Below, in pieces: positions 1-64,000 of a stretch of DNA of 64,000 nt. How positions within the stretch are numbered: the first letter of the stretch is position 1; the number at the start of each line of letters is the position of its first letter. The notes beneath the pieces were generated by a model. It saw only the letters and a program-made list of their open reading frames with translations. It did not search any database and had not been told where the DNA came from. This DNA comes from a virus: positions 32,001 to 96,000 of IMG/VR virus record IMGVR_UViG_3300035034_002798; one strand, given 5' to 3'. A program made the translations under genes and the position numbers.

Positions 1-281
1 CCGCGTCTTTTATAATCTCCATACTCATCTATTAAGGTTTGCCCACATCTAGCACATATTCTTAACTTTAAATCGGGATCTCCTTCCTCATCAGTATGTT
101 TTTCTCGCCAATCTGGATCGATTTCATCATAATTATCTGCATTATCTATATACCATCTATCATTTTCTTTTACTATTTCTGGCATATCAACCTTCGGTAT
201 TTGCTTAACATCTCTCATATACTTTAAAATGAGTTCATTGCTTTCAACTTCTTCTGTTTCTTCTTGAGTTTCTAATTTCAT
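1..281 (-). CDS. Hypothetical acidic protein with CxxC motif, runs off window start
   Basis: ATG at 281 with GGAGGG SD; reads MKLETQEETEEV...RICARCGQ; open to window edge. Confidence 0.6.
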   Translation of the reverse strand, partial: MKLETQEETEEVESNELILKYMRDVKQIPKVDMPEIVKENDRWYIDNADNYDEIDPDWREKHTDEEGDPDLKLRICARCGQTLIDEYGDYKRR

Positions 282-295
282 TTTTTACCCCTCCA

Positions 296-2047
296 TTACA
301 TATTAGCTGCTTTTTTGGTCAACTCATCTAATACTCTATTTTGTTCACCGGTGTTTTCTATTATAGATTCTGAAAGTGTCCTCTTATTTTCAATAGTTTC
401 CATCATTCTTTCATCTATCATATTCTTACAAATGATATTGAACACATTAACAGTATCGTATTTACTTCCTAAACGCTGAATACGACCTACTCTCTGATCA
501 ATTGTGCTTGGATTCCAGGTAAGGTCATAATTTATTAATGCTTTAGAGAACTGAAGGTTCAAACCTTCCGCACCTGCGTCCGACATTACTATTACACCGC
601 AGAAAGGGTCATTCTCAAACTGAGTTACGGCCTCATCTCTCTGCTTTGAGCTTTTAGCTCCAAATAGTGTCGCACATCTTGTCATCTCAGATAATTCTCT
701 TTCTATTATCTTAACCATTCGCGCAAACTGACTGAAGATGATAACTTTGTAGTCCATTTCGATAAATTCTTTCACAATACGCTTAAGCTCAATTAATTTA
801 GGCGATTTAGTATCTGTTATTTCGTAATTATTTCTAACCGCCTCGCTGTGACTCATATTAAATAATTCAGGGCCATCAGAAGCTCCAATTGCTAAAGCAT
901 TTTTACCCTGCAGCGCTCCTTCAAGGGTGTCTATAGTTTCCTGAATTTCTGATCCTTTATTCTTTACCTTCTTAAGTTTCTTTAACCGTTCTGACAGGTC
1001 ATCTTGTTCTTCCTGTATTTGCTTATACAGCCTTTTCTGTAGTGGAGTGGGGTCAACATATACATTAGTCATAGGAGCGTCTGGAAGTTGTCCTTTAACA
1101 TCCTCAAGCTTTCTTCTAAGCATTAAAGGTGCGACTTTCTGGTTTAACTCCTCAAAGTTTATATACCCCTGTAATATCGGGTACCCTTGACTATAATCCT
1201 CTACTATATATTCCTTTTTAAATGTACTGTAGGGGCCAAAAAAGTCTTTATCTATAAACTCTATAATAGAATAAAGCTCATCTGGCTTATTTTGTACGGG
1301 TGTACCAGTTAAGGCAAATTTATACTTACTTTTTAGTTTCTTTATTTTCTTAGTTCTCTTTGATGACCTGGATTTTATATAGTGGGCCTCATCTAAAGTT
1401 ATTAAATCGGCTTTCAGCCCTTTTATTAAGTCGAAGTCATAATATAGAAGCGAATAGTTTAAGACAGTTATAAAAGAGTCTTTAGCTTTCTTATATAACT
1501 TTTTTCGCTGTGACTTAGTTCCGTCTATTACGGTTACTAAATCTTTATCTATATGCTCTTCCTCGAGGAACTTATGTGCCTCATTACCCCACTGCTTTTT
1601 GAGTGAGCTCGGGCAGACTACAAGCATTTTCTCTATCTCACCCCTGTTGTATAACTCTAAGGCGGCAAATAAGGCCTCTGGTGTCTTACCCAGCCCCATA
1701 TCATCAGCAAGTAAGGCATTCTTTTTTTCAACTAAAAATGAAATACCTACTTTTTGAAACGGATAAGGGTCAAGTTTTTTACCTTCTATATCTCCTACTA
1801 ATGTTAAGTCTTCGTGTGTTGGAAGATCAGGCTCAACTCCTTTGATTACATAAGGCGGAGTAAGCCAAGCCAAGCTCTCAGGGAACATATGCTCAAGCAA
1901 ATGAACCTGTTCGCGCGGGATAGACCAATATTTATCCTCGGGATTAAAAGATGCACCCGGGATAGACTTAATGAGGTCTATTTTCTCCCTGCTCCACTTA
2001 AAATTTAGTTTCAGTCTATTATTTGTTAGTAATTTAATTCCTATCAA
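296..2047 (-). CDS. SNF2/SWI2-family helicase with HARP-like N-terminus
   Basis: LLADDMGLGKT (motif I), LDEAH (II), LTGTP (III), AGAEGLNLQ (V), QRVGRIQR (VI). Confidence 0.93.
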   Translation of the reverse strand: MIGIKLLTNNRLKLNFKWSREKIDLIKSIPGASFNPEDKYWSIPREQVHLLEHMFPESLAWLTPPYVIKGVEPDLPTHEDLTLVGDIEGKKLDPYPFQKVGISFLVEKKNALLADDMGLGKTPEALFAALELYNRGEIEKMLVVCPSSLKKQWGNEAHKFLEEEHIDKDLVTVIDGTKSQRKKLYKKAKDSFITVLNYSLLYYDFDLIKGLKADLITLDEAHYIKSRSSKRTKKIKKLKSKYKFALTGTPVQNKPDELYSIIEFIDKDFFGPYSTFKKEYIVEDYSQGYPILQGYINFEELNQKVAPLMLRRKLEDVKGQLPDAPMTNVYVDPTPLQKRLYKQIQEEQDDLSERLKKLKKVKNKGSEIQETIDTLEGALQGKNALAIGASDGPELFNMSHSEAVRNNYEITDTKSPKLIELKRIVKEFIEMDYKVIIFSQFARMVKIIERELSEMTRCATLFGAKSSKQRDEAVTQFENDPFCGVIVMSDAGAEGLNLQFSKALINYDLTWNPSTIDQRVGRIQRLGSKYDTVNVFNIICKNMIDERMMETIENKRTLSESIIENTGEQNRVLDELTKKAANM

Positions 2048-2130
2048 GTTAAGATATCACCTCTTCTTTTTTATTTCTGGAAAGACAAACTATAATATCG
2101 TCAATGTCAAACTGTCTCATATACACCTCC

Positions 2131-2337
2131 TTATAAATCGGCTGGTTTTCCTATGCCTTCGTAGTTATAGTTACCCTTCATAACCTCTTCTAACTCTTTT
2201 CGGCGGGCCTTGTCATAATCTGGGTGATTCTTTTCTACTTCTTTACAGCCCATACATATAAGTTCTTTATTAAACATACTCATTGTATGAGCTGTTATTT
2301 CTTTGCCACACCTTTGACAATTTTCTACTATATCCAT
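2131..2337 (-). CDS. Small Zn-finger protein
   Basis: CQRC...CMGC, SD present. Confidence 0.7.
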   Translation of the reverse strand: MDIVENCQRCGKEITAHTMSMFNKELICMGCKEVEKNHPDYDKARRKELEEVMKGNYNYEGIGKPADL

Positions 2338-2408
2338 TTACATATCCTCCTCGTACCACTCGAATTCTTCAACTTGTTATCACAATAATTTGGCATTTTA
2401 TCAGCTCC

Positions 2409-3017
2409 CTATTCTCTAAAGTGTGGTTTAATACATATATATCCTTCTGGCGGTTTTTCGGTAGTTACGTGAACACGAGATCCAGCCCAAGAACTAATGA
2501 AATACTCATCTGTTGCATTGCGAGACCTATAGTCTCCGCTACCAAGACCAATCCCTACTCCATTTAGTATTGGTAATGGATGGACTTTCCAACGTTCTCC
2601 ATTAGATTCAATTAAGTTTTTATCAATATATTCCCTGTCAGTAACATTAACTATATAACGATGTTCTTTTGAAGTTTCATCGTTGAACCAACCCTTATTA
2701 AAATCTGGATGTGTATAAAACTCAGAAGCTATCAAATAAGGTGGTTTATCCTCCATACTTTGAAATTCACTTTCAGTAAATAACGGTTCTCCCATACAAT
2801 TTTCTATGATATTTTCGTATTCTGGTGGCAACTCGTAGTAATCACCAAACCAGATAACTCTATCATTCTTCCAGGATTTCTCATACTTTCCCGATAAAAG
2901 AGACTCGACTTTATTCATAGTCCTGTTGTAGATATAGGCATGCTCCATCAACTTAACTCCATTCGGCCTCACAAATTCTTTTCTATCAATATTTACTATA
3001 AGATAATACTGTCCCAT
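2409..3017 (-). CDS. Phage hypothetical protein
   Basis: 202-aa ORF, AGGAGG SD. Confidence 0.8.
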   Translation of the reverse strand: MGQYYLIVNIDRKEFVRPNGVKLMEHAYIYNRTMNKVESLLSGKYEKSWKNDRVIWFGDYYELPPEYENIIENCMGEPLFTESEFQSMEDKPPYLIASEFYTHPDFNKGWFNDETSKEHRYIVNVTDREYIDKNLIESNGERWKVHPLPILNGVGIGLGSGDYRSRNATDEYFISSWAGSRVHVTTEKPPEGYICIKPHFRE

Positions 3018-3029
3018 AATCTTCCTCCT

Positions 3030-3338
3030 TTAATTTAAATAACAGGCTAAAAATTTAGCTGCATTCTTAAGACTAGCCTCATCTGCCTCATTAAAAGTTG
3101 CATATTCTAAAACATCTCCATTCTCGTGATAATATGCTATTGTCTGATGATCTTCTGGTGAATCTAAGGTAAAATCTTCTAATATTCTATATCCATAATA
3201 ATCACTGAATTCGCCATAAGATTGAGTTTCAACAAGCCATAGTTTATCTTTATTAGCTTCAAGTTCTTCTAACCTATCTATCATCTGATTATGGAGTCTA
3301 TGCATTTTAAGCTCCCTTCTTGTCTTTAAAATTTCCAA
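3030..3338 (-). CDS. Hypothetical protein
   Basis: ORF in co-directional cluster; true start may be ATG at 3305. Confidence 0.65.
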   Translation of the reverse strand: MEILKTRRELKMHRLHNQMIDRLEELEANKDKLWLVETQSYGEFSDYYGYRILEDFTLDSPEDHQTIAYYHENGDVLEYATFNEADEASLKNAAKFLACYLN

Positions 3339-3534
3339 AAAGACTCAACTGTACTGGATCATCTTCATAGAAGTGTTCATCTATACTCTCATCTATAATT
3401 TCGTGATAACCAAGCTCCTCAAGTCTGCCGTTAACAAGTGAAGTCAATTCGTTAATGTCATCCTTAGTAGGGATTAACCCCTTATTAAGGCACATTTCAC
3501 TAATATCAAGTTTTATCATCTTCATAAATAACAA
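3307..3534 (-). CDS. Hypothetical protein
   Basis: Acidic ORF in operon. Confidence 0.6.
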   Translation of the reverse strand: MLFMKMIKLDISEMCLNKGLIPTKDDINELTSLVNGRLEELGYHEIIDESIDEHFYEDDPVQLSLFGNFKDKKGA

Positions 3535-3551
3535 CCCCTTTTTAGACTTTT

Positions 3552-3755
3552 TTATCTATGGTATCCTTCCTGTTTAAGATAAGCTATCAACTCGTCTTTT
3601 TCTTCAAATATAAGCATATTAATCTCTGGTCCAACCTCAACTCCAATATATTTGTTGTCAATTTCCCAAATAATGATTGTGTGCCCTAAAGCCCTGCTTT
3701 TAAATAAGAAATTCTTATCCTTGTAAAAATCCTTATCAAAATCTATAGAAATCAA
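3552..3755 (-). CDS. Hypothetical protein
   Basis: Overlaps stop of upstream ORF; SD present. Confidence 0.6.
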   Translation of the reverse strand: MISIDFDKDFYKDKNFLFKSRALGHTIIIWEIDNKYIGVEVGPEINMLIFEEKDELIAYLKQEGYHR

Positions 3756-4033
3756 ATAGCTTCCTCCTTTCTTTTTTCATTTCTCTCTTTCCGTATCTCC
3801 TCAACAGTCTTATCTGGATATTTATTAGATATCTTATCCAGAACATTCTCAAGGTACTCTACATCGCGCTCCATAGACTTAACTGTTTCATCTATTTCAC
3901 ACCATTCGTCAAATTCGAGTAAACCAAGGCCAGACGCAAATGATAGCCCCTCATTAAAAGAGTTAAGTTTTTCTGTAATTTCACCTAACTCTTCTTTGAA
4001 CTGTCTTGATATTTCTACTGGACCTGCAGCCAT
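3752..4033 (-). CDS. Hypothetical coiled-coil protein
   Basis: AAGGAGGT SD. Confidence 0.7.
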   Translation of the reverse strand: MAAGPVEISRQFKEELGEITEKLNSFNEGLSFASGLGLLEFDEWCEIDETVKSMERDVEYLENVLDKISNKYPDKTVEEIRKERNEKRKEEAI

Positions 4034-4079
4034 ATTGTTACCTCCTTATAATAAAATTAATTGGAACAATTTATATAAC

Positions 4080-4134
4080 CCACACGATTAAGGGGCGTCA
4101 AGTGGTTTTCTTGACGTCCCGCGATGAAGTGTGG
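4080..4134. repeat. Conserved intergenic hairpin element, copy 1 (GTCAA-N9-TTGAC)
   Basis: ccacac...ggggcGTCAAgtggttttcTTGACgtccc...gtgtgg. Confidence 0.85.
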
Positions 4135-4140
4135 TAGAAC

Positions 4141-4962
4141 TTATTCTAAAAAAGGTAATGCTTGTTCACCATATAATAGAGCATTCTTAACACGCTCATT
4201 TATAATCTCTTCCGCCATATCAACAATAACGCCTCTTATGCTTGTATATTCACCTATAAGAAGCTCGTTACATCTTAAAAGAGAAGGATCTTCTAACTCG
4301 TTTTCCTTGATGACCTGATAAAGATTTTCGTGAGTTATGGCATTCTGTGCCTCATTCCAGGAGGCATCTCTAACAGCATCTTCATCTTTTGCAAGATCAC
4401 CATCTTCTAAGTCTTCTCTTATGATGTTGACAACCTTATCAACAAGCTGGTTTGTCAGATTCTTATACTTATCAATACCTGTTATAACCCATTCAAAGTC
4501 TTCTCTTATGGATATTTCAATCTTGGCATTGCCGGCATAAACTATATACATATCTTTTTCTACTGACTCTATGCTTACTGATGTTATCTCTTCAAGATCA
4601 GCTGTTAACTGCTCGTTATCTACAACATCACCATCTTTATAGTTATCAACCACATAATCAAAAATACTTTCATGAAACTTAACATCGTCTGATACTAAGA
4701 TATCATCACTCCCTTTCGTTTTCTCTATCTCTTCAATCATCGTCCCACTTCCTTCTTCAGAAGATATAAGCAGTGCAACATTAGCAAATTTCATAGAATA
4801 AGTAGTTTTAATTGCAGTACTTAATATAACGTTGGTCTCTATCTCAAGGCCTGAACGTTCAAGTTTGTTCTTAAGCTCGAAATCATTTATATAATCACCA
4901 ACACTGTATTCGGAATCAATATAGTCGTACACATCATCATAAAGTTTTTCATCTTTTTCCAT
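4141..4962 (-). CDS. Highly acidic hypothetical protein
   Basis: 273-aa ORF with SD. Confidence 0.75.
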   Translation of the reverse strand: MEKDEKLYDDVYDYIDSEYSVGDYINDFELKNKLERSGLEIETNVILSTAIKTTYSMKFANVALLISSEEGSGTMIEEIEKTKGSDDILVSDDVKFHESIFDYVVDNYKDGDVVDNEQLTADLEEITSVSIESVEKDMYIVYAGNAKIEISIREDFEWVITGIDKYKNLTNQLVDKVVNIIREDLEDGDLAKDEDAVRDASWNEAQNAITHENLYQVIKENELEDPSLLRCNELLIGEYTSIRGVIVDMAEEIINERVKNALLYGEQALPFLE

Positions 4963-5336
4963 TATTTCTCCTCCTCTGCTGGGGTCATATACCCCTCTTT
5001 AAGTAAAATCTGACCTCGTTCTACTCCTTCAACCTCTCGCCCCGAAGGTCCACTGTCCATCCAACTTAATAGAATACTTACAGTATCCTTCTTTTTGGGA
5101 TAGGCGCTACAGATATTATCTATTAATTCTTCTAATTCTTTATCATCCATCACTATTTTTCTAGGATCAACATCCACCTTACCTTCTGGATAGTCATTAT
5201 CTTCTCTATAAAACTTAAGTATCTTATTAAAAAGAGAAATTAATACTTTAGCACTAAAATCTCTTGGATCTTCTGTAATTTCTATCCCTTCGGATAATTC
5301 TTCGAAACTATAACTTTGAATAGACTTATCAACCAT
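4962..5336 (-). CDS. Hypothetical protein
   Basis: 124-aa ORF, AAGGAGGT SD. Confidence 0.7.
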   Translation of the reverse strand: MVDKSIQSYSFEELSEGIEITEDPRDFSAKVLISLFNKILKFYREDNDYPEGKVDVDPRKIVMDDKELEELIDNICSAYPKKKDTVSILLSWMDSGPSGREVEGVERGQILLKEGYMTPAEEEK

Positions 5337-5347
5337 AAGATACCTCC

Positions 5348-5539
5348 TTATATGTCCTTTAATTCTAAAAATCTAATTATAACTGCTCTCTGGTACTTAT
5401 CGATAACACCTTTACTGACTAAGGACTGGAGTTCTTCTCTACATTGATATTTACTTACTGGTTCTGCAAAGTATGAACCATAATGATAACCGACAAACAT
5501 ACAGAGAGCGCCAAAGGCAATGAAAAATAATACGATCAT
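5348..5539 (-). CDS. Small membrane protein
   Basis: N-terminal hydrophobic segment. Confidence 0.6.
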   Translation of the reverse strand: MIVLFFIAFGALCMFVGYHYGSYFAEPVSKYQCREELQSLVSKGVIDKYQRAVIIRFLELKDI

Positions 5540-5550
5540 AATAACACTCC

Positions 5551-6465
5551 CTAACTTGCTTTCTTGCTGTTGATTGCCTTATAGGTTGTGTACTTAGACT
5601 TACCGATTTTGTATCCCTTTTCTCTTAAGTCGCCTTTATTACCATATTTACTGTTTCTTTTATAATATGTTTCATATTCTAGTTTATCTTCATTTAATTC
5701 CCACCAGCCTTTGATAATGTTAATAGCTTTAGGGGAATAATAAGTCATTTGACCTATGTTGTCGCCACCAAATACTATCTTTACATATTCATCTTCATAG
5801 GGTGCCGACTCATCGCTTCTAATTCCTATATGCTTGGTAACTTTACCGATAAGTGCTGAGTGCAGTCTGTCATTTGATGATGTTAAGTTTAACTTTAAAG
5901 CTATCTTAGCAGCATTCAGATAACCTTCTGGTACTTTTTTAGAGGTAATATCATCAACTTTATTATTGATATCTGCTATCTGTTTTTGCTGACGCTGTTG
6001 TTCCTTTTTTATTTCCATCTGTCTTTTTATATTATTTTCCATATTATCCAAGACATCTCTCATTAGATCTATTCTTGCCAGCCCAGAATTTCTTATGCTT
6101 ACAAAACCAGTTCTTCTCAATTCTTTGATCACATTTCTCACGAATCGCCTAAATTCCTTGGCCTTTGGTTGACTTGAATTAATAGTTACCTCAATTACTC
6201 CATCCTCAGTGAAGACCCTGGTATCTTGGGTGCCTCCACTAGGGGTAGTCAAAGCGACTACCCCTGAATATTCTTCTTTTTTTAAATAAGGATTTCTTTT
6301 TAATATCTTACTTATTGACTGAACCGGGTTTGCATATTCTAAAACCTCACCTAACTGTTTTGTTGTCATAAAAATATCATCTGAATTATCATTTTTATAG
6401 AAATCACACTCTATACCGGCAAACTTTTCTTCGCGTACCTTCTGTAAATCTATAACTTCTCCCAT
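5551..6465 (-). CDS. Bro-N domain antirepressor-like DNA-binding protein
   Basis: LTTPSGGTQDTRVFTEDGV...SSQPKAKEFRRFV...IKELRRTG, typical Bro-N. Confidence 0.85.
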   Translation of the reverse strand: MGEVIDLQKVREEKFAGIECDFYKNDNSDDIFMTTKQLGEVLEYANPVQSISKILKRNPYLKKEEYSGVVALTTPSGGTQDTRVFTEDGVIEVTINSSQPKAKEFRRFVRNVIKELRRTGFVSIRNSGLARIDLMRDVLDNMENNIKRQMEIKKEQQRQQKQIADINNKVDDITSKKVPEGYLNAAKIALKLNLTSSNDRLHSALIGKVTKHIGIRSDESAPYEDEYVKIVFGGDNIGQMTYYSPKAINIIKGWWELNEDKLEYETYYKRNSKYGNKGDLREKGYKIGKSKYTTYKAINSKKAS

Positions 6466-6592
6466 TTATAATTCCTCCTCAGTATTTTCCGACCAACAGA
6501 TACAATTGCTATTAGATTTAGTACTCATCAAACCGCTCCAGCACCATTCATCAATCTTTCTATCTAGATTGGCACCAAAGGAATCACAGTTT

Positions 6593-6826
6593 TTACATAT
6601 TCTCTTCGTTTTCATCATCTTGATCATCCTCACTCCTGGCTTCTGCTTTGCCGAGTTCATACATCTTTTCTAAAAGTTCCATTGATTTATCATATATATC
6701 AGAATAGGCTAAATAGTCTATATCACCTACGGAATTAAGTCCGTGCAGGTAATAATCTCCCATATCTGCTTTAATCTTTTCATTTTCTGGTGCCTTACTG
6801 CTTATTCCCAGCCTCCCATAATACAC
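6593..6826 (-). CDS. Hypothetical protein
   Basis: GGAGGTG SD. Confidence 0.6.
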   Translation of the reverse strand: MYYGRLGISSKAPENEKIKADMGDYYLHGLNSVGDIDYLAYSDIYDKSMELLEKMYELGKAEARSEDDQDDENEENM

Positions 6827-6831
6827 ACCTC

Positions 6832-7110
6832 CTATTTGTCGTTATCTCCAAAATATTCAAGAATATTAAGCGGCGGATAAGATGGTAAAGGATTGTCAGT
6901 TAAAACTTTATTAGTGTCAGGATCGAATTCATATATTCTACGACACTTATTATTAGTACACTGAGCATAAATCTGAATTGTCCTACCTACATACTTTCTA
7001 CGACGCGGTGTCTCCTCTGGTTCACCATTATTTTTTACATCAAATTCAAGCATCTCATCAATGTGTTCATATACTCTCAAGTCTGAACAACATACAGGAC
7101 ATTCCAACAT
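6832..7110 (-). CDS. Zn-ribbon protein
   Basis: CPVC...CTNNKC. Confidence 0.7.
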   Translation of the reverse strand: MLECPVCCSDLRVYEHIDEMLEFDVKNNGEPEETPRRRKYVGRTIQIYAQCTNNKCRRIYEFDPDTNKVLTDNPLPSYPPLNILEYFGDNDK

Positions 7111-7114
7111 ATTA

Positions 7115-7373
7115 TTACCCCCTTATAGACATACTGCCCGTTATTCTAACGAGTTCTTCTTCTGAAATGTGATCTACCATACTAACAAAGTCTTTCATAT
7201 TGGCCATTACTGGGTAAAACTTTTCTTCTCCAGTGCTTTCTTTTTTTTGCCTTAACGCATAATTCTCCATCAATAGACATATATAGAACTGTTCCGTTCA
7301 ACTCGACACTGTTTTTTAGCTGTCTCCTACTTAAATATTTAAAAACGATACTAGCTTTTTGAAGTTTAGTCAC
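7115..7373 (-). pseudogene. Hypothetical gene with apparent frameshift in an A8 run
   Basis: Removing one base at 7241-7248 extends the ORF to a stop at 7115, just before the next gene. Confidence 0.55.
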
Positions 7374-7606
7374 TTCTGCCTCCTAATTTAATCGTTGTAA
7401 GTAATCATTACAGTATGTTCTGTCCCCTCATAAGGGATCAGATACGATTGATACTGAATATCTAAATAGTCGTGAGTTGTTAGAAATTCTCCAACCTCTT
7501 CTTCGAATTCCTTAATTGGCCTACTTCCTCGTTCTATAATTTTTATTCTTTTCATCTACACCCCTCCTTAAATAAGAAAACCATCTCGATATGAGATGGC
7601 TATAAA

Positions 7607-7954
7607 TTATGCAGCTTCCTCAACTACAGTATCTTCTTCTGGTTTTTCTTCTGTCTCCTCGACCTCTTCTGTCTCCTCGACCTCTTCTAGTTCCTCAATC
7701 TCATTCACATATTCCTGCTCTCGACCAATTTCTTTTTTCCTTTTGATCATACCAAGAATGGTATCTTTAGTTACTGTCTTTTCAATCTCGATTCTTTCGA
7801 ATTCAAAGATGCTTTTTACCGAGATGGTATCTTTAATTTCATCTTCTTTAATCTTAAACTTTTCGATAAAATTATCTTTGGCCTCATCTTTATCAACTCC
7901 GTAAATTGAAGACTTATATCCTGGTTTGCTGCATTTAACGTTATATTTTGGCAT
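7607..7954 (-). CDS. Hypothetical protein with Glu-rich tail
   Basis: SD present; EEVEET repeats. Confidence 0.7.
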   Translation of the reverse strand: MPKYNVKCSKPGYKSSIYGVDKDEAKDNFIEKFKIKEDEIKDTISVKSIFEFERIEIEKTVTKDTILGMIKRKKEIGREQEYVNEIEELEEVEETEEVEETEEKPEEDTVVEEAA

Positions 7955-7964
7955 AAACTCACTC

Positions 7965-9245
7965 CTAACCTTTAATGACTGCTCTAGTTTTCATCTTATC
8001 TATTGGTTTTATTAAATCACTTTGCTGATCTATTACATTATGGATATCTTTATAAGCTCCCTTATATTCTTCAGTGATATCCTGTTTATTTTCTTTACCC
8101 AGGACTATGTTGTTAGCCTTGAGGTCTTCAATAACCTCTTGAACAGTGAATTCTTCTCGGGCTGCTGTTCTGGTATGTGTTCTACCTGCTCCGTGACTAC
8201 AGCTTTTAAAAGAGTCTTCATTGCCTAATCCCTCACAAATATAACTATAAGTACTCATTGAACCGGGTATAGGGATTATTTCTCCTTTTCTAGCTCTTAC
8301 CGCACCTTTACGGTGCACCATATAATTCTTTCTATCTATATTTTCATACGCTGCATAATTGTGATGGACATTCACATCAGTTTCAACATCATATCCATCA
8401 AAATCAGTATATTTAGTAATAGATTTTAATAATTTCTTTTCTGCTAACTTCATTATTTCTTCTCTATTAATCTCTGCAATTTCAAGAGCGAAGTTCATCC
8501 ATTTTAAGTAATCCTGACCTTCTTCAGAGTATAAAGGTAAAAAGGGTAGATTAACATTATCTGATAAAACATCAACATACCACTTCTTATTAAGTTTTTT
8601 AGCAAGATTACTAAAGTGCTTGTTTACCTTAGCTCCCACATTGCGGCTGCCGGTGTGAAGCATTATCCCAAGTTTTCCGTCTTTATTTTCTTGCAATTCC
8701 AGAAAATGGTTGCCGCCCCCAAGAGTTCCAACAACTTCAAAAGATTCTTTAACTGCATCTTCTAGGGGTGTGTTTTCTATTGCACCCGGGCCACCATCAA
8801 AGTCGTGAATTGCATTAAGTATTCTCATATTATCTTTATTTAACTCTGGATCTTTATGTTCAAACCCTGTAGGAAGGTCACGCATAATAGAACCTACAAG
8901 TTGTTGAGCAAGACTGCCAGAACCGGTCTTAACATCTAAGACTTCTATAGGTAGATTGGTTTGCTTAAAAGCAACGCCGCAGCCTATGTCACTAGACACA
9001 GCGGCAGGTATAATCACATCTTCAGTAGCAATAACACCACCAACAGGCATCTTAAAGCCGGTAGCGTGACAATCTGCCATTAATGCTATATGAGATTTAG
9101 CAAATGGTAAATCAGCTATAGCAAATGCTTCTTCCAGAGTAGTATCTTCTATCTGCATACTTCTTTCAAGCCAGACTTTTATGTCGACTCCTCTTTCATT
9201 TCTTATATTAAACATTCTAGGCGCTCCTCTCTTGTGTTCCTGCAA
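7965..9245 (-). CDS. rtcB: RtcB RNA ligase (3'-phosphate/5'-OH)
   Basis: SDIGCG, GTLGGGNHFLE, LHTGSR, VHHNYA, HRKGA, SCSHGAGR, AYKDI; start may be ATG at 9215. Confidence 0.95.
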   Translation of the reverse strand: MQEHKRGAPRMFNIRNERGVDIKVWLERSMQIEDTTLEEAFAIADLPFAKSHIALMADCHATGFKMPVGGVIATEDVIIPAAVSSDIGCGVAFKQTNLPIEVLDVKTGSGSLAQQLVGSIMRDLPTGFEHKDPELNKDNMRILNAIHDFDGGPGAIENTPLEDAVKESFEVVGTLGGGNHFLELQENKDGKLGIMLHTGSRNVGAKVNKHFSNLAKKLNKKWYVDVLSDNVNLPFLPLYSEEGQDYLKWMNFALEIAEINREEIMKLAEKKLLKSITKYTDFDGYDVETDVNVHHNYAAYENIDRKNYMVHRKGAVRARKGEIIPIPGSMSTYSYICEGLGNEDSFKSCSHGAGRTHTRTAAREEFTVQEVIEDLKANNIVLGKENKQDITEEYKGAYKDIHNVIDQQSDLIKPIDKMKTRAVIKG

Positions 9246-9705
9246 ATTCTTCGCGTGCCTGAAGATGAATTCTTAAATCCATCAGGTGCTTACCGAGATG
9301 ATTCTTACCCTCTTTATCGGTATTGGTGGCATTACCCCAATAGTCATCTCCCCAAAAATTAGTTTCTTCTAGATAAGCATCTCCAGTATCTAAAAGTCTT
9401 TGTGTGAGCTCGGGGTTTTGAGTAAATTTCTCGTAAAGCCCCTTCTTCATAACATCATGCTTTAAACCATCATCCCAGTCATCTCTTAATTTTACCTGTC
9501 TACCAATTTTTTTAGCTTCTCCAGGGCTGTCAAGATTTGAGATATACTTTCTTTTATTTAAGTCAAGAGTTTTCATTGCCTGGAAGAAATGTTCGTTTGT
9601 GGGGTAATAGATACCTCTAAACTCAAAACCGTATTCACTAAAATTGCTTAAAAAATTATATGGGCCCTCAAAACCTTCTACTTTAATATCACTAATATGA
9701 ATCAC
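9217..9705 (-). CDS. NADAR (YbiA/DarG1-like) family protein
   Basis: FLSNF, YPTNEHFFQAMK, KFTQN, LLDTG, DDYWG, GKNHLGKHLM. Confidence 0.93.
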   Translation of the reverse strand: MIHISDIKVEGFEGPYNFLSNFSEYGFEFRGIYYPTNEHFFQAMKTLDLNKRKYISNLDSPGEAKKIGRQVKLRDDWDDGLKHDVMKKGLYEKFTQNPELTQRLLDTGDAYLEETNFWGDDYWGNATNTDKEGKNHLGKHLMDLRIHLQAREEFAGTQERSA

Positions 9706-9708
9706 TCC

Positions 9709-10137
9709 TTAGAATGGTACTTTTACTTCTCTAAATAAATGGTTTTCTTTCTGCCTTTCTACAAATTTATCTATTTTTCTCATAGTTAGGTGTTCCATTT
9801 CTCGCGGGGACAATCGACTTGTGAATTTACATTCTGGATAGTTAGTACAACCCCAAAATCTCTGGTCATCTCTTTTATTGATTTTAGGTACTAGTTCACC
9901 ATCCTCACAACTTGGGCAGGTGTGATCGGTAAATACTTTTAAGTTGTAAAATGTTATAATATAGTCTTTTATTAGTTCCTGTCTTTTATCAACCATATTT
10001 ATACCAGAGTCTAGAACCACTTCTGCACCGCACTTGGGACAACGTGGTATATAATCTTCTTCTGAAGTCCCTATCCAAAACTTTTCCTCACAAGAAGGGC
10101 AATCATATTCATAAACGACCTGTTTATCTGATTTCAT
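9709..10137 (-). CDS. Protein with Zn ribbon and topoisomerase C4-type Zn finger
   Basis: CPSC...CPKC; CPSC...FWGCTNYPECKFT. Confidence 0.8.
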   Translation of the reverse strand: MKSDKQVVYEYDCPSCEEKFWIGTSEEDYIPRCPKCGAEVVLDSGINMVDKRQELIKDYIITFYNLKVFTDHTCPSCEDGELVPKINKRDDQRFWGCTNYPECKFTSRLSPREMEHLTMRKIDKFVERQKENHLFREVKVPF

Positions 10138-10247
10138 ATAGGCCCTCCTTTTCTGTAATTCAATAATGTAATATCAGTATATCATTTAGTAATACAAAAA
10201 TCAAATGCTAAAATAAGGGGGCGGGAAGCCCCCAGTATTAGAGTTTA

Positions 10248-10712
10248 TTAAAAAGGTACATCCTTGTCATTACCATTGTTATAGTTTTGAGCCTGGCTGG
10301 CGTTCTGTCTCTGGTTAGGTGCAACCTGTTGCTGATTTCTGTATTGCTGTTGCTGGCCATTGTTCTGCTGATACTGATTGTTCTGGTTGTTACCGTTATT
10401 CTTATTAGGTGAATCTAAAAACTTCACGTTATCAGCCACAAACTCGTGACCGTATTCTTTCTCGCCATTCTTTTCAGTTACATAAGAACGATAACTACAC
10501 TCTACGGCAACTAAACGGCCTTTGCTGAGGTGTTTTGCACAAATCTCTCCAAGACCGTTCCAAGCTGAGATAGGAGGATAGTCAACAGGTCTGTCACCAT
10601 TATCGTCGCTGTAATTTCTTTCAACAGCCAAAGTCATCAAGGTCTTATTGCGTCCGTTTACAGTAAATACGTTAGGGTCCCTTACTAATCTTCCCACAAA
10701 TGTTGTACTCAT
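10248..10712 (-). CDS. ssb: Single-stranded DNA-binding protein
   Basis: VGRLVRDP, LAVER, LSKGRLVAV, VADNVKFLD; Q/N-rich linker and DVPF tail. Confidence 0.95.
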   Translation of the reverse strand: MSTTFVGRLVRDPNVFTVNGRNKTLMTLAVERNYSDDNGDRPVDYPPISAWNGLGEICAKHLSKGRLVAVECSYRSYVTEKNGEKEYGHEFVADNVKFLDSPNKNNGNNQNNQYQQNNGQQQQYRNQQQVAPNQRQNASQAQNYNNGNDKDVPF

Positions 10713-10754
10713 AAAATTCCACTCTCCTTAAAGTTTTTTAGTTTAATGTTATGC

Positions 10755-11186
10755 CTATACAGCCTGTCTTTTAAGCTTAGACTCCTCATAGTAATCAATA
10801 AACATATCTTTATTAGATTCTGACATAAAAAAGCTTTCAATTTCCTCACAAATACTTATTATATTAAGGTGACTGCCTGCCACACTTGATTTAGACATTC
10901 CTGAGACAACAGGAGAGGAATCTATATCCTCTAAAATTCCCTCGTGAACCTCTTTTTCAACAGCGATAAACTTAAGTACAGTGTTTATAAAATCCCTACC
11001 AGTATCCTTAAAATTGTGATTATTATACACTTCATAATAGTTATCGAGTATCATCTTATTCTCAACTAGAAACTCATAGAAGTTCCTAAGCTGTAATAAT
11101 CTGATATCCTGTATCTTTTGACCAGAAGTCTCATCTAACATTTGATTGTAATCAGATAAAACTGAATCTATAATATCTCCAATCAT
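10755..11186 (-). CDS. Hypothetical protein
   Basis: GGAGGTG SD. Confidence 0.7.
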   Translation of the reverse strand: MIGDIIDSVLSDYNQMLDETSGQKIQDIRLLQLRNFYEFLVENKMILDNYYEVYNNHNFKDTGRDFINTVLKFIAVEKEVHEGILEDIDSSPVVSGMSKSSVAGSHLNIISICEEIESFFMSESNKDMFIDYYEESKLKRQAV

Positions 11187-11255
11187 CTAATTCACCTCCT
11201 TTAGAGTAAATTAATTGTAAAAAAGAAAAATGTTTATTTAATCTAATTTAAACGA

Positions 11256-11311
11256 GCTGGAATAACCAAGACTGTCAAATGGTTTTCTTGACAGTTGCCG
11301 GTTATGGAAGC
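11256..11311. repeat. Conserved intergenic hairpin element, copy 2
   Basis: ataaccaagactGTCAAatggttttcTTGACagttgccggttat. Confidence 0.85.
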
Positions 11312-11411
11312 ATTCTTTTGAACTTATTGGAGAAAGTCAGTGAAAATACTAAAAAGCGATTTAAACTTATTTAGCTTAGTCAGTAATTTATGTTTTTTAT
11401 CATCTTTTTCT

Positions 11412-11891
11412 CTATACAGCGCAATCACTCCTAATATCGAATTTTATTTCTGGATAATCTCTTTTAATTGAGGTATAATTTTTGGTACTTACTACAAGAT
11501 GGTCAATAATCGGAATATTAAGCAGAATACCTGCTTCTATTAAATTCTCAGTAACTCTGATATCATCATCACTTGGCGTACTGCGGTCACTTGTGTGGTT
11601 ATGCGCTAGAACAATTGCCGTTGCATTCATCAAAATAGCGGCCTGAAAAACACTTGAGGTATCAAATATTGCTTTATTGATAGAACCTCTTGAAATTTCC
11701 ATATAACCTATGACATTATTGTTATTATTTAGTCCTACAGCAACCATTATTTCTTTTGGCCGAAGGTCTAATTCGACCTCTCTTACCAGAAAATCATAAA
11801 AACTTGTGGGATCAGTTACCTTATATTCAGCAGACATTTCTTTTTCCTTGACTGGTTTCAATCTCAAGTCATATTCTTTTATCACTCTCAT
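11412..11891 (-). CDS. radC: RadC-like JAB domain protein
   Basis: ISRGSI, LAHNHTS...PSDDD...T..L..AG..L.I..IDH. Confidence 0.9.
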   Translation of the reverse strand: MRVIKEYDLRLKPVKEKEMSAEYKVTDPTSFYDFLVREVELDLRPKEIMVAVGLNNNNNVIGYMEISRGSINKAIFDTSSVFQAAILMNATAIVLAHNHTSDRSTPSDDDIRVTENLIEAGILLNIPIIDHLVVSTKNYTSIKRDYPEIKFDIRSDCAV

Positions 11892-11903
11892 ATTTTCTCC
11901 TTT

Positions 11904-12248
11904 CTAAAAAGGGCAGGTACTTATAGTCTCATTATCTACCTGTACCTGCCGCTCTTTTAAGTCATCATGGTCTGCACGCTGGCCCGGGCCATTGCAACTT
12001 GTCTTATAGATAGAACAATTAGAACAAGAATCAAGGCCGAGAGTAGAGGCCATCTCAACAGTTTTTTGATACGTCTCACAATCCGCCTCACAACAGGGCG
12101 TATCAATATAGCAATTATCACACTTTTTTGAACGTATTTTTCTAAAGTGGCTTGGATGTGAGTCTAGATTGTGTAAAGTTGAGGTGCGGCTAAAAGTCTT
12201 CGGTGGTTTAATCATATACATCGGAGCTCCTTTACCGATAGTATCCAC
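11904..12248 (-). CDS. Cys-rich hypothetical protein
   Basis: Multiple CxxC; the SD-led ATG at 12285 is out of frame by one base. Confidence 0.55.
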   Translation of the reverse strand: MDTIGKGAPMYMIKPPKTFSRTSTLHNLDSHPSHFRKIRSKKCDNCYIDTPCCEADCETYQKTVEMASTLGLDSCSNCSIYKTSCNGPGQRADHDDLKERQVQVDNETISTCPF

Positions 12249-12309
12249 CTTCTTTGTAGTATGCAGTGTGTTGCCAAAATAACATATTATTACCCCCTGT
12301 ATTGTCTGT

Positions 12310-12440
12310 TTAATCTGGTTTTATTGTTTCTATTTTTTCATCACTGATATCCTGATTGCAGTACGGACAAATCCACTCCCCCCCTTTTTTCTTGAGCTGT
12401 AAGATTTATCACCACATTCGGGACATTTTTTCATATACAT
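12310..12440 (-). pseudogene. Small Zn-ribbon gene split by a -1 frameshift
   Basis: CPEC in frame 0, WICPYC in the -1 frame after A_AAA_AAG followed by a G run. Confidence 0.55.
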
Positions 12441-12452
12441 TTTCCTCACCTC

Positions 12453-12914
12453 CTACTTTAATGAATAAATATAAAGTTGCTTATCTGATTCAGAATATAC
12501 GTGTTTTATTATATTCTTAACTTTATTCCAGTCGCCGCCGGCAAGGCCGCAACCGATGAATTTCGGGATAGCAACAGCTCCTTCAAAGCTGTCTCTTAAC
12601 TTAATAAGACATATCTGGAGTGCTTGATAGTCCGTGTATCGTTTATCTCTGCCATATCCATACTGACTAAACATATTGACAACTGCTTTATCGTTCTCAG
12701 TTTCAATTACCTGTATCTTACCTAATAGATCGTCAACCTTATCGTGAGCCATCTTATATTGAGCAAAAACTTCTGGATAGGAGTTTTTTATCTGTTTTGC
12801 AAGTCCTGCACCCATCACACCCTTGCAATTAACCTGGTGAGCGATGGCAACTACATCATCTCTATTGAAAGCACTTAGTAAATCTCCTTTAATATTAGTG
12901 AACAAATGAACCAA
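12453..12914 (-). CDS. Macrodomain ADP-ribose hydrolase (DarG2/Poa1p-like)
   Basis: KGDLL, AHQVNCKGVMGAGLAKQIK, IPKFIGCGLAGGDW. Confidence 0.92.
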   Translation of the reverse strand: MVHLFTNIKGDLLSAFNRDDVVAIAHQVNCKGVMGAGLAKQIKNSYPEVFAQYKMAHDKVDDLLGKIQVIETENDKAVVNMFSQYGYGRDKRYTDYQALQICLIKLRDSFEGAVAIPKFIGCGLAGGDWNKVKNIIKHVYSESDKQLYIYSLK

Positions 12915-12949
12915 CTCCTTAAAATATTTTATTAATCTACCCTAAATAA

Positions 12950-13007
12950 ACCGAAAACGACCAAGACTGTCAAATGGTTTTCTTGACAGTAGCCGGCCGT
13001 TGTAGGT
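12950..13007. repeat. Conserved intergenic hairpin element, copy 3
   Basis: aacgaccaagactGTCAAatggttttcTTGACagtagccggccgtt. Confidence 0.85.
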
Positions 13008-13013
13008 AGGTCT

Positions 13014-15041
13014 TTACCAACTTGTATATGAAAGCTCCTTGTTTTCCGTCCATTCATTGACAAAATCTAACGCGTCTTCTGGTGGTTTATTGTTGTGCTT
13101 TGATTTGACCTGCACAACATCATCTCCTCTTACTTCAACTGTTGCGACTCTCTCGTTGTCTTTAGTTCTTAAAAAGTAAATCTTACATGAACCCCGAGCC
13201 AGCATCTTATCGTATGTGCCAACGCAATGACCCATTTCCATTCCCTCTTTGCTCAACTCTTCTAGTGATTGAGGAGTTTTAATCACATAATGGTCACCAT
13301 CAAACTCTAGTTTCTTGTTTTCTTCATATCTTTCATTATAGGCTTTGTTTAATCTTTTATTTTTGTTCTTGTTATAAAGGTCGGTTAAATTGTCATGAAT
13401 ATCTACAAGTTCAGATACAGAATAAGAAATTATGTCTAAATTCAAATCCATACCTTCTTGTATTAAGTCCTCATATATTCTATATGAATCTCTATATAGA
13501 TACATATCGTTATCAGAAAAGATTTTGTGTAATTTACTCTTAATCATTGTCATATCACCATTGTAATATCTAAGTAAATCTTTAAATAACTGTTTATTAT
13601 AAGTATCATAAGTAGATTCAAATACGTCATCATCTTCGATATCATCGTCTAATATAAATTTACGAAAAAACTTAATAAACTTTTTCATTTGTTTAGAATT
13701 AATTATATCTCTACCATTATCGAGACCAAACAATTTATAGATTTCAAGAGAAGTAAGGAAACCATCATAACTTCTAATATAGTAGTTTTTAGTTATCTCT
13801 CTCAAAAGAGGTTTAGTTATCTCTCTGTTAAAAATAGTAGATAGTACTTTTTCTGGTGCTCCTGTAAAATCACCTCTGGGGTAGTTCTCAAGCATTGAAA
13901 GTACTATAAAATCAATAAGAAGTTTGTTATCTACATTATCGTATATAAACTGCAGTAGATCCTTTAACTCTGGATTTCTATTTATTACAGCTAAATAGTG
14001 AGGTAATTTTCTTATTATAGTTTGATTGATTTTCTCCATAGACGGAATCTTTCTAAAAGGTTCAACTACCTCAGTTTTGGCTGATTTGTCAGTAAAGACA
14101 GAATCAATAGCACTTTCTATGAATTCTACTTTAAACTTTTTCCTAGCAAATGCTCTATATAATTGAATCTTTTCGGTATCACCAACATAAGTACTATGAT
14201 GTGTTTTAAGGGCACGAACTCTGAATTGCTGATATTCGTGATTTTTAAATAGATAGAAACTTCGTCCGCTTTTTAAATTTAATACTATTTTGTTGTGATA
14301 TTTTATTTCAAAGTATCTTTTACCACTCTTTATATTATAGCCAGATTCCAATCTCTTAGATGACACCTTAATTTTACTACCATCTTCGAAAAAATCTTGA
14401 TAAGCTTCAACGCTTTGTGGTGTAGGGTTCTGTACCAATTGCTTAAAGTTAGAATTCAAGCACTCTGAACAGACTGTCTTTATACGGTGTCGCTTCAAAT
14501 CGCCATCCATTAAAACTCCGTGTATTTTTACCCCCCGGGTTTTAACCTCATCTTCATGTCCACAAGAACAAAAATAGTGGGACTCCATTAATCTTTCAGA
14601 AACATTATAATGCTTATATGATATAGAGTAAGTTCTATCCTTTGTATCTGATAGCCTAACATCGAACGATAAAAGCTTTTTTATAAATAATTCATACAAA
14701 TTTTTTCTAAAGTTAATTCTTATTTCTTTTTCACTGTTATAATAGTGATTAACTTCAGCATTATCTTCTTTAAAACGGTCTAGATAAGTCATAAACCTCT
14801 TGAATACGTCAAATATTTTTCTTGGTTTTATCTTCTTTATTATTTCAATAAGTTCTACCTCTTGAGATACGAGACTTATTTTTTTATAAATGTCAGTGCT
14901 GCTGTCTAAACCGCTCAGAAGAGATAACATTGTAGCTTTTGTTACTTTTTTGATGTTATTTTTGCAATTGTCTTTATCACAATAATGCATTAGAGCCTCA
15001 CCAAAACCCTCTTCGCCAATATAAAGCGCTTGAATGTCCAT
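13014..15041 (-). CDS. PcfJ domain-containing protein
   Basis: C-terminal PQSLEELSKEGMEMGHCVGTY...IYFLR...ATVEV...VQVKSKHN. Confidence 0.85.
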   Translation of the reverse strand: MDIQALYIGEEGFGEALMHYCDKDNCKNNIKKVTKATMLSLLSGLDSSTDIYKKISLVSQEVELIEIIKKIKPRKIFDVFKRFMTYLDRFKEDNAEVNHYYNSEKEIRINFRKNLYELFIKKLLSFDVRLSDTKDRTYSISYKHYNVSERLMESHYFCSCGHEDEVKTRGVKIHGVLMDGDLKRHRIKTVCSECLNSNFKQLVQNPTPQSVEAYQDFFEDGSKIKVSSKRLESGYNIKSGKRYFEIKYHNKIVLNLKSGRSFYLFKNHEYQQFRVRALKTHHSTYVGDTEKIQLYRAFARKKFKVEFIESAIDSVFTDKSAKTEVVEPFRKIPSMEKINQTIIRKLPHYLAVINRNPELKDLLQFIYDNVDNKLLIDFIVLSMLENYPRGDFTGAPEKVLSTIFNREITKPLLREITKNYYIRSYDGFLTSLEIYKLFGLDNGRDIINSKQMKKFIKFFRKFILDDDIEDDDVFESTYDTYNKQLFKDLLRYYNGDMTMIKSKLHKIFSDNDMYLYRDSYRIYEDLIQEGMDLNLDIISYSVSELVDIHDNLTDLYNKNKNKRLNKAYNERYEENKKLEFDGDHYVIKTPQSLEELSKEGMEMGHCVGTYDKMLARGSCKIYFLRTKDNERVATVEVRGDDVVQVKSKHNNKPPEDALDFVNEWTENKELSYTSW

Positions 15042-15190
15042 TGTTTAAGCACTCCTTTCATTTTCGTATAAGAATTCCTGTTTGATATTTTCTAATCATA
15101 CTATCCTGCTTTTATATTATTAAAGAAACATGATTGTTTAGTATTAAAATATTAAGTTATTATAATAATTTAATATTTTAGTAACAAAGT

Positions 15191-15216
15191 AAACCCCGCT
15201 AATTAAAGCGGGGTTC
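15191..15216. terminator. Intrinsic terminator-like hairpin
   Basis: aaccccgct-aattaa-agcggggtt with A/T flanks, after YopX. Confidence 0.6.
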
Positions 15217-15225
15217 TTTTATATA

Positions 15226-15609
15226 TTATTTAATTATTTTTACAGCATCATTAACCGTAAAACATTTTAGATATAGTTTTGTTCTATTTATTGAACTGTC
15301 AATATCATAAACTGGCTCATTAAATTTAACATCAAAACAACCATCGCTAAAAATAATCTTACCTTCTATCCAATTGCCCTTGTGATTTAAAGCAAGCGTG
15401 TTTATTTTAACTTCATCTTTATTGTATATTCTGTTATCCCTTTTATCCTTCATGCCTGTGTATTGACCCACAGTTTCGGGAATAACTTCATTTTCTTTTG
15501 TGTCTATATATACTTTGCCGTCACGACCGTGTATTAGATCACCATATACATAATGACCAAGCTCTTTGTGTTTGCCCTTGAAATGTATTTCATCTATTTC
15601 CATTTTCAT
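15226..15609 (-). CDS. YopX family protein
   Basis: FKGK...YVYGDL...VIPETVGQYTGMKDK...IY..D. Confidence 0.9.
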   Translation of the reverse strand: MKMEIDEIHFKGKHKELGHYVYGDLIHGRDGKVYIDTKENEVIPETVGQYTGMKDKRDNRIYNKDEVKINTLALNHKGNWIEGKIIFSDGCFDVKFNEPVYDIDSSINRTKLYLKCFTVNDAVKIIK

Positions 15610-15811
15610 TTATAATCACCCTTTGCATTGTTTAGAAGAACTAACATTTTTTATTATTTGATTTATTCTTTCTTTATATATTTTTATTCTTTTTTCTGAA
15701 TCAGGTTTTTTTCTGATAGGTGGGTATAAACATATCAAAACCAGATAAAAAACTACTGAAGGTTATCATTAACATCATCTCCTAATAATTTTATTTAATT
15801 CAACTATCACA

Positions 15812-15870
15812 TACCTGTGTGAGCAAGTTCGTCAAACGGTCTTCTTGACGAGCACAGCTCTAAACAGGTA
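15812..15870. repeat. Conserved intergenic hairpin element, copy 4
   Basis: tacctgt..gagcaagttcGTCAAacggtcttcTTGACgagcacagctc..acaggta. Confidence 0.85.
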
Positions 15871-15872
15871 GA

Positions 15873-16505
15873 TTAGTTTTTGACCTTTTTGCGGATACTA
15901 TTTAAGTTTAAATTCCATACAGGGATGCGATCCTGTACTTTTTCTGATAGGTACTGTGGTCCATCTCTGAAAATAGCAATAAAAACTGTGTTATTTGTTT
16001 TAACATTGATAATTGAGTTAAATTCGTGCTCTCTATGCCGAAGGCCGTCTATATAGTCAGCTCTATCTGGGTCTTCGATAGTTTCGCTGGCCCAGGCATA
16101 CTGGGCATTTGATATATTAGAGTTTCTTAAAGCCTGCTTGGCGTCCTCAACAATCTCATCTGATCTTGAAGCATGTTCAACTATAAATGCCTTATCATAA
16201 GCTTCTACCTTTTCCAGTTTATTTCTGATATACATATTTTCATCGGAAATGGTGCGCGGCAGAACAACAACAAACTTGGCATTCATATTCATTAAAGCTT
16301 CCATAAAGTGTATAGACTGACTAATAGCTGGAAGAGCAAACACATAACCCTGATTGTGCAACTGTCCCAACTTAGACATAATAGGCTTTCTAATTAATTG
16401 ATACTCCCTGTAAGAGATACGGGGCAGGTCGATTACACACCAGTTAGAATATTTTCTTGTTAAGGAACCTAGTCCATCATTTGTTGAATACTGAGTATAA
16501 GCCAT
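15873..16505 (-). CDS. Hypothetical protein
   Basis: 210-aa ORF, AAGGAGG SD. Confidence 0.75.
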   Translation of the reverse strand: MAYTQYSTNDGLGSLTRKYSNWCVIDLPRISYREYQLIRKPIMSKLGQLHNQGYVFALPAISQSIHFMEALMNMNAKFVVVLPRTISDENMYIRNKLEKVEAYDKAFIVEHASRSDEIVEDAKQALRNSNISNAQYAWASETIEDPDRADYIDGLRHREHEFNSIINVKTNNTVFIAIFRDGPQYLSEKVQDRIPVWNLNLNSIRKKVKN

Positions 16506-16569
16506 TTTAATTCCTCCTTATAATATTTGCCCCCGAGTAGATAAAACCCGAGGGCGCAGACAAGGTAAA

Positions 16570-17421
16570 CTATGCAGCCATCAACTTAACTGTGTTCTCT
16601 AAATAAAACTTAAAGTCGCTCCAGTGATAACCTGGTAGAGCAAGTAACTCCCTTAAGTCTCTATCAACAACTAATCTCATATCAACCAACTGTTTAAGAT
16701 ACTTTGTTTTATCTAACTCCTCAGAATGAACTGTGTCTCCCTTATAGGTAAAGGTAAACTTTAAGACGTCTCTTAACTCATCATGCATTAAGTTAACATC
16801 AACTACGTTTTCATCTTTATTGAGAATTTCATCTTCCTGTATAAGTTCAACAATTTTACTTAGCTCTTCAACTAATGCATTTTCATCATTCATATAAGGC
16901 TCAAGCTCGGGTTCGGAGTAGAGCTGATATAATGAATCTTGACCATCAATGAAAGACTGAATTAAATCAGATAACTTAATCTCTTTTGCAGTAGCGATAG
17001 TTTTAAATGAAATCTGTTCTTCTGATTCTGAGATTACCTTTTCTAAGATGTCTTTATGATGCTGGACGGTAAATAATTCCTCGTTCTCCTCAACAAATGA
17101 ATCATCATAAACTGATTTAGATAGCTCTAAAGACTGTTCTGATACCTTTATATCGATTGTTTCATCTTCACTGAGACCAGGATTAAAGTTACTAAGACTT
17201 ACTTTATAACTATTTCCATCCTCTGTTATAAGTGTCTTACCAATCTGATTTTCATTAGTAAGCAATAAAAGCATAGGAACCATATCAAATCCGCCATAAA
17301 CACCAACAGAATCTTCAGCCATCTCTTCAGGTAAAAGACCACTCTCTTTATTTGTCTTAATTGCGTCCATCCAACCTTCAAAAAACTCTTTTACATTAAC
17401 ATTCTTTATCATAATTATCAT
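16570..17421 (-). CDS. Acidic hypothetical protein
   Basis: 283-aa ORF with SD. Confidence 0.75.
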   Translation of the reverse strand: MIIMIKNVNVKEFFEGWMDAIKTNKESGLLPEEMAEDSVGVYGGFDMVPMLLLLTNENQIGKTLITEDGNSYKVSLSNFNPGLSEDETIDIKVSEQSLELSKSVYDDSFVEENEELFTVQHHKDILEKVISESEEQISFKTIATAKEIKLSDLIQSFIDGQDSLYQLYSEPELEPYMNDENALVEELSKIVELIQEDEILNKDENVVDVNLMHDELRDVLKFTFTYKGDTVHSEELDKTKYLKQLVDMRLVVDRDLRELLALPGYHWSDFKFYLENTVKLMAA

Positions 17422-17436
17422 CTCCTATAAGTATTT

Positions 17437-17778
17437 TTAGTTACTAAAAGCTCTTCTCTTCTTTTCAGCTATCGCTTTTTCAGTGAGTTCATAAACAGGT
17501 GCAACAACATATCCACTCGTGATTTCATCGATTCTTTCATCTTTGATAACTTCAGCCTTTATCAACGCTTTTGCCATCCCTTCATTCTCGCTCCAATTCT
17601 TGATAGCGACCTGGTGACCGGGAAGGTTGACAAGATTGACAGTTGCCGTTGTGAAAGGCATACCTTCTTCTACGGTTGTGAGAGTTATTGCGACGTTATC
17701 GTTTTCTACATAGTGACTGAAATTGACATCACAAAGCTCTCCATGATAATCCACAACTATTTCGGACATAATTAACAA
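17437..17778 (-). CDS. DUF4313-like hypothetical protein
   Basis: Y..NDNVAI.L...EGMPFTTATVNL...AIKNWSENEG. Confidence 0.65.
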   Translation of the reverse strand: MLIMSEIVVDYHGELCDVNFSHYVENDNVAITLTTVEEGMPFTTATVNLVNLPGHQVAIKNWSENEGMAKALIKAEVIKDERIDEITSGYVVAPVYELTEKAIAEKKRRAFSN

Positions 17779-17817
17779 CTCCTTTATAAGATAGTTAAAT
17801 TAATCTAACTTTAACAA

Positions 17818-17876
17818 ACCCTCGCGAGCAAGCCTGTCAAATGATCTTCTTGACAGGCGCCGCGAAGTCGAAGGGT
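17818..17876. repeat. Conserved intergenic hairpin element, copy 5
   Basis: accct..gcaagcctGTCAAatgatcttcTTGACaggcgcc..agggt. Confidence 0.85.
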
Positions 17877-17886
17877 AGAACTAGAT

Positions 17887-18591
17887 TTAGCTGGCGTTTT
17901 GAAATTCTTCGGGAGGTCTTAAGTCTGGTGGAACGGCATGTATTAGCTCTCCATTTATGATATAACCTTCGGTGCAGGATGGGTTATCAAATACTAAATA
18001 CTGTTCATCATTGTATCTAGCAAGTGTCCAGCTCCTGTGCTCAATAGAATACATGACGCGGCGGCAGTGGTCAGAATTATAATCAAACTCTAAGTGACCA
18101 AACCCTATATTAAACTCCTTTGGTGGCCACTGTTCATTCTCGTTTATCACCTTAGCCATATACTCAGCCACTTCCTTTATCTCAAAGTCTATATAGTCAA
18201 GTAAGTCCTTTTCATTAGGACCCTGAACAAAGTCTAAAAAGGCTTCACTCTTCCAGTCACCATTCTCTGTGTCGAAGACCATCAACTTCTTTGGTGTTTC
18301 CATAGTATATCTGGCAATAAGTGATGCAGTACCTGTCAAAGGACTAGAAATACTGCCTACTAGAATAACCTGTGTCGAATAATCTATTAACTGAATAATA
18401 TAATCTTTGTCACTACCATCTGGCTGGTGACTATCATTGAAATTAGCATAGATACTATCTATTACGTCTGATTGGATTTCGGGGACCACAACCTTGCGAT
18501 CACCTTTTTGTCCTAAATTGTTCAAAATACCCTTACAATAATTAATAATCTTGTCTGATTTACCCATTGGGAACACTATAACTCTTTCCAT
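17887..18591 (-). CDS. Hypothetical protein
   Basis: 234-aa ORF with SD. Confidence 0.75.
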   Translation of the reverse strand: MERVIVFPMGKSDKIINYCKGILNNLGQKGDRKVVVPEIQSDVIDSIYANFNDSHQPDGSDKDYIIQLIDYSTQVILVGSISSPLTGTASLIARYTMETPKKLMVFDTENGDWKSEAFLDFVQGPNEKDLLDYIDFEIKEVAEYMAKVINENEQWPPKEFNIGFGHLEFDYNSDHCRRVMYSIEHRSWTLARYNDEQYLVFDNPSCTEGYIINGELIHAVPPDLRPPEEFQNAS

Positions 18592-18683
18592 TTATATCCT
18601 TCCTTTCTTTATTTAGGAACTATTTAATGCCAACAAGGCCATTTTTAAGCAATTATTCGAAGTTTTTAACGTCATAACATGAT

Positions 18684-18738
18684 TTGGTTAGTATCGACTT
18701 GACAAAATGGGGGTTTTTGACGGTATTATATAAATAGA
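18684..18738 (+). promoter_or_regulatory. Conserved promoter motif, copy A (TTGACA-N19-TATTAT)
   Basis: TGGTTAG..cgacTTGACAaaa-N16-TATTATataaataga; matches copies at 28762 and 30799. Confidence 0.7.
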
Positions 18739-19090
18739 GCGTCACTTTTCTGGGAAAAGGACTTTGGTCTTAATTCTTAGGCCTTTCGAGTTCTGTGATT
18801 TGAAAGTCTCCAGAAAACACAACACTGACGCTTTAACGAATTTGATATCAGAACTAAAGACGTTACTTGAACTTAGTTAATCAGTTATTGAACGATTTAT
18901 TGACAACTACCTAAAATGGGAGAGGTGTACTAAGAGGAGTGTCCTCTCAGACTCTTACATTCAGGGATAAATCCCTAAAAACCCTGGACTCATTGTTAAA
19001 AAGGGAGGGCGCGCAATAGCAGGTACACAAAAGTAACATTCAGATAGAGATCCCTTCTTAGGTGAAACCCTCTCCCCTTTCAATTGCGAT
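18739..19090 (+). ncRNA. Candidate structured non-coding RNA
   Basis: No ORF of 60 aa or more; many nested complementary segments; starts right after the conserved promoter. Confidence 0.45.
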
Positions 19091-19319
19091 TGTTTTCCCC
19101 TGTCCCTTAACTATAATACCAGTGTATCATTTCTGTAATACATAATCAATAGTCATAACATAACTTATATACCTATCTCGTAATACAACCAAAAAGCCCG
19201 GCGCGGCAGGGAACATTATAACCATACTCTTGATTCTCCTTCTAATAGTGGTACTACTAACTCTACTAAGGATACTAAGGATACTAGCCAACTAGCCACT
19301 ACTAACTCACCCCCCAATA

Positions 19320-19430
19320 CTGCTTGCACTTGCACTTGTACCAGTAACTGTACCAGCACCTACACTTACACAATTGCTTACAATGTTACCAACACTTACA
19401 CTTGCGATTACATCTCCACTCACAATAATG
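19320..19430 (-). repeat. Hexamer-periodic array (inverted copy of the par centromere-like repeats)
   Basis: tgcacttgcacttgtaccagtaactgtaccagcacc... is the reverse complement of CAAGTG/CTGGTA-type units at 26.1-26.5 kb. Confidence 0.6.
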
Positions 19431-19623
19431 AATACAGACCAACCTGTTCCCTATTACACATCACTAAGAATACGACTGTCTCTCCCCGTCACACCTCACT
19501 ATTATTTAAGAGATGACTGTGACACGACACTTACTCTCCTTCGTATCGACTAATGTTGTCACTACCTATTCAATCACCTCATAACTAGATGTAACCACAA
19601 CTTATATAGATGAAAAGAACAAT

Positions 19624-19728
19624 TAATATAGGAGTAACTAAACCTGTAATATATGGGTAACTAGACCTGCTCCCTTAATATAGGGGTAACAATTAATATA
19701 TGGGTAACTAGTAATATAGGGGTAACTA
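19624..19728 (+). repeat. Five 17-bp iteron-like direct repeats TAATATAKGRGTAACWA
   Basis: Copies at 19624, 19647, 19676, 19694, 19712. Confidence 0.8.
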
Positions 19729-19850
19729 GACCTGCTCCCTCCGGCCTCGGCGAATCTTCCCCCTAATACGGCTATACGAGATTAGCACGCTAGAGGGTCA
19801 TATGAGCGAGACCAGAGTTGAGAGGCTTCAATATATAGCTTAGATGCTAA

Positions 19851-20321
19851 CTAGTCCTTAAGCAGGCGCTCACGGACGAGAGAGAGTATATATCCCATCT
19901 TCGCTTTGTCCCTGTAGGTTTCCTGTGGGAATAGTTTCTTGCCATCATAGTCTATATTAATCGTGAAGCTAGTTTTGGTATCTCTTCTAGGGTTATAAAT
20001 CGAACCTTGTACGCGTGCCAGGCCTGAGGCAGGGTGTCTCCCTAGGGCGTCGGCAAGTTTAGACTGGTCTATATTAACACTTTCGAGCTTAATATCCTCC
20101 TGAAAGGCTCTACCTGAGCTGAAAGCTAGGTACCAGGGTTTATTTTCGGGCTTAGAGGCCACTTTGGTGCATTCATCTAAGAACACACGCATAGTATTAC
20201 CCTCACTTGTAGTAACGGGTAGTACATAGTGACCAAAGGTGCTATTATAGAACGGATTACCTTCTACTTTATATTTACCTCTCCAGCCTTCTACCTTCAC
20301 TGTATCGTTTTTAGTAATCAT
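19851..20321 (-). CDS. Hypothetical protein
   Basis: 156-aa ORF with SD. Confidence 0.7.
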   Translation of the reverse strand: MITKNDTVKVEGWRGKYKVEGNPFYNSTFGHYVLPVTTSEGNTMRVFLDECTKVASKPENKPWYLAFSSGRAFQEDIKLESVNIDQSKLADALGRHPASGLARVQGSIYNPRRDTKTSFTINIDYDGKKLFPQETYRDKAKMGYILSLVRERLLKD

Positions 20322-20579
20322 CTATTTACTCTCCTCTCTGCTTGCCTGAGCCTGGATTACTTCATAGTCATTATATACTCCTTGTTGGCCAAGAGAACGA
20401 ACACAACTGCCATCGTCGTAGAAAGTATACGACTCAACTACCGGGCCATCATCATCTCTGGCGATATCTAAATTAAGGCTGATATCATCACACTGGATAT
20501 TCTGAATCTTTTTCTGTTCCATAACCTCTGACATAACACTAATTTGTCTGTAACTTAACTCAAAATGCATATTAACCAC
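20322..20579 (-). CDS. Hypothetical protein
   Basis: AAGGAG SD; abuts next gene. Confidence 0.65.
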   Translation of the reverse strand: MVNMHFELSYRQISVMSEVMEQKKIQNIQCDDISLNLDIARDDDGPVVESYTFYDDGSCVRSLGQQGVYNDYEVIQAQASREESK

Positions 20580-20635
20580 TCCTTATATAGTATTTACTTA
20601 AAGACTAATAAACTGAACAACTAATAAATCTTACC

Positions 20636-20705
20636 CAATACGTATCCACGACCACCGCGGCGTGTCAAATGGGTTTCTTGACACGGTAGGACGGGCGTGA
20701 TATTG
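20636..20705. repeat. Conserved intergenic hairpin element, copy 6
   Basis: cacg..cgtGTCAAatgggtttcTTGACacg..cgtg. Confidence 0.85.
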
Positions 20706-20837
20706 TTTTAGTACAGGACAATAAACATACTACAAAGCTAGAACTTTTAAACTTCAGGCCGAGTGTACAACCACCCGACCCGAAGGGTCTGTCTAAGTTT
20801 CAGAACTAGACTCAATACGAGAACATACCTAACAACC

Positions 20838-20854
20838 AGGGCCCGAAGGGCCTA
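20838..20854 (-). terminator. cUUCGg-tetraloop hairpin after the HhH protein gene (second one near 20776-20788)
   Basis: Minus strand agggcccTTCGggccct and gacccTTCGggtc. Confidence 0.5.
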
Positions 20855-20860
20855 TAAGAG

Positions 20861-22168
20861 TTACGCCTTAATATAGGCATCTCTTACTTTGTCAGTTATA
20901 AACTGAGCGGTAGCTTCTCTTTTGATGCTAGTATTCTGATCCTTATCAAAGAATCTTAGGGAGCCATTATAGAACACAGCTACAAACTGTGCTTTCTTGT
21001 CTCCTGCTTCTAGTTCAACATCCGCTATTGCGGTGCCATTAGTGATGTCTTCTAGGTCATCACGCAATTTAGAAATGCTCCAGCGATCTAGTCCATGATC
21101 GGCAGTCTTCTGCTTTCTCTTTGGATTAGTATCTACTGGGGCTTTCTTTGTTTTAGGAGCGGGTTTCTTGCTGGCCCGCTTTTTGTTTGCTGCTTCTTGA
21201 GCAAAGTACTCAGTAGCAGGGATTTCTTTGATTAGTCTGCGTCCATTAACCTTAACAACCATGCCGTTCTTAACTAGCACAGTTTCTTCTTCGTCTTGAT
21301 TCTTACGCACAGGATTCACCCCCTCGTCTTTAGTATTTTCACCAGTGTTAAAGTCTGCCTCTGCCCGCTTTTTCTTACGGGTATATACTTTTCTGATCTC
21401 ACCAATTAGGTGCTTTGTTACGTGATCAGGAACCTCATCCCCAGCTTCTTCTTTATCTAATGCATCTTCATACTTAATAAATAGGGACTCGTCATTATAG
21501 ATTGCTTCACCGCTGATATAGCTGCCATCTCCTCTAATTAGGGTAACGTCAGCTACTAAGTCACTATCAGCAAGCTCTTCCTTGTAATACACCTCATCTA
21601 CTGTTACTTCTCTGAATCCGTCTTCTACCAGTGTCTTCATCTGCTCTCCTGAAACTAATACTTCTTCAGGATCCTCGTTAACCTCGCCCAGTTCTTTCTT
21701 ATAGGCGCGGATTAAGGCCATCTTGATAGCTTCCCATTCTTTTCCTCGCAGGTCATCACCATAGGTTTCATATTCTAAGTTGCCATCTATAAGGGAAACC
21801 TCAAGTATCTGGTTGTGGCCGGATCCATAGGTTATCTTCAGGTCGGCTACATAGGTCTCAGCATCTAAATTAACCGCGGAGTCCCCAAGGTAGTAAGCAT
21901 TAACAGCAACTTTCTCAATGCTCTCAACGTTCCTTAGAATCACATCTTTTTCTTCTGTCATCTTCTTTTCCTCCTTATTAGTAGTATCTGTCTCTTCTTC
22001 TGGTAGCTCATCGATAATAGACTGAGCGCGCTTCTCACCGATCCCTTTGATGGAGGTTAATCCACCCTGGGATACCTCAACTGATTCTATCCCTTCCTCT
22101 GCCGCCACTTTATGCATTCTCTTTGTGATTAAGTCCAGGTCAAATAGTCTCTCTACTGTAATTGTCAT
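20861..22168 (-). CDS. Helix-hairpin-helix protein with three repeated unknown domains
   Basis: LTSIKGIGEKRAQSII HhH; repeats starting VADLKIT / VADVTLI / IADVELE. Confidence 0.75.
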   Translation of the reverse strand: MTITVERLFDLDLITKRMHKVAAEEGIESVEVSQGGLTSIKGIGEKRAQSIIDELPEEETDTTNKEEKKMTEEKDVILRNVESIEKVAVNAYYLGDSAVNLDAETYVADLKITYGSGHNQILEVSLIDGNLEYETYGDDLRGKEWEAIKMALIRAYKKELGEVNEDPEEVLVSGEQMKTLVEDGFREVTVDEVYYKEELADSDLVADVTLIRGDGSYISGEAIYNDESLFIKYEDALDKEEAGDEVPDHVTKHLIGEIRKVYTRKKKRAEADFNTGENTKDEGVNPVRKNQDEEETVLVKNGMVVKVNGRRLIKEIPATEYFAQEAANKKRASKKPAPKTKKAPVDTNPKRKQKTADHGLDRWSISKLRDDLEDITNGTAIADVELEAGDKKAQFVAVFYNGSLRFFDKDQNTSIKREATAQFITDKVRDAYIKA

Positions 22169-22271
22169 AATATATACCCCCTGGCTGATTGAGGAGCCAC
22201 CCTATATATTTGATGTTAAATAAAATAATGCCAGACATTTATAGAGCGCCTCTGAGCCGGGCGCTGTGAGA

Positions 22272-23216
22272 TTACTTAAAGTTAACGATAATATTTGGTA
22301 AATAGACTCTATTTAGATCTCTTCTCCAGATAGCTCTCTCTGGTATAACTCTGTGTGGTGCATAGAAAGGGCATTTATCTGCATGGTAGGCAAAGTCAGC
22401 CTCACGCAGCTCGGACATATCAGTATGCTTTCCCCCAGTCTTTACTGAAAAGAAAGCGTTATCTGAATAAGTCCCTCCTCCTGTCACACGTTTTTCACCA
22501 TTGAGATACATGTGGCCTTTGAGACCGTGTAATAGACCATGATCTCTTGTTGCCAACCAGTTCCCTGACTCAGAAGCGCCATCATCCAGAGTTTCCCCTG
22601 TCATAGCACATCTATTACTTGGTTTAAAGGCATCTCCTGAAACTGGTCCTTCAGCCGGCTGGACATAGCACTTGTTAACACAGTTAGAGCAGGACGGGAA
22701 CTCATCATTGTAGTCATTATCATGCCAGAAGCGGTTATCGACCTCATCATGCTTCTGGGTCAATATGAGGTTAAGCTTCTTCCACATTGCAACCGATGCT
22801 GCACCTCTAAGTGCATTTGTTAAATAGAAGATCCCTGTATCAGCCTCAATTGAACCAATAGTCTGGCCGCGGATATCACCGGGATTCTCTAATAAGAACA
22901 ACTCTTCTTCTGTCTTCATGGCCCCCGGCTTCTCTAAGCCAGAACTAACGGGCACAACTGTAATCTTATTCTGCCTGATCTCATCAAGTCCCTTATAAGT
23001 CTTTAGATTAACAAGTATCTTAATAAGTGGATCTTCATTCCACTCCTCGTTAATCTCAAACCGTCCTTTAAGTTTGATCAGTACTTCACCCAGGAAGTTA
23101 GTTTTCCAGGACTTATACTGATTACCACCATTGCCGTGATTCTTTCCCATAATCCTAACTGTTTCTATACTAGCCTCTAATACATCTTGGCCAAACTTCT
23201 TTAAATAAACGCTCAT
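22272..23216 (-). CDS. Hypothetical protein with Cys cluster
   Basis: CSNCVNKC...C...CPFY; AAGGAGG SD. Confidence 0.75.
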   Translation of the reverse strand: MSVYLKKFGQDVLEASIETVRIMGKNHGNGGNQYKSWKTNFLGEVLIKLKGRFEINEEWNEDPLIKILVNLKTYKGLDEIRQNKITVVPVSSGLEKPGAMKTEEELFLLENPGDIRGQTIGSIEADTGIFYLTNALRGAASVAMWKKLNLILTQKHDEVDNRFWHDNDYNDEFPSCSNCVNKCYVQPAEGPVSGDAFKPSNRCAMTGETLDDGASESGNWLATRDHGLLHGLKGHMYLNGEKRVTGGGTYSDNAFFSVKTGGKHTDMSELREADFAYHADKCPFYAPHRVIPERAIWRRDLNRVYLPNIIVNFK

Positions 23217-23228
23217 ATTAATTCCTCC

Positions 23229-23411
23229 TTAAAATGGTAAATCAGTCGTCTCAGTATTGTCGGTGTCTGTATTATCTGGACAGTAAACATGGACGCGGCC
23301 ATTACCGCGCTTTTCATTTAAAGTCAGGTCAGCAAGCCTCTGATCGTCCTCAGAGTACACTTGCTCTCCTCCTTCAATCCATGTATAATCATAACTAGGC
23401 AAAGTAATCAC
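23229..23411 (-). CDS. Small acidic protein with SSB-like DLPF tail
   Basis: AAGGAGG SD; ends TDLPF. Confidence 0.55.
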   Translation of the reverse strand: MITLPSYDYTWIEGGEQVYSEDDQRLADLTLNEKRGNGRVHVYCPDNTDTDNTETTDLPF

Positions 23412-23437
23412 CTCCTTTCTTTGGAGTCTTATTTTGT

Positions 23438-23626
23438 CTACTCAAATAAAGACATCTGCACGAGATCACTAGTCTCTGCAGAAGAACGGTTACGCATGGG
23501 CCAGCCCTTAGAAGACGCTTTCTTGGCGATAGCGTATCTTTGCTTATATGGCATGTTATTCCAACGGTCCATGTTATAACCGTTAGCATCCCACCAGCCC
23601 TTTCCTTTACTTACAAGTCCAGTCAT
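23438..23626 (-). CDS. Hypothetical protein
   Basis: GGAGGTG SD. Confidence 0.6.
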   Translation of the reverse strand: MTGLVSKGKGWWDANGYNMDRWNNMPYKQRYAIAKKASSKGWPMRNRSSAETSDLVQMSLFE

Positions 23627-24034
23627 TTACTTCACCTCCAGTCCTAATTCTTTTCTGAAGACACTCTTCCAGCCATTTTCTCTTACCTGCTGCATGATCT
23701 CATCATCATAGCCATTAGCAAACATGATATTAGTCTTAGGCCCTTGAGCTCGCCACTTAATGTCAATCTTAAAGCCGGCATCCTCCAGGGTTTCTAATAC
23801 TGAGTCCACATCAACATCTGTGGTACCCACATAGTCTAAAAGCCACCTCCTCTGGTGCTCGCTCTTAGACTCATGACGCTTTCTTCGATCTTTCTTGGAG
23901 GATAAGTCAACAAAGCGGCTCTTTTGGTGGTACTGAGCCTTACTCATCTCACCTCTCCTTGAATCGTGACCTCTCTTTTCCGCACTTACCAAACAATCAA
24001 ATACCTCTTTATCAACAAAGCAATCGAATCTCAT
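23627..24034 (-). CDS. Hypothetical protein
   Basis: Coupled ORF with SD. Confidence 0.7.
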   Translation of the reverse strand: MRFDCFVDKEVFDCLVSAEKRGHDSRRGEMSKAQYHQKSRFVDLSSKKDRRKRHESKSEHQRRWLLDYVGTTDVDVDSVLETLEDAGFKIDIKWRAQGPKTNIMFANGYDDEIMQQVRENGWKSVFRKELGLEVK

Positions 24035-24306
24035 TATTTAGCCTCCTTTAATACGGGTACCTTGACCCTACTGCCAATACTCAACATTAAGTCCTGTCCA
24101 TTTTCCTGTCTGAAGTAATAAACGGCCTTCCTTGTGTCAACCTCTGGTGAGTTATAGACCTGCACTATATCCCAGGCTGTATCGCCTGAGCTTACATTGT
24201 GCATAATGACATCGTAATCTTCTACTTCCCCAACCCCTGACATCCCCACAACAACAAAAGACCCCAGCACAACAACTAGGGCAATAACAGTAATTAACTT
24301 CTTCAT
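24034..24306 (-). CDS. Membrane-anchored LysM protein (YneA-like)
   Basis: N-terminal TM helix, then HNVSSGDTAWDIV...N....L.IG..VKVP. Confidence 0.8.
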   Translation of the reverse strand: MKKLITVIALVVVLGSFVVVGMSGVGEVEDYDVIMHNVSSGDTAWDIVQVYNSPEVDTRKAVYYFRQENGQDLMLSIGSRVKVPVLKEAK

Positions 24307-24371
24307 ATATATCTCCTCCTAAAGAGAATTAGTTTGGCAGTTTAACGCCATGCCTAGGGCGCCACAAGGGA

Positions 24372-24554
24372 TTAATGAGTAATAGATTCCAGTACATCCA
24401 CTGGGTAGCCCTCTAGAGTACCGTCTTTACGTACCCTATAGAGCTCGTTACCTATTAGCTCGTAGTGTGAGAAACAACCCAGCTCAGGACAGCGCTTATT
24501 CATACGACCATACATGGCCTTAACCTCATGTGACTTGAGTACTCTTACTCTCAT
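24372..24554 (-). CDS. Hypothetical protein
   Basis: GGAGG SD. Confidence 0.55.
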   Translation of the reverse strand: MRVRVLKSHEVKAMYGRMNKRCPELGCFSHYELIGNELYRVRKDGTLEGYPVDVLESITH

Positions 24555-24559
24555 TGTAG

Positions 24560-25732
24560 TTACGCCTCCTTATTATTGTCTTCGCCTTTGAAGCCCTCTA
24601 CAAAAGAAGACTTAAGAGATTTAAAGAAACCACCAGTATTATTCGCGGCAGAAGCAGTCTTTTCTATTACTGTACCTGCTGCCTCATCAACCTTTCTTAT
24701 ACCAGTACCAGCTAGCTTACTGGCACCCTGGACACCTTGACCAGTCTTAGTGATAGCTGTCTTAACACCAGATCCAGTCTTCTTTACCCCAGCCTCTAAG
24801 CCCATAGCTGTCTTACCTAAGCCACGACCCAGCTTGTCTGATAATCTAGCCTTCTCTTTCTTAAGCTTATCTGTCATCTTATTCACCTCCTTAGTCTTAG
24901 TCTTGCTCTCTGCCTGCTCGTCAGAGGACTCATTGATAATAACTACTCTGCCCTCATCTAGCTGTCTCTTGATCTCTGTTACTACCTGTTTGAACTTAGG
25001 CTTCCAGATACCACTCATATCATTGGAACCTGAGAACCACTCGTATGTCAGCTCATCTATATCCTCACCATGTTCAAGCATAGACTCAATAGTAGCTCTA
25101 AGCTCCTCGTTCATAGCGTCTACCATCTTGAGTATGTCCTTGTCTGCCATCTTAATCTTAGTCTTCTTAGTCATTGTTGTTGCCCCCTTATTAGTGCTAG
25201 CTGCCTCAGCTTCCAGGCCAGCCGCTTCTTCTGTTGTATCCTTCTCCTCAGCACTCACCTCCTTTTCCTTTGAGATAGCATCTAAGATATCACCTCTTAT
25301 GCCACTATCTGCTGCCATAAACGCATCAAAATCAGCAAGTGACTCAGTAGGCACGTCATCTAGTTTAGTACCTTTATCGGCAGCAGCCTCTAATACTGCC
25401 TTAGCCTCTCTCTCTCTTTCTTCTCTATTTACTTGGTAAGGAGCAGGATAACTCCCTACATCCATCAGGCCTTCCCTCTTCTCTGGATTGTACTTCTTAA
25501 TGAAGATGGTTCTTTCTTCAGGCAGTATTACATACTGTACAGGCACGCCAGAGATCCATGTCTTGGCAACAATATCTTGCTCCCTGTTGCCTATTGCGTC
25601 ATTAAGAGCACGCACAAGACTAACTGGATTATTGAATGTAACCTCACCATCACCAACAGAAAGAGTAACCTCTCTGTTGTCTGAGTCGTTAAATAATGCC
25701 TTTGCTAAGTCGATATTGTTATTGATTCTCAT
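24560..25732 (-). CDS. Hypothetical multi-module protein with K/G/A-rich amphipathic C-terminus
   Basis: 390-aa ORF; in-frame internal SD+ATG at 25174 and 24877. Confidence 0.75.
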   Translation of the reverse strand: MRINNNIDLAKALFNDSDNREVTLSVGDGEVTFNNPVSLVRALNDAIGNREQDIVAKTWISGVPVQYVILPEERTIFIKKYNPEKREGLMDVGSYPAPYQVNREEREREAKAVLEAAADKGTKLDDVPTESLADFDAFMAADSGIRGDILDAISKEKEVSAEEKDTTEEAAGLEAEAASTNKGATTMTKKTKIKMADKDILKMVDAMNEELRATIESMLEHGEDIDELTYEWFSGSNDMSGIWKPKFKQVVTEIKRQLDEGRVVIINESSDEQAESKTKTKEVNKMTDKLKKEKARLSDKLGRGLGKTAMGLEAGVKKTGSGVKTAITKTGQGVQGASKLAGTGIRKVDEAAGTVIEKTASAANNTGGFFKSLKSSFVEGFKGEDNNKEA

Positions 25733-26127
25733 GATAAAACTCCTTCCTGTTTGACACCTATACTAACTTGGTCCTCCTCTTGCGAGTGAGGAATAGTTAT
25801 AAGTGACGCCTTCTCTAGATGGGTCGGGCGTCGAACGTCAAACATAAATGTATATATAATACGTGGTCCCCCTCTAGGTTTTTACCCCAATTTTTGATAT
25901 CTACAATGGCATTTTTCCAACTTCATACAACAACCGTAAAGGGGTGGGGTCTATATATGGCCCGGGCGGAAGATAAATAAAAGGGGTGGTCTCAAAATAT
26001 TTTCATATAATTTTTGATAATCCCAATAGCTTTTTGCTATAAAAAAACAGGATTCATTAAAATAAAAAGCAGGAATAAAGAGATAGACCGAGAATAATTA
26101 GAACAAGACAGGCCAAAAACCATGACA

Positions 26128-26519
26128 GCAAATTGCTGTTGCAAGTAATGTCCTGGTGCAATTGCTGGTAATGGTAATGGCAATAGTGCAAGCAAGTTAA
26201 TTACTCTTATGACGGGGATTTAATTGCTGGCAATGGTACAAGCCCATCAACAATGATGGTGCAAGTGCTGGTAATGTGATGGTGCAAGTGCTGGCAGAAT
26301 AATGGCAGAAGTGCTGTTAAAATTACTGGTGCAAGTAATGTTGAAATCAAAACCACAAGTACTGGTAATTCTACAAGCGAAAGCACAAGGGCTTTTACAA
26401 TTGAATCCAGAATTAAAAGTAATTGCACAATTGCTTATGGAAGTACAAGTGAGGTTGCAAGCACAATTGCAAGTAACACTAATGGCAAAACTAGAATTAA
26501 TGGCAAAGGAGATGGTAAT
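26128..26519 (+). repeat. Centromere-like (parS/parC) degenerate hexamer array upstream of parA
   Basis: 6-nt periodic units CTGGTG/CAAGTG/CTGGTA/ATGGTA/ATGGCA/CAATTG over about 390 bp. Confidence 0.7.
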
Positions 26520-27284
26520 TTGAAGAAAATTGCGGTTATGAATAACAAGGGAGGGGTCGGAAAATCTACCACAGCAGTAAACTGTGCCCATGGTCTAACT
26601 AAATTAGACTATAAGGTGCTAATAGTAGATATGGATGACCAAAACAATGGCAGTTCTTTTCTAGGCTTTGATGAGGATGATTATGATAAGACTATCTATG
26701 ACATGATAAAGCGGGAAGACAATCAAATACCTGCTAAGTTCGAGGAAGTGGTGGTCAGTGCAAGAGAAAACTTAGACTTACTTCCTAACTCTAAAATGAA
26801 ATATATTGAATCCTATTTTAATAATCACAGAAGATTGGACATAGCTTTAGATGAAATCTTAGGAGATTTAGAGGAGAGAGGTTATGATTTTGTAATATTC
26901 GACTGCGGACCAAAAAGATCGATGGTAAATGATGCTGTATTATTATATGTAAGCGCAATCATAATGCCGGTCCAGACTGAAGGAGCTTCAGTAGAGTCGG
27001 TTGGTAATATGTACGACTACCTAAATGATCTAAGATTAAGCAGCGATATGATCCAGGTAGTAATACCAACTATGTTTGATATTAGAACTAATGAAGCCAA
27101 AGATAAATATAAACTATTAAAAGAGATATTCGAGGACGAACAGGAGCTCTTAACTGAGCCAGTTCACAGAAGGACAAAAATAGCCGAATCAACTTCTTTA
27201 GGTAAGACTGTATTTGAATACGACGAGGAAGCGGCAAAGCAGTACTTTACCGTGCTAGAAAAGGTGGTGGAGAGAATTGTCTAA
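26520..27284 (+). CDS. parA: ParA/Soj-family Walker ATPase (type Ib-like, no N-terminal HTH)
   Basis: NNKGGVGKST, VDMDDQ, YDFVIFDCGP. Confidence 0.95.
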   Translation: MKKIAVMNNKGGVGKSTTAVNCAHGLTKLDYKVLIVDMDDQNNGSSFLGFDEDDYDKTIYDMIKREDNQIPAKFEEVVVSARENLDLLPNSKMKYIESYFNNHRRLDIALDEILGDLEERGYDFVIFDCGPKRSMVNDAVLLYVSAIIMPVQTEGASVESVGNMYDYLNDLRLSSDMIQVVIPTMFDIRTNEAKDKYKLLKEIFEDEQELLTEPVHRRTKIAESTSLGKTVFEYDEEAAKQYFTVLEKVVERIV

Positions 27285-27690
27285 AAAAGATGATCAAAAT
27301 GAAGAGTTCTTTAATGGTTTGAAAGAGAAGACTAAAAAAGAGGACGAAGAAAAACAGGAAGCTAATGAAAAGCTTAAAGATAAGGTTAAAGGTAAGAAGG
27401 ATAAAGCCAAATCGGAAGATGTTGATGGTGAAAGTGATGGTGCAAGTGAAAGTGATGGCACTTCTGCAAGTGCAAGTGATGTTAAAAGTGATTCTGAAAG
27501 TGAAAGGGATGATTCTTTTATACTTAAATCTAAGGGAATTAAGGAGCAGAAGACAAAAAAGACTTATTACTTCTATCCAACTCAATTGAGGAAAGTAAGA
27601 GAGTTATCTGAGCGTTCAGGCAGAGATATGTCAGATATCATCAGAACATCTATCGACTATTTCTACGAACATGTTGAAGTAAGAGACTAA
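27277..27690 (+). CDS. Ribbon-helix-helix centromere-binding protein (ParG/omega-like role)
   Basis: Overlaps parA stop; disordered N-terminus, C-terminal KKTYYFYPTQLRKVRELSERSGRDMSDIIRTSIDYF. Confidence 0.75.
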   Translation: MSKKDDQNEEFFNGLKEKTKKEDEEKQEANEKLKDKVKGKKDKAKSEDVDGESDGASESDGTSASASDVKSDSESERDDSFILKSKGIKEQKTKKTYYFYPTQLRKVRELSERSGRDMSDIIRTSIDYFYEHVEVRD

Positions 27691-27941
27691 TTAGGGGCTT
27701 ATATTAATGAATACCCAATATAGACTTAACATTCTCGAATAAGTAAGCCACAGCAGGGAACAGCGACCATTATAAGAGCTTGTAGCCGGAGGGTGCATAT
27801 TTGATCATCACTAACCCTAAATCCTTATAGTAGGTGTTTATTAAGCTTAGAAGACAAACAAAAAAAGTCCCAGCCAGAAAATGGCCAGGACTAAAATATA
27901 GTGGTGTGTAAAATAAAATTTTTGGAAAACCATAAATAAGT

Positions 27942-27975
27942 AAGACTGGCCTAAATAAATGGGCCAGTCTTTTTT
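27942..27975. terminator. Terminator between convergent genes (second hairpin at 27866-27892)
   Basis: aagactggcct-aaataaa-tgggccagtctt followed by a T run. Confidence 0.65.
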
Positions 27976-27988
27976 ATGTTAAGTCTAT

Positions 27989-28390
27989 TTATCTTAGTAG
28001 TCTATGCTTTCTCATGTTCTGAAAACATTCTTCGCAGACATATTTTTCTTTTGCTGGTATTAAATCATAACTACCAGTCCTATCCTTTTCACAGACAACA
28101 CATTCATCTTTTTCAAACTCTATTGAAACCGAACCGTCATCATTAACAAAGGTGCTATAATTTTGACCATTACTTAGTTCGAACAATTCAATTATGGTGT
28201 CTGGTATCTCTAGGGTATTACCAATGGCCTCACTGCTAAATTCCTCATTGCAGCTCACACACATAAGAGTACTACCACATTCTCTTCTTAATACTTTAAG
28301 CGATAGGTCACCTGTTATGTTTATACATCTACTACCTGTTTCCCCTTGAAGCTCTACAGTGTTGTCCAACATAACCGCCTTAAATCCCAT
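27989..28390 (-). CDS. AbrB-like regulator with C-terminal Zn ribbon
   Basis: LEIPDTIIELFELSNGQ...VNDDGSVSIE plus CVVC...VCEEC; likely start ATG at 28390. Confidence 0.6.
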   Translation of the reverse strand: MGFKAVMLDNTVELQGETGSRCINITGDLSLKVLRRECGSTLMCVSCNEEFSSEAIGNTLEIPDTIIELFELSNGQNYSTFVNDDGSVSIEFEKDECVVCEKDRTGSYDLIPAKEKYVCEECFQNMRKHRLLR

Positions 28391-28546
28391 CTTTAAATTC
28401 AACTCCTTAATCGTTTGATATATTATTGATCTTCTCCTGTTCTTTAAATTCAACTCCTTAATCGTTTGATATATTATTGATCTTCTCCTGTTCTTTAAAT
28501 TCAACTCCTTAATCGTTTGATATATTATTGATCTTCTCCTGTTCTT
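28390..28546. repeat. Perfect 51-bp tandem repeat, three copies
   Basis: Units start at 28390, 28441, 28492. Confidence 0.95.
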
Positions 28547-28737
28547 ATAATCAAAAAATTATCAACATAATCTATGTTATCATGATAACTTAGTCTTTAA
28601 AAGAACTTTTTTTATTCGACAAATTAAGACAAATAATGCTCGTATACCGTGATAACAGGTTATATATTATCACAAGTTTTTTCATATTAAAAGGATAAAT
28701 GCACAAACATCTGTTTTTTTAACGTAAAAAACGGGAT

Positions 28738-28804
28738 TTGGTTAGGAATCCCAGTCTCTACTTGGCAAAACACCCTCTAAAATGCGTATTATATATAATA
28801 GAAG
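28738..28804 (+). promoter_or_regulatory. Conserved promoter motif, copy B, upstream of the radical SAM operon
   Basis: TGGTTAG...TTGGCA(28762)-N19-TATTAT(28787)atataataga. Confidence 0.75.
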
Positions 28805-28833
28805 ATAATTTAATTTTAACAAGGGGGAGAAGT

Positions 28834-30048
28834 ATGTTATTAGTTAAACCAGTACTAAAATGCGATTTAAACTGCGATTATTGTTACGAACACCAGGAAG
28901 GACTTTTAGAATCAGATAAGTCCAATGTAGAAACTGATATAGAACTAATGAAAGAGTCGATAGAAAAACATCATGAAAGATTTGGCAATAGAGATGGGAT
29001 CACAATCCACGGTGGTGAGCCGCTACTGCTTCCGATAGACGAGTTAGAAGAATTGATTAGATTTTCAAACGAGATTCTGGATAAAAACGATCTAGGAAAA
29101 AAAGTAGGAATCCAAACAAATGGAAATCTTATCACCGATGAGCATGTAGAATTATTTAAAAAACATGATGTTGGTGTTGGAATTTCTTTTGATGGATTCG
29201 GTGACTTGAATGATCTAAGAGGTTATCCAGATGTTGAAAGAACAAAAGAATACACTAACAGACTTGAAGATACTCTTAAAAAACTGGTAGATGCTGGTGT
29301 ACGCCCAGGTTTTATTTCCGTATTGCACCAAGGTAATGTTGGCACTGATGAAAAATTAGACAAGTTTTTAAACTTTTTAAGAAGATTAGAAGAAGAATTT
29401 GATATTACAGGTGGTAGGTTAAACCTTGCATTCATAGATGGAGATACTCCAGAAATAGAACTAAGTAGAGAGAGAGCTGCAATAGTTTATGAAAGACTAG
29501 CTGAATACGTCCTGAGTTCGCCTCGTAGAAGATATAATCCTTTTAGGGAATTTGCTGACAACTTAATGGGATACGGATTAGGCTGCTGCACTCAAACAAA
29601 GTGCGAACCTTTCAAAACACCAGCAGGCAGGGTTGTATTACCAGACGGAGACCTTTCTACGTGTGTAAAACAGGTAGATGAAGGCGGTAATCCAATTCCT
29701 TTTGATGATAATAGTTTTACTGGTAGACATGAGTTATTATTACAGAAAGACTGCCAAGGATGCCGTTTCTTCAAGGTGTGTTACGGTGGTTGTCCAGGAA
29801 GAGCAAGAGACGATGATTATATGAGAAAAGATCATTATTGTAAAGCAACTTTTAAAACTTATGCTTACATCACAGAGAGAATGCAGTCCATGTTTCCACA
29901 TATAGACCTAGTAGTAGATGAACCGATAAGAATAGAAGATGAACATAAAGATTACAGAAATAGATCCGGCAGAAACAGTAAGCACAATCCATTCAAGAGA
30001 ATGCATGCTCAAAGATCTTTATTTGACAGCAGTAAATTAAATAGATAG
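28834..30048 (+). CDS. Radical SAM/SPASM peptide maturase (anSME / cyclophane-forming-enzyme-like)
   Basis: CDLNCDYC, HGGEPLL, IQTNG, ISFDG; SPASM cysteines GCC...C...C...CQGCRFFKVCYGGCP...YC; ATG 28834 follows AAGGGGGAG SD. Confidence 0.92.
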   Translation: MLLVKPVLKCDLNCDYCYEHQEGLLESDKSNVETDIELMKESIEKHHERFGNRDGITIHGGEPLLLPIDELEELIRFSNEILDKNDLGKKVGIQTNGNLITDEHVELFKKHDVGVGISFDGFGDLNDLRGYPDVERTKEYTNRLEDTLKKLVDAGVRPGFISVLHQGNVGTDEKLDKFLNFLRRLEEEFDITGGRLNLAFIDGDTPEIELSRERAAIVYERLAEYVLSSPRRRYNPFREFADNLMGYGLGCCTQTKCEPFKTPAGRVVLPDGDLSTCVKQVDEGGNPIPFDDNSFTGRHELLLQKDCQGCRFFKVCYGGCPGRARDDDYMRKDHYCKATFKTYAYITERMQSMFPHIDLVVDEPIRIEDEHKDYRNRSGRNSKHNPFKRMHAQRSLFDSSKLNR

Positions 30049-30065
30049 AGAAAGAAGGTGCTAGG

Positions 30066-30395
30066 ATGGGAGGACATACAGACTACCCCCATGATAATTG
30101 GGGGGTAGATTCTGATAGACTAAAAGGAGAAAACGTAAAAGACGCCAGGGATATCAAAAATAATGATAGTAAGTTCAGAGGGAATGTGGTAGATAACGAC
30201 GCAAAGCAAAGCAACCATATTCCAGAAAATGACGACAAGGCAAGGTGGACACATTTCGACCACAGTGATTACACAGACACTCATCGGGATTATGGTTATG
30301 ATGTTTATACAAATACCGGTCATGATGACCACACAAATAGTGGCCACGACGATCACACAAATTCTGGGCATGATACACATACTGACAGAGGTTAG
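30066..30395 (+). CDS. Putative radical-SAM substrate peptide 1, His/Tyr-x-Asp/Asn repeats
   Basis: 12 [HY]x[DN] triplets; 8-aa repeat HDDHTNSG; GAAGGTG SD. Confidence 0.8.
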   Translation: MGGHTDYPHDNWGVDSDRLKGENVKDARDIKNNDSKFRGNVVDNDAKQSNHIPENDDKARWTHFDHSDYTDTHRDYGYDVYTNTGHDDHTNSGHDDHTNSGHDTHTDRG

Positions 30396-30426
30396 TAATA
30401 TCAAAAGAAGATAGAGGTGATTTAAT

Positions 30427-30744
30427 TTGGGATATGATTTATATGTAGATGATTACGCTAAATATGATAAAACAGGATCTTATGATGCTGGATCATACGG
30501 GGACGGTCATTCGGACGACTCTGGTAGTGGTTATAGTGATGATGGTGGTTATAGCGAGTCAAGTCATGATACTCACAGCGATCACGATACGCACAGCAAC
30601 TATGGTCATGATACGCATTCAAATTACGGCTATGATGATCATAATGACAATGGTAGTCACGATAACCACACAGACGGAACCTACAATCAGCATACAGATG
30701 CTCCCCACGACAATAGTCACAGCGATTCTCCAGATTTATGGTAG
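30427..30744 (+). CDS. Putative radical-SAM substrate peptide 2, His/Tyr-x-Asp/Asn repeats
   Basis: 14 [HY]x[DN] triplets; 8-aa repeat HDTHSNYG; GAGGTGA SD before TTG. Confidence 0.8.
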   Translation: MGYDLYVDDYAKYDKTGSYDAGSYGDGHSDDSGSGYSDDGGYSESSHDTHSDHDTHSNYGHDTHSNYGYDDHNDNGSHDNHTDGTYNQHTDAPHDNSHSDSPDLW

Positions 30745-30775
30745 ATTATTTTCTTTTAACAAGAAAAACTGGAAA

Positions 30776-30840
30776 TGGTTAGGAAAATCTTTTTCGACTT
30801 GGCAAAACACCCCCTAAAACGGGTATTATATATATAGAAG
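30776..30840 (+). promoter_or_regulatory. Conserved promoter motif, copy C, upstream of packaging/tRNA/head genes
   Basis: TGGTTAG...cgacTTGGCA(30799)-N19-TATTAT(30824)atatataga. Confidence 0.75.
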
Positions 30841-30879
30841 CACATTTAAATAAAGGCGTGCTTACAGGAGTGACAACGG

Positions 30880-31038
30880 ATGAAATGCAACAAATGCCAC
30901 AGCAATGTTCAGAAAATATTACTAGACAATAGGAAAAAGCCCAGCATGTATGCATATTACTGTAGTAACTGCGGCAATTTCTGGGTTAAGTTAGAAAATG
31001 ACGATGATAAGGATAGTCAGAGCAGGGAAAACTCATAA
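30880..31038 (+). CDS. Small Zn-ribbon protein (52 aa)
   Basis: AGGAG SD; MKCNKC...YYCSNCGNFW. Confidence 0.65.
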   Translation: MKCNKCHSNVQKILLDNRKKPSMYAYYCSNCGNFWVKLENDDDKDSQSRENS

Positions 31039-31075
31039 ACCAGCCTGGAGCTCGGCTATCCTTCATATATAGATT

Positions 31076-31753
31076 ATGGAGGTTGAAGTTATGAGCGATT
31101 CTCAAGAAGTTATAGAACAAGAAGCAGAAGACAACTATCCCAGTGAATGGAATCTCTCAGAAGAGGGGAAGAGAAATATAGCCCACGCAAAGACAGAGCA
31201 ACAGGTTAAGCACGGTCTTTATGCCGGCATACCTATGATATGTCTTGATGATAAATGTCCTTACAAGGAGACGTGTGGCTATTACAAAAACGATAATGCC
31301 CCAGAAGGAGAGCGTTGTCCAAAAGAGATCGCAAAAGTATTAGACCTTTATGAGAAATACAGTAAACAAATGGGTTTAGAAAGTAAAGACATGGTTGAAT
31401 TATCACTGCTTAAAGAGGTAATAGACCTTGACATAAAAATAGACAGGGCTGACAGGAAACAGGCGGCTGATCCAGATTTAATTAATGATGTGCCGGTAGC
31501 TGTTAGTGATTCTGGTAAGGTAATCAGAAAGCCAGAGATCAATAAAGTAGCTGAGTTAAAAGATAAGCTATTAGATAGAAGACATAAGATATTAAGTTAC
31601 CTGAATGCAACACCAAAAGACCAATCAGCTGATAAACTCGAGATATCTCAGGATCCAAGTACTTATGCTGCCAAGCTTCTGAAAAAGAAGCAGGAATCAG
31701 AAAAGGAAAAGACTGTTGAGATAGAGGCAGAGTCGGAAGCTGAAGAAGAATAA
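31076..31753 (+). CDS. Probable terminase small subunit
   Basis: KHGLYA motif, helical body, position at the head of the packaging region. Confidence 0.55.
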   Translation: MEVEVMSDSQEVIEQEAEDNYPSEWNLSEEGKRNIAHAKTEQQVKHGLYAGIPMICLDDKCPYKETCGYYKNDNAPEGERCPKEIAKVLDLYEKYSKQMGLESKDMVELSLLKEVIDLDIKIDRADRKQAADPDLINDVPVAVSDSGKVIRKPEINKVAELKDKLLDRRHKILSYLNATPKDQSADKLEISQDPSTYAAKLLKKKQESEKEKTVEIEAESEAEEE

Positions 31754-32333
31754 ATCATTCCCTAGTCTTTTCAATAAATTTTTATAGATTGATACAAACC
31801 AAATTAAATCCCTCGCAACAAATACTCCCTCCAATAGGAGTGCCCTCATGAGTGGTACTCCTATAACACATCCATTCAAGGAGGCTTTCCAATGAAAAGA
31901 CAATTAGACGAAAACAGATTAGTAGATGTATATGTTCACAATAGACTGGATGAGATCATTATCTCCAGAAAGAACACTCAGGAGGAGATAAATCAAAGGA
32001 CCAAAAATCTAGCCTTAAATAGATTACAAAAAAATAACCCTTCACAATAACTATAACTAAGATAAGGAGAGGGTAATAATGTTAAAAGAAATCGCAGATG
32101 CTATTTTTAAGGCAGGCGAAATGGAAGCAAAGGCAAGAGATTTTAGAGAAGATTCTTTAGAGAAGATTCTTTAGATAAGGCAATGAAACACGGATATTTC
32201 CTATAAGTAATATAACTTTATAAGAGGTGGTAATAATGAAAATCAATGTATGTGAAGATTGCGGCCATGAAAATAGAATGTCAATAGACCATTATTGTAA
32301 TAGATGTAGTAATGACTTAATGTAGAACTTTAA

Positions 32334-32410
32334 CTGACTGTAGCCTAGTTTGGTAGGGAACTTCGTTTGGGACGAAGGAGTCGTAGGTTCAAATCCTACC
32401 AGTCATACCA
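32334..32410 (+). tRNA. tRNA-Pro(UGG)
   Basis: Anticodon arm cttcg-ttTGGga-cgaag, GGTTCAAATCC, CCA. Confidence 0.88.
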
Positions 32411-32413
32411 TTT

Positions 32414-32486
32414 TGCAGGGAGGATTGGTGTCCAGTCGAGGTTCATAATCTCGCTTTCGCGTGTTCGATTCACGCCCCTGCTCCCA
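32414..32486 (+). tRNA. tRNA-Met(CAU), possibly initiator-like, short D arm
   Basis: cgagg-ttCATaa-tctcg, GTTCGATTC, 1:72 mismatch, CCA. Confidence 0.75.
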
Positions 32487-32577
32487 ATTTATAAATAAAT
32501 CCGCTCCGTTGAGTGGATAAGTAATAGATAAGTAATAGAAATGACAAATAAGAGAGGCCATGAGCGCCCCTCAGTAA

Positions 32578-32653
32578 AGTAGAATAGCTCAGTTGGTAGA
32601 GCAGCTCACTGTTAATGAGAAGATCTCAGGTTCGAATCCTGATTCTACTGCCA
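32578..32653 (+). tRNA. tRNA-Asn(GUU)
   Basis: TAGCTCAGTTGGTAGAGC, ctGTTaa loop, GGTTCGAATCC, CCA. Confidence 0.92.
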
Positions 32654-32662
32654 TATTTACTT

Positions 32663-32816
32663 GTTATAAGGAATAAAGGAAGGAATAATAACTGAAGTTT
32701 TGTATTAGTGGGATGTGATCATTTCTTAAAGTACAGAATGAGAGTTTAAAGATTAGTTACATAATTCTAGAATAAGTGCTAATTAATTCGCAGGTTCGAA
32801 TCCAGCCCTTATAGCA
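32663..32816 (+). other. tRNA-like element: acceptor stem and T arm enclosing an AT-rich insert
   Basis: gttataagg...gcaGGTTCGAATCCagc-ccttatagc. Confidence 0.45.
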
Positions 32817-32878
32817 AAAAGTTTTATCCCCGGGAGTAACGGAGATTGATAGAGAATATTACTCATTCGTAAGTAAAT

Positions 32879-32963
32879 GTAAGGATGGCCGAGTGGTTGA
32901 AGGCGCGAGATTGTAAATCTCGTACACGAAGAAACAGCGGAGGTTAAAATCCTCCTCCTTATA
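32879..32963 (+). tRNA. tRNA-Tyr(GUA), atypical T loop, no encoded CCA
   Basis: GGCCGAGTGG D arm, cgaga-ttGTAaa-tctcg, T loop TTAAAAT. Confidence 0.8.
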
Positions 32964-32967
32964 CTAT

Positions 32968-33043
32968 GGACCCATAGCTCAACCGGCAGAGTCGCCGGCT
33001 CATAACCGGCTTGTTGCAAGTTCGATTCTTGCTGGGTCCACCA
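32968..33043 (+). tRNA. tRNA with CAU anticodon, likely Ile2 (lysidine type)
   Basis: GGACCCA acceptor, gccgg-ctCATaa-ccggc, CCA; resembles Firmicutes tRNA-Ile2. Confidence 0.85.
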
Positions 33044-33049
33044 TAATAT

Positions 33050-33101
33050 GGACAAGAAACCAGGCGGTACATTTTCGAGAGGTTCGATTCCTCTATTGTC
33101 C
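33050..33101 (+). other. Truncated tRNA-like minihelix
   Basis: ggacaa...agaGGTTCGATTCCtct-a-ttgtcc, no anticodon arm. Confidence 0.5.
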
Positions 33102-33477
33102 TTTGAATAAAAACGCAGAAAGATGAAAAGGGGTAGTTTAAATGTTCAAATTATTTATGAAAGTATTTGGGATATATAAAGGCGAAACGATCATTAGACA
33201 CGGTTCGCTATCTGGAGTTTATGAAGTTTACGAATTTTTCGGTAAGAACTTCGAATTCAAAAAATAAAAAAGTAGGTGTCAGCCTATGTACAAAAAGTTC
33301 ACTGAGTATGTAAATAGAATAGACGATATTGATAAACTTATGAAAGAGTTTATTATTATTAACCGAATCATCAGCAATCAAATAAAGAAAAGGCGGCACT
33401 TGAATGTAAAAATACTCAGAGAAATGTCTTATAAACTTTTTATAATCTCCAATAAAATAATAAATACACAATAGAGA

Positions 33478-34077
33478 GTGATAATAATGGAACTAAAAAC
33501 AAACCCCGATTTACACCCACCGCTTAATGAATCATCCACACACTACCTACTCAAACTCGTGGCAAGTAAGTACTTAAAAGATAAAAAGAACTGTAAGTTT
33601 ATTGCCAAAGAGGTCTACGTAGGAGACGAAAAAAATCCCTATTTAAATTCAAAATACAGAACTACAAAACAAATAACAGATGTAATTGGAATGACTGTAA
33701 GAGGCCGCAAGAAAAGAAGGACGGCTTTTAATATAGAAGTTAAGGTATCAAAGGAAGACTTCAAAGCAGGATACACACTTGCAGGAGACTATAATTACAT
33801 AATGGCTCCAAAAAATGTGCTTACTCGTGATGATATGCCTCCTAAAGTGGGGCTTGTTGAGGTTGACCTGGATAAATTAAACTTTGAGCTTGATGGTGTC
33901 CAATCGATCAAGAATGCAACCAAGATGCACGAGGAAGTAGTTAAATTTAGAAATAACTATTATAAACAGAGTTATTACAACTTTCTTGAGAGTCAAGTAA
34001 TAGGAAGTTTAACTAACGAAATAATATACAACAATCCCTGGTTTTATCAGGATGTTGATATAAAAAAGGGCGGATAA
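33478..34077 (+). CDS. PD-(D/E)xK nuclease-fold protein (MmcB-like)
   Basis: TDVIG...NIEVKVSKEDFK...YNYIMAP...GLVEV. Confidence 0.7.
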   Translation: MIIMELKTNPDLHPPLNESSTHYLLKLVASKYLKDKKNCKFIAKEVYVGDEKNPYLNSKYRTTKQITDVIGMTVRGRKKRRTAFNIEVKVSKEDFKAGYTLAGDYNYIMAPKNVLTRDDMPPKVGLVEVDLDKLNFELDGVQSIKNATKMHEEVVKFRNNYYKQSYYNFLESQVIGSLTNEIIYNNPWFYQDVDIKKGG

Positions 34078-34080
34078 TAA

Positions 34081-34308
34081 ATGAAAGATTCAGTAAGAGG
34101 AATTATCAGAGAAAGAATTGCAAATGAAAAACCAGAACATTTAAATGGCTTTGATGAAGGCTGGCTTGAGATAGTAGAAAATGACTTCCAAATAGAAGAA
34201 TCAGAAGATAAAGAAGATAAAGAAGATGGCCCGGCCAGAGGAAAATCAATTCAAGTATTTAGCAATGAGAATGGTTTTAAGAAAATAGTAACTACAGTAA
34301 TAATTTAA
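34081..34308 (+). CDS. Hypothetical protein
   Basis: Coupled ORF. Confidence 0.55.
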   Translation: MKDSVRGIIRERIANEKPEHLNGFDEGWLEIVENDFQIEESEDKEDKEDGPARGKSIQVFSNENGFKKIVTTVII

Positions 34309-34314
34309 TTTTAA

Positions 34315-34390
34315 GCTAATGTAGCTCAGTAGGTAGAGTAGCTCATTTGTAACGAGCAGGTCGCGGGTTCAATTCCTGTCATTAGCTCCA
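34315..34390 (+). tRNA. tRNA-Thr(UGU)
   Basis: ttTGTaa loop, GGTTCAATTCC, CCA. Confidence 0.9.
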
Positions 34391-34401
34391 TTTTATATAT
34401 T

Positions 34402-34476
34402 AGGAGAGTAGCTCAATTGGTAGAGCAGTGGACTCCAAATCCATGTGTATGGGTTCAAAACCTGTCTCTCCTGCCA
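34402..34476 (+). tRNA. tRNA-Trp(CCA)
   Basis: gtgga-ctCCAaa-tccat, aggagag/ctctcct acceptor, CCA. Confidence 0.9.
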
Positions 34477-34499
34477 ATTTTTAAAATATAACGAGAGAG

Positions 34500-34967
34500 G
34501 TGAACGATATGGCTTTAATGAGTAATTTAGGAAGTACATTAGGAGATTTTGCTGGTAAAGCCGCAAGAGGAGTTTCTGACGGAGCATCTGGAATAGCAAA
34601 AGTCGGAAAGCACATTTCGAATCAACCCATAGAATCAGCTTCGAGCTTTTGGACCAAAAACGGTGCAAAAGTACTGGGCGGCGCCACTATAGGAGCTGGC
34701 GTAGGAGCTGGATCTGCAGCAGTAACAGGAAACAGTATAATTAAAGGTGGGTTAATGGGGGCCGCTGGTGGAGCAACAGCAGGTGGAGCTATAAGCCACG
34801 GTGGTGGAATGGACGCAATTAAAGGTCAATTCACCAAAGGCTCATCCGCATCTAAGGTTAGTAGAACCGCAAAGTCGGTTAATGAGGGTGCAATTAATGC
34901 AACCAAAAGAACAATGAATGCGGCCGCCAAAAACAATGCTAGGAAAACCGGCAGAACAGTACTTTAA
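34500..34967 (+). CDS. Gly/Ala-rich protein with glycine-zipper segments
   Basis: GGATIGAGVGAGSA, GGLMGAAGGATAGG; likely start ATG 34509. Confidence 0.7.
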   Translation: MNDMALMSNLGSTLGDFAGKAARGVSDGASGIAKVGKHISNQPIESASSFWTKNGAKVLGGATIGAGVGAGSAAVTGNSIIKGGLMGAAGGATAGGAISHGGGMDAIKGQFTKGSSASKVSRTAKSVNEGAINATKRTMNAAAKNNARKTGRTVL

Positions 34968-34979
34968 AGTAGGTAAGCA

Positions 34980-35558
34980 ATGAATATTTATAGAAAAGCC
35001 TTAGACGGTGTATTCTCTGGACTGCTTAAAGGGGCCAAAAACCTAGCAATAGCCCCTTTAGCCGGTGCAGTTAGCGGTTCAGTATTAAAAGACATACCAG
35101 AAAATATACTCAATACAGTGGGCATGAAAAAGGGCCTCGGAGGTTTAATGTATAACGCATCCAATGCTGCGGCACAGGGAGCGTCAATGGCTGGAATATC
35201 AGCGGCTAAAGCAGCACCCGGTGTTGCTAAGACATTAGGATCTGGAGCGCACAAATTCGCAAAAGAAGTTGCTCCCGGTTTGAAAAAGGGTGCAGTTAAT
35301 ACCTTCAAAGCCTTAACAGTAGAAGCCCCAGATGAAGCAATGGGTAGAATGCTTAGACCTGCAGTTCAGAACACAGTTGCGGGTACAGCAGTTGCCGGTG
35401 GAATATACGCTGGAGTTAAATCGTACAACACCTCAAAACATCAAGTAGCAAATACTGAAAATACAATGCCCACATCCGGTTATGATGGTAGACCAAATAA
35501 AAGACAGGATGTAGAAAATACTATGGGCCTAGTTCAGGCATTAAATGATTTAAGATAA
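34980..35558 (+). CDS. Gly/Ala-rich basic hypothetical protein
   Basis: 192-aa ORF with SD. Confidence 0.7.
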   Translation: MNIYRKALDGVFSGLLKGAKNLAIAPLAGAVSGSVLKDIPENILNTVGMKKGLGGLMYNASNAAAQGASMAGISAAKAAPGVAKTLGSGAHKFAKEVAPGLKKGAVNTFKALTVEAPDEAMGRMLRPAVQNTVAGTAVAGGIYAGVKSYNTSKHQVANTENTMPTSGYDGRPNKRQDVENTMGLVQALNDLR

Positions 35559-35571
35559 GGAGCTAATCGCT

Positions 35572-35985
35572 ATGGATAAAAATGTAGCAGGAAAATGGTT
35601 AAAAAAACATGGTGATTTTGTAAAAGGAGTAAGTGCAGGAGCCGCGATAGATGTAGGAATGGAACTTGCAATGGGTAACGGCTTAGGCAAAGGCTTAAAG
35701 AATGCCGCTATTGAAGGTTTAATGTTTGAAATGTTCCCTGCAGTAGGTCTTTCGACTATGGTAGTAGCTCCTCTGGCAACAGTTGGAGCGCAATTAGGTA
35801 AGGCTCATTATGACAACGATAAAGCTCAGTATAATGAAATGTTTGATGACAGTCTTGGCGGAGGCTATCAGGACACACAATCGGCCTACACAATGAGGCA
35901 GAGAGGTATGCAGGCGATACAGAACAGCAGAATGAACTCAAGAAGTGCCCTCGGTAATACAGCAAGAATGAAACATAGATTATAA
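35572..35985 (+). CDS. Hypothetical protein with hydrophobic segment
   Basis: AAGGAG SD. Confidence 0.7.
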   Translation: MDKNVAGKWLKKHGDFVKGVSAGAAIDVGMELAMGNGLGKGLKNAAIEGLMFEMFPAVGLSTMVVAPLATVGAQLGKAHYDNDKAQYNEMFDDSLGGGYQDTQSAYTMRQRGMQAIQNSRMNSRSALGNTARMKHRL

Positions 35986-36000
35986 AGGAAGTGACTATAA

Positions 36001-36669
36001 ATGGCAAGTTTTATGGGAAAAGCAAGAAAAATACTCTCAAATGCAGCCAATGAGATAGGGCAAAAAGCAACCAAATTAGGAGACGATGTTGGAAGCACAG
36101 TAAACAGGGCTTTTAATAGGTCAAGTGGTTATGAAGACATAATGGGCGAAGTTGGAGGCAAAGTGGGAAGAACTGCAAATGATGCCACCACAAAAGCCGC
36201 ATCCCAAGGCGACGATCTGGCTAAAGCTAGCTGGGCAAAAAGAAATGCTACGGAGAGAGGAAGAAATTATAACAACTCTTCCAGTACTACTAGAAAAAAC
36301 CTCAGAAACGCTAGAACTGTTAATAACCCCCAAAGAGCTAAAGAATTGGAAGTTGATGAGATCACTCGTGGTATTGATAACTATAATGCTCATAGCAAAG
36401 CAAATAAAGCTAGTGTTGGTCAAAATACCACTATCAATGCAAACAAGAAAGTATCCCAAGAGGGCGTATCAAGCAATGGTAAAAGAACTCTAACCAGTAA
36501 CAACTCACTTAGTTCAGATGGTTATACTAGAAAGAAAAGTGGTTTACTGGCAAGTGCAAAAAGACATCCAGTAGTAACCGGTACACTTGCGGCTGGCGGA
36601 GTTGGAACAGTTGGATACATGTCAGGTAAAAAAGGTAGAAGAGAAAACAACGATCTTTTTAGAAGATAA
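36001..36669 (+). CDS. Basic hypothetical protein with C-terminal TM-like segment
   Basis: 222-aa ORF with SD. Confidence 0.7.
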   Translation: MASFMGKARKILSNAANEIGQKATKLGDDVGSTVNRAFNRSSGYEDIMGEVGGKVGRTANDATTKAASQGDDLAKASWAKRNATERGRNYNNSSSTTRKNLRNARTVNNPQRAKELEVDEITRGIDNYNAHSKANKASVGQNTTINANKKVSQEGVSSNGKRTLTSNNSLSSDGYTRKKSGLLASAKRHPVVTGTLAAGGVGTVGYMSGKKGRRENNDLFRR

Positions 36670-36692
36670 ATAAATTACGATAAGGTGAGATT

Positions 36693-38294
36693 ATGAGTGA
36701 AAATTTTACAGATGAGGAACTAAATACTCTTGAAATACTAGAAGATCCCGTTAAGTTTGCAGAATATGAACTTGACTGGACAGCAAGATCTTACCAGGAG
36801 ACCATGCTCAACTCAGATGAGAATAGAGTAGTTGTAAGAGCTGGTCGTCGTATTGGTAAAACCGATATGGCCGTAATTAAAATGCTTCACTCAGCATTCA
36901 CAATAGAAGGATACAGGGTATTGATTGTTACACCTTTTGAGTCACAGATTAAACATATATTCCAGAGATTAAGAGCTCTAATTAAAAAAAGCGATATGAT
37001 ACAGCAAAGTGTTACCAGAGATATTAGATCACCTAATAGAATAGAATTCGGTAACGGAAGTTATATCGTAGGATTTACAGCAGGAACCACCGGCGGAGGC
37101 GGAGCAGCAAGCGTTCGTGGGCAGGGCGGGGACCTCATTTATCTTGATGAGGCAGATTATTTGAGTGATGATGATATAGATACAATTATCTCGGTTGCCT
37201 ATGAGGATGCTGAGAACGTAAAGATATGGGCAACATCAACGCCGACTGGTCGCAGGGGCAGGTTCTGGCAGTGGTGTACCAAAAAAGAACTTGACTGGAC
37301 AGAGTTTCATTATACATCTCATGTTAACCCTAACTGGTCAGATGCGGCAGAAAGAGATGCACGCAACAACCTTACTGAACTCGGTTATGTACACGAGATA
37401 CTAGCAGAATTCGGAGATATGGCTGAAGGAGTATTCCAGAGAAAGTTTGTAGAGAAGTCAGCAGAAAAAGGCAAAGAAAAAGGGATAGAGCTGGTAGATG
37501 AGATCGACTACCAGGCTGTTAGAACGATAGGTATCGACTGGGATAAAGCTGGTGCAGCAACACAGATTGTAGTATCAGAGTACGATCCTGAAGAGGATAT
37601 ATTCTATCCAATAAACAGGTCAGAGATACCATCTGGAGAATTCACTTATTCAAATGCTATCGACACTATCGTAGAGTTAAACGAAGAGTTCGATCCAGAC
37701 TTCATTTACGCTGACAGGGGCCACGGAGAGTATCAAATAGAAGCCCTGCATAAATATGGAATAGCACATCCTGGTACTGGACTGGAAGACAAGGTTAAAG
37801 GTATTAGTTTCTCGGATAAAATTAATATTCCTGATCCTCACACCAAAGAAATCGGGAAAAAACATATTAAACCATTTATGGTAAATACAACGGTTTTATT
37901 ATGTGAAAACGAGAGAATCGCCTTACCAGGCAATGATCAGATGATAAAAGAGCAAATGCTTGATTATTATATAGAAAGAGTAACCCCAACTGGCCGACCG
38001 GTATACAACGATGATAATGAACATGCATTAGATGCTTTCATGTTGAGTCTGCTCGCAATGCAGTTAGAATTTACAGATATAGCAAAGTCAAAATTTGCAA
38101 GTAATGTAGCAACAGCACCCAGACTCGACTACGCGCGACACAAGAAAAAAAGAGAAGAAGACAAGAATAAATCTAAGAATACAGGTGTTGCTTTCCTTGA
38201 TGGTCCAGGACTGTCAAAAGGAGCAAATGCCATAAGATCAAGCTTTAATAGAAGCAGAACTTTAAAAAGACCTCCAAAAAGGAGCAGTTTTTAG
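36693..38294 (+). CDS. Terminase large subunit
   Basis: YQ, AGRRIGKT (Walker A), IYLDEAD (Walker B), TSTP, IGIDW, HALDA nuclease. Confidence 0.95.
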   Translation: MSENFTDEELNTLEILEDPVKFAEYELDWTARSYQETMLNSDENRVVVRAGRRIGKTDMAVIKMLHSAFTIEGYRVLIVTPFESQIKHIFQRLRALIKKSDMIQQSVTRDIRSPNRIEFGNGSYIVGFTAGTTGGGGAASVRGQGGDLIYLDEADYLSDDDIDTIISVAYEDAENVKIWATSTPTGRRGRFWQWCTKKELDWTEFHYTSHVNPNWSDAAERDARNNLTELGYVHEILAEFGDMAEGVFQRKFVEKSAEKGKEKGIELVDEIDYQAVRTIGIDWDKAGAATQIVVSEYDPEEDIFYPINRSEIPSGEFTYSNAIDTIVELNEEFDPDFIYADRGHGEYQIEALHKYGIAHPGTGLEDKVKGISFSDKINIPDPHTKEIGKKHIKPFMVNTTVLLCENERIALPGNDQMIKEQMLDYYIERVTPTGRPVYNDDNEHALDAFMLSLLAMQLEFTDIAKSKFASNVATAPRLDYARHKKKREEDKNKSKNTGVAFLDGPGLSKGANAIRSSFNRSRTLKRPPKRSSF

Positions 38295-38425
38295 TTCTTT
38301 TCTAGACACCATGGGGTCGCGTTTTTCCAACCCCCTTTTTCGCGCCCCATGATGCCTATAAAACAAAAGGGAGAAACAGTTGTTAGAAGTACAACTTTAA
38401 GAATTTCCATAAATAAAAGTGGGAA

Positions 38426-38725
38426 GTGATAATTATGAAAAAAGTATTAGTTATTTCAACAGAGTTCAGACGGTCAAGAAGATTTGCAGAAAAGATAATA
38501 GAAGACAGAAAAGAAGAGATATTAGAGGCAAGCTACATGGACAACATTGAAACCGAAGATACTAATTATTTAATGTGCAGCACTAATAACCTCGAATCTA
38601 AAAGAGGCCTGGATGTTGATGAAGTATTAATTGATATGGAAGTAGAGATCAATAATGAACTAAATGATGTTGTAGAACCTCTCATTTTAAATAGTGATTT
38701 AAACTTTCCAGTTAAGCTTATATAA
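38426..38725 (+). CDS. Small protein resembling a terminase ATPase subdomain
   Basis: KVLVIST...SKRGLDVDEVLID parallels RVLIVTP...SVRGQGGDLIYLDE of TerL. Confidence 0.5.
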   Translation: MIIMKKVLVISTEFRRSRRFAEKIIEDRKEEILEASYMDNIETEDTNYLMCSTNNLESKRGLDVDEVLIDMEVEINNELNDVVEPLILNSDLNFPVKLI

Positions 38726-38738
38726 AGGTGGTTAAAAG

Positions 38739-40160
38739 ATGGGTAGAGGTATAGACACAAAAGAAGAGAGAAGATCAATAGAATATAAACCTAATCTTGA
38801 GTATATACCAGAAGAAGTCTTTATAGAAGATGAAGAATCAGCTACTCAAAAAAATTACAAAGTACCACCACAGCTAACAAGAGTAAGCGAAATTAAAGTA
38901 ACAGATAGTTATGAAAAGGTGTCGGATACCCTAAAGAAGCTGGAAGAATTCATCAGTAACTTGGAAGAAGATTTAGAAGACGATACAGTCAAGTTAGATG
39001 ACGAGATAAAAGAATACTTAAAAGATGAAGATTTCGGTGATGAGATATCTTTTACTGATTATAAAGACATAAGGTTCAAGCCTGAGCCGACATCAGATGA
39101 AATAAGTATTTCTAACTATTACGAGAAAGAACATAAAAGTATAACAGATGATATAAAAGTAGAGATACTTGATATGGCCTGGGATATGAGGGATGAATTT
39201 ACAGACTCCTTATCTTTTATGGAAAACACTCTACTTGATGTAAGTGATGATTTCAGCCTCGAAAAGCAGAGAGACAAAGAACTCGAACTTTTAAACAGGT
39301 GGCTTGAACTGGATATAAAAAAACAAAACTTAGAAGAAGAATACAAGAGGATGGACAACCCTGATCAAGACGAGCTAAGATCATGGCGCGAAGAATACCA
39401 GGGTGTTAATGAAGAGCTTGATGAAATATCAGTATATGGACCCAAGGGTGATATCGGTAAAACATTGTACGACAGGGCCACCAAAATGAATGAAGTAATA
39501 GATGAGTGGTCAGAACTAAGAAACAATACCGTAGCCGATTATTTCGATGGATATGTTTACTGCATAATACATGAATTCCTTTCAAATAATAAAGTTGGAT
39601 TCGATACTGCAAGAATAGCCGGCAGATTAAAGAAAGTAAAAGCACTACTTGAATTCGCACACAGAGGTTTAAATGATGATATTAAAAACATCAAACAGCA
39701 GATTAGAAGCCTAAAGAATCTACCACAAAGGCTTGCCATGGAGGCTGGAGGGGCAGCAATTGGTGTCTTAACCCAGTATATTGGAGAGTCTGTTGCAAAC
39801 TTCGTTCAATACTCTACTACGTCAGGAACAAGCTGTCAGCCCTTTTACGAGATAGGTAGAGAGCTATTAGATATCATAAAGGGACTTGATATTCAGTACA
39901 ACGAGCTGCTTGACGATTATTATAGAACAAACAGCCTAGAATTCAATAAATACAAGAATACAAATAATATACTTAGGAATAAAAAGAAAAAACAGGGCGT
40001 ATTTTACATGCTAGATCTAGTAGTAGATGTTGTTGATACACTCGAAAAATCAACACGAGAAAAACCGTTAGATGAGTGGATCGAGGATTTCATCAAAAAC
40101 AACAATCTAAATACGACCTACAATAAGAAAACAAACCAGGTAGAGCGGTTTGAAATATAA
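38739..40160 (+). CDS. Acidic coiled-coil hypothetical protein
   Basis: 473-aa ORF with SD. Confidence 0.75.
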   Translation: MGRGIDTKEERRSIEYKPNLEYIPEEVFIEDEESATQKNYKVPPQLTRVSEIKVTDSYEKVSDTLKKLEEFISNLEEDLEDDTVKLDDEIKEYLKDEDFGDEISFTDYKDIRFKPEPTSDEISISNYYEKEHKSITDDIKVEILDMAWDMRDEFTDSLSFMENTLLDVSDDFSLEKQRDKELELLNRWLELDIKKQNLEEEYKRMDNPDQDELRSWREEYQGVNEELDEISVYGPKGDIGKTLYDRATKMNEVIDEWSELRNNTVADYFDGYVYCIIHEFLSNNKVGFDTARIAGRLKKVKALLEFAHRGLNDDIKNIKQQIRSLKNLPQRLAMEAGGAAIGVLTQYIGESVANFVQYSTTSGTSCQPFYEIGRELLDIIKGLDIQYNELLDDYYRTNSLEFNKYKNTNNILRNKKKKQGVFYMLDLVVDVVDTLEKSTREKPLDEWIEDFIKNNNLNTTYNKKTNQVERFEI

Positions 40161-40175
40161 AAAGGGGCGTTATAA

Positions 40176-41087
40176 TTGGCCAACGATTTAGATAAAGAAT
40201 TAGAAGATAAGGTGAAAGAGTTTATATCAGAGATGGAAATGGACCCAGAAAAAGAAGTTCAGGAAGATGATAACAGTCTTAAGAAGTTTGACAAACTGAA
40301 TGCACAGTCTGAAGCCCAGATGCAGAGCAAAGAAGTCCAGGTTCTAGATTTTGAACCTGAAGGAGATAAGGTACAGATAGTACCCATATCGGATATACAT
40401 CTCGGCTCAATAAATGCGAATATACCAAAGCTTAGAGATTTTATTAAATATATAGAAGAGACTCCCAACACCTACACGGTACTTACTGGAGATCTTGGAG
40501 AGAATGCAACTAAAACATCTATAGGACTTGGTGTGTATGAACAAAGATATGACCCGCAGACACAAATAGAAATCTTAGAAGAAGAACTAAGACCACTCGC
40601 AGAAAAGGGCAAGATACTCGGAATCCAACCCGGCAATCATGAAAGACGGATCATGAGAAGCACTTCAATTGATCCTATGAGAATACTCGCAAGAAGCTTA
40701 GGAGTACCTTATTTAGGTTATCAGGGCTACCTGAAACTTAATGTCGGAGAACAAACCTACCACGCAATTACCTTCCACGGAAGATCTGGAGCCCGCACAC
40801 ACGGAGGAAAAATTAATGCAGCTCATAAGATGAATCGAGTTGCCAATGTTGACCTCTACATTTCAGGACACACTCACGTCTTAGACTCTTCACACGATAT
40901 CATAATGGAAATCGACGATGAAACAAATGAAATTGTATACAGAAGAAGATATTACGTTATAGCAGGTTCCTTTTTAAGCTATTGGGGTGGCTATCCAGAG
41001 ATGAAAGCTTATTCCGTAGCAGATCAAGGAGCTATGCGTATTGACTTATATAAAGACAGACACAAGATAAAAGTACACAAACCATAA
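40176..41087 (+). CDS. Calcineurin-like metallophosphoesterase
   Basis: SDIHLG, GDL, GNHE, FHG, GHTH. Confidence 0.92.
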   Translation: MANDLDKELEDKVKEFISEMEMDPEKEVQEDDNSLKKFDKLNAQSEAQMQSKEVQVLDFEPEGDKVQIVPISDIHLGSINANIPKLRDFIKYIEETPNTYTVLTGDLGENATKTSIGLGVYEQRYDPQTQIEILEEELRPLAEKGKILGIQPGNHERRIMRSTSIDPMRILARSLGVPYLGYQGYLKLNVGEQTYHAITFHGRSGARTHGGKINAAHKMNRVANVDLYISGHTHVLDSSHDIIMEIDDETNEIVYRRRYYVIAGSFLSYWGGYPEMKAYSVADQGAMRIDLYKDRHKIKVHKP

Positions 41088-41131
41088 AATATATCTAACC
41101 ATTAAACTATATCACAAAAAAGGGGATTTAT

Positions 41132-41539
41132 ATGATTAAAAAAGTTTACATGGCCGGGCCAGTAACCGGTAAAGACTTACTGGAAGCAAAAAAACACAGA
41201 AATAACATAGCGGATATGTTATCTGACCAAGGATTAATGGGTATCTCACCGCTAAGGGGTAAAAAAGAAGGAGAAGAATATACCCCTCAAGAGATAGTTA
41301 ATAGAGACTTAATGGATATTAGAAATTCTGATGCTATTTTATGTGATTACTTTGATGAAGACCACAGTTACATAGGTACGAGCATGGAAATCATGTATGC
41401 AGCTCAAAAAGAAATACCAGTATTTATAGTAACTGGTAGTGACACCATAAGAAATCATTACTGGATCCAAAACTATGCCACTAAGATTTTTAGCTGTATA
41501 GAAGATGCAGTAATATATATAAATAATTTTTTAGAATAG
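41132..41539 (+). CDS. Nucleoside 2'-deoxyribosyltransferase-family protein
   Basis: VYMAGP, RDLMDIRNSD, GTSMEIMYA...IPV. Confidence 0.88.
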   Translation: MIKKVYMAGPVTGKDLLEAKKHRNNIADMLSDQGLMGISPLRGKKEGEEYTPQEIVNRDLMDIRNSDAILCDYFDEDHSYIGTSMEIMYAAQKEIPVFIVTGSDTIRNHYWIQNYATKIFSCIEDAVIYINNFLE

Positions 41540-41562
41540 ATAAGCAAGGAGACTGATCATCG

Positions 41563-43650
41563 ATGAAGATATTCCAGAAAATTGGTAATTTCTTCAATCG
41601 TATGATTTCTTTAAAAAACGCTTCACCTCAAGATTATGACCCTAAAAATGTAAGAATCGGAAGAGTGGGTACAGCTGATATAGCAGGAGGTGGCGGAGGA
41701 GAAACATTTGAAGCCCCGCAATGGGACTTTCAACAAATAACAGATGCTTACGCTACTTCAAGTTACACAAGACAGGCTGTAGATAAGTATATAGAGCTGC
41801 TCTTTAAAGAATCATATGATTTTGTAGGGCCAGATTCAGACGCAATAAAATACATCAGACAGAGGTTTAAGGTTATGGCCCTGGCAACTGGCAAGCCCGT
41901 TCAACAGTTTTTTAATGAAATGGCTGAGGACTTAGTTAAATACTCCAATGTTTTTGTAGTAAAAGCAAGAGAAAATAATTCTAAAGCTTTGCAGATGCAG
42001 GGTGTTAGTCTTACCGGTGTGACTGGTAATCAACCAATAGCTGGGTATTTTATATTAAATCCTACTACTGTTGAAATTTTAAGAGACGAACACGGAACTA
42101 TAACTAAGTACAAACAGGAAGTGCCAGGGGTTGGAGATCCAGTCGAATTTGACCCCAACGACATAATACATATCTACTATAAAAAGGACAGAGGTAAGGC
42201 ATTTGGACAGCCTTTTATACTTCCCGTCCTAGACGACATAAGGGCTTTAAGAGAGGCAGAAGAAAGCGTTTTAAGGCTTTTATATAGACACCTTTTCCCC
42301 TTATATCAGTACAAAGTAGGTATTGCAGAACCCGGTTTTGAAGCAGACGAAAAAGAAATAGATAATGTAAGAAATCAGATAGAGAACATGCCCTCAGATG
42401 GCGGCATAGTAACCCCAGAGAGGCACGAAATAAAAGTAATCGGCGCAGATGGTGAGGCGATAGATGCCAAGGACTACCTGGAGCACTTTGAAAAACGAGT
42501 CTTCACCGGTTTAGGAGTGTCGTCTACTGTAATGGGTAGAGGCGACACGGCCAATAGATCAACTGCCGATAATATGACAAAAGAGATGCATGATAGGATA
42601 AAAGCTTTTCAAGAAGTATTATCAACCTTTTTAAATGAGTTCATGATACAGGAACTATTACTTGAAGCTGGGTATGATCCTTTAGAAAACCCAGAAAGCG
42701 AAGTTAAGTTCCAGTTTAGAGAAATAGATACTGAGCTTAAAATAAAAAAGGAAAATCATGCAGTATATAAATATGAACATAATGCAATTACAGAAGATGA
42801 GATGAGACAGGAAATTGGAATGGACCCCATAACTGATAGGGCTAAAATGCATATCAATCTGGTTACTGGAGCTACATCTGATGCAGAAGACTCCGAAGGA
42901 AGCAGCTCAGATACTGATAATAAAAATAACCCAGAAAACCAGAGCGGAAAAAGGGGAGGGCCTAAGACTAAGGAAAACTTAGAGAGCCTTACGGCAAATG
43001 AACTTGTCGATAACTTAAATTATGAAAAGCATCTTTCCAAACTAAAAAAGCAATACACAAACTCCAAAAAAGATGTATTAGAGCTTACGGAAAAGTACTT
43101 CGAAGATAACAAAAAGAAACACCCCAATTCCACGAAAGACATAACATCCTCACTTAAATCACTCGCACGATTAACTCTCAAAATGAGTGCTGACACCTTC
43201 AGTACTTCTTTCCAAGCAGGCAACGACACAGCTTTTAAAGATATAGCAGATGAAAAAGTGTCTAAAGCCACTCACGATTATGAAATCAAACAGGTAGAGG
43301 AATCTCATAAAAAATACTTCAATAAGCTGGCAGATGAAATGTCGGCCAAAATAGAAACAGCACTTAAAAACAACAATAAGAGTAAAGCTCTAAATAGAGT
43401 CAACAGGCTTTATGAGGCTTATGCTCATAGAATAGATTTCATTGCATTTACAGAAATGATGCATGCCTATAACTACGGATATGCTGTATCCGCAAGGGAT
43501 TTAGGCAAAACAGAGTTGATAGTTAATTCTAGTGAAGACACTTGTGAATTATGTGGAGAAAAGAAAAAGATCAACTTAGAAGGCAGCAACTTATATGAAA
43601 GGGTGCCGCCATTCCACACCAATTGTCATTGCACTTTAGAAGATAAATAG
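41563..43650 (+). CDS. Portal protein fused to a C-terminal MuF/gp7-like head-morphogenesis domain
   Basis: Portal-like core (IIHIYY..RGKAFG.P.I; GLGVS..VMG) between TerL and protease; C-terminal CELC...PPFHTNCHC. Confidence 0.85.
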   Translation: MKIFQKIGNFFNRMISLKNASPQDYDPKNVRIGRVGTADIAGGGGGETFEAPQWDFQQITDAYATSSYTRQAVDKYIELLFKESYDFVGPDSDAIKYIRQRFKVMALATGKPVQQFFNEMAEDLVKYSNVFVVKARENNSKALQMQGVSLTGVTGNQPIAGYFILNPTTVEILRDEHGTITKYKQEVPGVGDPVEFDPNDIIHIYYKKDRGKAFGQPFILPVLDDIRALREAEESVLRLLYRHLFPLYQYKVGIAEPGFEADEKEIDNVRNQIENMPSDGGIVTPERHEIKVIGADGEAIDAKDYLEHFEKRVFTGLGVSSTVMGRGDTANRSTADNMTKEMHDRIKAFQEVLSTFLNEFMIQELLLEAGYDPLENPESEVKFQFREIDTELKIKKENHAVYKYEHNAITEDEMRQEIGMDPITDRAKMHINLVTGATSDAEDSEGSSSDTDNKNNPENQSGKRGGPKTKENLESLTANELVDNLNYEKHLSKLKKQYTNSKKDVLELTEKYFEDNKKKHPNSTKDITSSLKSLARLTLKMSADTFSTSFQAGNDTAFKDIADEKVSKATHDYEIKQVEESHKKYFNKLADEMSAKIETALKNNNKSKALNRVNRLYEAYAHRIDFIAFTEMMHAYNYGYAVSARDLGKTELIVNSSEDTCELCGEKKKINLEGSNLYERVPPFHTNCHCTLEDK

Positions 43651-43685
43651 AATATTTACTACCACAATGGGGAGGAGGTGTTAGA

Positions 43686-44990
43686 TTGAGAAGATTACGT
43701 TTAAACGAATCATATAAATTAGAAGTATCCAAAGAAGAGAAAGAGAAAAGACTGGAATCGACTGAGGGTGTTTCTAAAAAAGGTGGTTCTGTCATTGCTA
43801 ATCTCGCCGCGATTCATGCCGGCACTACAGCAAATTACACTGTTTACGGTGCCGATAAGTTGCGAGGAGATGAAGCAGAAGGCACCGGAGTAGCCTCATG
43901 GACTAATCCATACAACAAACCAGTACTTACTCACCACGATAAGCACTCAGACCCCATAGGTCGAGTAGAGAGCGCTTCTTATATGACAGCAGGAAGTAAG
44001 CCCTTTATCAAGCTTAAGGTAAAGATATCGGATGAAAGTGCCGCCGAGAAAGTTTTAGATGGCAGGTACGACACGGTAAGCATCGGCTCAGAAACTGATG
44101 CAGCTATCTGTAGCATTTGTGGTACAGACATAGTAGAAGAGGGTTTTTGTGGCCACTGGCGTGGAGAAACATACGAAGGAGAGACTGCTAAGTGGATACT
44201 TGGTGACTTATGGTTTAACGAAGTGAGTTATGTCAATGTTCCAGCTGACAAAGATGCAGGAACTCTTTCAAAAGAAAGATTACAAGAAAGCGCTGATTAC
44301 AACATAGATACAGTAGAAAGTCTAGGAGATGGTACTGCAGTCCTCATTGTGGGCTCAGAAGAAACTGAAGAAAGCAAAAACAAAAAGAATACAGCTTCAG
44401 TTCAATACACCATAGAAGAAAGCAAGGAAGGAGATAACACATTGCCAGAAGGTAAAGAAAATGAAAAAACAGTTGCAGAGTTACAGGAGGAATTAGATTC
44501 CCTTCAAGAGAGTCATGACGAACTAGAGGAAAGTAACAAAGACCTCGAAGGAAAGTTAGAAACTCTCAAAGAAGAAAAACAGGATCTTGAAACAGAGAAA
44601 GAAAAGTTGATGGAAAATGTTGAAGAAAAAACAGACAAGCTCCACGATGCTCTATCACAAAGAATCGTTGATATGAGAACTGTATTGGGTAAACCAATGG
44701 AGGAAGAAAGAGACGATGAGGTAGAAAAGTACGCATCTAGAAGCTTTGAGTCATTAAACGACACCATGGGTGATTTAGTATTGGAATATAAAGATGCATT
44801 ACCCGGACTGAGAGGTCAAATTGAAAAGGTAAATAATCCTGGAGCCGCAGTCAATGACGGGAAAGAACCAAATTCCTCAATTGAAGGTGTAGAGGAGAAA
44901 GATGACGATGAAGATGTAGAGATGACAGAAGAAGAGATCAACAAGAAAACAGAAGATGTATTAAAAAACTTATTCGGTGGAACTAACTAA
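43686..44990 (+). CDS. Prohead protease with C-terminal scaffold
   Basis: KPVLTHHD..PIGRV, TVSIG, EVSYVNVPAD; acidic coiled-coil tail. Confidence 0.88.
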   Translation: MRRLRLNESYKLEVSKEEKEKRLESTEGVSKKGGSVIANLAAIHAGTTANYTVYGADKLRGDEAEGTGVASWTNPYNKPVLTHHDKHSDPIGRVESASYMTAGSKPFIKLKVKISDESAAEKVLDGRYDTVSIGSETDAAICSICGTDIVEEGFCGHWRGETYEGETAKWILGDLWFNEVSYVNVPADKDAGTLSKERLQESADYNIDTVESLGDGTAVLIVGSEETEESKNKKNTASVQYTIEESKEGDNTLPEGKENEKTVAELQEELDSLQESHDELEESNKDLEGKLETLKEEKQDLETEKEKLMENVEEKTDKLHDALSQRIVDMRTVLGKPMEEERDDEVEKYASRSFESLNDTMGDLVLEYKDALPGLRGQIEKVNNPGAAVNDGKEPNSSIEGVEEKDDDEDVEMTEEEINKKTEDVLKNLFGGTN

Positions 44991-45016
44991 AAATAACCCA
45001 AGGAGGTAATTAATAG

Positions 45017-46066
45017 ATGCCACTTTTTGAACAGTATAATCAGGTACCAGATAGTCGTTCTAACACAAAATTAGTAGTTTCTGGCGGGGATTCCCCAGCA
45101 GAAGAATTTATAGTTGACCCAACATTAGAAGTTAAATTTAAACATGAATATGGTGGATGGGGCCAGCAAGAGGTTGTTATCGCAAAAGGACAGTTATGTG
45201 CGATTGGCGACCCAGTTAAAGACACAGTTACAGGTGAGTATCGTCCAACACTTACTATCGCGGACGGAACAAACCCAGTAATCGGTGTAGCTCCATACAA
45301 CATTAGTAAGAATACAGACGATAGGTTTGACGGGAATCAGCCTTCAGTAATTACCAAAAATTACATTGAAGTACCTTATATTCCAGATAGCAAGTACTCA
45401 TCTCAGGTACATTGGGGATTAGCAACAGGTAGCCTTGAACAAGGTGACTTTGTTAAGGCTAATGGCAATGGTAAATTTGAGAAATGGGAAGAAGGAACAG
45501 ACTCCATTAGACAGATCGCAGGAACATTATGGGCTATTGAACAAAATATTCCACCTGCAGGATGGTTAAAGTGGGCGATGTTACCAGACGAAGTATTAAG
45601 ACAGATGGAGAACCCAGGAGAAGCACCAGGACCAGAAGGGTATCCTTACGATCCTCAGTATGGCTGGCCTACAGAAGGTATGGAAGGACAGGACGCAACA
45701 GGTATTCCTGGACTTACAGATGCTTATAATCTATCTAAAGAAGATGTAGCAGCAGAAGAATTGGGAACAGTATCCGCTGGAACATTAGCTGGCACTAACT
45801 TTGTCTTCAAGACAGATCATACACCAGTAGTTGAAGGTACATTAGTACTGAAAGCAGACGGAGCACCAATCGACGCAGTTAACTACACAGTAAATGAAGA
45901 AAAAGGCGAAGTAACTTACACAGTAGAAAGTGATATCGGCGCGTCTGATGTAACAATCACAGCTGATTATACACATACCGAAGCTCAATGGGATAACACT
46001 GGTTTACCAACTGGTTGGGACTTCCAAGGAAGCACAGGAGCTGCAAGAATCTTACTACGCATGTAA
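45017..46066 (+). CDS. Head decoration / minor capsid protein
   Basis: Between scaffold and capsid genes; beta-rich. Confidence 0.6.
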   Translation: MPLFEQYNQVPDSRSNTKLVVSGGDSPAEEFIVDPTLEVKFKHEYGGWGQQEVVIAKGQLCAIGDPVKDTVTGEYRPTLTIADGTNPVIGVAPYNISKNTDDRFDGNQPSVITKNYIEVPYIPDSKYSSQVHWGLATGSLEQGDFVKANGNGKFEKWEEGTDSIRQIAGTLWAIEQNIPPAGWLKWAMLPDEVLRQMENPGEAPGPEGYPYDPQYGWPTEGMEGQDATGIPGLTDAYNLSKEDVAAEELGTVSAGTLAGTNFVFKTDHTPVVEGTLVLKADGAPIDAVNYTVNEEKGEVTYTVESDIGASDVTITADYTHTEAQWDNTGLPTGWDFQGSTGAARILLRM

Positions 46067-46141
46067 TTGATCATAAATAACAAAATTATAGATTAACAAA
46101 ATAAATAATATATTGGAGAAAACTTCAAAGGAGGAAGAATA

Positions 46142-47218
46142 GTGCCAAAAGAATTAACCGAAGAACAGCAAAAAAAGCTTAATTTAATTGAGCGTTACCA
46201 AGATATGATGAACCCAGACTATAACTCACCTTCCAAGTTAAAGGAAGAGAGAATTTCCGTAAATGAAGCTCTATCTACACCAGATGCTTCCGTACTTATT
46301 CCTAGAGTGATTGTGGGTGAATTAAGAGAGTCCGCAGAACCTAATTATATTGCAAGCGAGTTCTTTGATCAGGTGCAATTAACAGAAGGTAGAAGCATGG
46401 TATTTCCTAGTGTGTCAGCGATTCGAGCGCATGATATAGCTGAAGGTCAGGAATATCCTCAAGAAAATCTCGATTTTAATCAGTACAAAAGTACTGAAAT
46501 TCGCGTTGGTAAAGTTGGTCTACAGGTCAGCATTACCGATGAGATGATCGAAGATAGTCAGTGGGATACTATAGGTCTTCACATTCGCCACGCTGGACGG
46601 GCAATGGCTCGTTTCAAAGAGGAAAAGATTTACAATGAGTTTAAAAAGCACGGACACACATTATTTGATAATGATATCAGGGGTGAGCAGCCAGAAGCCG
46701 GTACTACAGGCTTAGGAAAAGATGGTAATCCAAACGATACTATGTCAGTAAATGACTTTATCGATATGGTATTAGCATTAATGGCTAATGGGTATGCAGC
46801 AACTGATATTTTAATGCACCCTTTAACATGGTCAATGTTTGCTAAGAATAATGCATTATCTAAGTTAGACTTAGCTGCTTTAGGTGGAGAAGGAAACGAT
46901 GTAACTTTATCACCATCTATGGTACAGGGTCGTATCCCAATGAACTTAAATGTTAACTTAACACCATTTATGCCTATCGATAGAGAGAACAAGAAGTTTG
47001 ATATGTATGTATTGGACCGTAATAACGTAGGTATTATGCTGGTCAAGGATCCACTCTCCACAGAGCGTTTTGACAATCCTCGGAGAGATATCCAATCAAT
47101 TAAAGTTAAGGAAAGATATGGCATTGGATTACTGGACTCTGGAAAGGCCGTTGTGTCAGCGAAGAATATCGCACTTGACGAGACCTACGAGGAGCCACAG
47201 CTAGTAAGAAACGTATAA
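46142..47218 (+). CDS. Major capsid protein (HK97-like)
   Basis: LIPRVI, AEGQEYP, KVGLQVSITDEMIEDSQWD, LMHP, ERYG; position. Confidence 0.9.
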   Translation: MPKELTEEQQKKLNLIERYQDMMNPDYNSPSKLKEERISVNEALSTPDASVLIPRVIVGELRESAEPNYIASEFFDQVQLTEGRSMVFPSVSAIRAHDIAEGQEYPQENLDFNQYKSTEIRVGKVGLQVSITDEMIEDSQWDTIGLHIRHAGRAMARFKEEKIYNEFKKHGHTLFDNDIRGEQPEAGTTGLGKDGNPNDTMSVNDFIDMVLALMANGYAATDILMHPLTWSMFAKNNALSKLDLAALGGEGNDVTLSPSMVQGRIPMNLNVNLTPFMPIDRENKKFDMYVLDRNNVGIMLVKDPLSTERFDNPRRDIQSIKVKERYGIGLLDSGKAVVSAKNIALDETYEEPQLVRNV

Positions 47219-47257
47219 TAAGCTCTCAATACTAAATAAAAGCTAGGAGGAGATTAA

Positions 47258-47683
47258 ATGGCTAAAACAAGAGTCGGATTAGCTCCTGGTCGAGTTGCTT
47301 TTTATGACGAACTTACTGGTATACATTTAGGACTGCAGTCCCCTGTCGCGGAAGTGCCCGGGGACTCAGACTTAAAAGCTATTAAGTCGGGGTTAAGAGC
47401 GGGAACGCTCATAATGATAGAAGGCAATATTGAAGACCTAGAGCAAAAAGTGGAAGAGAAGGATGAAGATTCTAAAGCGGGCACCGAAAAAGAAGATGAA
47501 ACAGAAGATGCCCCCACTGACGAGTCTAAAGAGGCAGAGAAAGATACCTCGGAAGGCTTTACAGAAAAAGAGTTGGAAGATCTAACTGTTCCAGACTTAA
47601 AGGACTTAGCAAGAGAAAAGGATTTAAGCGGCTATTCAAGTATGAAAAAGGACAGCCTAATTGCTTTAATTCTTGATTCATAA
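47258..47683 (+). CDS. Protein with C-terminal Rho-N/HeH domain
   Basis: LEDLTVPDLKDLAREKDLSGYSSMKKDSLIALI. Confidence 0.8.
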   Translation: MAKTRVGLAPGRVAFYDELTGIHLGLQSPVAEVPGDSDLKAIKSGLRAGTLIMIEGNIEDLEQKVEEKDEDSKAGTEKEDETEDAPTDESKEAEKDTSEGFTEKELEDLTVPDLKDLAREKDLSGYSSMKKDSLIALILDS

Positions 47684-47693
47684 AAACAAAACA

Positions 47694-47719
47694 ATGGGGT
47701 CTTGTAAAAGAGGCCCCAT
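47694..47719 (+). terminator. Hairpin after the capsid operon
   Basis: atggggtct...aggccccat. Confidence 0.5.
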
Positions 47720-47749
47720 ATATACATATAGGAAACGAGGAGGATTTAG

Positions 47750-48736
47750 ATGGCTTTAAGACCGATTAACTCAAAGATGATCTTAGCAATTGAACCAAGA
47801 AAGATAGACTCAAATGTACCATTAGATACAGACATAAAGGTAACTTTTCAAAGAGATATGGATGTTAGTACCCTTAACACCTCCACGTTTCAGGTTGCTA
47901 AAAATAATGGTGAAACAATAGAAGGTCATATTAACTATGATGATAAAATTGCTTATTTTGTTCCAGAAGGTGAATTGGAACCAGACACTACCTATCAAGT
48001 AACACTTGTAGGCCAAAGTGATTTAGAAGAAAACGAAAAGGAACAAGGTATAAAAGACATATTAGATAACAGTCTTTATGGTAATTACACCTGGACTTTT
48101 ACAACAGAAAATTCAAAGACCATTGATCCCCCACAACTTGAAGAACCTTACAACGAAAGTTACTTAACAGAAAATCCAATAGAATTCAGCTGGGAGAGAC
48201 CAGAAGGCGCAGTAAGATTCGAATTACAGGTTGCAAGAGATAGAAACTTCAGAGCAGTAATCTGGCCTAAAAAAGATTCACATATATCCAAGGAGCACAT
48301 AACTCCAGATGTAGAATTTGAAGATGGGCAGTATTACTGGAGGGTTAGATCTATTGATTCAAGAGAAAGACCCAGTAAGTGGAGTGAGATCTGGACTTTT
48401 TCGATAGATACTCTTAAAAAGGGAAAGGTTACAGAACACGACGCTGATGAACCAGAAGTAATAGAAAGCGGGTATGTTCCAGCAAGAGAGCTTGCTGACC
48501 AGTTCCCAGAAGAAAGCGACTCCAACCTTGATTTAAACCTAGGCGCGATCGTCATTAAGGTTCTTGGCGAGGTTGACCCAGAAGAAGTAAATGAAAACAA
48601 TTTTAAGATAAATGGTAAGACAATAGGATACCGACAGGAAGATGAATCACACGGCAGAGTAGAAGGAACAATATCTGTTTTTTATAAGGATGGGCTCAGT
48701 CATATAATATTCCAACCAGAGCCGATCACGGAGTAA
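47750..48736 (+). CDS. Ig-like (Big_5) and FN3-like virion protein
   Basis: IKVTFQRDMD..TLN, LEPDTTYQVTL, YTWTFTT; FSW...YYWRVRS...WS. Confidence 0.8.
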   Translation: MALRPINSKMILAIEPRKIDSNVPLDTDIKVTFQRDMDVSTLNTSTFQVAKNNGETIEGHINYDDKIAYFVPEGELEPDTTYQVTLVGQSDLEENEKEQGIKDILDNSLYGNYTWTFTTENSKTIDPPQLEEPYNESYLTENPIEFSWERPEGAVRFELQVARDRNFRAVIWPKKDSHISKEHITPDVEFEDGQYYWRVRSIDSRERPSKWSEIWTFSIDTLKKGKVTEHDADEPEVIESGYVPARELADQFPEESDSNLDLNLGAIVIKVLGEVDPEEVNENNFKINGKTIGYRQEDESHGRVEGTISVFYKDGLSHIIFQPEPITE

Positions 48737-48748
48737 AGGAGGATCTAA

Positions 48749-51700
48749 ATGGCAATTAATATACAAGGTGGCACCGAAGATCCAAAAAAAGTTTTGTTAG
48801 AATTTAAAGGCAATCAAGCCGAAATATCAGAAGATGGAGCCATTAAAGTTGACAGTACTCACACTATACAGGAAGTATCGGGTAGTGTTGATATAAATAG
48901 TCCTGTTGACATAAATGACCCAATTGAGACGAAAGAGCTCAATACAATAAGAAGTATAGAGTCAATGCCACCGGTTAAGATAGACGGTGCTCAAAACATA
49001 GTTAAAGCTGAGATAGATCAGCCCATTACTGTAAAACAAAATGATACGGTTTTATCAAGAATAGTTAATTCAAAAGTGCCGGTTGAAGGGGAAGTATCTG
49101 TAAGCAATATCCCGATACCACTTAATGCTGGTAAAGATGCTGTTAAGATTGATGGCAGTATTGATGTTAATAATCTGCCCGCAGTCCAGGAAGTTGATGG
49201 TACAGTAACTATCAAACAGGAAACTGGTGACAGATTAAAGGTTGACGCTAATATAGGTAACACCCCATTACCAGTGAGTACAGGTACAAACTCTCTGGAT
49301 ATAGATGGTGAGGTTAGATTAAAGCCAGGAGACGAGCTTATTGGTTCGGTTAATATAAACGGAAGACCTACTGTTGATGTTGGCAATCTCGCAAAAGATG
49401 CTAATGATCACCTTCAGGTGGATATAGTATCACAGCCTACTATTACTTTTGATGAAGTAAAAATAAATCCAGACTGGAATGGAGTAACAGTAACCAATTT
49501 TCCAGATATCCAAACAGTTAATCTTAAAGAAAATACCGTAAGACTCCCAACTTCAATACAGGAAAACTTAAAAAGTGTAACAGCAGAAGTTTCAAACATA
49601 GTAAAAGTAAAAGACCTTTCAGATAATAAGCATGTTGATGTAAATAACTGGCCGGCAGTACAGGATATAAGAGGAGAGGTTACACTACCAAGTGATATGG
49701 TGGATGACCTTAAAGTAGTACAGGTCGATAACTTCCCTGCAGTCCAGGATGTATCAATACCAGATGCTCACTTAGATTCTCTAGGTAGATGGATGGTTAA
49801 GGTAGATAAAATGCCTGCTATCACAATTGATGATTCCACGCCTATTAAAGTAGATACAGAGCTTACGGTCGAAAATGCCCAGGTTAATTTAGATAATCTA
49901 AAAAGTGTTGATGTAATAGATACATTGACTTCTATAACCAACCCGGTACCGATAGATGATGCAGAACCGATCAAAGTAGATGTAATAGGTATTGACCAGG
50001 TAACCTTTACTAACAGCTATTTAGATACTCATGAACAGAATGCATACGACGATATAAACGATAGATTTAAAGTGACTGTAGAAGAAGATCTTACAGGTCT
50101 AAGAAATGTAAATGTAGTGAATGAGTTATTGGATGTGAATGTTACAAATATTCCTGCAGTCCAGACTGTTGATGCTACTGGATTAGATATAAGAAATCTA
50201 ACAGCAGCACAGGATCATGTTAGTGCACAGATACTTAATAGCTCGCTTACGGTAGATAACGGTACACAACCTTTAGAAGTTACTGGAATGGTGGATGTAA
50301 ATAACTTCCCCAATGTTTATCCAATAACAAATGACGGTTCACCAATATCTATAGAAGGAACAGTAAATTCTAAGATAGTCAGTGCTCCTACAATAGAGGT
50401 TGCACCTGATTTAATGAAAGATCCTTTTCCTGTAGTTGGAACAGATTTTGATATCAGATCTCTTACAGCACTGGAAGATACTATAAGTGTTGAAGGGGGA
50501 AACACAAACCCTGTTAATATAGCTGGAGATGTAAGAGTAGAAAATCTCCCTGCAAATCAGGACGTAAAGGTGACCAACATCTCCCTGGACGCAAATAATC
50601 ATGTCCAGGCGGATTTATTATCGCTGCCGGCTGTAGAATTACATGCTGATACGCTGGCAGCCCTTGAAAATACCACAGTAACAGTTGACAATATACCATC
50701 AAACCAAGATGTTACTGTAACCAATATAAATCTAGACGATCTCGGCAATCAGCAGGTTGATATAGTTGATATGCCAAGCATACCACAGGGTAATAACATA
50801 ATAGGACAGACCAGAACTCTAGGGTATAACTACGACGAATTGTCTCCTACAGAAAATGAGATAAGAGTCAATGGAACTGGCGAGCAGTTTACCCATATCA
50901 TGAATCTACCCGAAGTACAAAAGGTAGACCTAAATAATGTAAGCCAGGACGCTGACAATAGGGTAAATGTAAATATAGACAATCAGCCAACAGTAAAAAT
51001 AGATGATTCTACTCCGATCAAAGTCGACACAGAGCTATCAGTACAGAACGCTGAAATTACACTAGATAATCTAACAAGTGTTGATACTGTTGATACTATT
51101 ACTTCGATCACAAATCCCGTACCAATCGATGATTCTACACCAATAGCTGTTGACGTAATCGGAATAGATACAGTTAATATCGAAGGCGGGATCTTAGATA
51201 CCAGAGAACAGAATGCATACGATACTGTAAATGATAGATTTAAAGTATCTATAGAACAGGAACCAGGAATAAGAGATGTAAATGTTACAAATACTGTACT
51301 TCCTATTGAGGGGACAGTAGAGGTTACAAATATTCCTGCCATTCAGACTGTAGATGCTACAGATTTAGATATAAGAGCCCTAGCAGCGGCAACCGATTCA
51401 GTTACTGCCACAATAGATAATCCTAGCTTAGATGTAAACCTTAATAATGGAATATTACAGGATGCTGCAGGGCATGGTCAGATAGATATACTAGATATGC
51501 CGAGTATAACTGGTAATGTAGTAATCGACAACCTTCCTGCTAATCAAGATGTAACAGTTTCCAATCCAGAAGCAAGAGATCTCGACGGACACCCGCAGGT
51601 CGATATAGTCAATACGCCAACGGTAAACGTACAGAATCTTGATGTTATTGGTTCAGAAACAGACCATTCAACAAGCAGTGTTCAGGTATACGGTAATGAT

Positions 51701-52132
51701 GGCACATCCAACCAACCTGTTGCTACAGATAATGAAGGTAGATTAAGAACTGTAAGCGAGCAAAATAAAGCACCTATAGATAAATACTTTGAGAAAACCT
51801 TAGATAAAGATGAATTTTCATATAAAGACTATGTAATTCCAGCAGGAGAAGAGTGGGTTATAGAAAACTTAGGGTACTCAATGTCACCTAAATGGGGACA
51901 CTGGCACGACTGGCATAAAGATTATGGACTGGAAATAGAAATGGTCTGGGATCCAGACGGTGTTGACGAAACAGTTAGAAGATTATCAGGTAACGGCAGC
52001 AACCCAGAGATAAACCTAAGACGCTCATTTATTGGAGACGGGACTAAAAAGATAAGAATAGTTGTCAGAAATAGAAGTCACGATGACGATGACCTTGTAA
52101 CTTCAGCCTGGTTCTTAGGCTACAGGAAATAA
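48749..52132 (+). CDS. Large acidic repeat-rich fibre-like virion protein
   Basis: Many VxNxPxxQxV repeats and an internal duplication of about 150 aa. Confidence 0.7.
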   Translation: MAINIQGGTEDPKKVLLEFKGNQAEISEDGAIKVDSTHTIQEVSGSVDINSPVDINDPIETKELNTIRSIESMPPVKIDGAQNIVKAEIDQPITVKQNDTVLSRIVNSKVPVEGEVSVSNIPIPLNAGKDAVKIDGSIDVNNLPAVQEVDGTVTIKQETGDRLKVDANIGNTPLPVSTGTNSLDIDGEVRLKPGDELIGSVNINGRPTVDVGNLAKDANDHLQVDIVSQPTITFDEVKINPDWNGVTVTNFPDIQTVNLKENTVRLPTSIQENLKSVTAEVSNIVKVKDLSDNKHVDVNNWPAVQDIRGEVTLPSDMVDDLKVVQVDNFPAVQDVSIPDAHLDSLGRWMVKVDKMPAITIDDSTPIKVDTELTVENAQVNLDNLKSVDVIDTLTSITNPVPIDDAEPIKVDVIGIDQVTFTNSYLDTHEQNAYDDINDRFKVTVEEDLTGLRNVNVVNELLDVNVTNIPAVQTVDATGLDIRNLTAAQDHVSAQILNSSLTVDNGTQPLEVTGMVDVNNFPNVYPITNDGSPISIEGTVNSKIVSAPTIEVAPDLMKDPFPVVGTDFDIRSLTALEDTISVEGGNTNPVNIAGDVRVENLPANQDVKVTNISLDANNHVQADLLSLPAVELHADTLAALENTTVTVDNIPSNQDVTVTNINLDDLGNQQVDIVDMPSIPQGNNIIGQTRTLGYNYDELSPTENEIRVNGTGEQFTHIMNLPEVQKVDLNNVSQDADNRVNVNIDNQPTVKIDDSTPIKVDTELSVQNAEITLDNLTSVDTVDTITSITNPVPIDDSTPIAVDVIGIDTVNIEGGILDTREQNAYDTVNDRFKVSIEQEPGIRDVNVTNTVLPIEGTVEVTNIPAIQTVDATDLDIRALAAATDSVTATIDNPSLDVNLNNGILQDAAGHGQIDILDMPSITGNVVIDNLPANQDVTVSNPEARDLDGHPQVDIVNTPTVNVQNLDVIGSETDHSTSSVQVYGNDGTSNQPVATDNEGRLRTVSEQNKAPIDKYFEKTLDKDEFSYKDYVIPAGEEWVIENLGYSMSPKWGHWHDWHKDYGLEIEMVWDPDGVDETVRRLSGNGSNPEINLRRSFIGDGTKKIRIVVRNRSHDDDDLVTSAWFLGYRK

Positions 52133-52147
52133 CGGGGGAGGTATTAG

Positions 52148-52723
52148 ATGTTAGATAATCAAGTGATCGACATGGGATACTGGAAATTTAAAGAACTCTA
52201 TCAAGAAAGAAACTATCCCATGTGTTATTCAGAAAACTCAAAGGCTTACACGCTAATGATGTATGAGAGACACAGAGGATATAGATGTAAGGTAATAAAA
52301 AGCGGCTATGAAGATAGTTATATGACTGACCTAACAAGTCAGCAAGTAACAGATGTAGAAACAGACTTTAATGCAACCGGCAGCATCAAAGAGAATGCCA
52401 AGTTAGTAGAAGATATCACTAATGAGGCAGCTCTTGGTATAAACGTGAGTTCTTTTAAATACAATGCTAGCTTTAAAGAGAATCATCGTATAATCGATTT
52501 AGTACAGGACGATATCCCGTTTGAAGGTAAATGTAAATCGATCTGGTTTAAATCAGATAAAGATCTTAATTTCCAGATAAATAATGGTGATGTTATCTAT
52601 GTACATCACGGAGTAGAATATCAAGTAGAATTTGATTATAAATTAGTAAATCCAGTCTTTAACTTCACCTCTCAAAACGGTGATGGCTGGTTGAATTATT
52701 ACATTGATGGCGAGGTGTTATAA
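52148..52723 (+). CDS. Hypothetical protein
   Basis: GGGGAGGT SD. Confidence 0.7.
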   Translation: MLDNQVIDMGYWKFKELYQERNYPMCYSENSKAYTLMMYERHRGYRCKVIKSGYEDSYMTDLTSQQVTDVETDFNATGSIKENAKLVEDITNEAALGINVSSFKYNASFKENHRIIDLVQDDIPFEGKCKSIWFKSDKDLNFQINNGDVIYVHHGVEYQVEFDYKLVNPVFNFTSQNGDGWLNYYIDGEVL

Positions 52724-53212
52724 ATGCCAGTAAGAAAAACCACTAAAGATGTAAGTTTATCTGGAAAGTATATAGACGGGACAGAAAGACAGGCTAACAT
52801 TGACCAACATGGAGCTCTTAAGGTAGTCACCCTAAACTACAAGCCCGGACGAAATATCTTAATGAAAGGTCATAAATTCACGGCAAAAGCGGCCTTTGGT
52901 CCAGATAGTCCAAGAACAACAGAGCATGTATGGGAACTGCCCTACGGTATAAACCTGCTAGGTGGAAATTTTAAAATGAAGAACGCTACTGATGGAGATA
53001 AGATAAATATATCTGTAATATATCCACAGGAAGATGGTTCTGAGATAGAGGTTAATTTTGTAGAAGACCTCTTTATCTTCCAGGGCGAGGAGTACTCTCT
53101 TAATAATGACACAAGTTTTGAGTTACCTGCGGCAACAAAGATAAAGGTATATTACACTAATACAGCAGAAAAGACCAAAGAAATATTTTACAGTTACACA
53201 CTTTATAGATAA
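52724..53212 (+). CDS. Hypothetical (likely structural) protein
   Basis: GAGGTG SD. Confidence 0.7.
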
Positions 53213-53223
53213 GGAGTGAAGCC

Positions 53224-53474
53224 ATGAAAGCATTAGTCTTGTCAGGCGGCGCCTTCAGAGGTGCTGTGCACATAGGTGCTATAAAGGCACTAGAGGAAGC
53301 AGGATACAAACCAGATATTATAGTAGGAACAAGCATGGGGTCCGTAGTTGGCGGGGCTTATGCTTACGGGTATTCACCAGAAGAGATACAAGATATATTA
53401 AACGAAATAAATTGGTTCAAGATGATAGATCCAGATATAAGAGGATTTTTATCAACAGTATTACCATTTTATGA
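53224..53474 (+). pseudogene. Patatin-like phospholipase, truncated at the palindrome axis
   Basis: [16 protein letters not shown] nucleophile elbow; catalytic DGG half absent. Confidence 0.85.
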
Positions 53475-53736
53475 TCATAAAATGGTAATACTGTTGATAA
53501 AAATCCTCTTATATCTGGATCTATCATCTTGAACCAATTTATTTCGTTTAATATATCTTGTATCTCTTCTGGTGAATACCCGTAAGCATAAGCCCCGCCA
53601 ACTACGGACCCCATGCTTGTTCCTACTATAATATCTGGTTTGTATCCTGCTTCCTCTAGTGCCTTTATAGCACCTATGTGCACAGCACCTCTGAAGGCGC
53701 CGCCTGACAAGACTAATGCTTTCATGGCTTCACTCC

Positions 53737-54225
53737 TTATCTATAAAGTGTGTAACTGTAAAATATTTCTTTGGTCTTTTCTGCTGTATTAGTGTAATAT
53801 ACCTTTATCTTTGTTGCCGCAGGTAACTCAAAACTTGTGTCATTATTAAGAGAGTACTCCTCGCCCTGGAAGATAAAGAGGTCTTCTACAAAATTAACCT
53901 CTATCTCAGAACCATCTTCCTGTGGATATATTACAGATATATTTATCTTATCTCCATCAGTAGCGTTCTTCATTTTAAAATTTCCACCTAGCAGGTTTAT
54001 ACCGTAGGGCAGTTCCCATACATGCTCTGTTGTTCTTGGACTATCTGGACCAAAGGCCGCTTTTGCCGTGAATTTATGACCTTTCATTAAGATATTTCGT
54101 CCGGGCTTGTAGTTTAGGGTGACTACCTTAAGAGCTCCATGTTGGTCAATGTTAGCCTGTCTTTCTGTCCCGTCTATATACTTTCCAGATAAACTTACAT
54201 CTTTAGTGGTTTTTCTTACTGGCAT
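53737..54225 (-). CDS. Mirror copy of 52724..53212
   Basis: Identical translation. Confidence 0.5.
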
Positions 54226-54801
54226 TTATAACACCTCGCCATCAATGTAATAATTCAACCAGCCATCACCGTTTTGAGAGGTGAAGTTAAAGACTGGATT
54301 TACTAATTTATAATCAAATTCTACTTGATATTCTACTCCGTGATGTACATAGATAACATCACCATTATTTATCTGGAAATTAAGATCTTTATCTGATTTA
54401 AACCAGATCGATTTACATTTACCTTCAAACGGGATATCGTCCTGTACTAAATCGATTATACGATGATTCTCTTTAAAGCTAGCATTGTATTTAAAAGAAC
54501 TCACGTTTATACCAAGAGCTGCCTCATTAGTGATATCTTCTACTAACTTGGCATTCTCTTTGATGCTGCCGGTTGCATTAAAGTCTGTTTCTACATCTGT
54601 TACTTGCTGACTTGTTAGGTCAGTCATATAACTATCTTCATAGCCGCTTTTTATTACCTTACATCTATATCCTCTGTGTCTCTCATACATCATTAGCGTG
54701 TAAGCCTTTGAGTTTTCTGAATAACACATGGGATAGTTTCTTTCTTGATAGAGTTCTTTAAATTTCCAGTATCCCATGTCGATCACTTGATTATCTAACA
54801 T
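54226..54801 (-). CDS. Mirror copy of 52148..52723
   Basis: Identical translation. Confidence 0.5.
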   Translation of the reverse strand: MLDNQVIDMGYWKFKELYQERNYPMCYSENSKAYTLMMYERHRGYRCKVIKSGYEDSYMTDLTSQQVTDVETDFNATGSIKENAKLVEDITNEAALGINVSSFKYNASFKENHRIIDLVQDDIPFEGKCKSIWFKSDKDLNFQINNGDVIYVHHGVEYQVEFDYKLVNPVFNFTSQNGDGWLNYYIDGEVL

Positions 54802-54816
54802 CTAATACCTCCCCCG

Positions 54817-57800
54817 TTATTTCCTGTAGCCTAAGAACCAGGCTGAAGTTACAAGGTCATCGTCATCGTGACTTCTATTTCTGACAACTATTCTTATCTT
54901 TTTAGTCCCGTCTCCAATAAATGAGCGTCTTAGGTTTATCTCTGGGTTGCTGCCGTTACCTGATAATCTTCTAACTGTTTCGTCAACACCGTCTGGATCC
55001 CAGACCATTTCTATTTCCAGTCCATAATCTTTATGCCAGTCGTGCCAGTGTCCCCATTTAGGTGACATTGAGTACCCTAAGTTTTCTATAACCCACTCTT
55101 CTCCTGCTGGAATTACATAGTCTTTATATGAAAATTCATCTTTATCTAAGGTTTTCTCAAAGTATTTATCTATAGGTGCTTTATTTTGCTCGCTTACAGT
55201 TCTTAATCTACCTTCATTATCTGTAGCAACAGGTTGGTTGGATGTGCCATCATTACCGTATACCTGAACACTGCTTGTTGAATGGTCTGTTTCTGAACCA
55301 ATAACATCAAGATTCTGTACGTTTACCGTTGGCGTATTGACTATATCGACCTGCGGGTGTCCGTCGAGATCTCTTGCTTCTGGATTGGAAACTGTTACAT
55401 CTTGATTAGCAGGAAGGTTGTCGATTACTACATTACCAGTTATACTCGGCATATCTAGTATATCTATCTGACCATGCCCTGCAGCATCCTGTAATATTCC
55501 ATTATTAAGGTTTACATCTAAGCTAGGATTATCTATTGTGGCAGTAACTGAATCGGTTGCCGCTGCTAGGGCTCTTATATCTAAATCTGTAGCATCTACA
55601 GTCTGAATGGCAGGAATATTTGTAACCTCTACTGTCCCCTCAATAGGAAGTACAGTATTTGTAACATTTACATCTCTTATTCCTGGTTCCTGTTCTATAG
55701 ATACTTTAAATCTATCATTTACAGTATCGTATGCATTCTGTTCTCTGGTATCTAAGATCCCGCCTTCGATATTAACTGTATCTATTCCGATTACGTCAAC
55801 AGCTATTGGTGTAGAATCATCGATTGGTACGGGATTTGTGATCGAAGTAATAGTATCAACAGTATCAACACTTGTTAGATTATCTAGTGTAATTTCAGCG
55901 TTCTGTACTGATAGCTCTGTGTCGACTTTGATCGGAGTAGAATCATCTATTTTTACTGTTGGCTGATTGTCTATATTTACATTTACCCTATTGTCAGCGT
56001 CCTGGCTTACATTATTTAGGTCTACCTTTTGTACTTCGGGTAGATTCATGATATGGGTAAACTGCTCGCCAGTTCCATTGACTCTTATCTCATTTTCTGT
56101 AGGAGACAATTCGTCGTAGTTATACCCTAGAGTTCTGGTCTGTCCTATTATGTTATTACCCTGTGGTATGCTTGGCATATCAACTATATCAACCTGCTGA
56201 TTGCCGAGATCGTCTAGATTTATATTGGTTACAGTAACATCTTGGTTTGATGGTATATTGTCAACTGTTACTGTGGTATTTTCAAGGGCTGCCAGCGTAT
56301 CAGCATGTAATTCTACAGCCGGCAGCGATAATAAATCCGCCTGGACATGATTATTTGCGTCCAGGGAGATGTTGGTCACCTTTACGTCCTGATTTGCAGG
56401 GAGATTTTCTACTCTTACATCTCCAGCTATATTAACAGGGTTTGTGTTTCCCCCTTCAACACTTATAGTATCTTCCAGTGCTGTAAGAGATCTGATATCA
56501 AAATCTGTTCCAACTACAGGAAAAGGATCTTTCATTAAATCAGGTGCAACCTCTATTGTAGGAGCACTGACTATCTTAGAATTTACTGTTCCTTCTATAG
56601 ATATTGGTGAACCGTCATTTGTTATTGGATAAACATTGGGGAAGTTATTTACATCCACCATTCCAGTAACTTCTAAAGGTTGTGTACCGTTATCTACCGT
56701 AAGCGAGCTATTAAGTATCTGTGCACTAACATGATCCTGTGCTGCTGTTAGATTTCTTATATCTAATCCAGTAGCATCAACAGTCTGGACTGCAGGAATA
56801 TTTGTAACATTCACATCCAATAACTCATTCACTACATTTACATTTCTTAGACCTGTAAGATCTTCTTCTACAGTCACTTTAAATCTATCGTTTATATCGT
56901 CGTATGCATTCTGTTCATGAGTATCTAAATAGCTGTTAGTAAAGGTTACCTGGTCAATACCTATTACATCTACTTTGATCGGTTCTGCATCATCTATCGG
57001 TACCGGGTTGGTTATAGAAGTCAATGTATCTATTACATCAACACTTTTTAGATTATCTAAATTAACCTGGGCATTTTCGACCGTAAGCTCTGTATCTACT
57101 TTAATAGGCGTGGAATCATCAATTGTGATAGCAGGCATTTTATCTACCTTAACCATCCATCTACCTAGAGAATCTAAGTGAGCATCTGGTATTGATACAT
57201 CCTGGACTGCAGGGAAGTTATCGACCTGTACTACTTTAAGGTCATCCACCATATCACTTGGTAGTGTAACCTCTCCTCTTATATCCTGTACTGCCGGCCA
57301 GTTATTTACATCAACATGCTTATTATCTGAAAGGTCTTTTACTTTTACTATGTTTGAAACTTCTGCTGTTACACTTTTTAAGTTTTCCTGTATTGAAGTT
57401 GGGAGTCTTACGGTATTTTCTTTAAGATTAACTGTTTGGATATCTGGAAAATTGGTTACTGTTACTCCATTCCAGTCTGGATTTATTTTTACTTCATCAA
57501 AAGTAATAGTAGGCTGTGATACTATATCCACCTGAAGGTGATCATTAGCATCTTTTGCGAGATTGCCAACATCAACAGTAGGTCTTCCGTTTATATTAAC
57601 CGAACCAATAAGCTCGTCTCCTGGCTTTAATCTAACCTCACCATCTATATCCAGAGAGTTTGTACCTGTACTCACTGGTAATGGGGTGTTACCTATATTA
57701 GCGTCAACCTTTAATCTGTCACCAGTTTCCTGTTTGATAGTTACTGTACCATCAACTTCCTGGACTGCGGGCAGATTATTAACATCAATACTGCCATCAA

Positions 57801-58200
57801 TCTTAACAGCATCTTTACCAGCATTAAGTGGTATCGGGATATTGCTTACAGATACTTCCCCTTCAACCGGCACTTTTGAATTAACTATTCTTGATAAAAC
57901 CGTATCATTTTGTTTTACAGTAATGGGCTGATCTATCTCAGCTTTAACTATGTTTTGAGCACCGTCTATCTTAACCGGTGGCATTGACTCTATACTTCTT
58001 ATTGTATTGAGCTCTTTCGTCTCAATTGGGTCATTTATGTCAACAGGACTATTTATATCAACACTACCCGATACTTCCTGTATAGTGTGAGTACTGTCAA
58101 CTTTAATGGCTCCATCTTCTGATATTTCGGCTTGATTGCCTTTAAATTCTAACAAAACTTTTTTTGGATCTTCGGTGCCACCTTGTATATTAATTGCCAT
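54817..58200 (-). CDS. Mirror copy of the repeat-rich fibre-like protein
   Basis: Identical translation. Confidence 0.5.
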   Translation of the reverse strand: MAINIQGGTEDPKKVLLEFKGNQAEISEDGAIKVDSTHTIQEVSGSVDINSPVDINDPIETKELNTIRSIESMPPVKIDGAQNIVKAEIDQPITVKQNDTVLSRIVNSKVPVEGEVSVSNIPIPLNAGKDAVKIDGSIDVNNLPAVQEVDGTVTIKQETGDRLKVDANIGNTPLPVSTGTNSLDIDGEVRLKPGDELIGSVNINGRPTVDVGNLAKDANDHLQVDIVSQPTITFDEVKINPDWNGVTVTNFPDIQTVNLKENTVRLPTSIQENLKSVTAEVSNIVKVKDLSDNKHVDVNNWPAVQDIRGEVTLPSDMVDDLKVVQVDNFPAVQDVSIPDAHLDSLGRWMVKVDKMPAITIDDSTPIKVDTELTVENAQVNLDNLKSVDVIDTLTSITNPVPIDDAEPIKVDVIGIDQVTFTNSYLDTHEQNAYDDINDRFKVTVEEDLTGLRNVNVVNELLDVNVTNIPAVQTVDATGLDIRNLTAAQDHVSAQILNSSLTVDNGTQPLEVTGMVDVNNFPNVYPITNDGSPISIEGTVNSKIVSAPTIEVAPDLMKDPFPVVGTDFDIRSLTALEDTISVEGGNTNPVNIAGDVRVENLPANQDVKVTNISLDANNHVQADLLSLPAVELHADTLAALENTTVTVDNIPSNQDVTVTNINLDDLGNQQVDIVDMPSIPQGNNIIGQTRTLGYNYDELSPTENEIRVNGTGEQFTHIMNLPEVQKVDLNNVSQDADNRVNVNIDNQPTVKIDDSTPIKVDTELSVQNAEITLDNLTSVDTVDTITSITNPVPIDDSTPIAVDVIGIDTVNIEGGILDTREQNAYDTVNDRFKVSIEQEPGIRDVNVTNTVLPIEGTVEVTNIPAIQTVDATDLDIRALAAATDSVTATIDNPSLDVNLNNGILQDAAGHGQIDILDMPSITGNVVIDNLPANQDVTVSNPEARDLDGHPQVDIVNTPTVNVQNLDVIGSETDHSTSSVQVYGNDGTSNQPVATDNEGRLRTVSEQNKAPIDKYFEKTLDKDEFSYKDYVIPAGEEWVIENLGYSMSPKWGHWHDWHKDYGLEIEMVWDPDGVDETVRRLSGNGSNPEINLRRSFIGDGTKKIRIVVRNRSHDDDDLVTSAWFLGYRK

Positions 58201-58212
58201 TTAGATCCTCCT

Positions 58213-59199
58213 TTACTCCGTGATCGGCTCTGGTTGGAATATTATATGACTGAGCCCATCCTTATAAAAAACAGATATTGTTCCTTCTACTCTGCCGTGT
58301 GATTCATCTTCCTGTCGGTATCCTATTGTCTTACCATTTATCTTAAAATTGTTTTCATTTACTTCTTCTGGGTCAACCTCGCCAAGAACCTTAATGACGA
58401 TCGCGCCTAGGTTTAAATCAAGGTTGGAGTCGCTTTCTTCTGGGAACTGGTCAGCAAGCTCTCTTGCTGGAACATACCCGCTTTCTATTACTTCTGGTTC
58501 ATCAGCGTCGTGTTCTGTAACCTTTCCCTTTTTAAGAGTATCTATCGAAAAAGTCCAGATCTCACTCCACTTACTGGGTCTTTCTCTTGAATCAATAGAT
58601 CTAACCCTCCAGTAATACTGCCCATCTTCAAATTCTACATCTGGAGTTATGTGCTCCTTGGATATATGTGAATCTTTTTTAGGCCAGATTACTGCTCTGA
58701 AGTTTCTATCTCTTGCAACCTGTAATTCGAATCTTACTGCGCCTTCTGGTCTCTCCCAGCTGAATTCTATTGGATTTTCTGTTAAGTAACTTTCGTTGTA
58801 AGGTTCTTCAAGTTGTGGGGGATCAATGGTCTTTGAATTTTCTGTTGTAAAAGTCCAGGTGTAATTACCATAAAGACTGTTATCTAATATGTCTTTTATA
58901 CCTTGTTCCTTTTCGTTTTCTTCTAAATCACTTTGGCCTACAAGTGTTACTTGATAGGTAGTGTCTGGTTCCAATTCACCTTCTGGAACAAAATAAGCAA
59001 TTTTATCATCATAGTTAATATGACCTTCTATTGTTTCACCATTATTTTTAGCAACCTGAAACGTGGAGGTGTTAAGGGTACTAACATCCATATCTCTTTG
59101 AAAAGTTACCTTTATGTCTGTATCTAATGGTACATTTGAGTCTATCTTTCTTGGTTCAATTGCTAAGATCATCTTTGAGTTAATCGGTCTTAAAGCCAT
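58213..59199 (-). CDS. Mirror copy of the Ig-like protein
   Basis: Identical translation. Confidence 0.5.
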   Translation of the reverse strand: MALRPINSKMILAIEPRKIDSNVPLDTDIKVTFQRDMDVSTLNTSTFQVAKNNGETIEGHINYDDKIAYFVPEGELEPDTTYQVTLVGQSDLEENEKEQGIKDILDNSLYGNYTWTFTTENSKTIDPPQLEEPYNESYLTENPIEFSWERPEGAVRFELQVARDRNFRAVIWPKKDSHISKEHITPDVEFEDGQYYWRVRSIDSRERPSKWSEIWTFSIDTLKKGKVTEHDADEPEVIESGYVPARELADQFPEESDSNLDLNLGAIVIKVLGEVDPEEVNENNFKINGKTIGYRQEDESHGRVEGTISVFYKDGLSHIIFQPEPITE

Positions 59200-59265
59200 C
59201 TAAATCCTCCTCGTTTCCTATATGTATATATGGGGCCTCTTTTACAAGACCCCATTGTTTTGTTT

Positions 59266-59691
59266 TTATGAATCAAGAATTAAAGCAATTAGGCTGTCCT
59301 TTTTCATACTTGAATAGCCGCTTAAATCCTTTTCTCTTGCTAAGTCCTTTAAGTCTGGAACAGTTAGATCTTCCAACTCTTTTTCTGTAAAGCCTTCCGA
59401 GGTATCTTTCTCTGCCTCTTTAGACTCGTCAGTGGGGGCATCTTCTGTTTCATCTTCTTTTTCGGTGCCCGCTTTAGAATCTTCATCCTTCTCTTCCACT
59501 TTTTGCTCTAGGTCTTCAATATTGCCTTCTATCATTATGAGCGTTCCCGCTCTTAACCCCGACTTAATAGCTTTTAAGTCTGAGTCCCCGGGCACTTCCG
59601 CGACAGGGGACTGCAGTCCTAAATGTATACCAGTAAGTTCGTCATAAAAAGCAACTCGACCAGGAGCTAATCCGACTCTTGTTTTAGCCAT
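59266..59691 (-). CDS. Mirror copy of the Rho-N/HeH protein
   Basis: Identical translation. Confidence 0.5.
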   Translation of the reverse strand: MAKTRVGLAPGRVAFYDELTGIHLGLQSPVAEVPGDSDLKAIKSGLRAGTLIMIEGNIEDLEQKVEEKDEDSKAGTEKEDETEDAPTDESKEAEKDTSEGFTEKELEDLTVPDLKDLAREKDLSGYSSMKKDSLIALILDS

Positions 59692-59730
59692 TTAATCTCC
59701 TCCTAGCTTTTATTTAGTATTGAGAGCTTA

Positions 59731-60807
59731 TTATACGTTTCTTACTAGCTGTGGCTCCTCGTAGGTCTCGTCAAGTGCGATATTCTTCGCTGACACAACG
59801 GCCTTTCCAGAGTCCAGTAATCCAATGCCATATCTTTCCTTAACTTTAATTGATTGGATATCTCTCCGAGGATTGTCAAAACGCTCTGTGGAGAGTGGAT
59901 CCTTGACCAGCATAATACCTACGTTATTACGGTCCAATACATACATATCAAACTTCTTGTTCTCTCTATCGATAGGCATAAATGGTGTTAAGTTAACATT
60001 TAAGTTCATTGGGATACGACCCTGTACCATAGATGGTGATAAAGTTACATCGTTTCCTTCTCCACCTAAAGCAGCTAAGTCTAACTTAGATAATGCATTA
60101 TTCTTAGCAAACATTGACCATGTTAAAGGGTGCATTAAAATATCAGTTGCTGCATACCCATTAGCCATTAATGCTAATACCATATCGATAAAGTCATTTA
60201 CTGACATAGTATCGTTTGGATTACCATCTTTTCCTAAGCCTGTAGTACCGGCTTCTGGCTGCTCACCCCTGATATCATTATCAAATAATGTGTGTCCGTG
60301 CTTTTTAAACTCATTGTAAATCTTTTCCTCTTTGAAACGAGCCATTGCCCGTCCAGCGTGGCGAATGTGAAGACCTATAGTATCCCACTGACTATCTTCG
60401 ATCATCTCATCGGTAATGCTGACCTGTAGACCAACTTTACCAACGCGAATTTCAGTACTTTTGTACTGATTAAAATCGAGATTTTCTTGAGGATATTCCT
60501 GACCTTCAGCTATATCATGCGCTCGAATCGCTGACACACTAGGAAATACCATGCTTCTACCTTCTGTTAATTGCACCTGATCAAAGAACTCGCTTGCAAT
60601 ATAATTAGGTTCTGCGGACTCTCTTAATTCACCCACAATCACTCTAGGAATAAGTACGGAAGCATCTGGTGTAGATAGAGCTTCATTTACGGAAATTCTC
60701 TCTTCCTTTAACTTGGAAGGTGAGTTATAGTCTGGGTTCATCATATCTTGGTAACGCTCAATTAAATTAAGCTTTTTTTGCTGTTCTTCGGTTAATTCTT
60801 TTGGCAC
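59731..60807 (-). CDS. Mirror copy of the major capsid protein
   Basis: Identical translation. Confidence 0.55.
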   Translation of the reverse strand: MPKELTEEQQKKLNLIERYQDMMNPDYNSPSKLKEERISVNEALSTPDASVLIPRVIVGELRESAEPNYIASEFFDQVQLTEGRSMVFPSVSAIRAHDIAEGQEYPQENLDFNQYKSTEIRVGKVGLQVSITDEMIEDSQWDTIGLHIRHAGRAMARFKEEKIYNEFKKHGHTLFDNDIRGEQPEAGTTGLGKDGNPNDTMSVNDFIDMVLALMANGYAATDILMHPLTWSMFAKNNALSKLDLAALGGEGNDVTLSPSMVQGRIPMNLNVNLTPFMPIDRENKKFDMYVLDRNNVGIMLVKDPLSTERFDNPRRDIQSIKVKERYGIGLLDSGKAVVSAKNIALDETYEEPQLVRNV

Positions 60808-60882
60808 TATTCTTCCTCCTTTGAAGTTTTCTCCAATATATTATTTATTTTGTTAATCTATAATTTTGTTATTTATGATCAA

Positions 60883-61932
60883 TTACATGCGTAGTAAGAT
60901 TCTTGCAGCTCCTGTGCTTCCTTGGAAGTCCCAACCAGTTGGTAAACCAGTGTTATCCCATTGAGCTTCGGTATGTGTATAATCAGCTGTGATTGTTACA
61001 TCAGACGCGCCGATATCACTTTCTACTGTGTAAGTTACTTCGCCTTTTTCTTCATTTACTGTGTAGTTAACTGCGTCGATTGGTGCTCCGTCTGCTTTCA
61101 GTACTAATGTACCTTCAACTACTGGTGTATGATCTGTCTTGAAGACAAAGTTAGTGCCAGCTAATGTTCCAGCGGATACTGTTCCCAATTCTTCTGCTGC
61201 TACATCTTCTTTAGATAGATTATAAGCATCTGTAAGTCCAGGAATACCTGTTGCGTCCTGTCCTTCCATACCTTCTGTAGGCCAGCCATACTGAGGATCG
61301 TAAGGATACCCTTCTGGTCCTGGTGCTTCTCCTGGGTTCTCCATCTGTCTTAATACTTCGTCTGGTAACATCGCCCACTTTAACCATCCTGCAGGTGGAA
61401 TATTTTGTTCAATAGCCCATAATGTTCCTGCGATCTGTCTAATGGAGTCTGTTCCTTCTTCCCATTTCTCAAATTTACCATTGCCATTAGCCTTAACAAA
61501 GTCACCTTGTTCAAGGCTACCTGTTGCTAATCCCCAATGTACCTGAGATGAGTACTTGCTATCTGGAATATAAGGTACTTCAATGTAATTTTTGGTAATT
61601 ACTGAAGGCTGATTCCCGTCAAACCTATCGTCTGTATTCTTACTAATGTTGTATGGAGCTACACCGATTACTGGGTTTGTTCCGTCCGCGATAGTAAGTG
61701 TTGGACGATACTCACCTGTAACTGTGTCTTTAACTGGGTCGCCAATCGCACATAACTGTCCTTTTGCGATAACAACCTCTTGCTGGCCCCATCCACCATA
61801 TTCATGTTTAAATTTAACTTCTAATGTTGGGTCAACTATAAATTCTTCTGCTGGGGAATCCCCGCCAGAAACTACTAATTTTGTGTTAGAACGACTATCT
61901 GGTACCTGATTATACTGTTCAAAAAGTGGCAT
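60883..61932 (-). CDS. Mirror copy of the head decoration protein
   Basis: Identical translation. Confidence 0.5.
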   Translation of the reverse strand: MPLFEQYNQVPDSRSNTKLVVSGGDSPAEEFIVDPTLEVKFKHEYGGWGQQEVVIAKGQLCAIGDPVKDTVTGEYRPTLTIADGTNPVIGVAPYNISKNTDDRFDGNQPSVITKNYIEVPYIPDSKYSSQVHWGLATGSLEQGDFVKANGNGKFEKWEEGTDSIRQIAGTLWAIEQNIPPAGWLKWAMLPDEVLRQMENPGEAPGPEGYPYDPQYGWPTEGMEGQDATGIPGLTDAYNLSKEDVAAEELGTVSAGTLAGTNFVFKTDHTPVVEGTLVLKADGAPIDAVNYTVNEEKGEVTYTVESDIGASDVTITADYTHTEAQWDNTGLPTGWDFQGSTGAARILLRM

Positions 61933-61958
61933 CTATTAATTACCTCCTTGGGTTATTT

Positions 61959-63263
61959 TTAGTTAGTTCCACCGAATAAGTTTTTTAATACATCTTCTGT
62001 TTTCTTGTTGATCTCTTCTTCTGTCATCTCTACATCTTCATCGTCATCTTTCTCCTCTACACCTTCAATTGAGGAATTTGGTTCTTTCCCGTCATTGACT
62101 GCGGCTCCAGGATTATTTACCTTTTCAATTTGACCTCTCAGTCCGGGTAATGCATCTTTATATTCCAATACTAAATCACCCATGGTGTCGTTTAATGACT
62201 CAAAGCTTCTAGATGCGTACTTTTCTACCTCATCGTCTCTTTCTTCCTCCATTGGTTTACCCAATACAGTTCTCATATCAACGATTCTTTGTGATAGAGC
62301 ATCGTGGAGCTTGTCTGTTTTTTCTTCAACATTTTCCATCAACTTTTCTTTCTCTGTTTCAAGATCCTGTTTTTCTTCTTTGAGAGTTTCTAACTTTCCT
62401 TCGAGGTCTTTGTTACTTTCCTCTAGTTCGTCATGACTCTCTTGAAGGGAATCTAATTCCTCCTGTAACTCTGCAACTGTTTTTTCATTTTCTTTACCTT
62501 CTGGCAATGTGTTATCTCCTTCCTTGCTTTCTTCTATGGTGTATTGAACTGAAGCTGTATTCTTTTTGTTTTTGCTTTCTTCAGTTTCTTCTGAGCCCAC
62601 AATGAGGACTGCAGTACCATCTCCTAGACTTTCTACTGTATCTATGTTGTAATCAGCGCTTTCTTGTAATCTTTCTTTTGAAAGAGTTCCTGCATCTTTG
62701 TCAGCTGGAACATTGACATAACTCACTTCGTTAAACCATAAGTCACCAAGTATCCACTTAGCAGTCTCTCCTTCGTATGTTTCTCCACGCCAGTGGCCAC
62801 AAAAACCCTCTTCTACTATGTCTGTACCACAAATGCTACAGATAGCTGCATCAGTTTCTGAGCCGATGCTTACCGTGTCGTACCTGCCATCTAAAACTTT
62901 CTCGGCGGCACTTTCATCCGATATCTTTACCTTAAGCTTGATAAAGGGCTTACTTCCTGCTGTCATATAAGAAGCGCTCTCTACTCGACCTATGGGGTCT
63001 GAGTGCTTATCGTGGTGAGTAAGTACTGGTTTGTTGTATGGATTAGTCCATGAGGCTACTCCGGTGCCTTCTGCTTCATCTCCTCGCAACTTATCGGCAC
63101 CGTAAACAGTGTAATTTGCTGTAGTGCCGGCATGAATCGCGGCGAGATTAGCAATGACAGAACCACCTTTTTTAGAAACACCCTCAGTCGATTCCAGTCT
63201 TTTCTCTTTCTCTTCTTTGGATACTTCTAATTTATATGATTCGTTTAAACGTAATCTTCTCAA
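61959..63263 (-). CDS. Mirror copy of the prohead protease/scaffold
   Basis: Identical translation. Confidence 0.55.
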   Translation of the reverse strand: MRRLRLNESYKLEVSKEEKEKRLESTEGVSKKGGSVIANLAAIHAGTTANYTVYGADKLRGDEAEGTGVASWTNPYNKPVLTHHDKHSDPIGRVESASYMTAGSKPFIKLKVKISDESAAEKVLDGRYDTVSIGSETDAAICSICGTDIVEEGFCGHWRGETYEGETAKWILGDLWFNEVSYVNVPADKDAGTLSKERLQESADYNIDTVESLGDGTAVLIVGSEETEESKNKKNTASVQYTIEESKEGDNTLPEGKENEKTVAELQEELDSLQESHDELEESNKDLEGKLETLKEEKQDLETEKEKLMENVEEKTDKLHDALSQRIVDMRTVLGKPMEEERDDEVEKYASRSFESLNDTMGDLVLEYKDALPGLRGQIEKVNNPGAAVNDGKEPNSSIEGVEEKDDDEDVEMTEEEINKKTEDVLKNLFGGTN

Positions 63264-63298
63264 TCTAACACCTCCTCCCCATTGTGGTAGTAAATATT

Positions 63299-64000
63299 CT
63301 ATTTATCTTCTAAAGTGCAATGACAATTGGTGTGGAATGGCGGCACCCTTTCATATAAGTTGCTGCCTTCTAAGTTGATCTTTTTCTTTTCTCCACATAA
63401 TTCACAAGTGTCTTCACTAGAATTAACTATCAACTCTGTTTTGCCTAAATCCCTTGCGGATACAGCATATCCGTAGTTATAGGCATGCATCATTTCTGTA
63501 AATGCAATGAAATCTATTCTATGAGCATAAGCCTCATAAAGCCTGTTGACTCTATTTAGAGCTTTACTCTTATTGTTGTTTTTAAGTGCTGTTTCTATTT
63601 TGGCCGACATTTCATCTGCCAGCTTATTGAAGTATTTTTTATGAGATTCCTCTACCTGTTTGATTTCATAATCGTGAGTGGCTTTAGACACTTTTTCATC
63701 TGCTATATCTTTAAAAGCTGTGTCGTTGCCTGCTTGGAAAGAAGTACTGAAGGTGTCAGCACTCATTTTGAGAGTTAATCGTGCGAGTGATTTAAGTGAG
63801 GATGTTATGTCTTTCGTGGAATTGGGGTGTTTCTTTTTGTTATCTTCGAAGTACTTTTCCGTAAGCTCTAATACATCTTTTTTGGAGTTTGTGTATTGCT
63901 TTTTTAGTTTGGAAAGATGCTTTTCATAATTTAAGTTATCGACAAGTTCATTTGCCGTAAGGCTCTCTAAGTTTTCCTTAGTCTTAGGCCCTCCCCTTTT
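63299..64000 (-). CDS. Mirror copy of the portal-MuF C-terminal part (partial)
   Basis: Identical to 42949..43650. Confidence 0.5.
   Translation of the reverse strand, partial: KRGGPKTKENLESLTANELVDNLNYEKHLSKLKKQYTNSKKDVLELTEKYFEDNKKKHPNSTKDITSSLKSLARLTLKMSADTFSTSFQAGNDTAFKDIADEKVSKATHDYEIKQVEESHKKYFNKLADEMSAKIETALKNNNKSKALNRVNRLYEAYAHRIDFIAFTEMMHAYNYGYAVSARDLGKTELIVNSSEDTCELCGEKKKINLEGSNLYERVPPFHTNCHCTLEDK

Follow-up and report, generated by a model that had tools for sequence, protein, structure and literature searches.

Intergenic hairpins with an invariant top and covarying stems in the non-structural arm of a tailed phage: a candidate transcription-control signal

The leftward, non-structural arm of the uncultured tailed double-stranded DNA phage in record IMGVR_UViG_3300035034_002798 carries replication, repair and accessory genes. 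Positions are given below in the window, that is, the whole 64,000-nucleotide stretch of the record that was analysed, unless contig positions are named. Pfam confirms the ssb, radC, macro-domain, NADAR and rtcB genes that the original prediction had read in this arm, and a Top1-type zinc-ribbon protein is encoded there as well. By its portal protein the nearest cultured relative is Bacillus phage 0305phi8-36 (47% identity). The full record is a perfect palindrome of 2 x 85,474 bp, so that the hairpins at contig 118-161 kb mirror the others and add no new sites.

An exact search of the window for GTCAA-N9-TTGAC finds six sites, with cores at the predicted positions 4097, 11274, 12969, 15831, 17836 and 20664 and with loops that follow the predicted consensus RYGRKYTTC. 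Shuffled sequence is expected to hold 0.05 such sites, and none of 100 shuffles held at least six; with two mismatches allowed, the extra hits are no more than chance would give (33 sites, 32.9 expected). All six lie between minus-strand open reading frames, in the same orientation and 5' of a Shine-Dalgarno sequence, as had been proposed. Outside the window there are two more, at contig positions 17342 and 10522, which brings the number in the unique 85.5 kb to eight; in the copy at 10522 the core is extended to 8 bp and the loop is 3 nt long. A covariance model run over the unique 85.5 kb with filters off finds no others, and none in the structural arm; all eight are co-oriented with the genes and confined to the leftward non-structural arm. 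The hairpin is part of an intergenic cassette of about 100 nt found at junctions between functionally unrelated accessory genes, which reads in gene sense as a stop codon, a three-tier imperfect hairpin of 55-60 nt (starting 3-19 nt past the stop in six copies), a T-rich box abutting the hairpin base, a leader rich in AT and the ribosome binding site of the following gene. By direct reading, the T-rich box is exactly TTNTTT in two copies and agrees at five of six positions in three others.

Leftward transcription meets the copy at 20647-20699 (core 20664-20682; 42.2 bits with the covariance model) before all other copies; like the remaining five in the window it lies on the minus strand, and its stems are CACG/CGTG (outer) and CGT/ACG (inner). 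In the same gap it is preceded by two small GC hairpins, at 20777-20789 and 20840-20852, each with a UUCG loop. The copy at 17818-17876 (core 17836-17854; 48.4 bits) pairs through outer ACCCT/AGGGT, middle CGCG/CGCG and inner GCCT/AGGC stems, and its cassette takes up the gap 17779-17886. At 15812-15870 (core 15831-15849; 47.6 bits) the hairpin begins 3 nt past the stop of a 210-aa gene, upstream of a small open reading frame and a YopX-like gene, with outer TACCTGT/ACAGGTA and middle GAGC/GCTC stems. The copy at 12950-13007 (core 12969-12987; 53.6 bits) sits in the gap 12915-13013, flanked by a PcfJ-like gene and the macro-domain gene, and the copy at 11256-11311 (core 11274-11292; 53.0 bits) comes after radC in gene sense and precedes a 143-aa gene, itself followed by ssb. 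These two are nearly identical over their inner 33 nt, with an inner ACT/AGT stem in the second, while their outer stems differ (AACGGCC/GGTCGTT and ATAACC/GGTTAT, respectively). The last copy, at 4080-4134 (core 4097-4115; 46.6 bits), has outer CCACAC/GTGTGG and inner GGGAC/GCCCC stems in mRNA sense, and its cassette occupies the whole gap 4034-4140 from the stop of a 273-aa gene to the start of a 93-aa gene. The same arm also has ordinary punctuation of another kind, made up of perfect GC stems and T runs with TTGAnn-17-TGnTATACT promoters after them, as at 10176-10233 and 15192-15216. The hairpin cassettes occur by themselves, with no such promoter in their gaps, ssb being among the genes that follow them, and the coexistence of the two arrangements marks the cassettes as a separate class of signal.

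At minimum free energy both strands fold into the three-tier hairpin (z-scores -1.7 to -5.3 overall, -1.8 to -5.3 for RNA and -1.7 to -4.9 for DNA), with about 20 paired positions per hairpin, interrupted by internal loops that include a conserved C-UU-G on the 3' side. The original prediction that the stems differ in sequence yet keep pairing is borne out by the folds, by covariation and by arm swaps alike. Across the apical 47 nt, double changes occur at three pairs and the observed covariation score was reached in none of 500 shuffles, the source of covariation being eight paralogous copies from one genome. Cognate arms fold at -24.5 kcal/mol on the plus strand and -22.6 kcal/mol on the minus strand, and arm-swapped chimeras (n = 56) at -15.4 and -14.9 kcal/mol, a penalty of about 8-9 kcal/mol (Mann-Whitney p ~1e-4 over 54 chimeras, with the nearly identical pair at 11274 and 12969 left out). 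Pairwise identity among copies is 0.89 in the core, 0.30 and 0.38 in the two arms and 0.43 in the 40 nt downstream. An invariant top over freely covarying lower stems suggests that the folded strand is what is recognised and that its reader is sequence specific. Wobble pairs favour neither strand, in agreement with the split noted in the original prediction: in mRNA sense the loop-closing pair is G-U in five copies and G-C in a sixth, and the A-C mismatches that adjoin the invariant core in two copies are G-T pairs on the other strand.

No Rfam family matches the hairpin, and scans of viral, metagenome and genome sequences found no relative that carries it. A parallel family does exist in 0305phi8-36, where 19 copies of CGTTCGCACG all lie on the gene strand of the non-structural arm. 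Their flanking stems vary yet remain complementary: over the 16 copies examined they form 3.3 Watson-Crick pairs, and in chimeras 0.9. Most of the copies examined are intergenic and come immediately past a stop codon, with the next ribosome binding site a few tens of nucleotides further on; one lies within ORF047. A T-rich tract follows directly past the stem, with a TAnnnT peak 12 nt after the loop hexamer, in the form TG-TAnnnT. These copies appear to be the 21-bp motif, with 14 sites, that Hardies et al. 2007 (PMC2147016) put forward as candidate phage-specific middle promoters; the identification is ours, as the motif is not called a hairpin in that paper, which also reports no sigma factor found in the genome and gives the function of the motif as a prediction. 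The two families share dispersal on the gene strand of the non-structural arm only, an invariant top, complementary variable stems and a T-rich tract after the stem. Their tops are unrelated, and the motif of either phage is absent from the other. They also differ greatly in size, with a stem of 5-7 bp and a loop of 6 nt in 0305phi8-36 and about 20 paired positions here, and therefore may not be functional equivalents.

The explanation we tentatively favour is that the hairpin is a lineage-specific transcription-control signal, read in folded form, that gates the downstream cassette. A phage-specified factor would recognise the folded signal through its invariant top, and the signal, acting as a middle-class promoter or a factor-controlled attenuator, would then start or gate transcription of the downstream genes. 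Transcription as the level of action and a phage factor as the reader of the top are our reading of an anatomy that is plain in itself: covarying stems, strict orientation, restriction to one arm, lack of a canonical sigma-A -10 and a parallel family in a relative. Likewise, the fold may form in DNA or in nascent RNA. The 3' arm of fixed length, 16-18 nt from TTGACN to the hairpin base in all eight copies (17 to 22 nt in the 5' arm), together with a core that equals the -35 pentamer, fits a promoter-like geometry. On the other side, an intrinsic or NusG/NusA-assisted terminator likewise has a hairpin with a T-rich box directly behind it (PMC8060035), and such an arrangement suits an mRNA processing stem equally well.

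Processing or stabilisation of a polycistronic transcript, by an RNase III-type stem or a protein-bound intercistronic hairpin, is one of two main rivals and possible, though we consider it somewhat unlikely. Cleavage would give the upstream message a protective 3' hairpin and the downstream one a fresh leader with its ribosome binding site, as suits an intergenic, gene-co-oriented hairpin that begins so soon after the stop codon in six copies. The number of paired positions and the internal loops give a size and shape suited to RNase III, and the G-U closure of five loops and the RNA z-scores agree with a fold in mRNA. Conserved RNase III sites from the early region of a Bacillus phage provide a precedent (Panganiban and Whiteley 1983, cited in PMC4838370), and the sites of T7 and SP82/SPO1 resemble the hairpins described here in being intergenic, irregular and interrupted by internal loops, with several co-oriented copies per genome that are similar in sequence. 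Conservation in the T7 sites, however, falls at the internal loop and cleavage site, unlike the apical stem-loop conserved here, and RNase III has no need of an invariant apical stem and loop. T7 RNase III sites are present in all transcript classes, whereas the present element is found in one arm only. In mRNA sense the A-C mismatches adjoin the core itself, the -35-consensus pentamer and the fixed 3' arm become coincidences, and the 5-7 bp hairpins of 0305phi8-36 are too short for RNase III.

The original prediction favoured hairpin promoters of the Frpo/ssi type. On this model a template-strand DNA hairpin, single-stranded or extruded by supercoiling, would supply a duplex -35 and spacer and a single-stranded -10 at its base, and host sigma-A polymerase would start leftward transcription there, by the logic of Frpo/ssi or N4 promoters. 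We regard this, the other main rival, as unlikely. Several of its elements hold: the plus strand is the template for the flanking genes, the invariant TTGAC lies paired within the 3' arm, and the hairpin ends at the point at which a -10 would start, which is a fork-junction geometry. On the plus strand the inner stems are wholly paired if G-T is allowed, the DNA z-scores are those given above, the flanks are AT-rich, and ssb and the zinc-ribbon gene share the arm. The predicted plus-strand hexamers are indeed present at spacers of 17-20 nt, a range more variable than the 16-18 nt of the minus strand, and six of the eight have T-A at positions 1-2, but A2 and T6 occur together in only two of the eight. 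The minus strand, said in the original prediction to lack a convincing -10, has no canonical hexamer (A2 and T6) at 16-18 nt in any of the eight copies; at the same spacing the plus strand has two. One A-C mismatch remains in a plus-strand outer stem. Tailed phages such as this one are not known to enter the cell as single strands, and extrusion of an imperfect palindrome of 55-60 nt with a 9-nt loop would be energetically costly. N4 is a tailed phage able to use promoters recognised as DNA hairpins; its three copies have stems of 5-7 bp and loops of 3 nt, specific loop and stem bases matter, SSB is a cofactor, and the reader is an injected T7-like polymerase, an enzyme not found in the 85.5-kb fragment. 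These virion-RNA-polymerase early promoters were reportedly described by Glucksmann et al. in 1992 and Davydova et al. in 2007. Frpo/ssi elements (Masai and Arai 1997; PMC9849209) are alike in being template-strand hairpins whose stem rebuilds a -35 and in neighbouring ssb and accessory or anti-defence-type genes. An Frpo, however, is defined as a stem-loop that rebuilds both canonical -35 and -10 boxes (PMC9849209), whereas the -10 position here lies outside the stem and is non-canonical, and Frpo/ssi act on DNA that enters the cell single-stranded, unlike that of a tailed dsDNA phage. The likeness of gene content to plasmid leading regions (ssb, radC, PcfJ) is an analogy only, and nothing shows that the hairpin is a single-stranded-DNA promoter.

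More doubtful still is ordinary composite punctuation of the kind known as PeSLs in T4-type phages (Arbiol et al. 2010, PMC2839356; Comeau et al. 2014, PMC4122927), in which a partial intrinsic terminator or attenuator would be combined with a weak duplex promoter that takes its -35 from the 3' arm. The top would then be shared only through a constrained -35 and upstream A-tract with which the other arm must pair, the lower stems would vary freely as an unconstrained spacer, and copies would double as recombination points, for which the common inner part of the copies at 11274 and 12969 suggests recent exchange. PeSLs likewise combine a stem-loop, a promoter-like sequence and a Shine-Dalgarno sequence, span about 100 nt from stop to ATG, and are concentrated among non-essential or orphan genes of non-structural regions as possible recombination points. 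The T-rich box directly after the stem agrees with this, and in Bacillus subtilis most terminators work with the help of NusA/NusG and put up with breaks in the U tract (PMC8060035). PeSLs, however, carry consensus sigma-70 -35 and -10 boxes after the stem-loop and have demonstrated promoter and terminator activities, whereas here the sole -35-like box is inside the hairpin, the gene strand offers no usable -10 at 16-18 nt, and the stems covary under an invariant top. By direct count, U makes up about 5 of 10 positions after these stems against about 7 of 10 at the clear terminators of this phage, and a terminator scan flags one copy only, weakly. Efficient termination would starve downstream genes, which lack any other promoter, and the top in 0305phi8-36, which is not -35-like, is left unexplained. 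A DNA repeat without a role in expression, such as a mobile or recombinogenic palindrome (REP/MITE-like or attC-like) or a priming or nicking site, could account for dispersed copies at accessory-gene junctions and for the identical inner segment of two of them, but is very improbable, given the lack of terminal repeats or target duplications, the reversal of the attC pattern of conserved base and variable top, the lack of any integrase or transposase among the proteins scanned against Pfam and PHROGs, the strict alignment with gene direction and the constant distance to the ribosome binding site, which point to expression, and the absence of copies from any other genome scanned.

Against the preferred reading, a transcription-control signal recognised in folded form, the search for its reader yielded no candidate. 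The 85.5-kb fragment contains neither a sigma-70 region 2 nor a YonO/RdRP-type polymerase, and it lacks a homologue of gp99, the 0305phi8-36 polymerase proposed as a reader of the motif there. Nor did the large orphan proteins encoded at the head of the non-structural arm offer a lead. Other relatives lack gp99, and 40 kb of WH1 show no motif of a comparable kind, so that a link between the hairpins and a special polymerase is conjecture only. The hairpin signal would be the counterpart of the 'phage-specific promoter' motif of 0305phi8-36, and that each phage has a top sequence of its own is as expected if such a signal co-evolves with its reader.

Six copies of a hairpin core, GTCAA-N9-TTGAC, occur in the window against 0.05 expected from dinucleotide-preserving shuffles of it. 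Their core starts (4097, 11274, 12969, 15831, 17836 and 20664) were recovered by pattern search exactly as in the original prediction, which was equally right that all six share the asymmetric + strand loop consensus RYGRKYTTC and that each lies in a gap between minus-strand ORFs with an AAGGAG-type ribosome-binding site downstream. Allowing two mismatches in the core added matches only at chance level in the window. Two further copies lie outside the window in the unique part of the record, one at contig 17342 with a loop ending in TTTTA and one at contig 10522 in which the core is extended to 8 bp around a 3-nt loop. A covariance model built on the apical 47 nt and applied without filters to the entire unique sequence scored the seven typical copies at 42-54 bits and detected nothing further.

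Read in the gene sense, each hairpin belongs to an intergenic cassette that begins at the upstream stop codon. The outer stem of 4-7 bp, which starts 3-19 nt past the stop in six copies, is separated by an internal loop from a middle stem of 2-5 bp. A second internal loop, with C-UU-G on its 3' side in most copies, leads to 3-4 bp of inner stem that stack on the invariant GUCAA/UUGAC and to an apical loop of 9 nt, or of 7 nt when a G-U pair closes it. TTGAC is paired with GTCAA in all eight copies, and the hairpins are 55-60 nt long, their three tiers comprising 17-21 pairs when read as mRNA. At the hairpin base stands a T-rich box (TTTATT, TTTGTT, TTATAT and similar), then a moderately conserved AT-rich leader, often TAGATTAAT, and then the ribosome-binding site; six of the eight gaps measure 99-134 nt and are essentially occupied by hairpin, leader and Shine-Dalgarno sequence. 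Elsewhere in the arm, GTCAAAAACCCCCATTTTGTCAAG (window 18698-18721, minus strand), inside the 369-nt non-coding gap 18592-18960, resembles a hairpin top in its GTCAA, A/C-rich loop and ATTT; its 3' half is non-complementary and the covariance model gives it no score, and the resemblance may be due to chance or to decay of a former copy. The gap holding the copy at 20664 also contains, just upstream of it, a pair of small GC hairpins, each with a UUCG loop, GACCCTTCGGGTC and GGCCCTTCGGGCC (window 20777-20789 and 20840-20852, minus strand).

The stems are maintained by covariation. Between copies the 19-nt core has a mean pairwise identity of 0.89 and the two arms have 0.30 and 0.38, close to random, and despite this every copy folds. 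Joining the 5' arm of one copy to the 3' arm of another weakened the fold, on the + strand from -24.5 kcal/mol with cognate arms to -15.4 kcal/mol and on the minus strand from -22.6 kcal/mol to -14.9 kcal/mol (Mann-Whitney p ~1e-4, cognate against chimera). In a gap-free apical alignment three inner-stem pairs carry changes on both sides, and the observed covariation score was equalled by none of 500 column shuffles and in no slid register. All copies come from one genome, so that the covariation is between paralogues; it is nevertheless clear. Wobble pairs and folding z-scores favour neither strand as the one that folds. In the mRNA sense the loop is closed by G-U in five copies and by G-C in a sixth, and several outer stems contain G-U pairs; two copies have A-C mismatches adjoining the core in the mRNA sense where the + strand pairs G-T, the + strand for its part has an A-C mismatch in one outer stem, and the z-scores are alike for minus-strand RNA and + strand DNA.

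The record itself is a 170,948-bp IMG/VR contig identical to its own reverse complement with 0 mismatches, the centre of the palindrome (...CCATTTTATGATCATAAAATGG...) falling at window 53474/53475 (contig 85474/85475) inside the tail-gene region. The record therefore has 85,474 bases of unique sequence, and everything beyond window position 53,474 is a mirror image of what precedes it. The perfect palindrome is almost certainly a fold-back assembly artefact, which makes both the 'inverted terminal repeat' label and the 78% completeness misleading; the CheckV value for the doubled record would imply a genome near 219 kb, of which ~40% is in hand and ~130 kb would be missing. The virus is a tailed phage whose rightward arm carries the terminase, portal and major head genes. 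The portal shares 37-47% identity with the portals of Bacillus phages 0305phi8-36, WH1, Edson and KLEB27-3 and of Moorella phage MTATph1. The leftward arm encodes DnaE, UvrD, DnaG, beta clamp, RecA, SNF2 and RtcB, together with NADAR, macro, RadC, SSB, PcfJ-like, YopX and Bro-N proteins, and the hairpin cassettes are confined to it.

Ordinary punctuation is found in the same arm, in the form of perfect GC stems with T runs followed by TTGAnn-17-TGnTATACT promoters. One such unit at window 10176-10233 (minus strand) comprises a GC-rich terminator stem and T run at 10176-10204 and then TTGATT-17-TATACT with an upstream TG; another, at window 15192-15216 (minus strand), is a perfect GC-rich stem with a terminator predicted on both strands, and the TGaTATACT -10 is seen again in two other places, contig 30.7-31.0 kb and contig 12.3-12.6 kb. 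Because these conventional units share the arm, the hairpin cassettes constitute a second, separate class of signal. The arm has other features of its own. A 559-nt non-coding gap contains five direct copies of the 18-nt unit TTAATATAGGGGTAACTA (+ strand, window 19623-19728, spacing 18-29 nt) and then three 25-nt repeats at 19358-19436, iteron-like arrays that may be clustered binding sites for a protein or an origin of replication. A stand-alone 142-aa protein with a topoisomerase-I-type C4 zinc ribbon (PF01396, E = 8.5e-15) is encoded one gene downstream from ssb (window 9709-10137, minus strand), on the far side of the gap 10138-10247 that holds a terminator and a promoter; it may be a single-strand-DNA-binding accessory factor.

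The closest parallel comes from the nearest cultured relative, 0305phi8-36, in which Hardies et al. (PMC2147016) found no gene for a sigma factor and reported a 21-bp motif at 14 noncoding sites of the non-structural arm. They put the motif forward as a middle promoter specific to the phage, with the YonO/RdRP-like polymerase gp99 as its possible reader, and did not describe it as a hairpin. The decamer CGTTCGCACG, which appears to correspond to this motif, has 19 copies in 0305phi8-36, all on the gene strand, and 0 copies in the genome of the present phage; indeed, neither phage carries the other's motif. Among the 16 copies in the region 170-219 kb, the flanks of the decamer are variable yet complementary, with a mean of 3.3 Watson-Crick pairs against 0.9 when arms are swapped, a T-rich tract follows the hairpin with a TAnnnT peak 12 nt past the loop hexamer, and most copies stand directly after a stop codon, one being inside ORF047. 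Their apparent mRNA-sense wobble excess is largely a by-product of the T-rich 3' flank. Three copies have a ribosome-binding site within ~25 nt, which leaves no room for a separate conventional promoter. The published motif thus appears to be a co-varying hairpin, and as predicted structures the two families are alike in design (invariant top, co-varying stem, T-rich tail, same arm and same orientation) and not in sequence, the 0305phi8-36 motif having an unrelated top and a much smaller stem. No recurrent motif was found in 40 kb of the WH1 non-structural arm, and neither the other relatives nor this fragment has a homologue of gp99. In 0305phi8-36 one hairpin with the CGTTCGCACG top lies downstream of orf81 (EF583821.1, 198199-198208); a hairpin and oligo-T tract after orf81 was cited in 2007 as a transcription terminator (PMC2147016), and if it is the same hairpin, one motif has been read both as a terminator and as a promoter candidate.

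In the data searched, the hairpin family is private to this phage. A search of Rfam, which the original prediction had proposed, returned only tRNAs at the gathering score and nothing at the hairpins even at E up to 1. A loop-specific core pattern gave 12 single matches in IMG/VR, none with the extended fold, and for a relaxed core the loci examined among the matches listed there show single chance-type matches only; the core together with CTTG gave 31 single matches in a metagenome collection and 20 in GTDB genomes, all without the extended fold and none from a relative. Neither the PcfJ-like nor the RtcB protein led to a close locus in IMG/VR, no match to the PcfJ-like protein was found at E up to 1e-20, a 283-aa neighbour protein matches only itself, and the portal relatives that reach 72% identity are confined to short structural fragments. 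Searches of the genome fragment for a protein that might read the hairpins (sigma-70 region 2, RNase III, RdRP/YonO and gp99) were all empty, and no T7-like polymerase surfaced among the proteins covered by a general profile scan of this fragment of ~40% of the expected genome. An Atlas look-up of two orphan proteins of 435 and 390 aa gave no usable lead. The YonO promoter of an SPbeta-like phage was dropped as a comparator, its start site not being placeable from the sequence of the region; that promoter is undefined (PMC5467207).

Repeated stem-loop cassettes in phage non-structural regions are already known as PeSLs, T7 RNase III sites and N4 hairpin promoters. As far as we have found, what is new here is the combination of a large three-tier co-varying hairpin, an invariant TTGAC top, the lack of a canonical -10 and the parallel of design with 0305phi8-36. 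The reading we prefer, with a confidence that stays tentative, is a signal for transcription specific to the phage lineage, which would be recognised in folded form through its top and would start or gate expression of the downstream cassette. It is preferred because it fits most features and the parallel 0305phi8-36 family; a purely duplex promoter or operator would leave the co-varying stems unexplained. For the same reason an operator for a dimeric repressor was set aside, as were a tRNA anticodon-arm mimic, there being no U33-like position, and pairing between TCTACC and GGTAGA flanks, which is inconsistent across copies.

Next in probability, and appreciably behind, comes a hairpin for mRNA processing or stability. 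In the transcript the predicted fold would give an irregular double-stranded stem of about two helical turns (17-21 pairs), as at RNase III sites. A purely structural RNA would leave unexplained the invariant 5-bp TTGAC stem, the fixed 3' arm and the restriction to one arm of the genome.

Possible as well, at a lower probability still, is that the cassettes and the 0305phi8-36 motif are both structure-specific promoters, in which a DNA hairpin, extruded by supercoiling or formed on replicating single strands, would be recognised for non-structural genes, its stem supplying the -35 and the spacer. The N4-type promoter is a short template-strand hairpin with a 5-7 bp stem and a 3-nt loop, read by a phage-encoded single-subunit polymerase, whereas the hairpins here are 55-60 nt long with loops of 7-9 nt and neither a YonO/RdRP-type polymerase nor a gp99 homologue was detected in the fragment.

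That the host sigma factor would use the elements as single-stranded or cruciform promoters, the Frpo-like model of the original prediction, seems unlikely. One half of that model stood, in that the stem-loop rebuilds the -35 box (TTGAC) in duplex form in all eight copies; the canonical -10 did not, since its position falls just outside the hairpin base and both A2 and T6 are present in only two of eight + strand hexamers (TAGAAC, TAGGTC, TAGATT and others; spacers 17-20 nt), six of which begin with TA, and in none of the eight on the gene (minus) strand at spacers of 16-18 nt. A consensus promoter scan reported none at any cassette. A Frpo stem-loop by definition restores canonical boxes at both -35 and -10 (PMC9849209), and with a -10 position that is non-canonical and outside the hairpin base the elements fall outside that class. 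A weaker claim, that the element may work like a hairpin promoter, is compatible with the sequence and is favoured by the match of the invariant pentamer to the -35 consensus and by a hairpin base always one promoter-spacer length from it. We know of no single-stranded stage in tailed phages. A second promoter, CTTGnn-18/19-TAGATT, was set aside, its boxes being weak and its spacers too long.

Still less probable is an ordinary terminator/promoter composite of the PeSL kind. Like PeSLs, the cassettes run repeatedly from stop codon to ATG in non-structural regions and combine a stem-loop with a Shine-Dalgarno sequence, but the consensus sigma-70-type -35/-10 that belongs downstream of the PeSL stem-loop is absent here. 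An intrinsic terminator would have a GC-rich stem and a U-rich tract immediately after it; here a T-rich box follows the stem in five of eight copies, with a U content of ~5/10 against ~7/10 in clear terminators of this phage, and a terminator scan flags one copy only. Constitutive termination would deprive downstream genes such as ssb, which have no other visible promoter, of transcription, although termination could be partial or assisted by NusA/NusG. A DNA-level repeat is very improbable: an integron attC site has an integrase close by and forms a hairpin whose base holds the conserved core sites and whose top varies, whereas here the top is conserved and the base variable, which is not the attC arrangement, and no recombinase was found among the proteins scanned.

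For the poorly studied 0305phi8-36 group of large Firmicute phages, the only proposal for transcription control has been the 21-bp motif linked with the unusual YonO/RdRP-like polymerase. A distant uncultured relative now has, on the evidence of its genome, an independent hairpin family that is much larger and occupies the same genomic role. Taken with the apparent hairpin nature of the 0305phi8-36 motif, this suggests that phages of the clade rely on signals recognised as folds, each phage having its own top sequence. As structure-specific promoters, these elements would be the second known case of hairpin promoters in tailed phages, N4 being the first, and perhaps the first case in which host sigma-A reads such a promoter as a Frpo-like fork junction. 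As regulated terminators or processing sites, they would offer a new and compact instance of RNA punctuation peculiar to one lineage. Whichever reading is true, the question is directly testable on the cultured phage.
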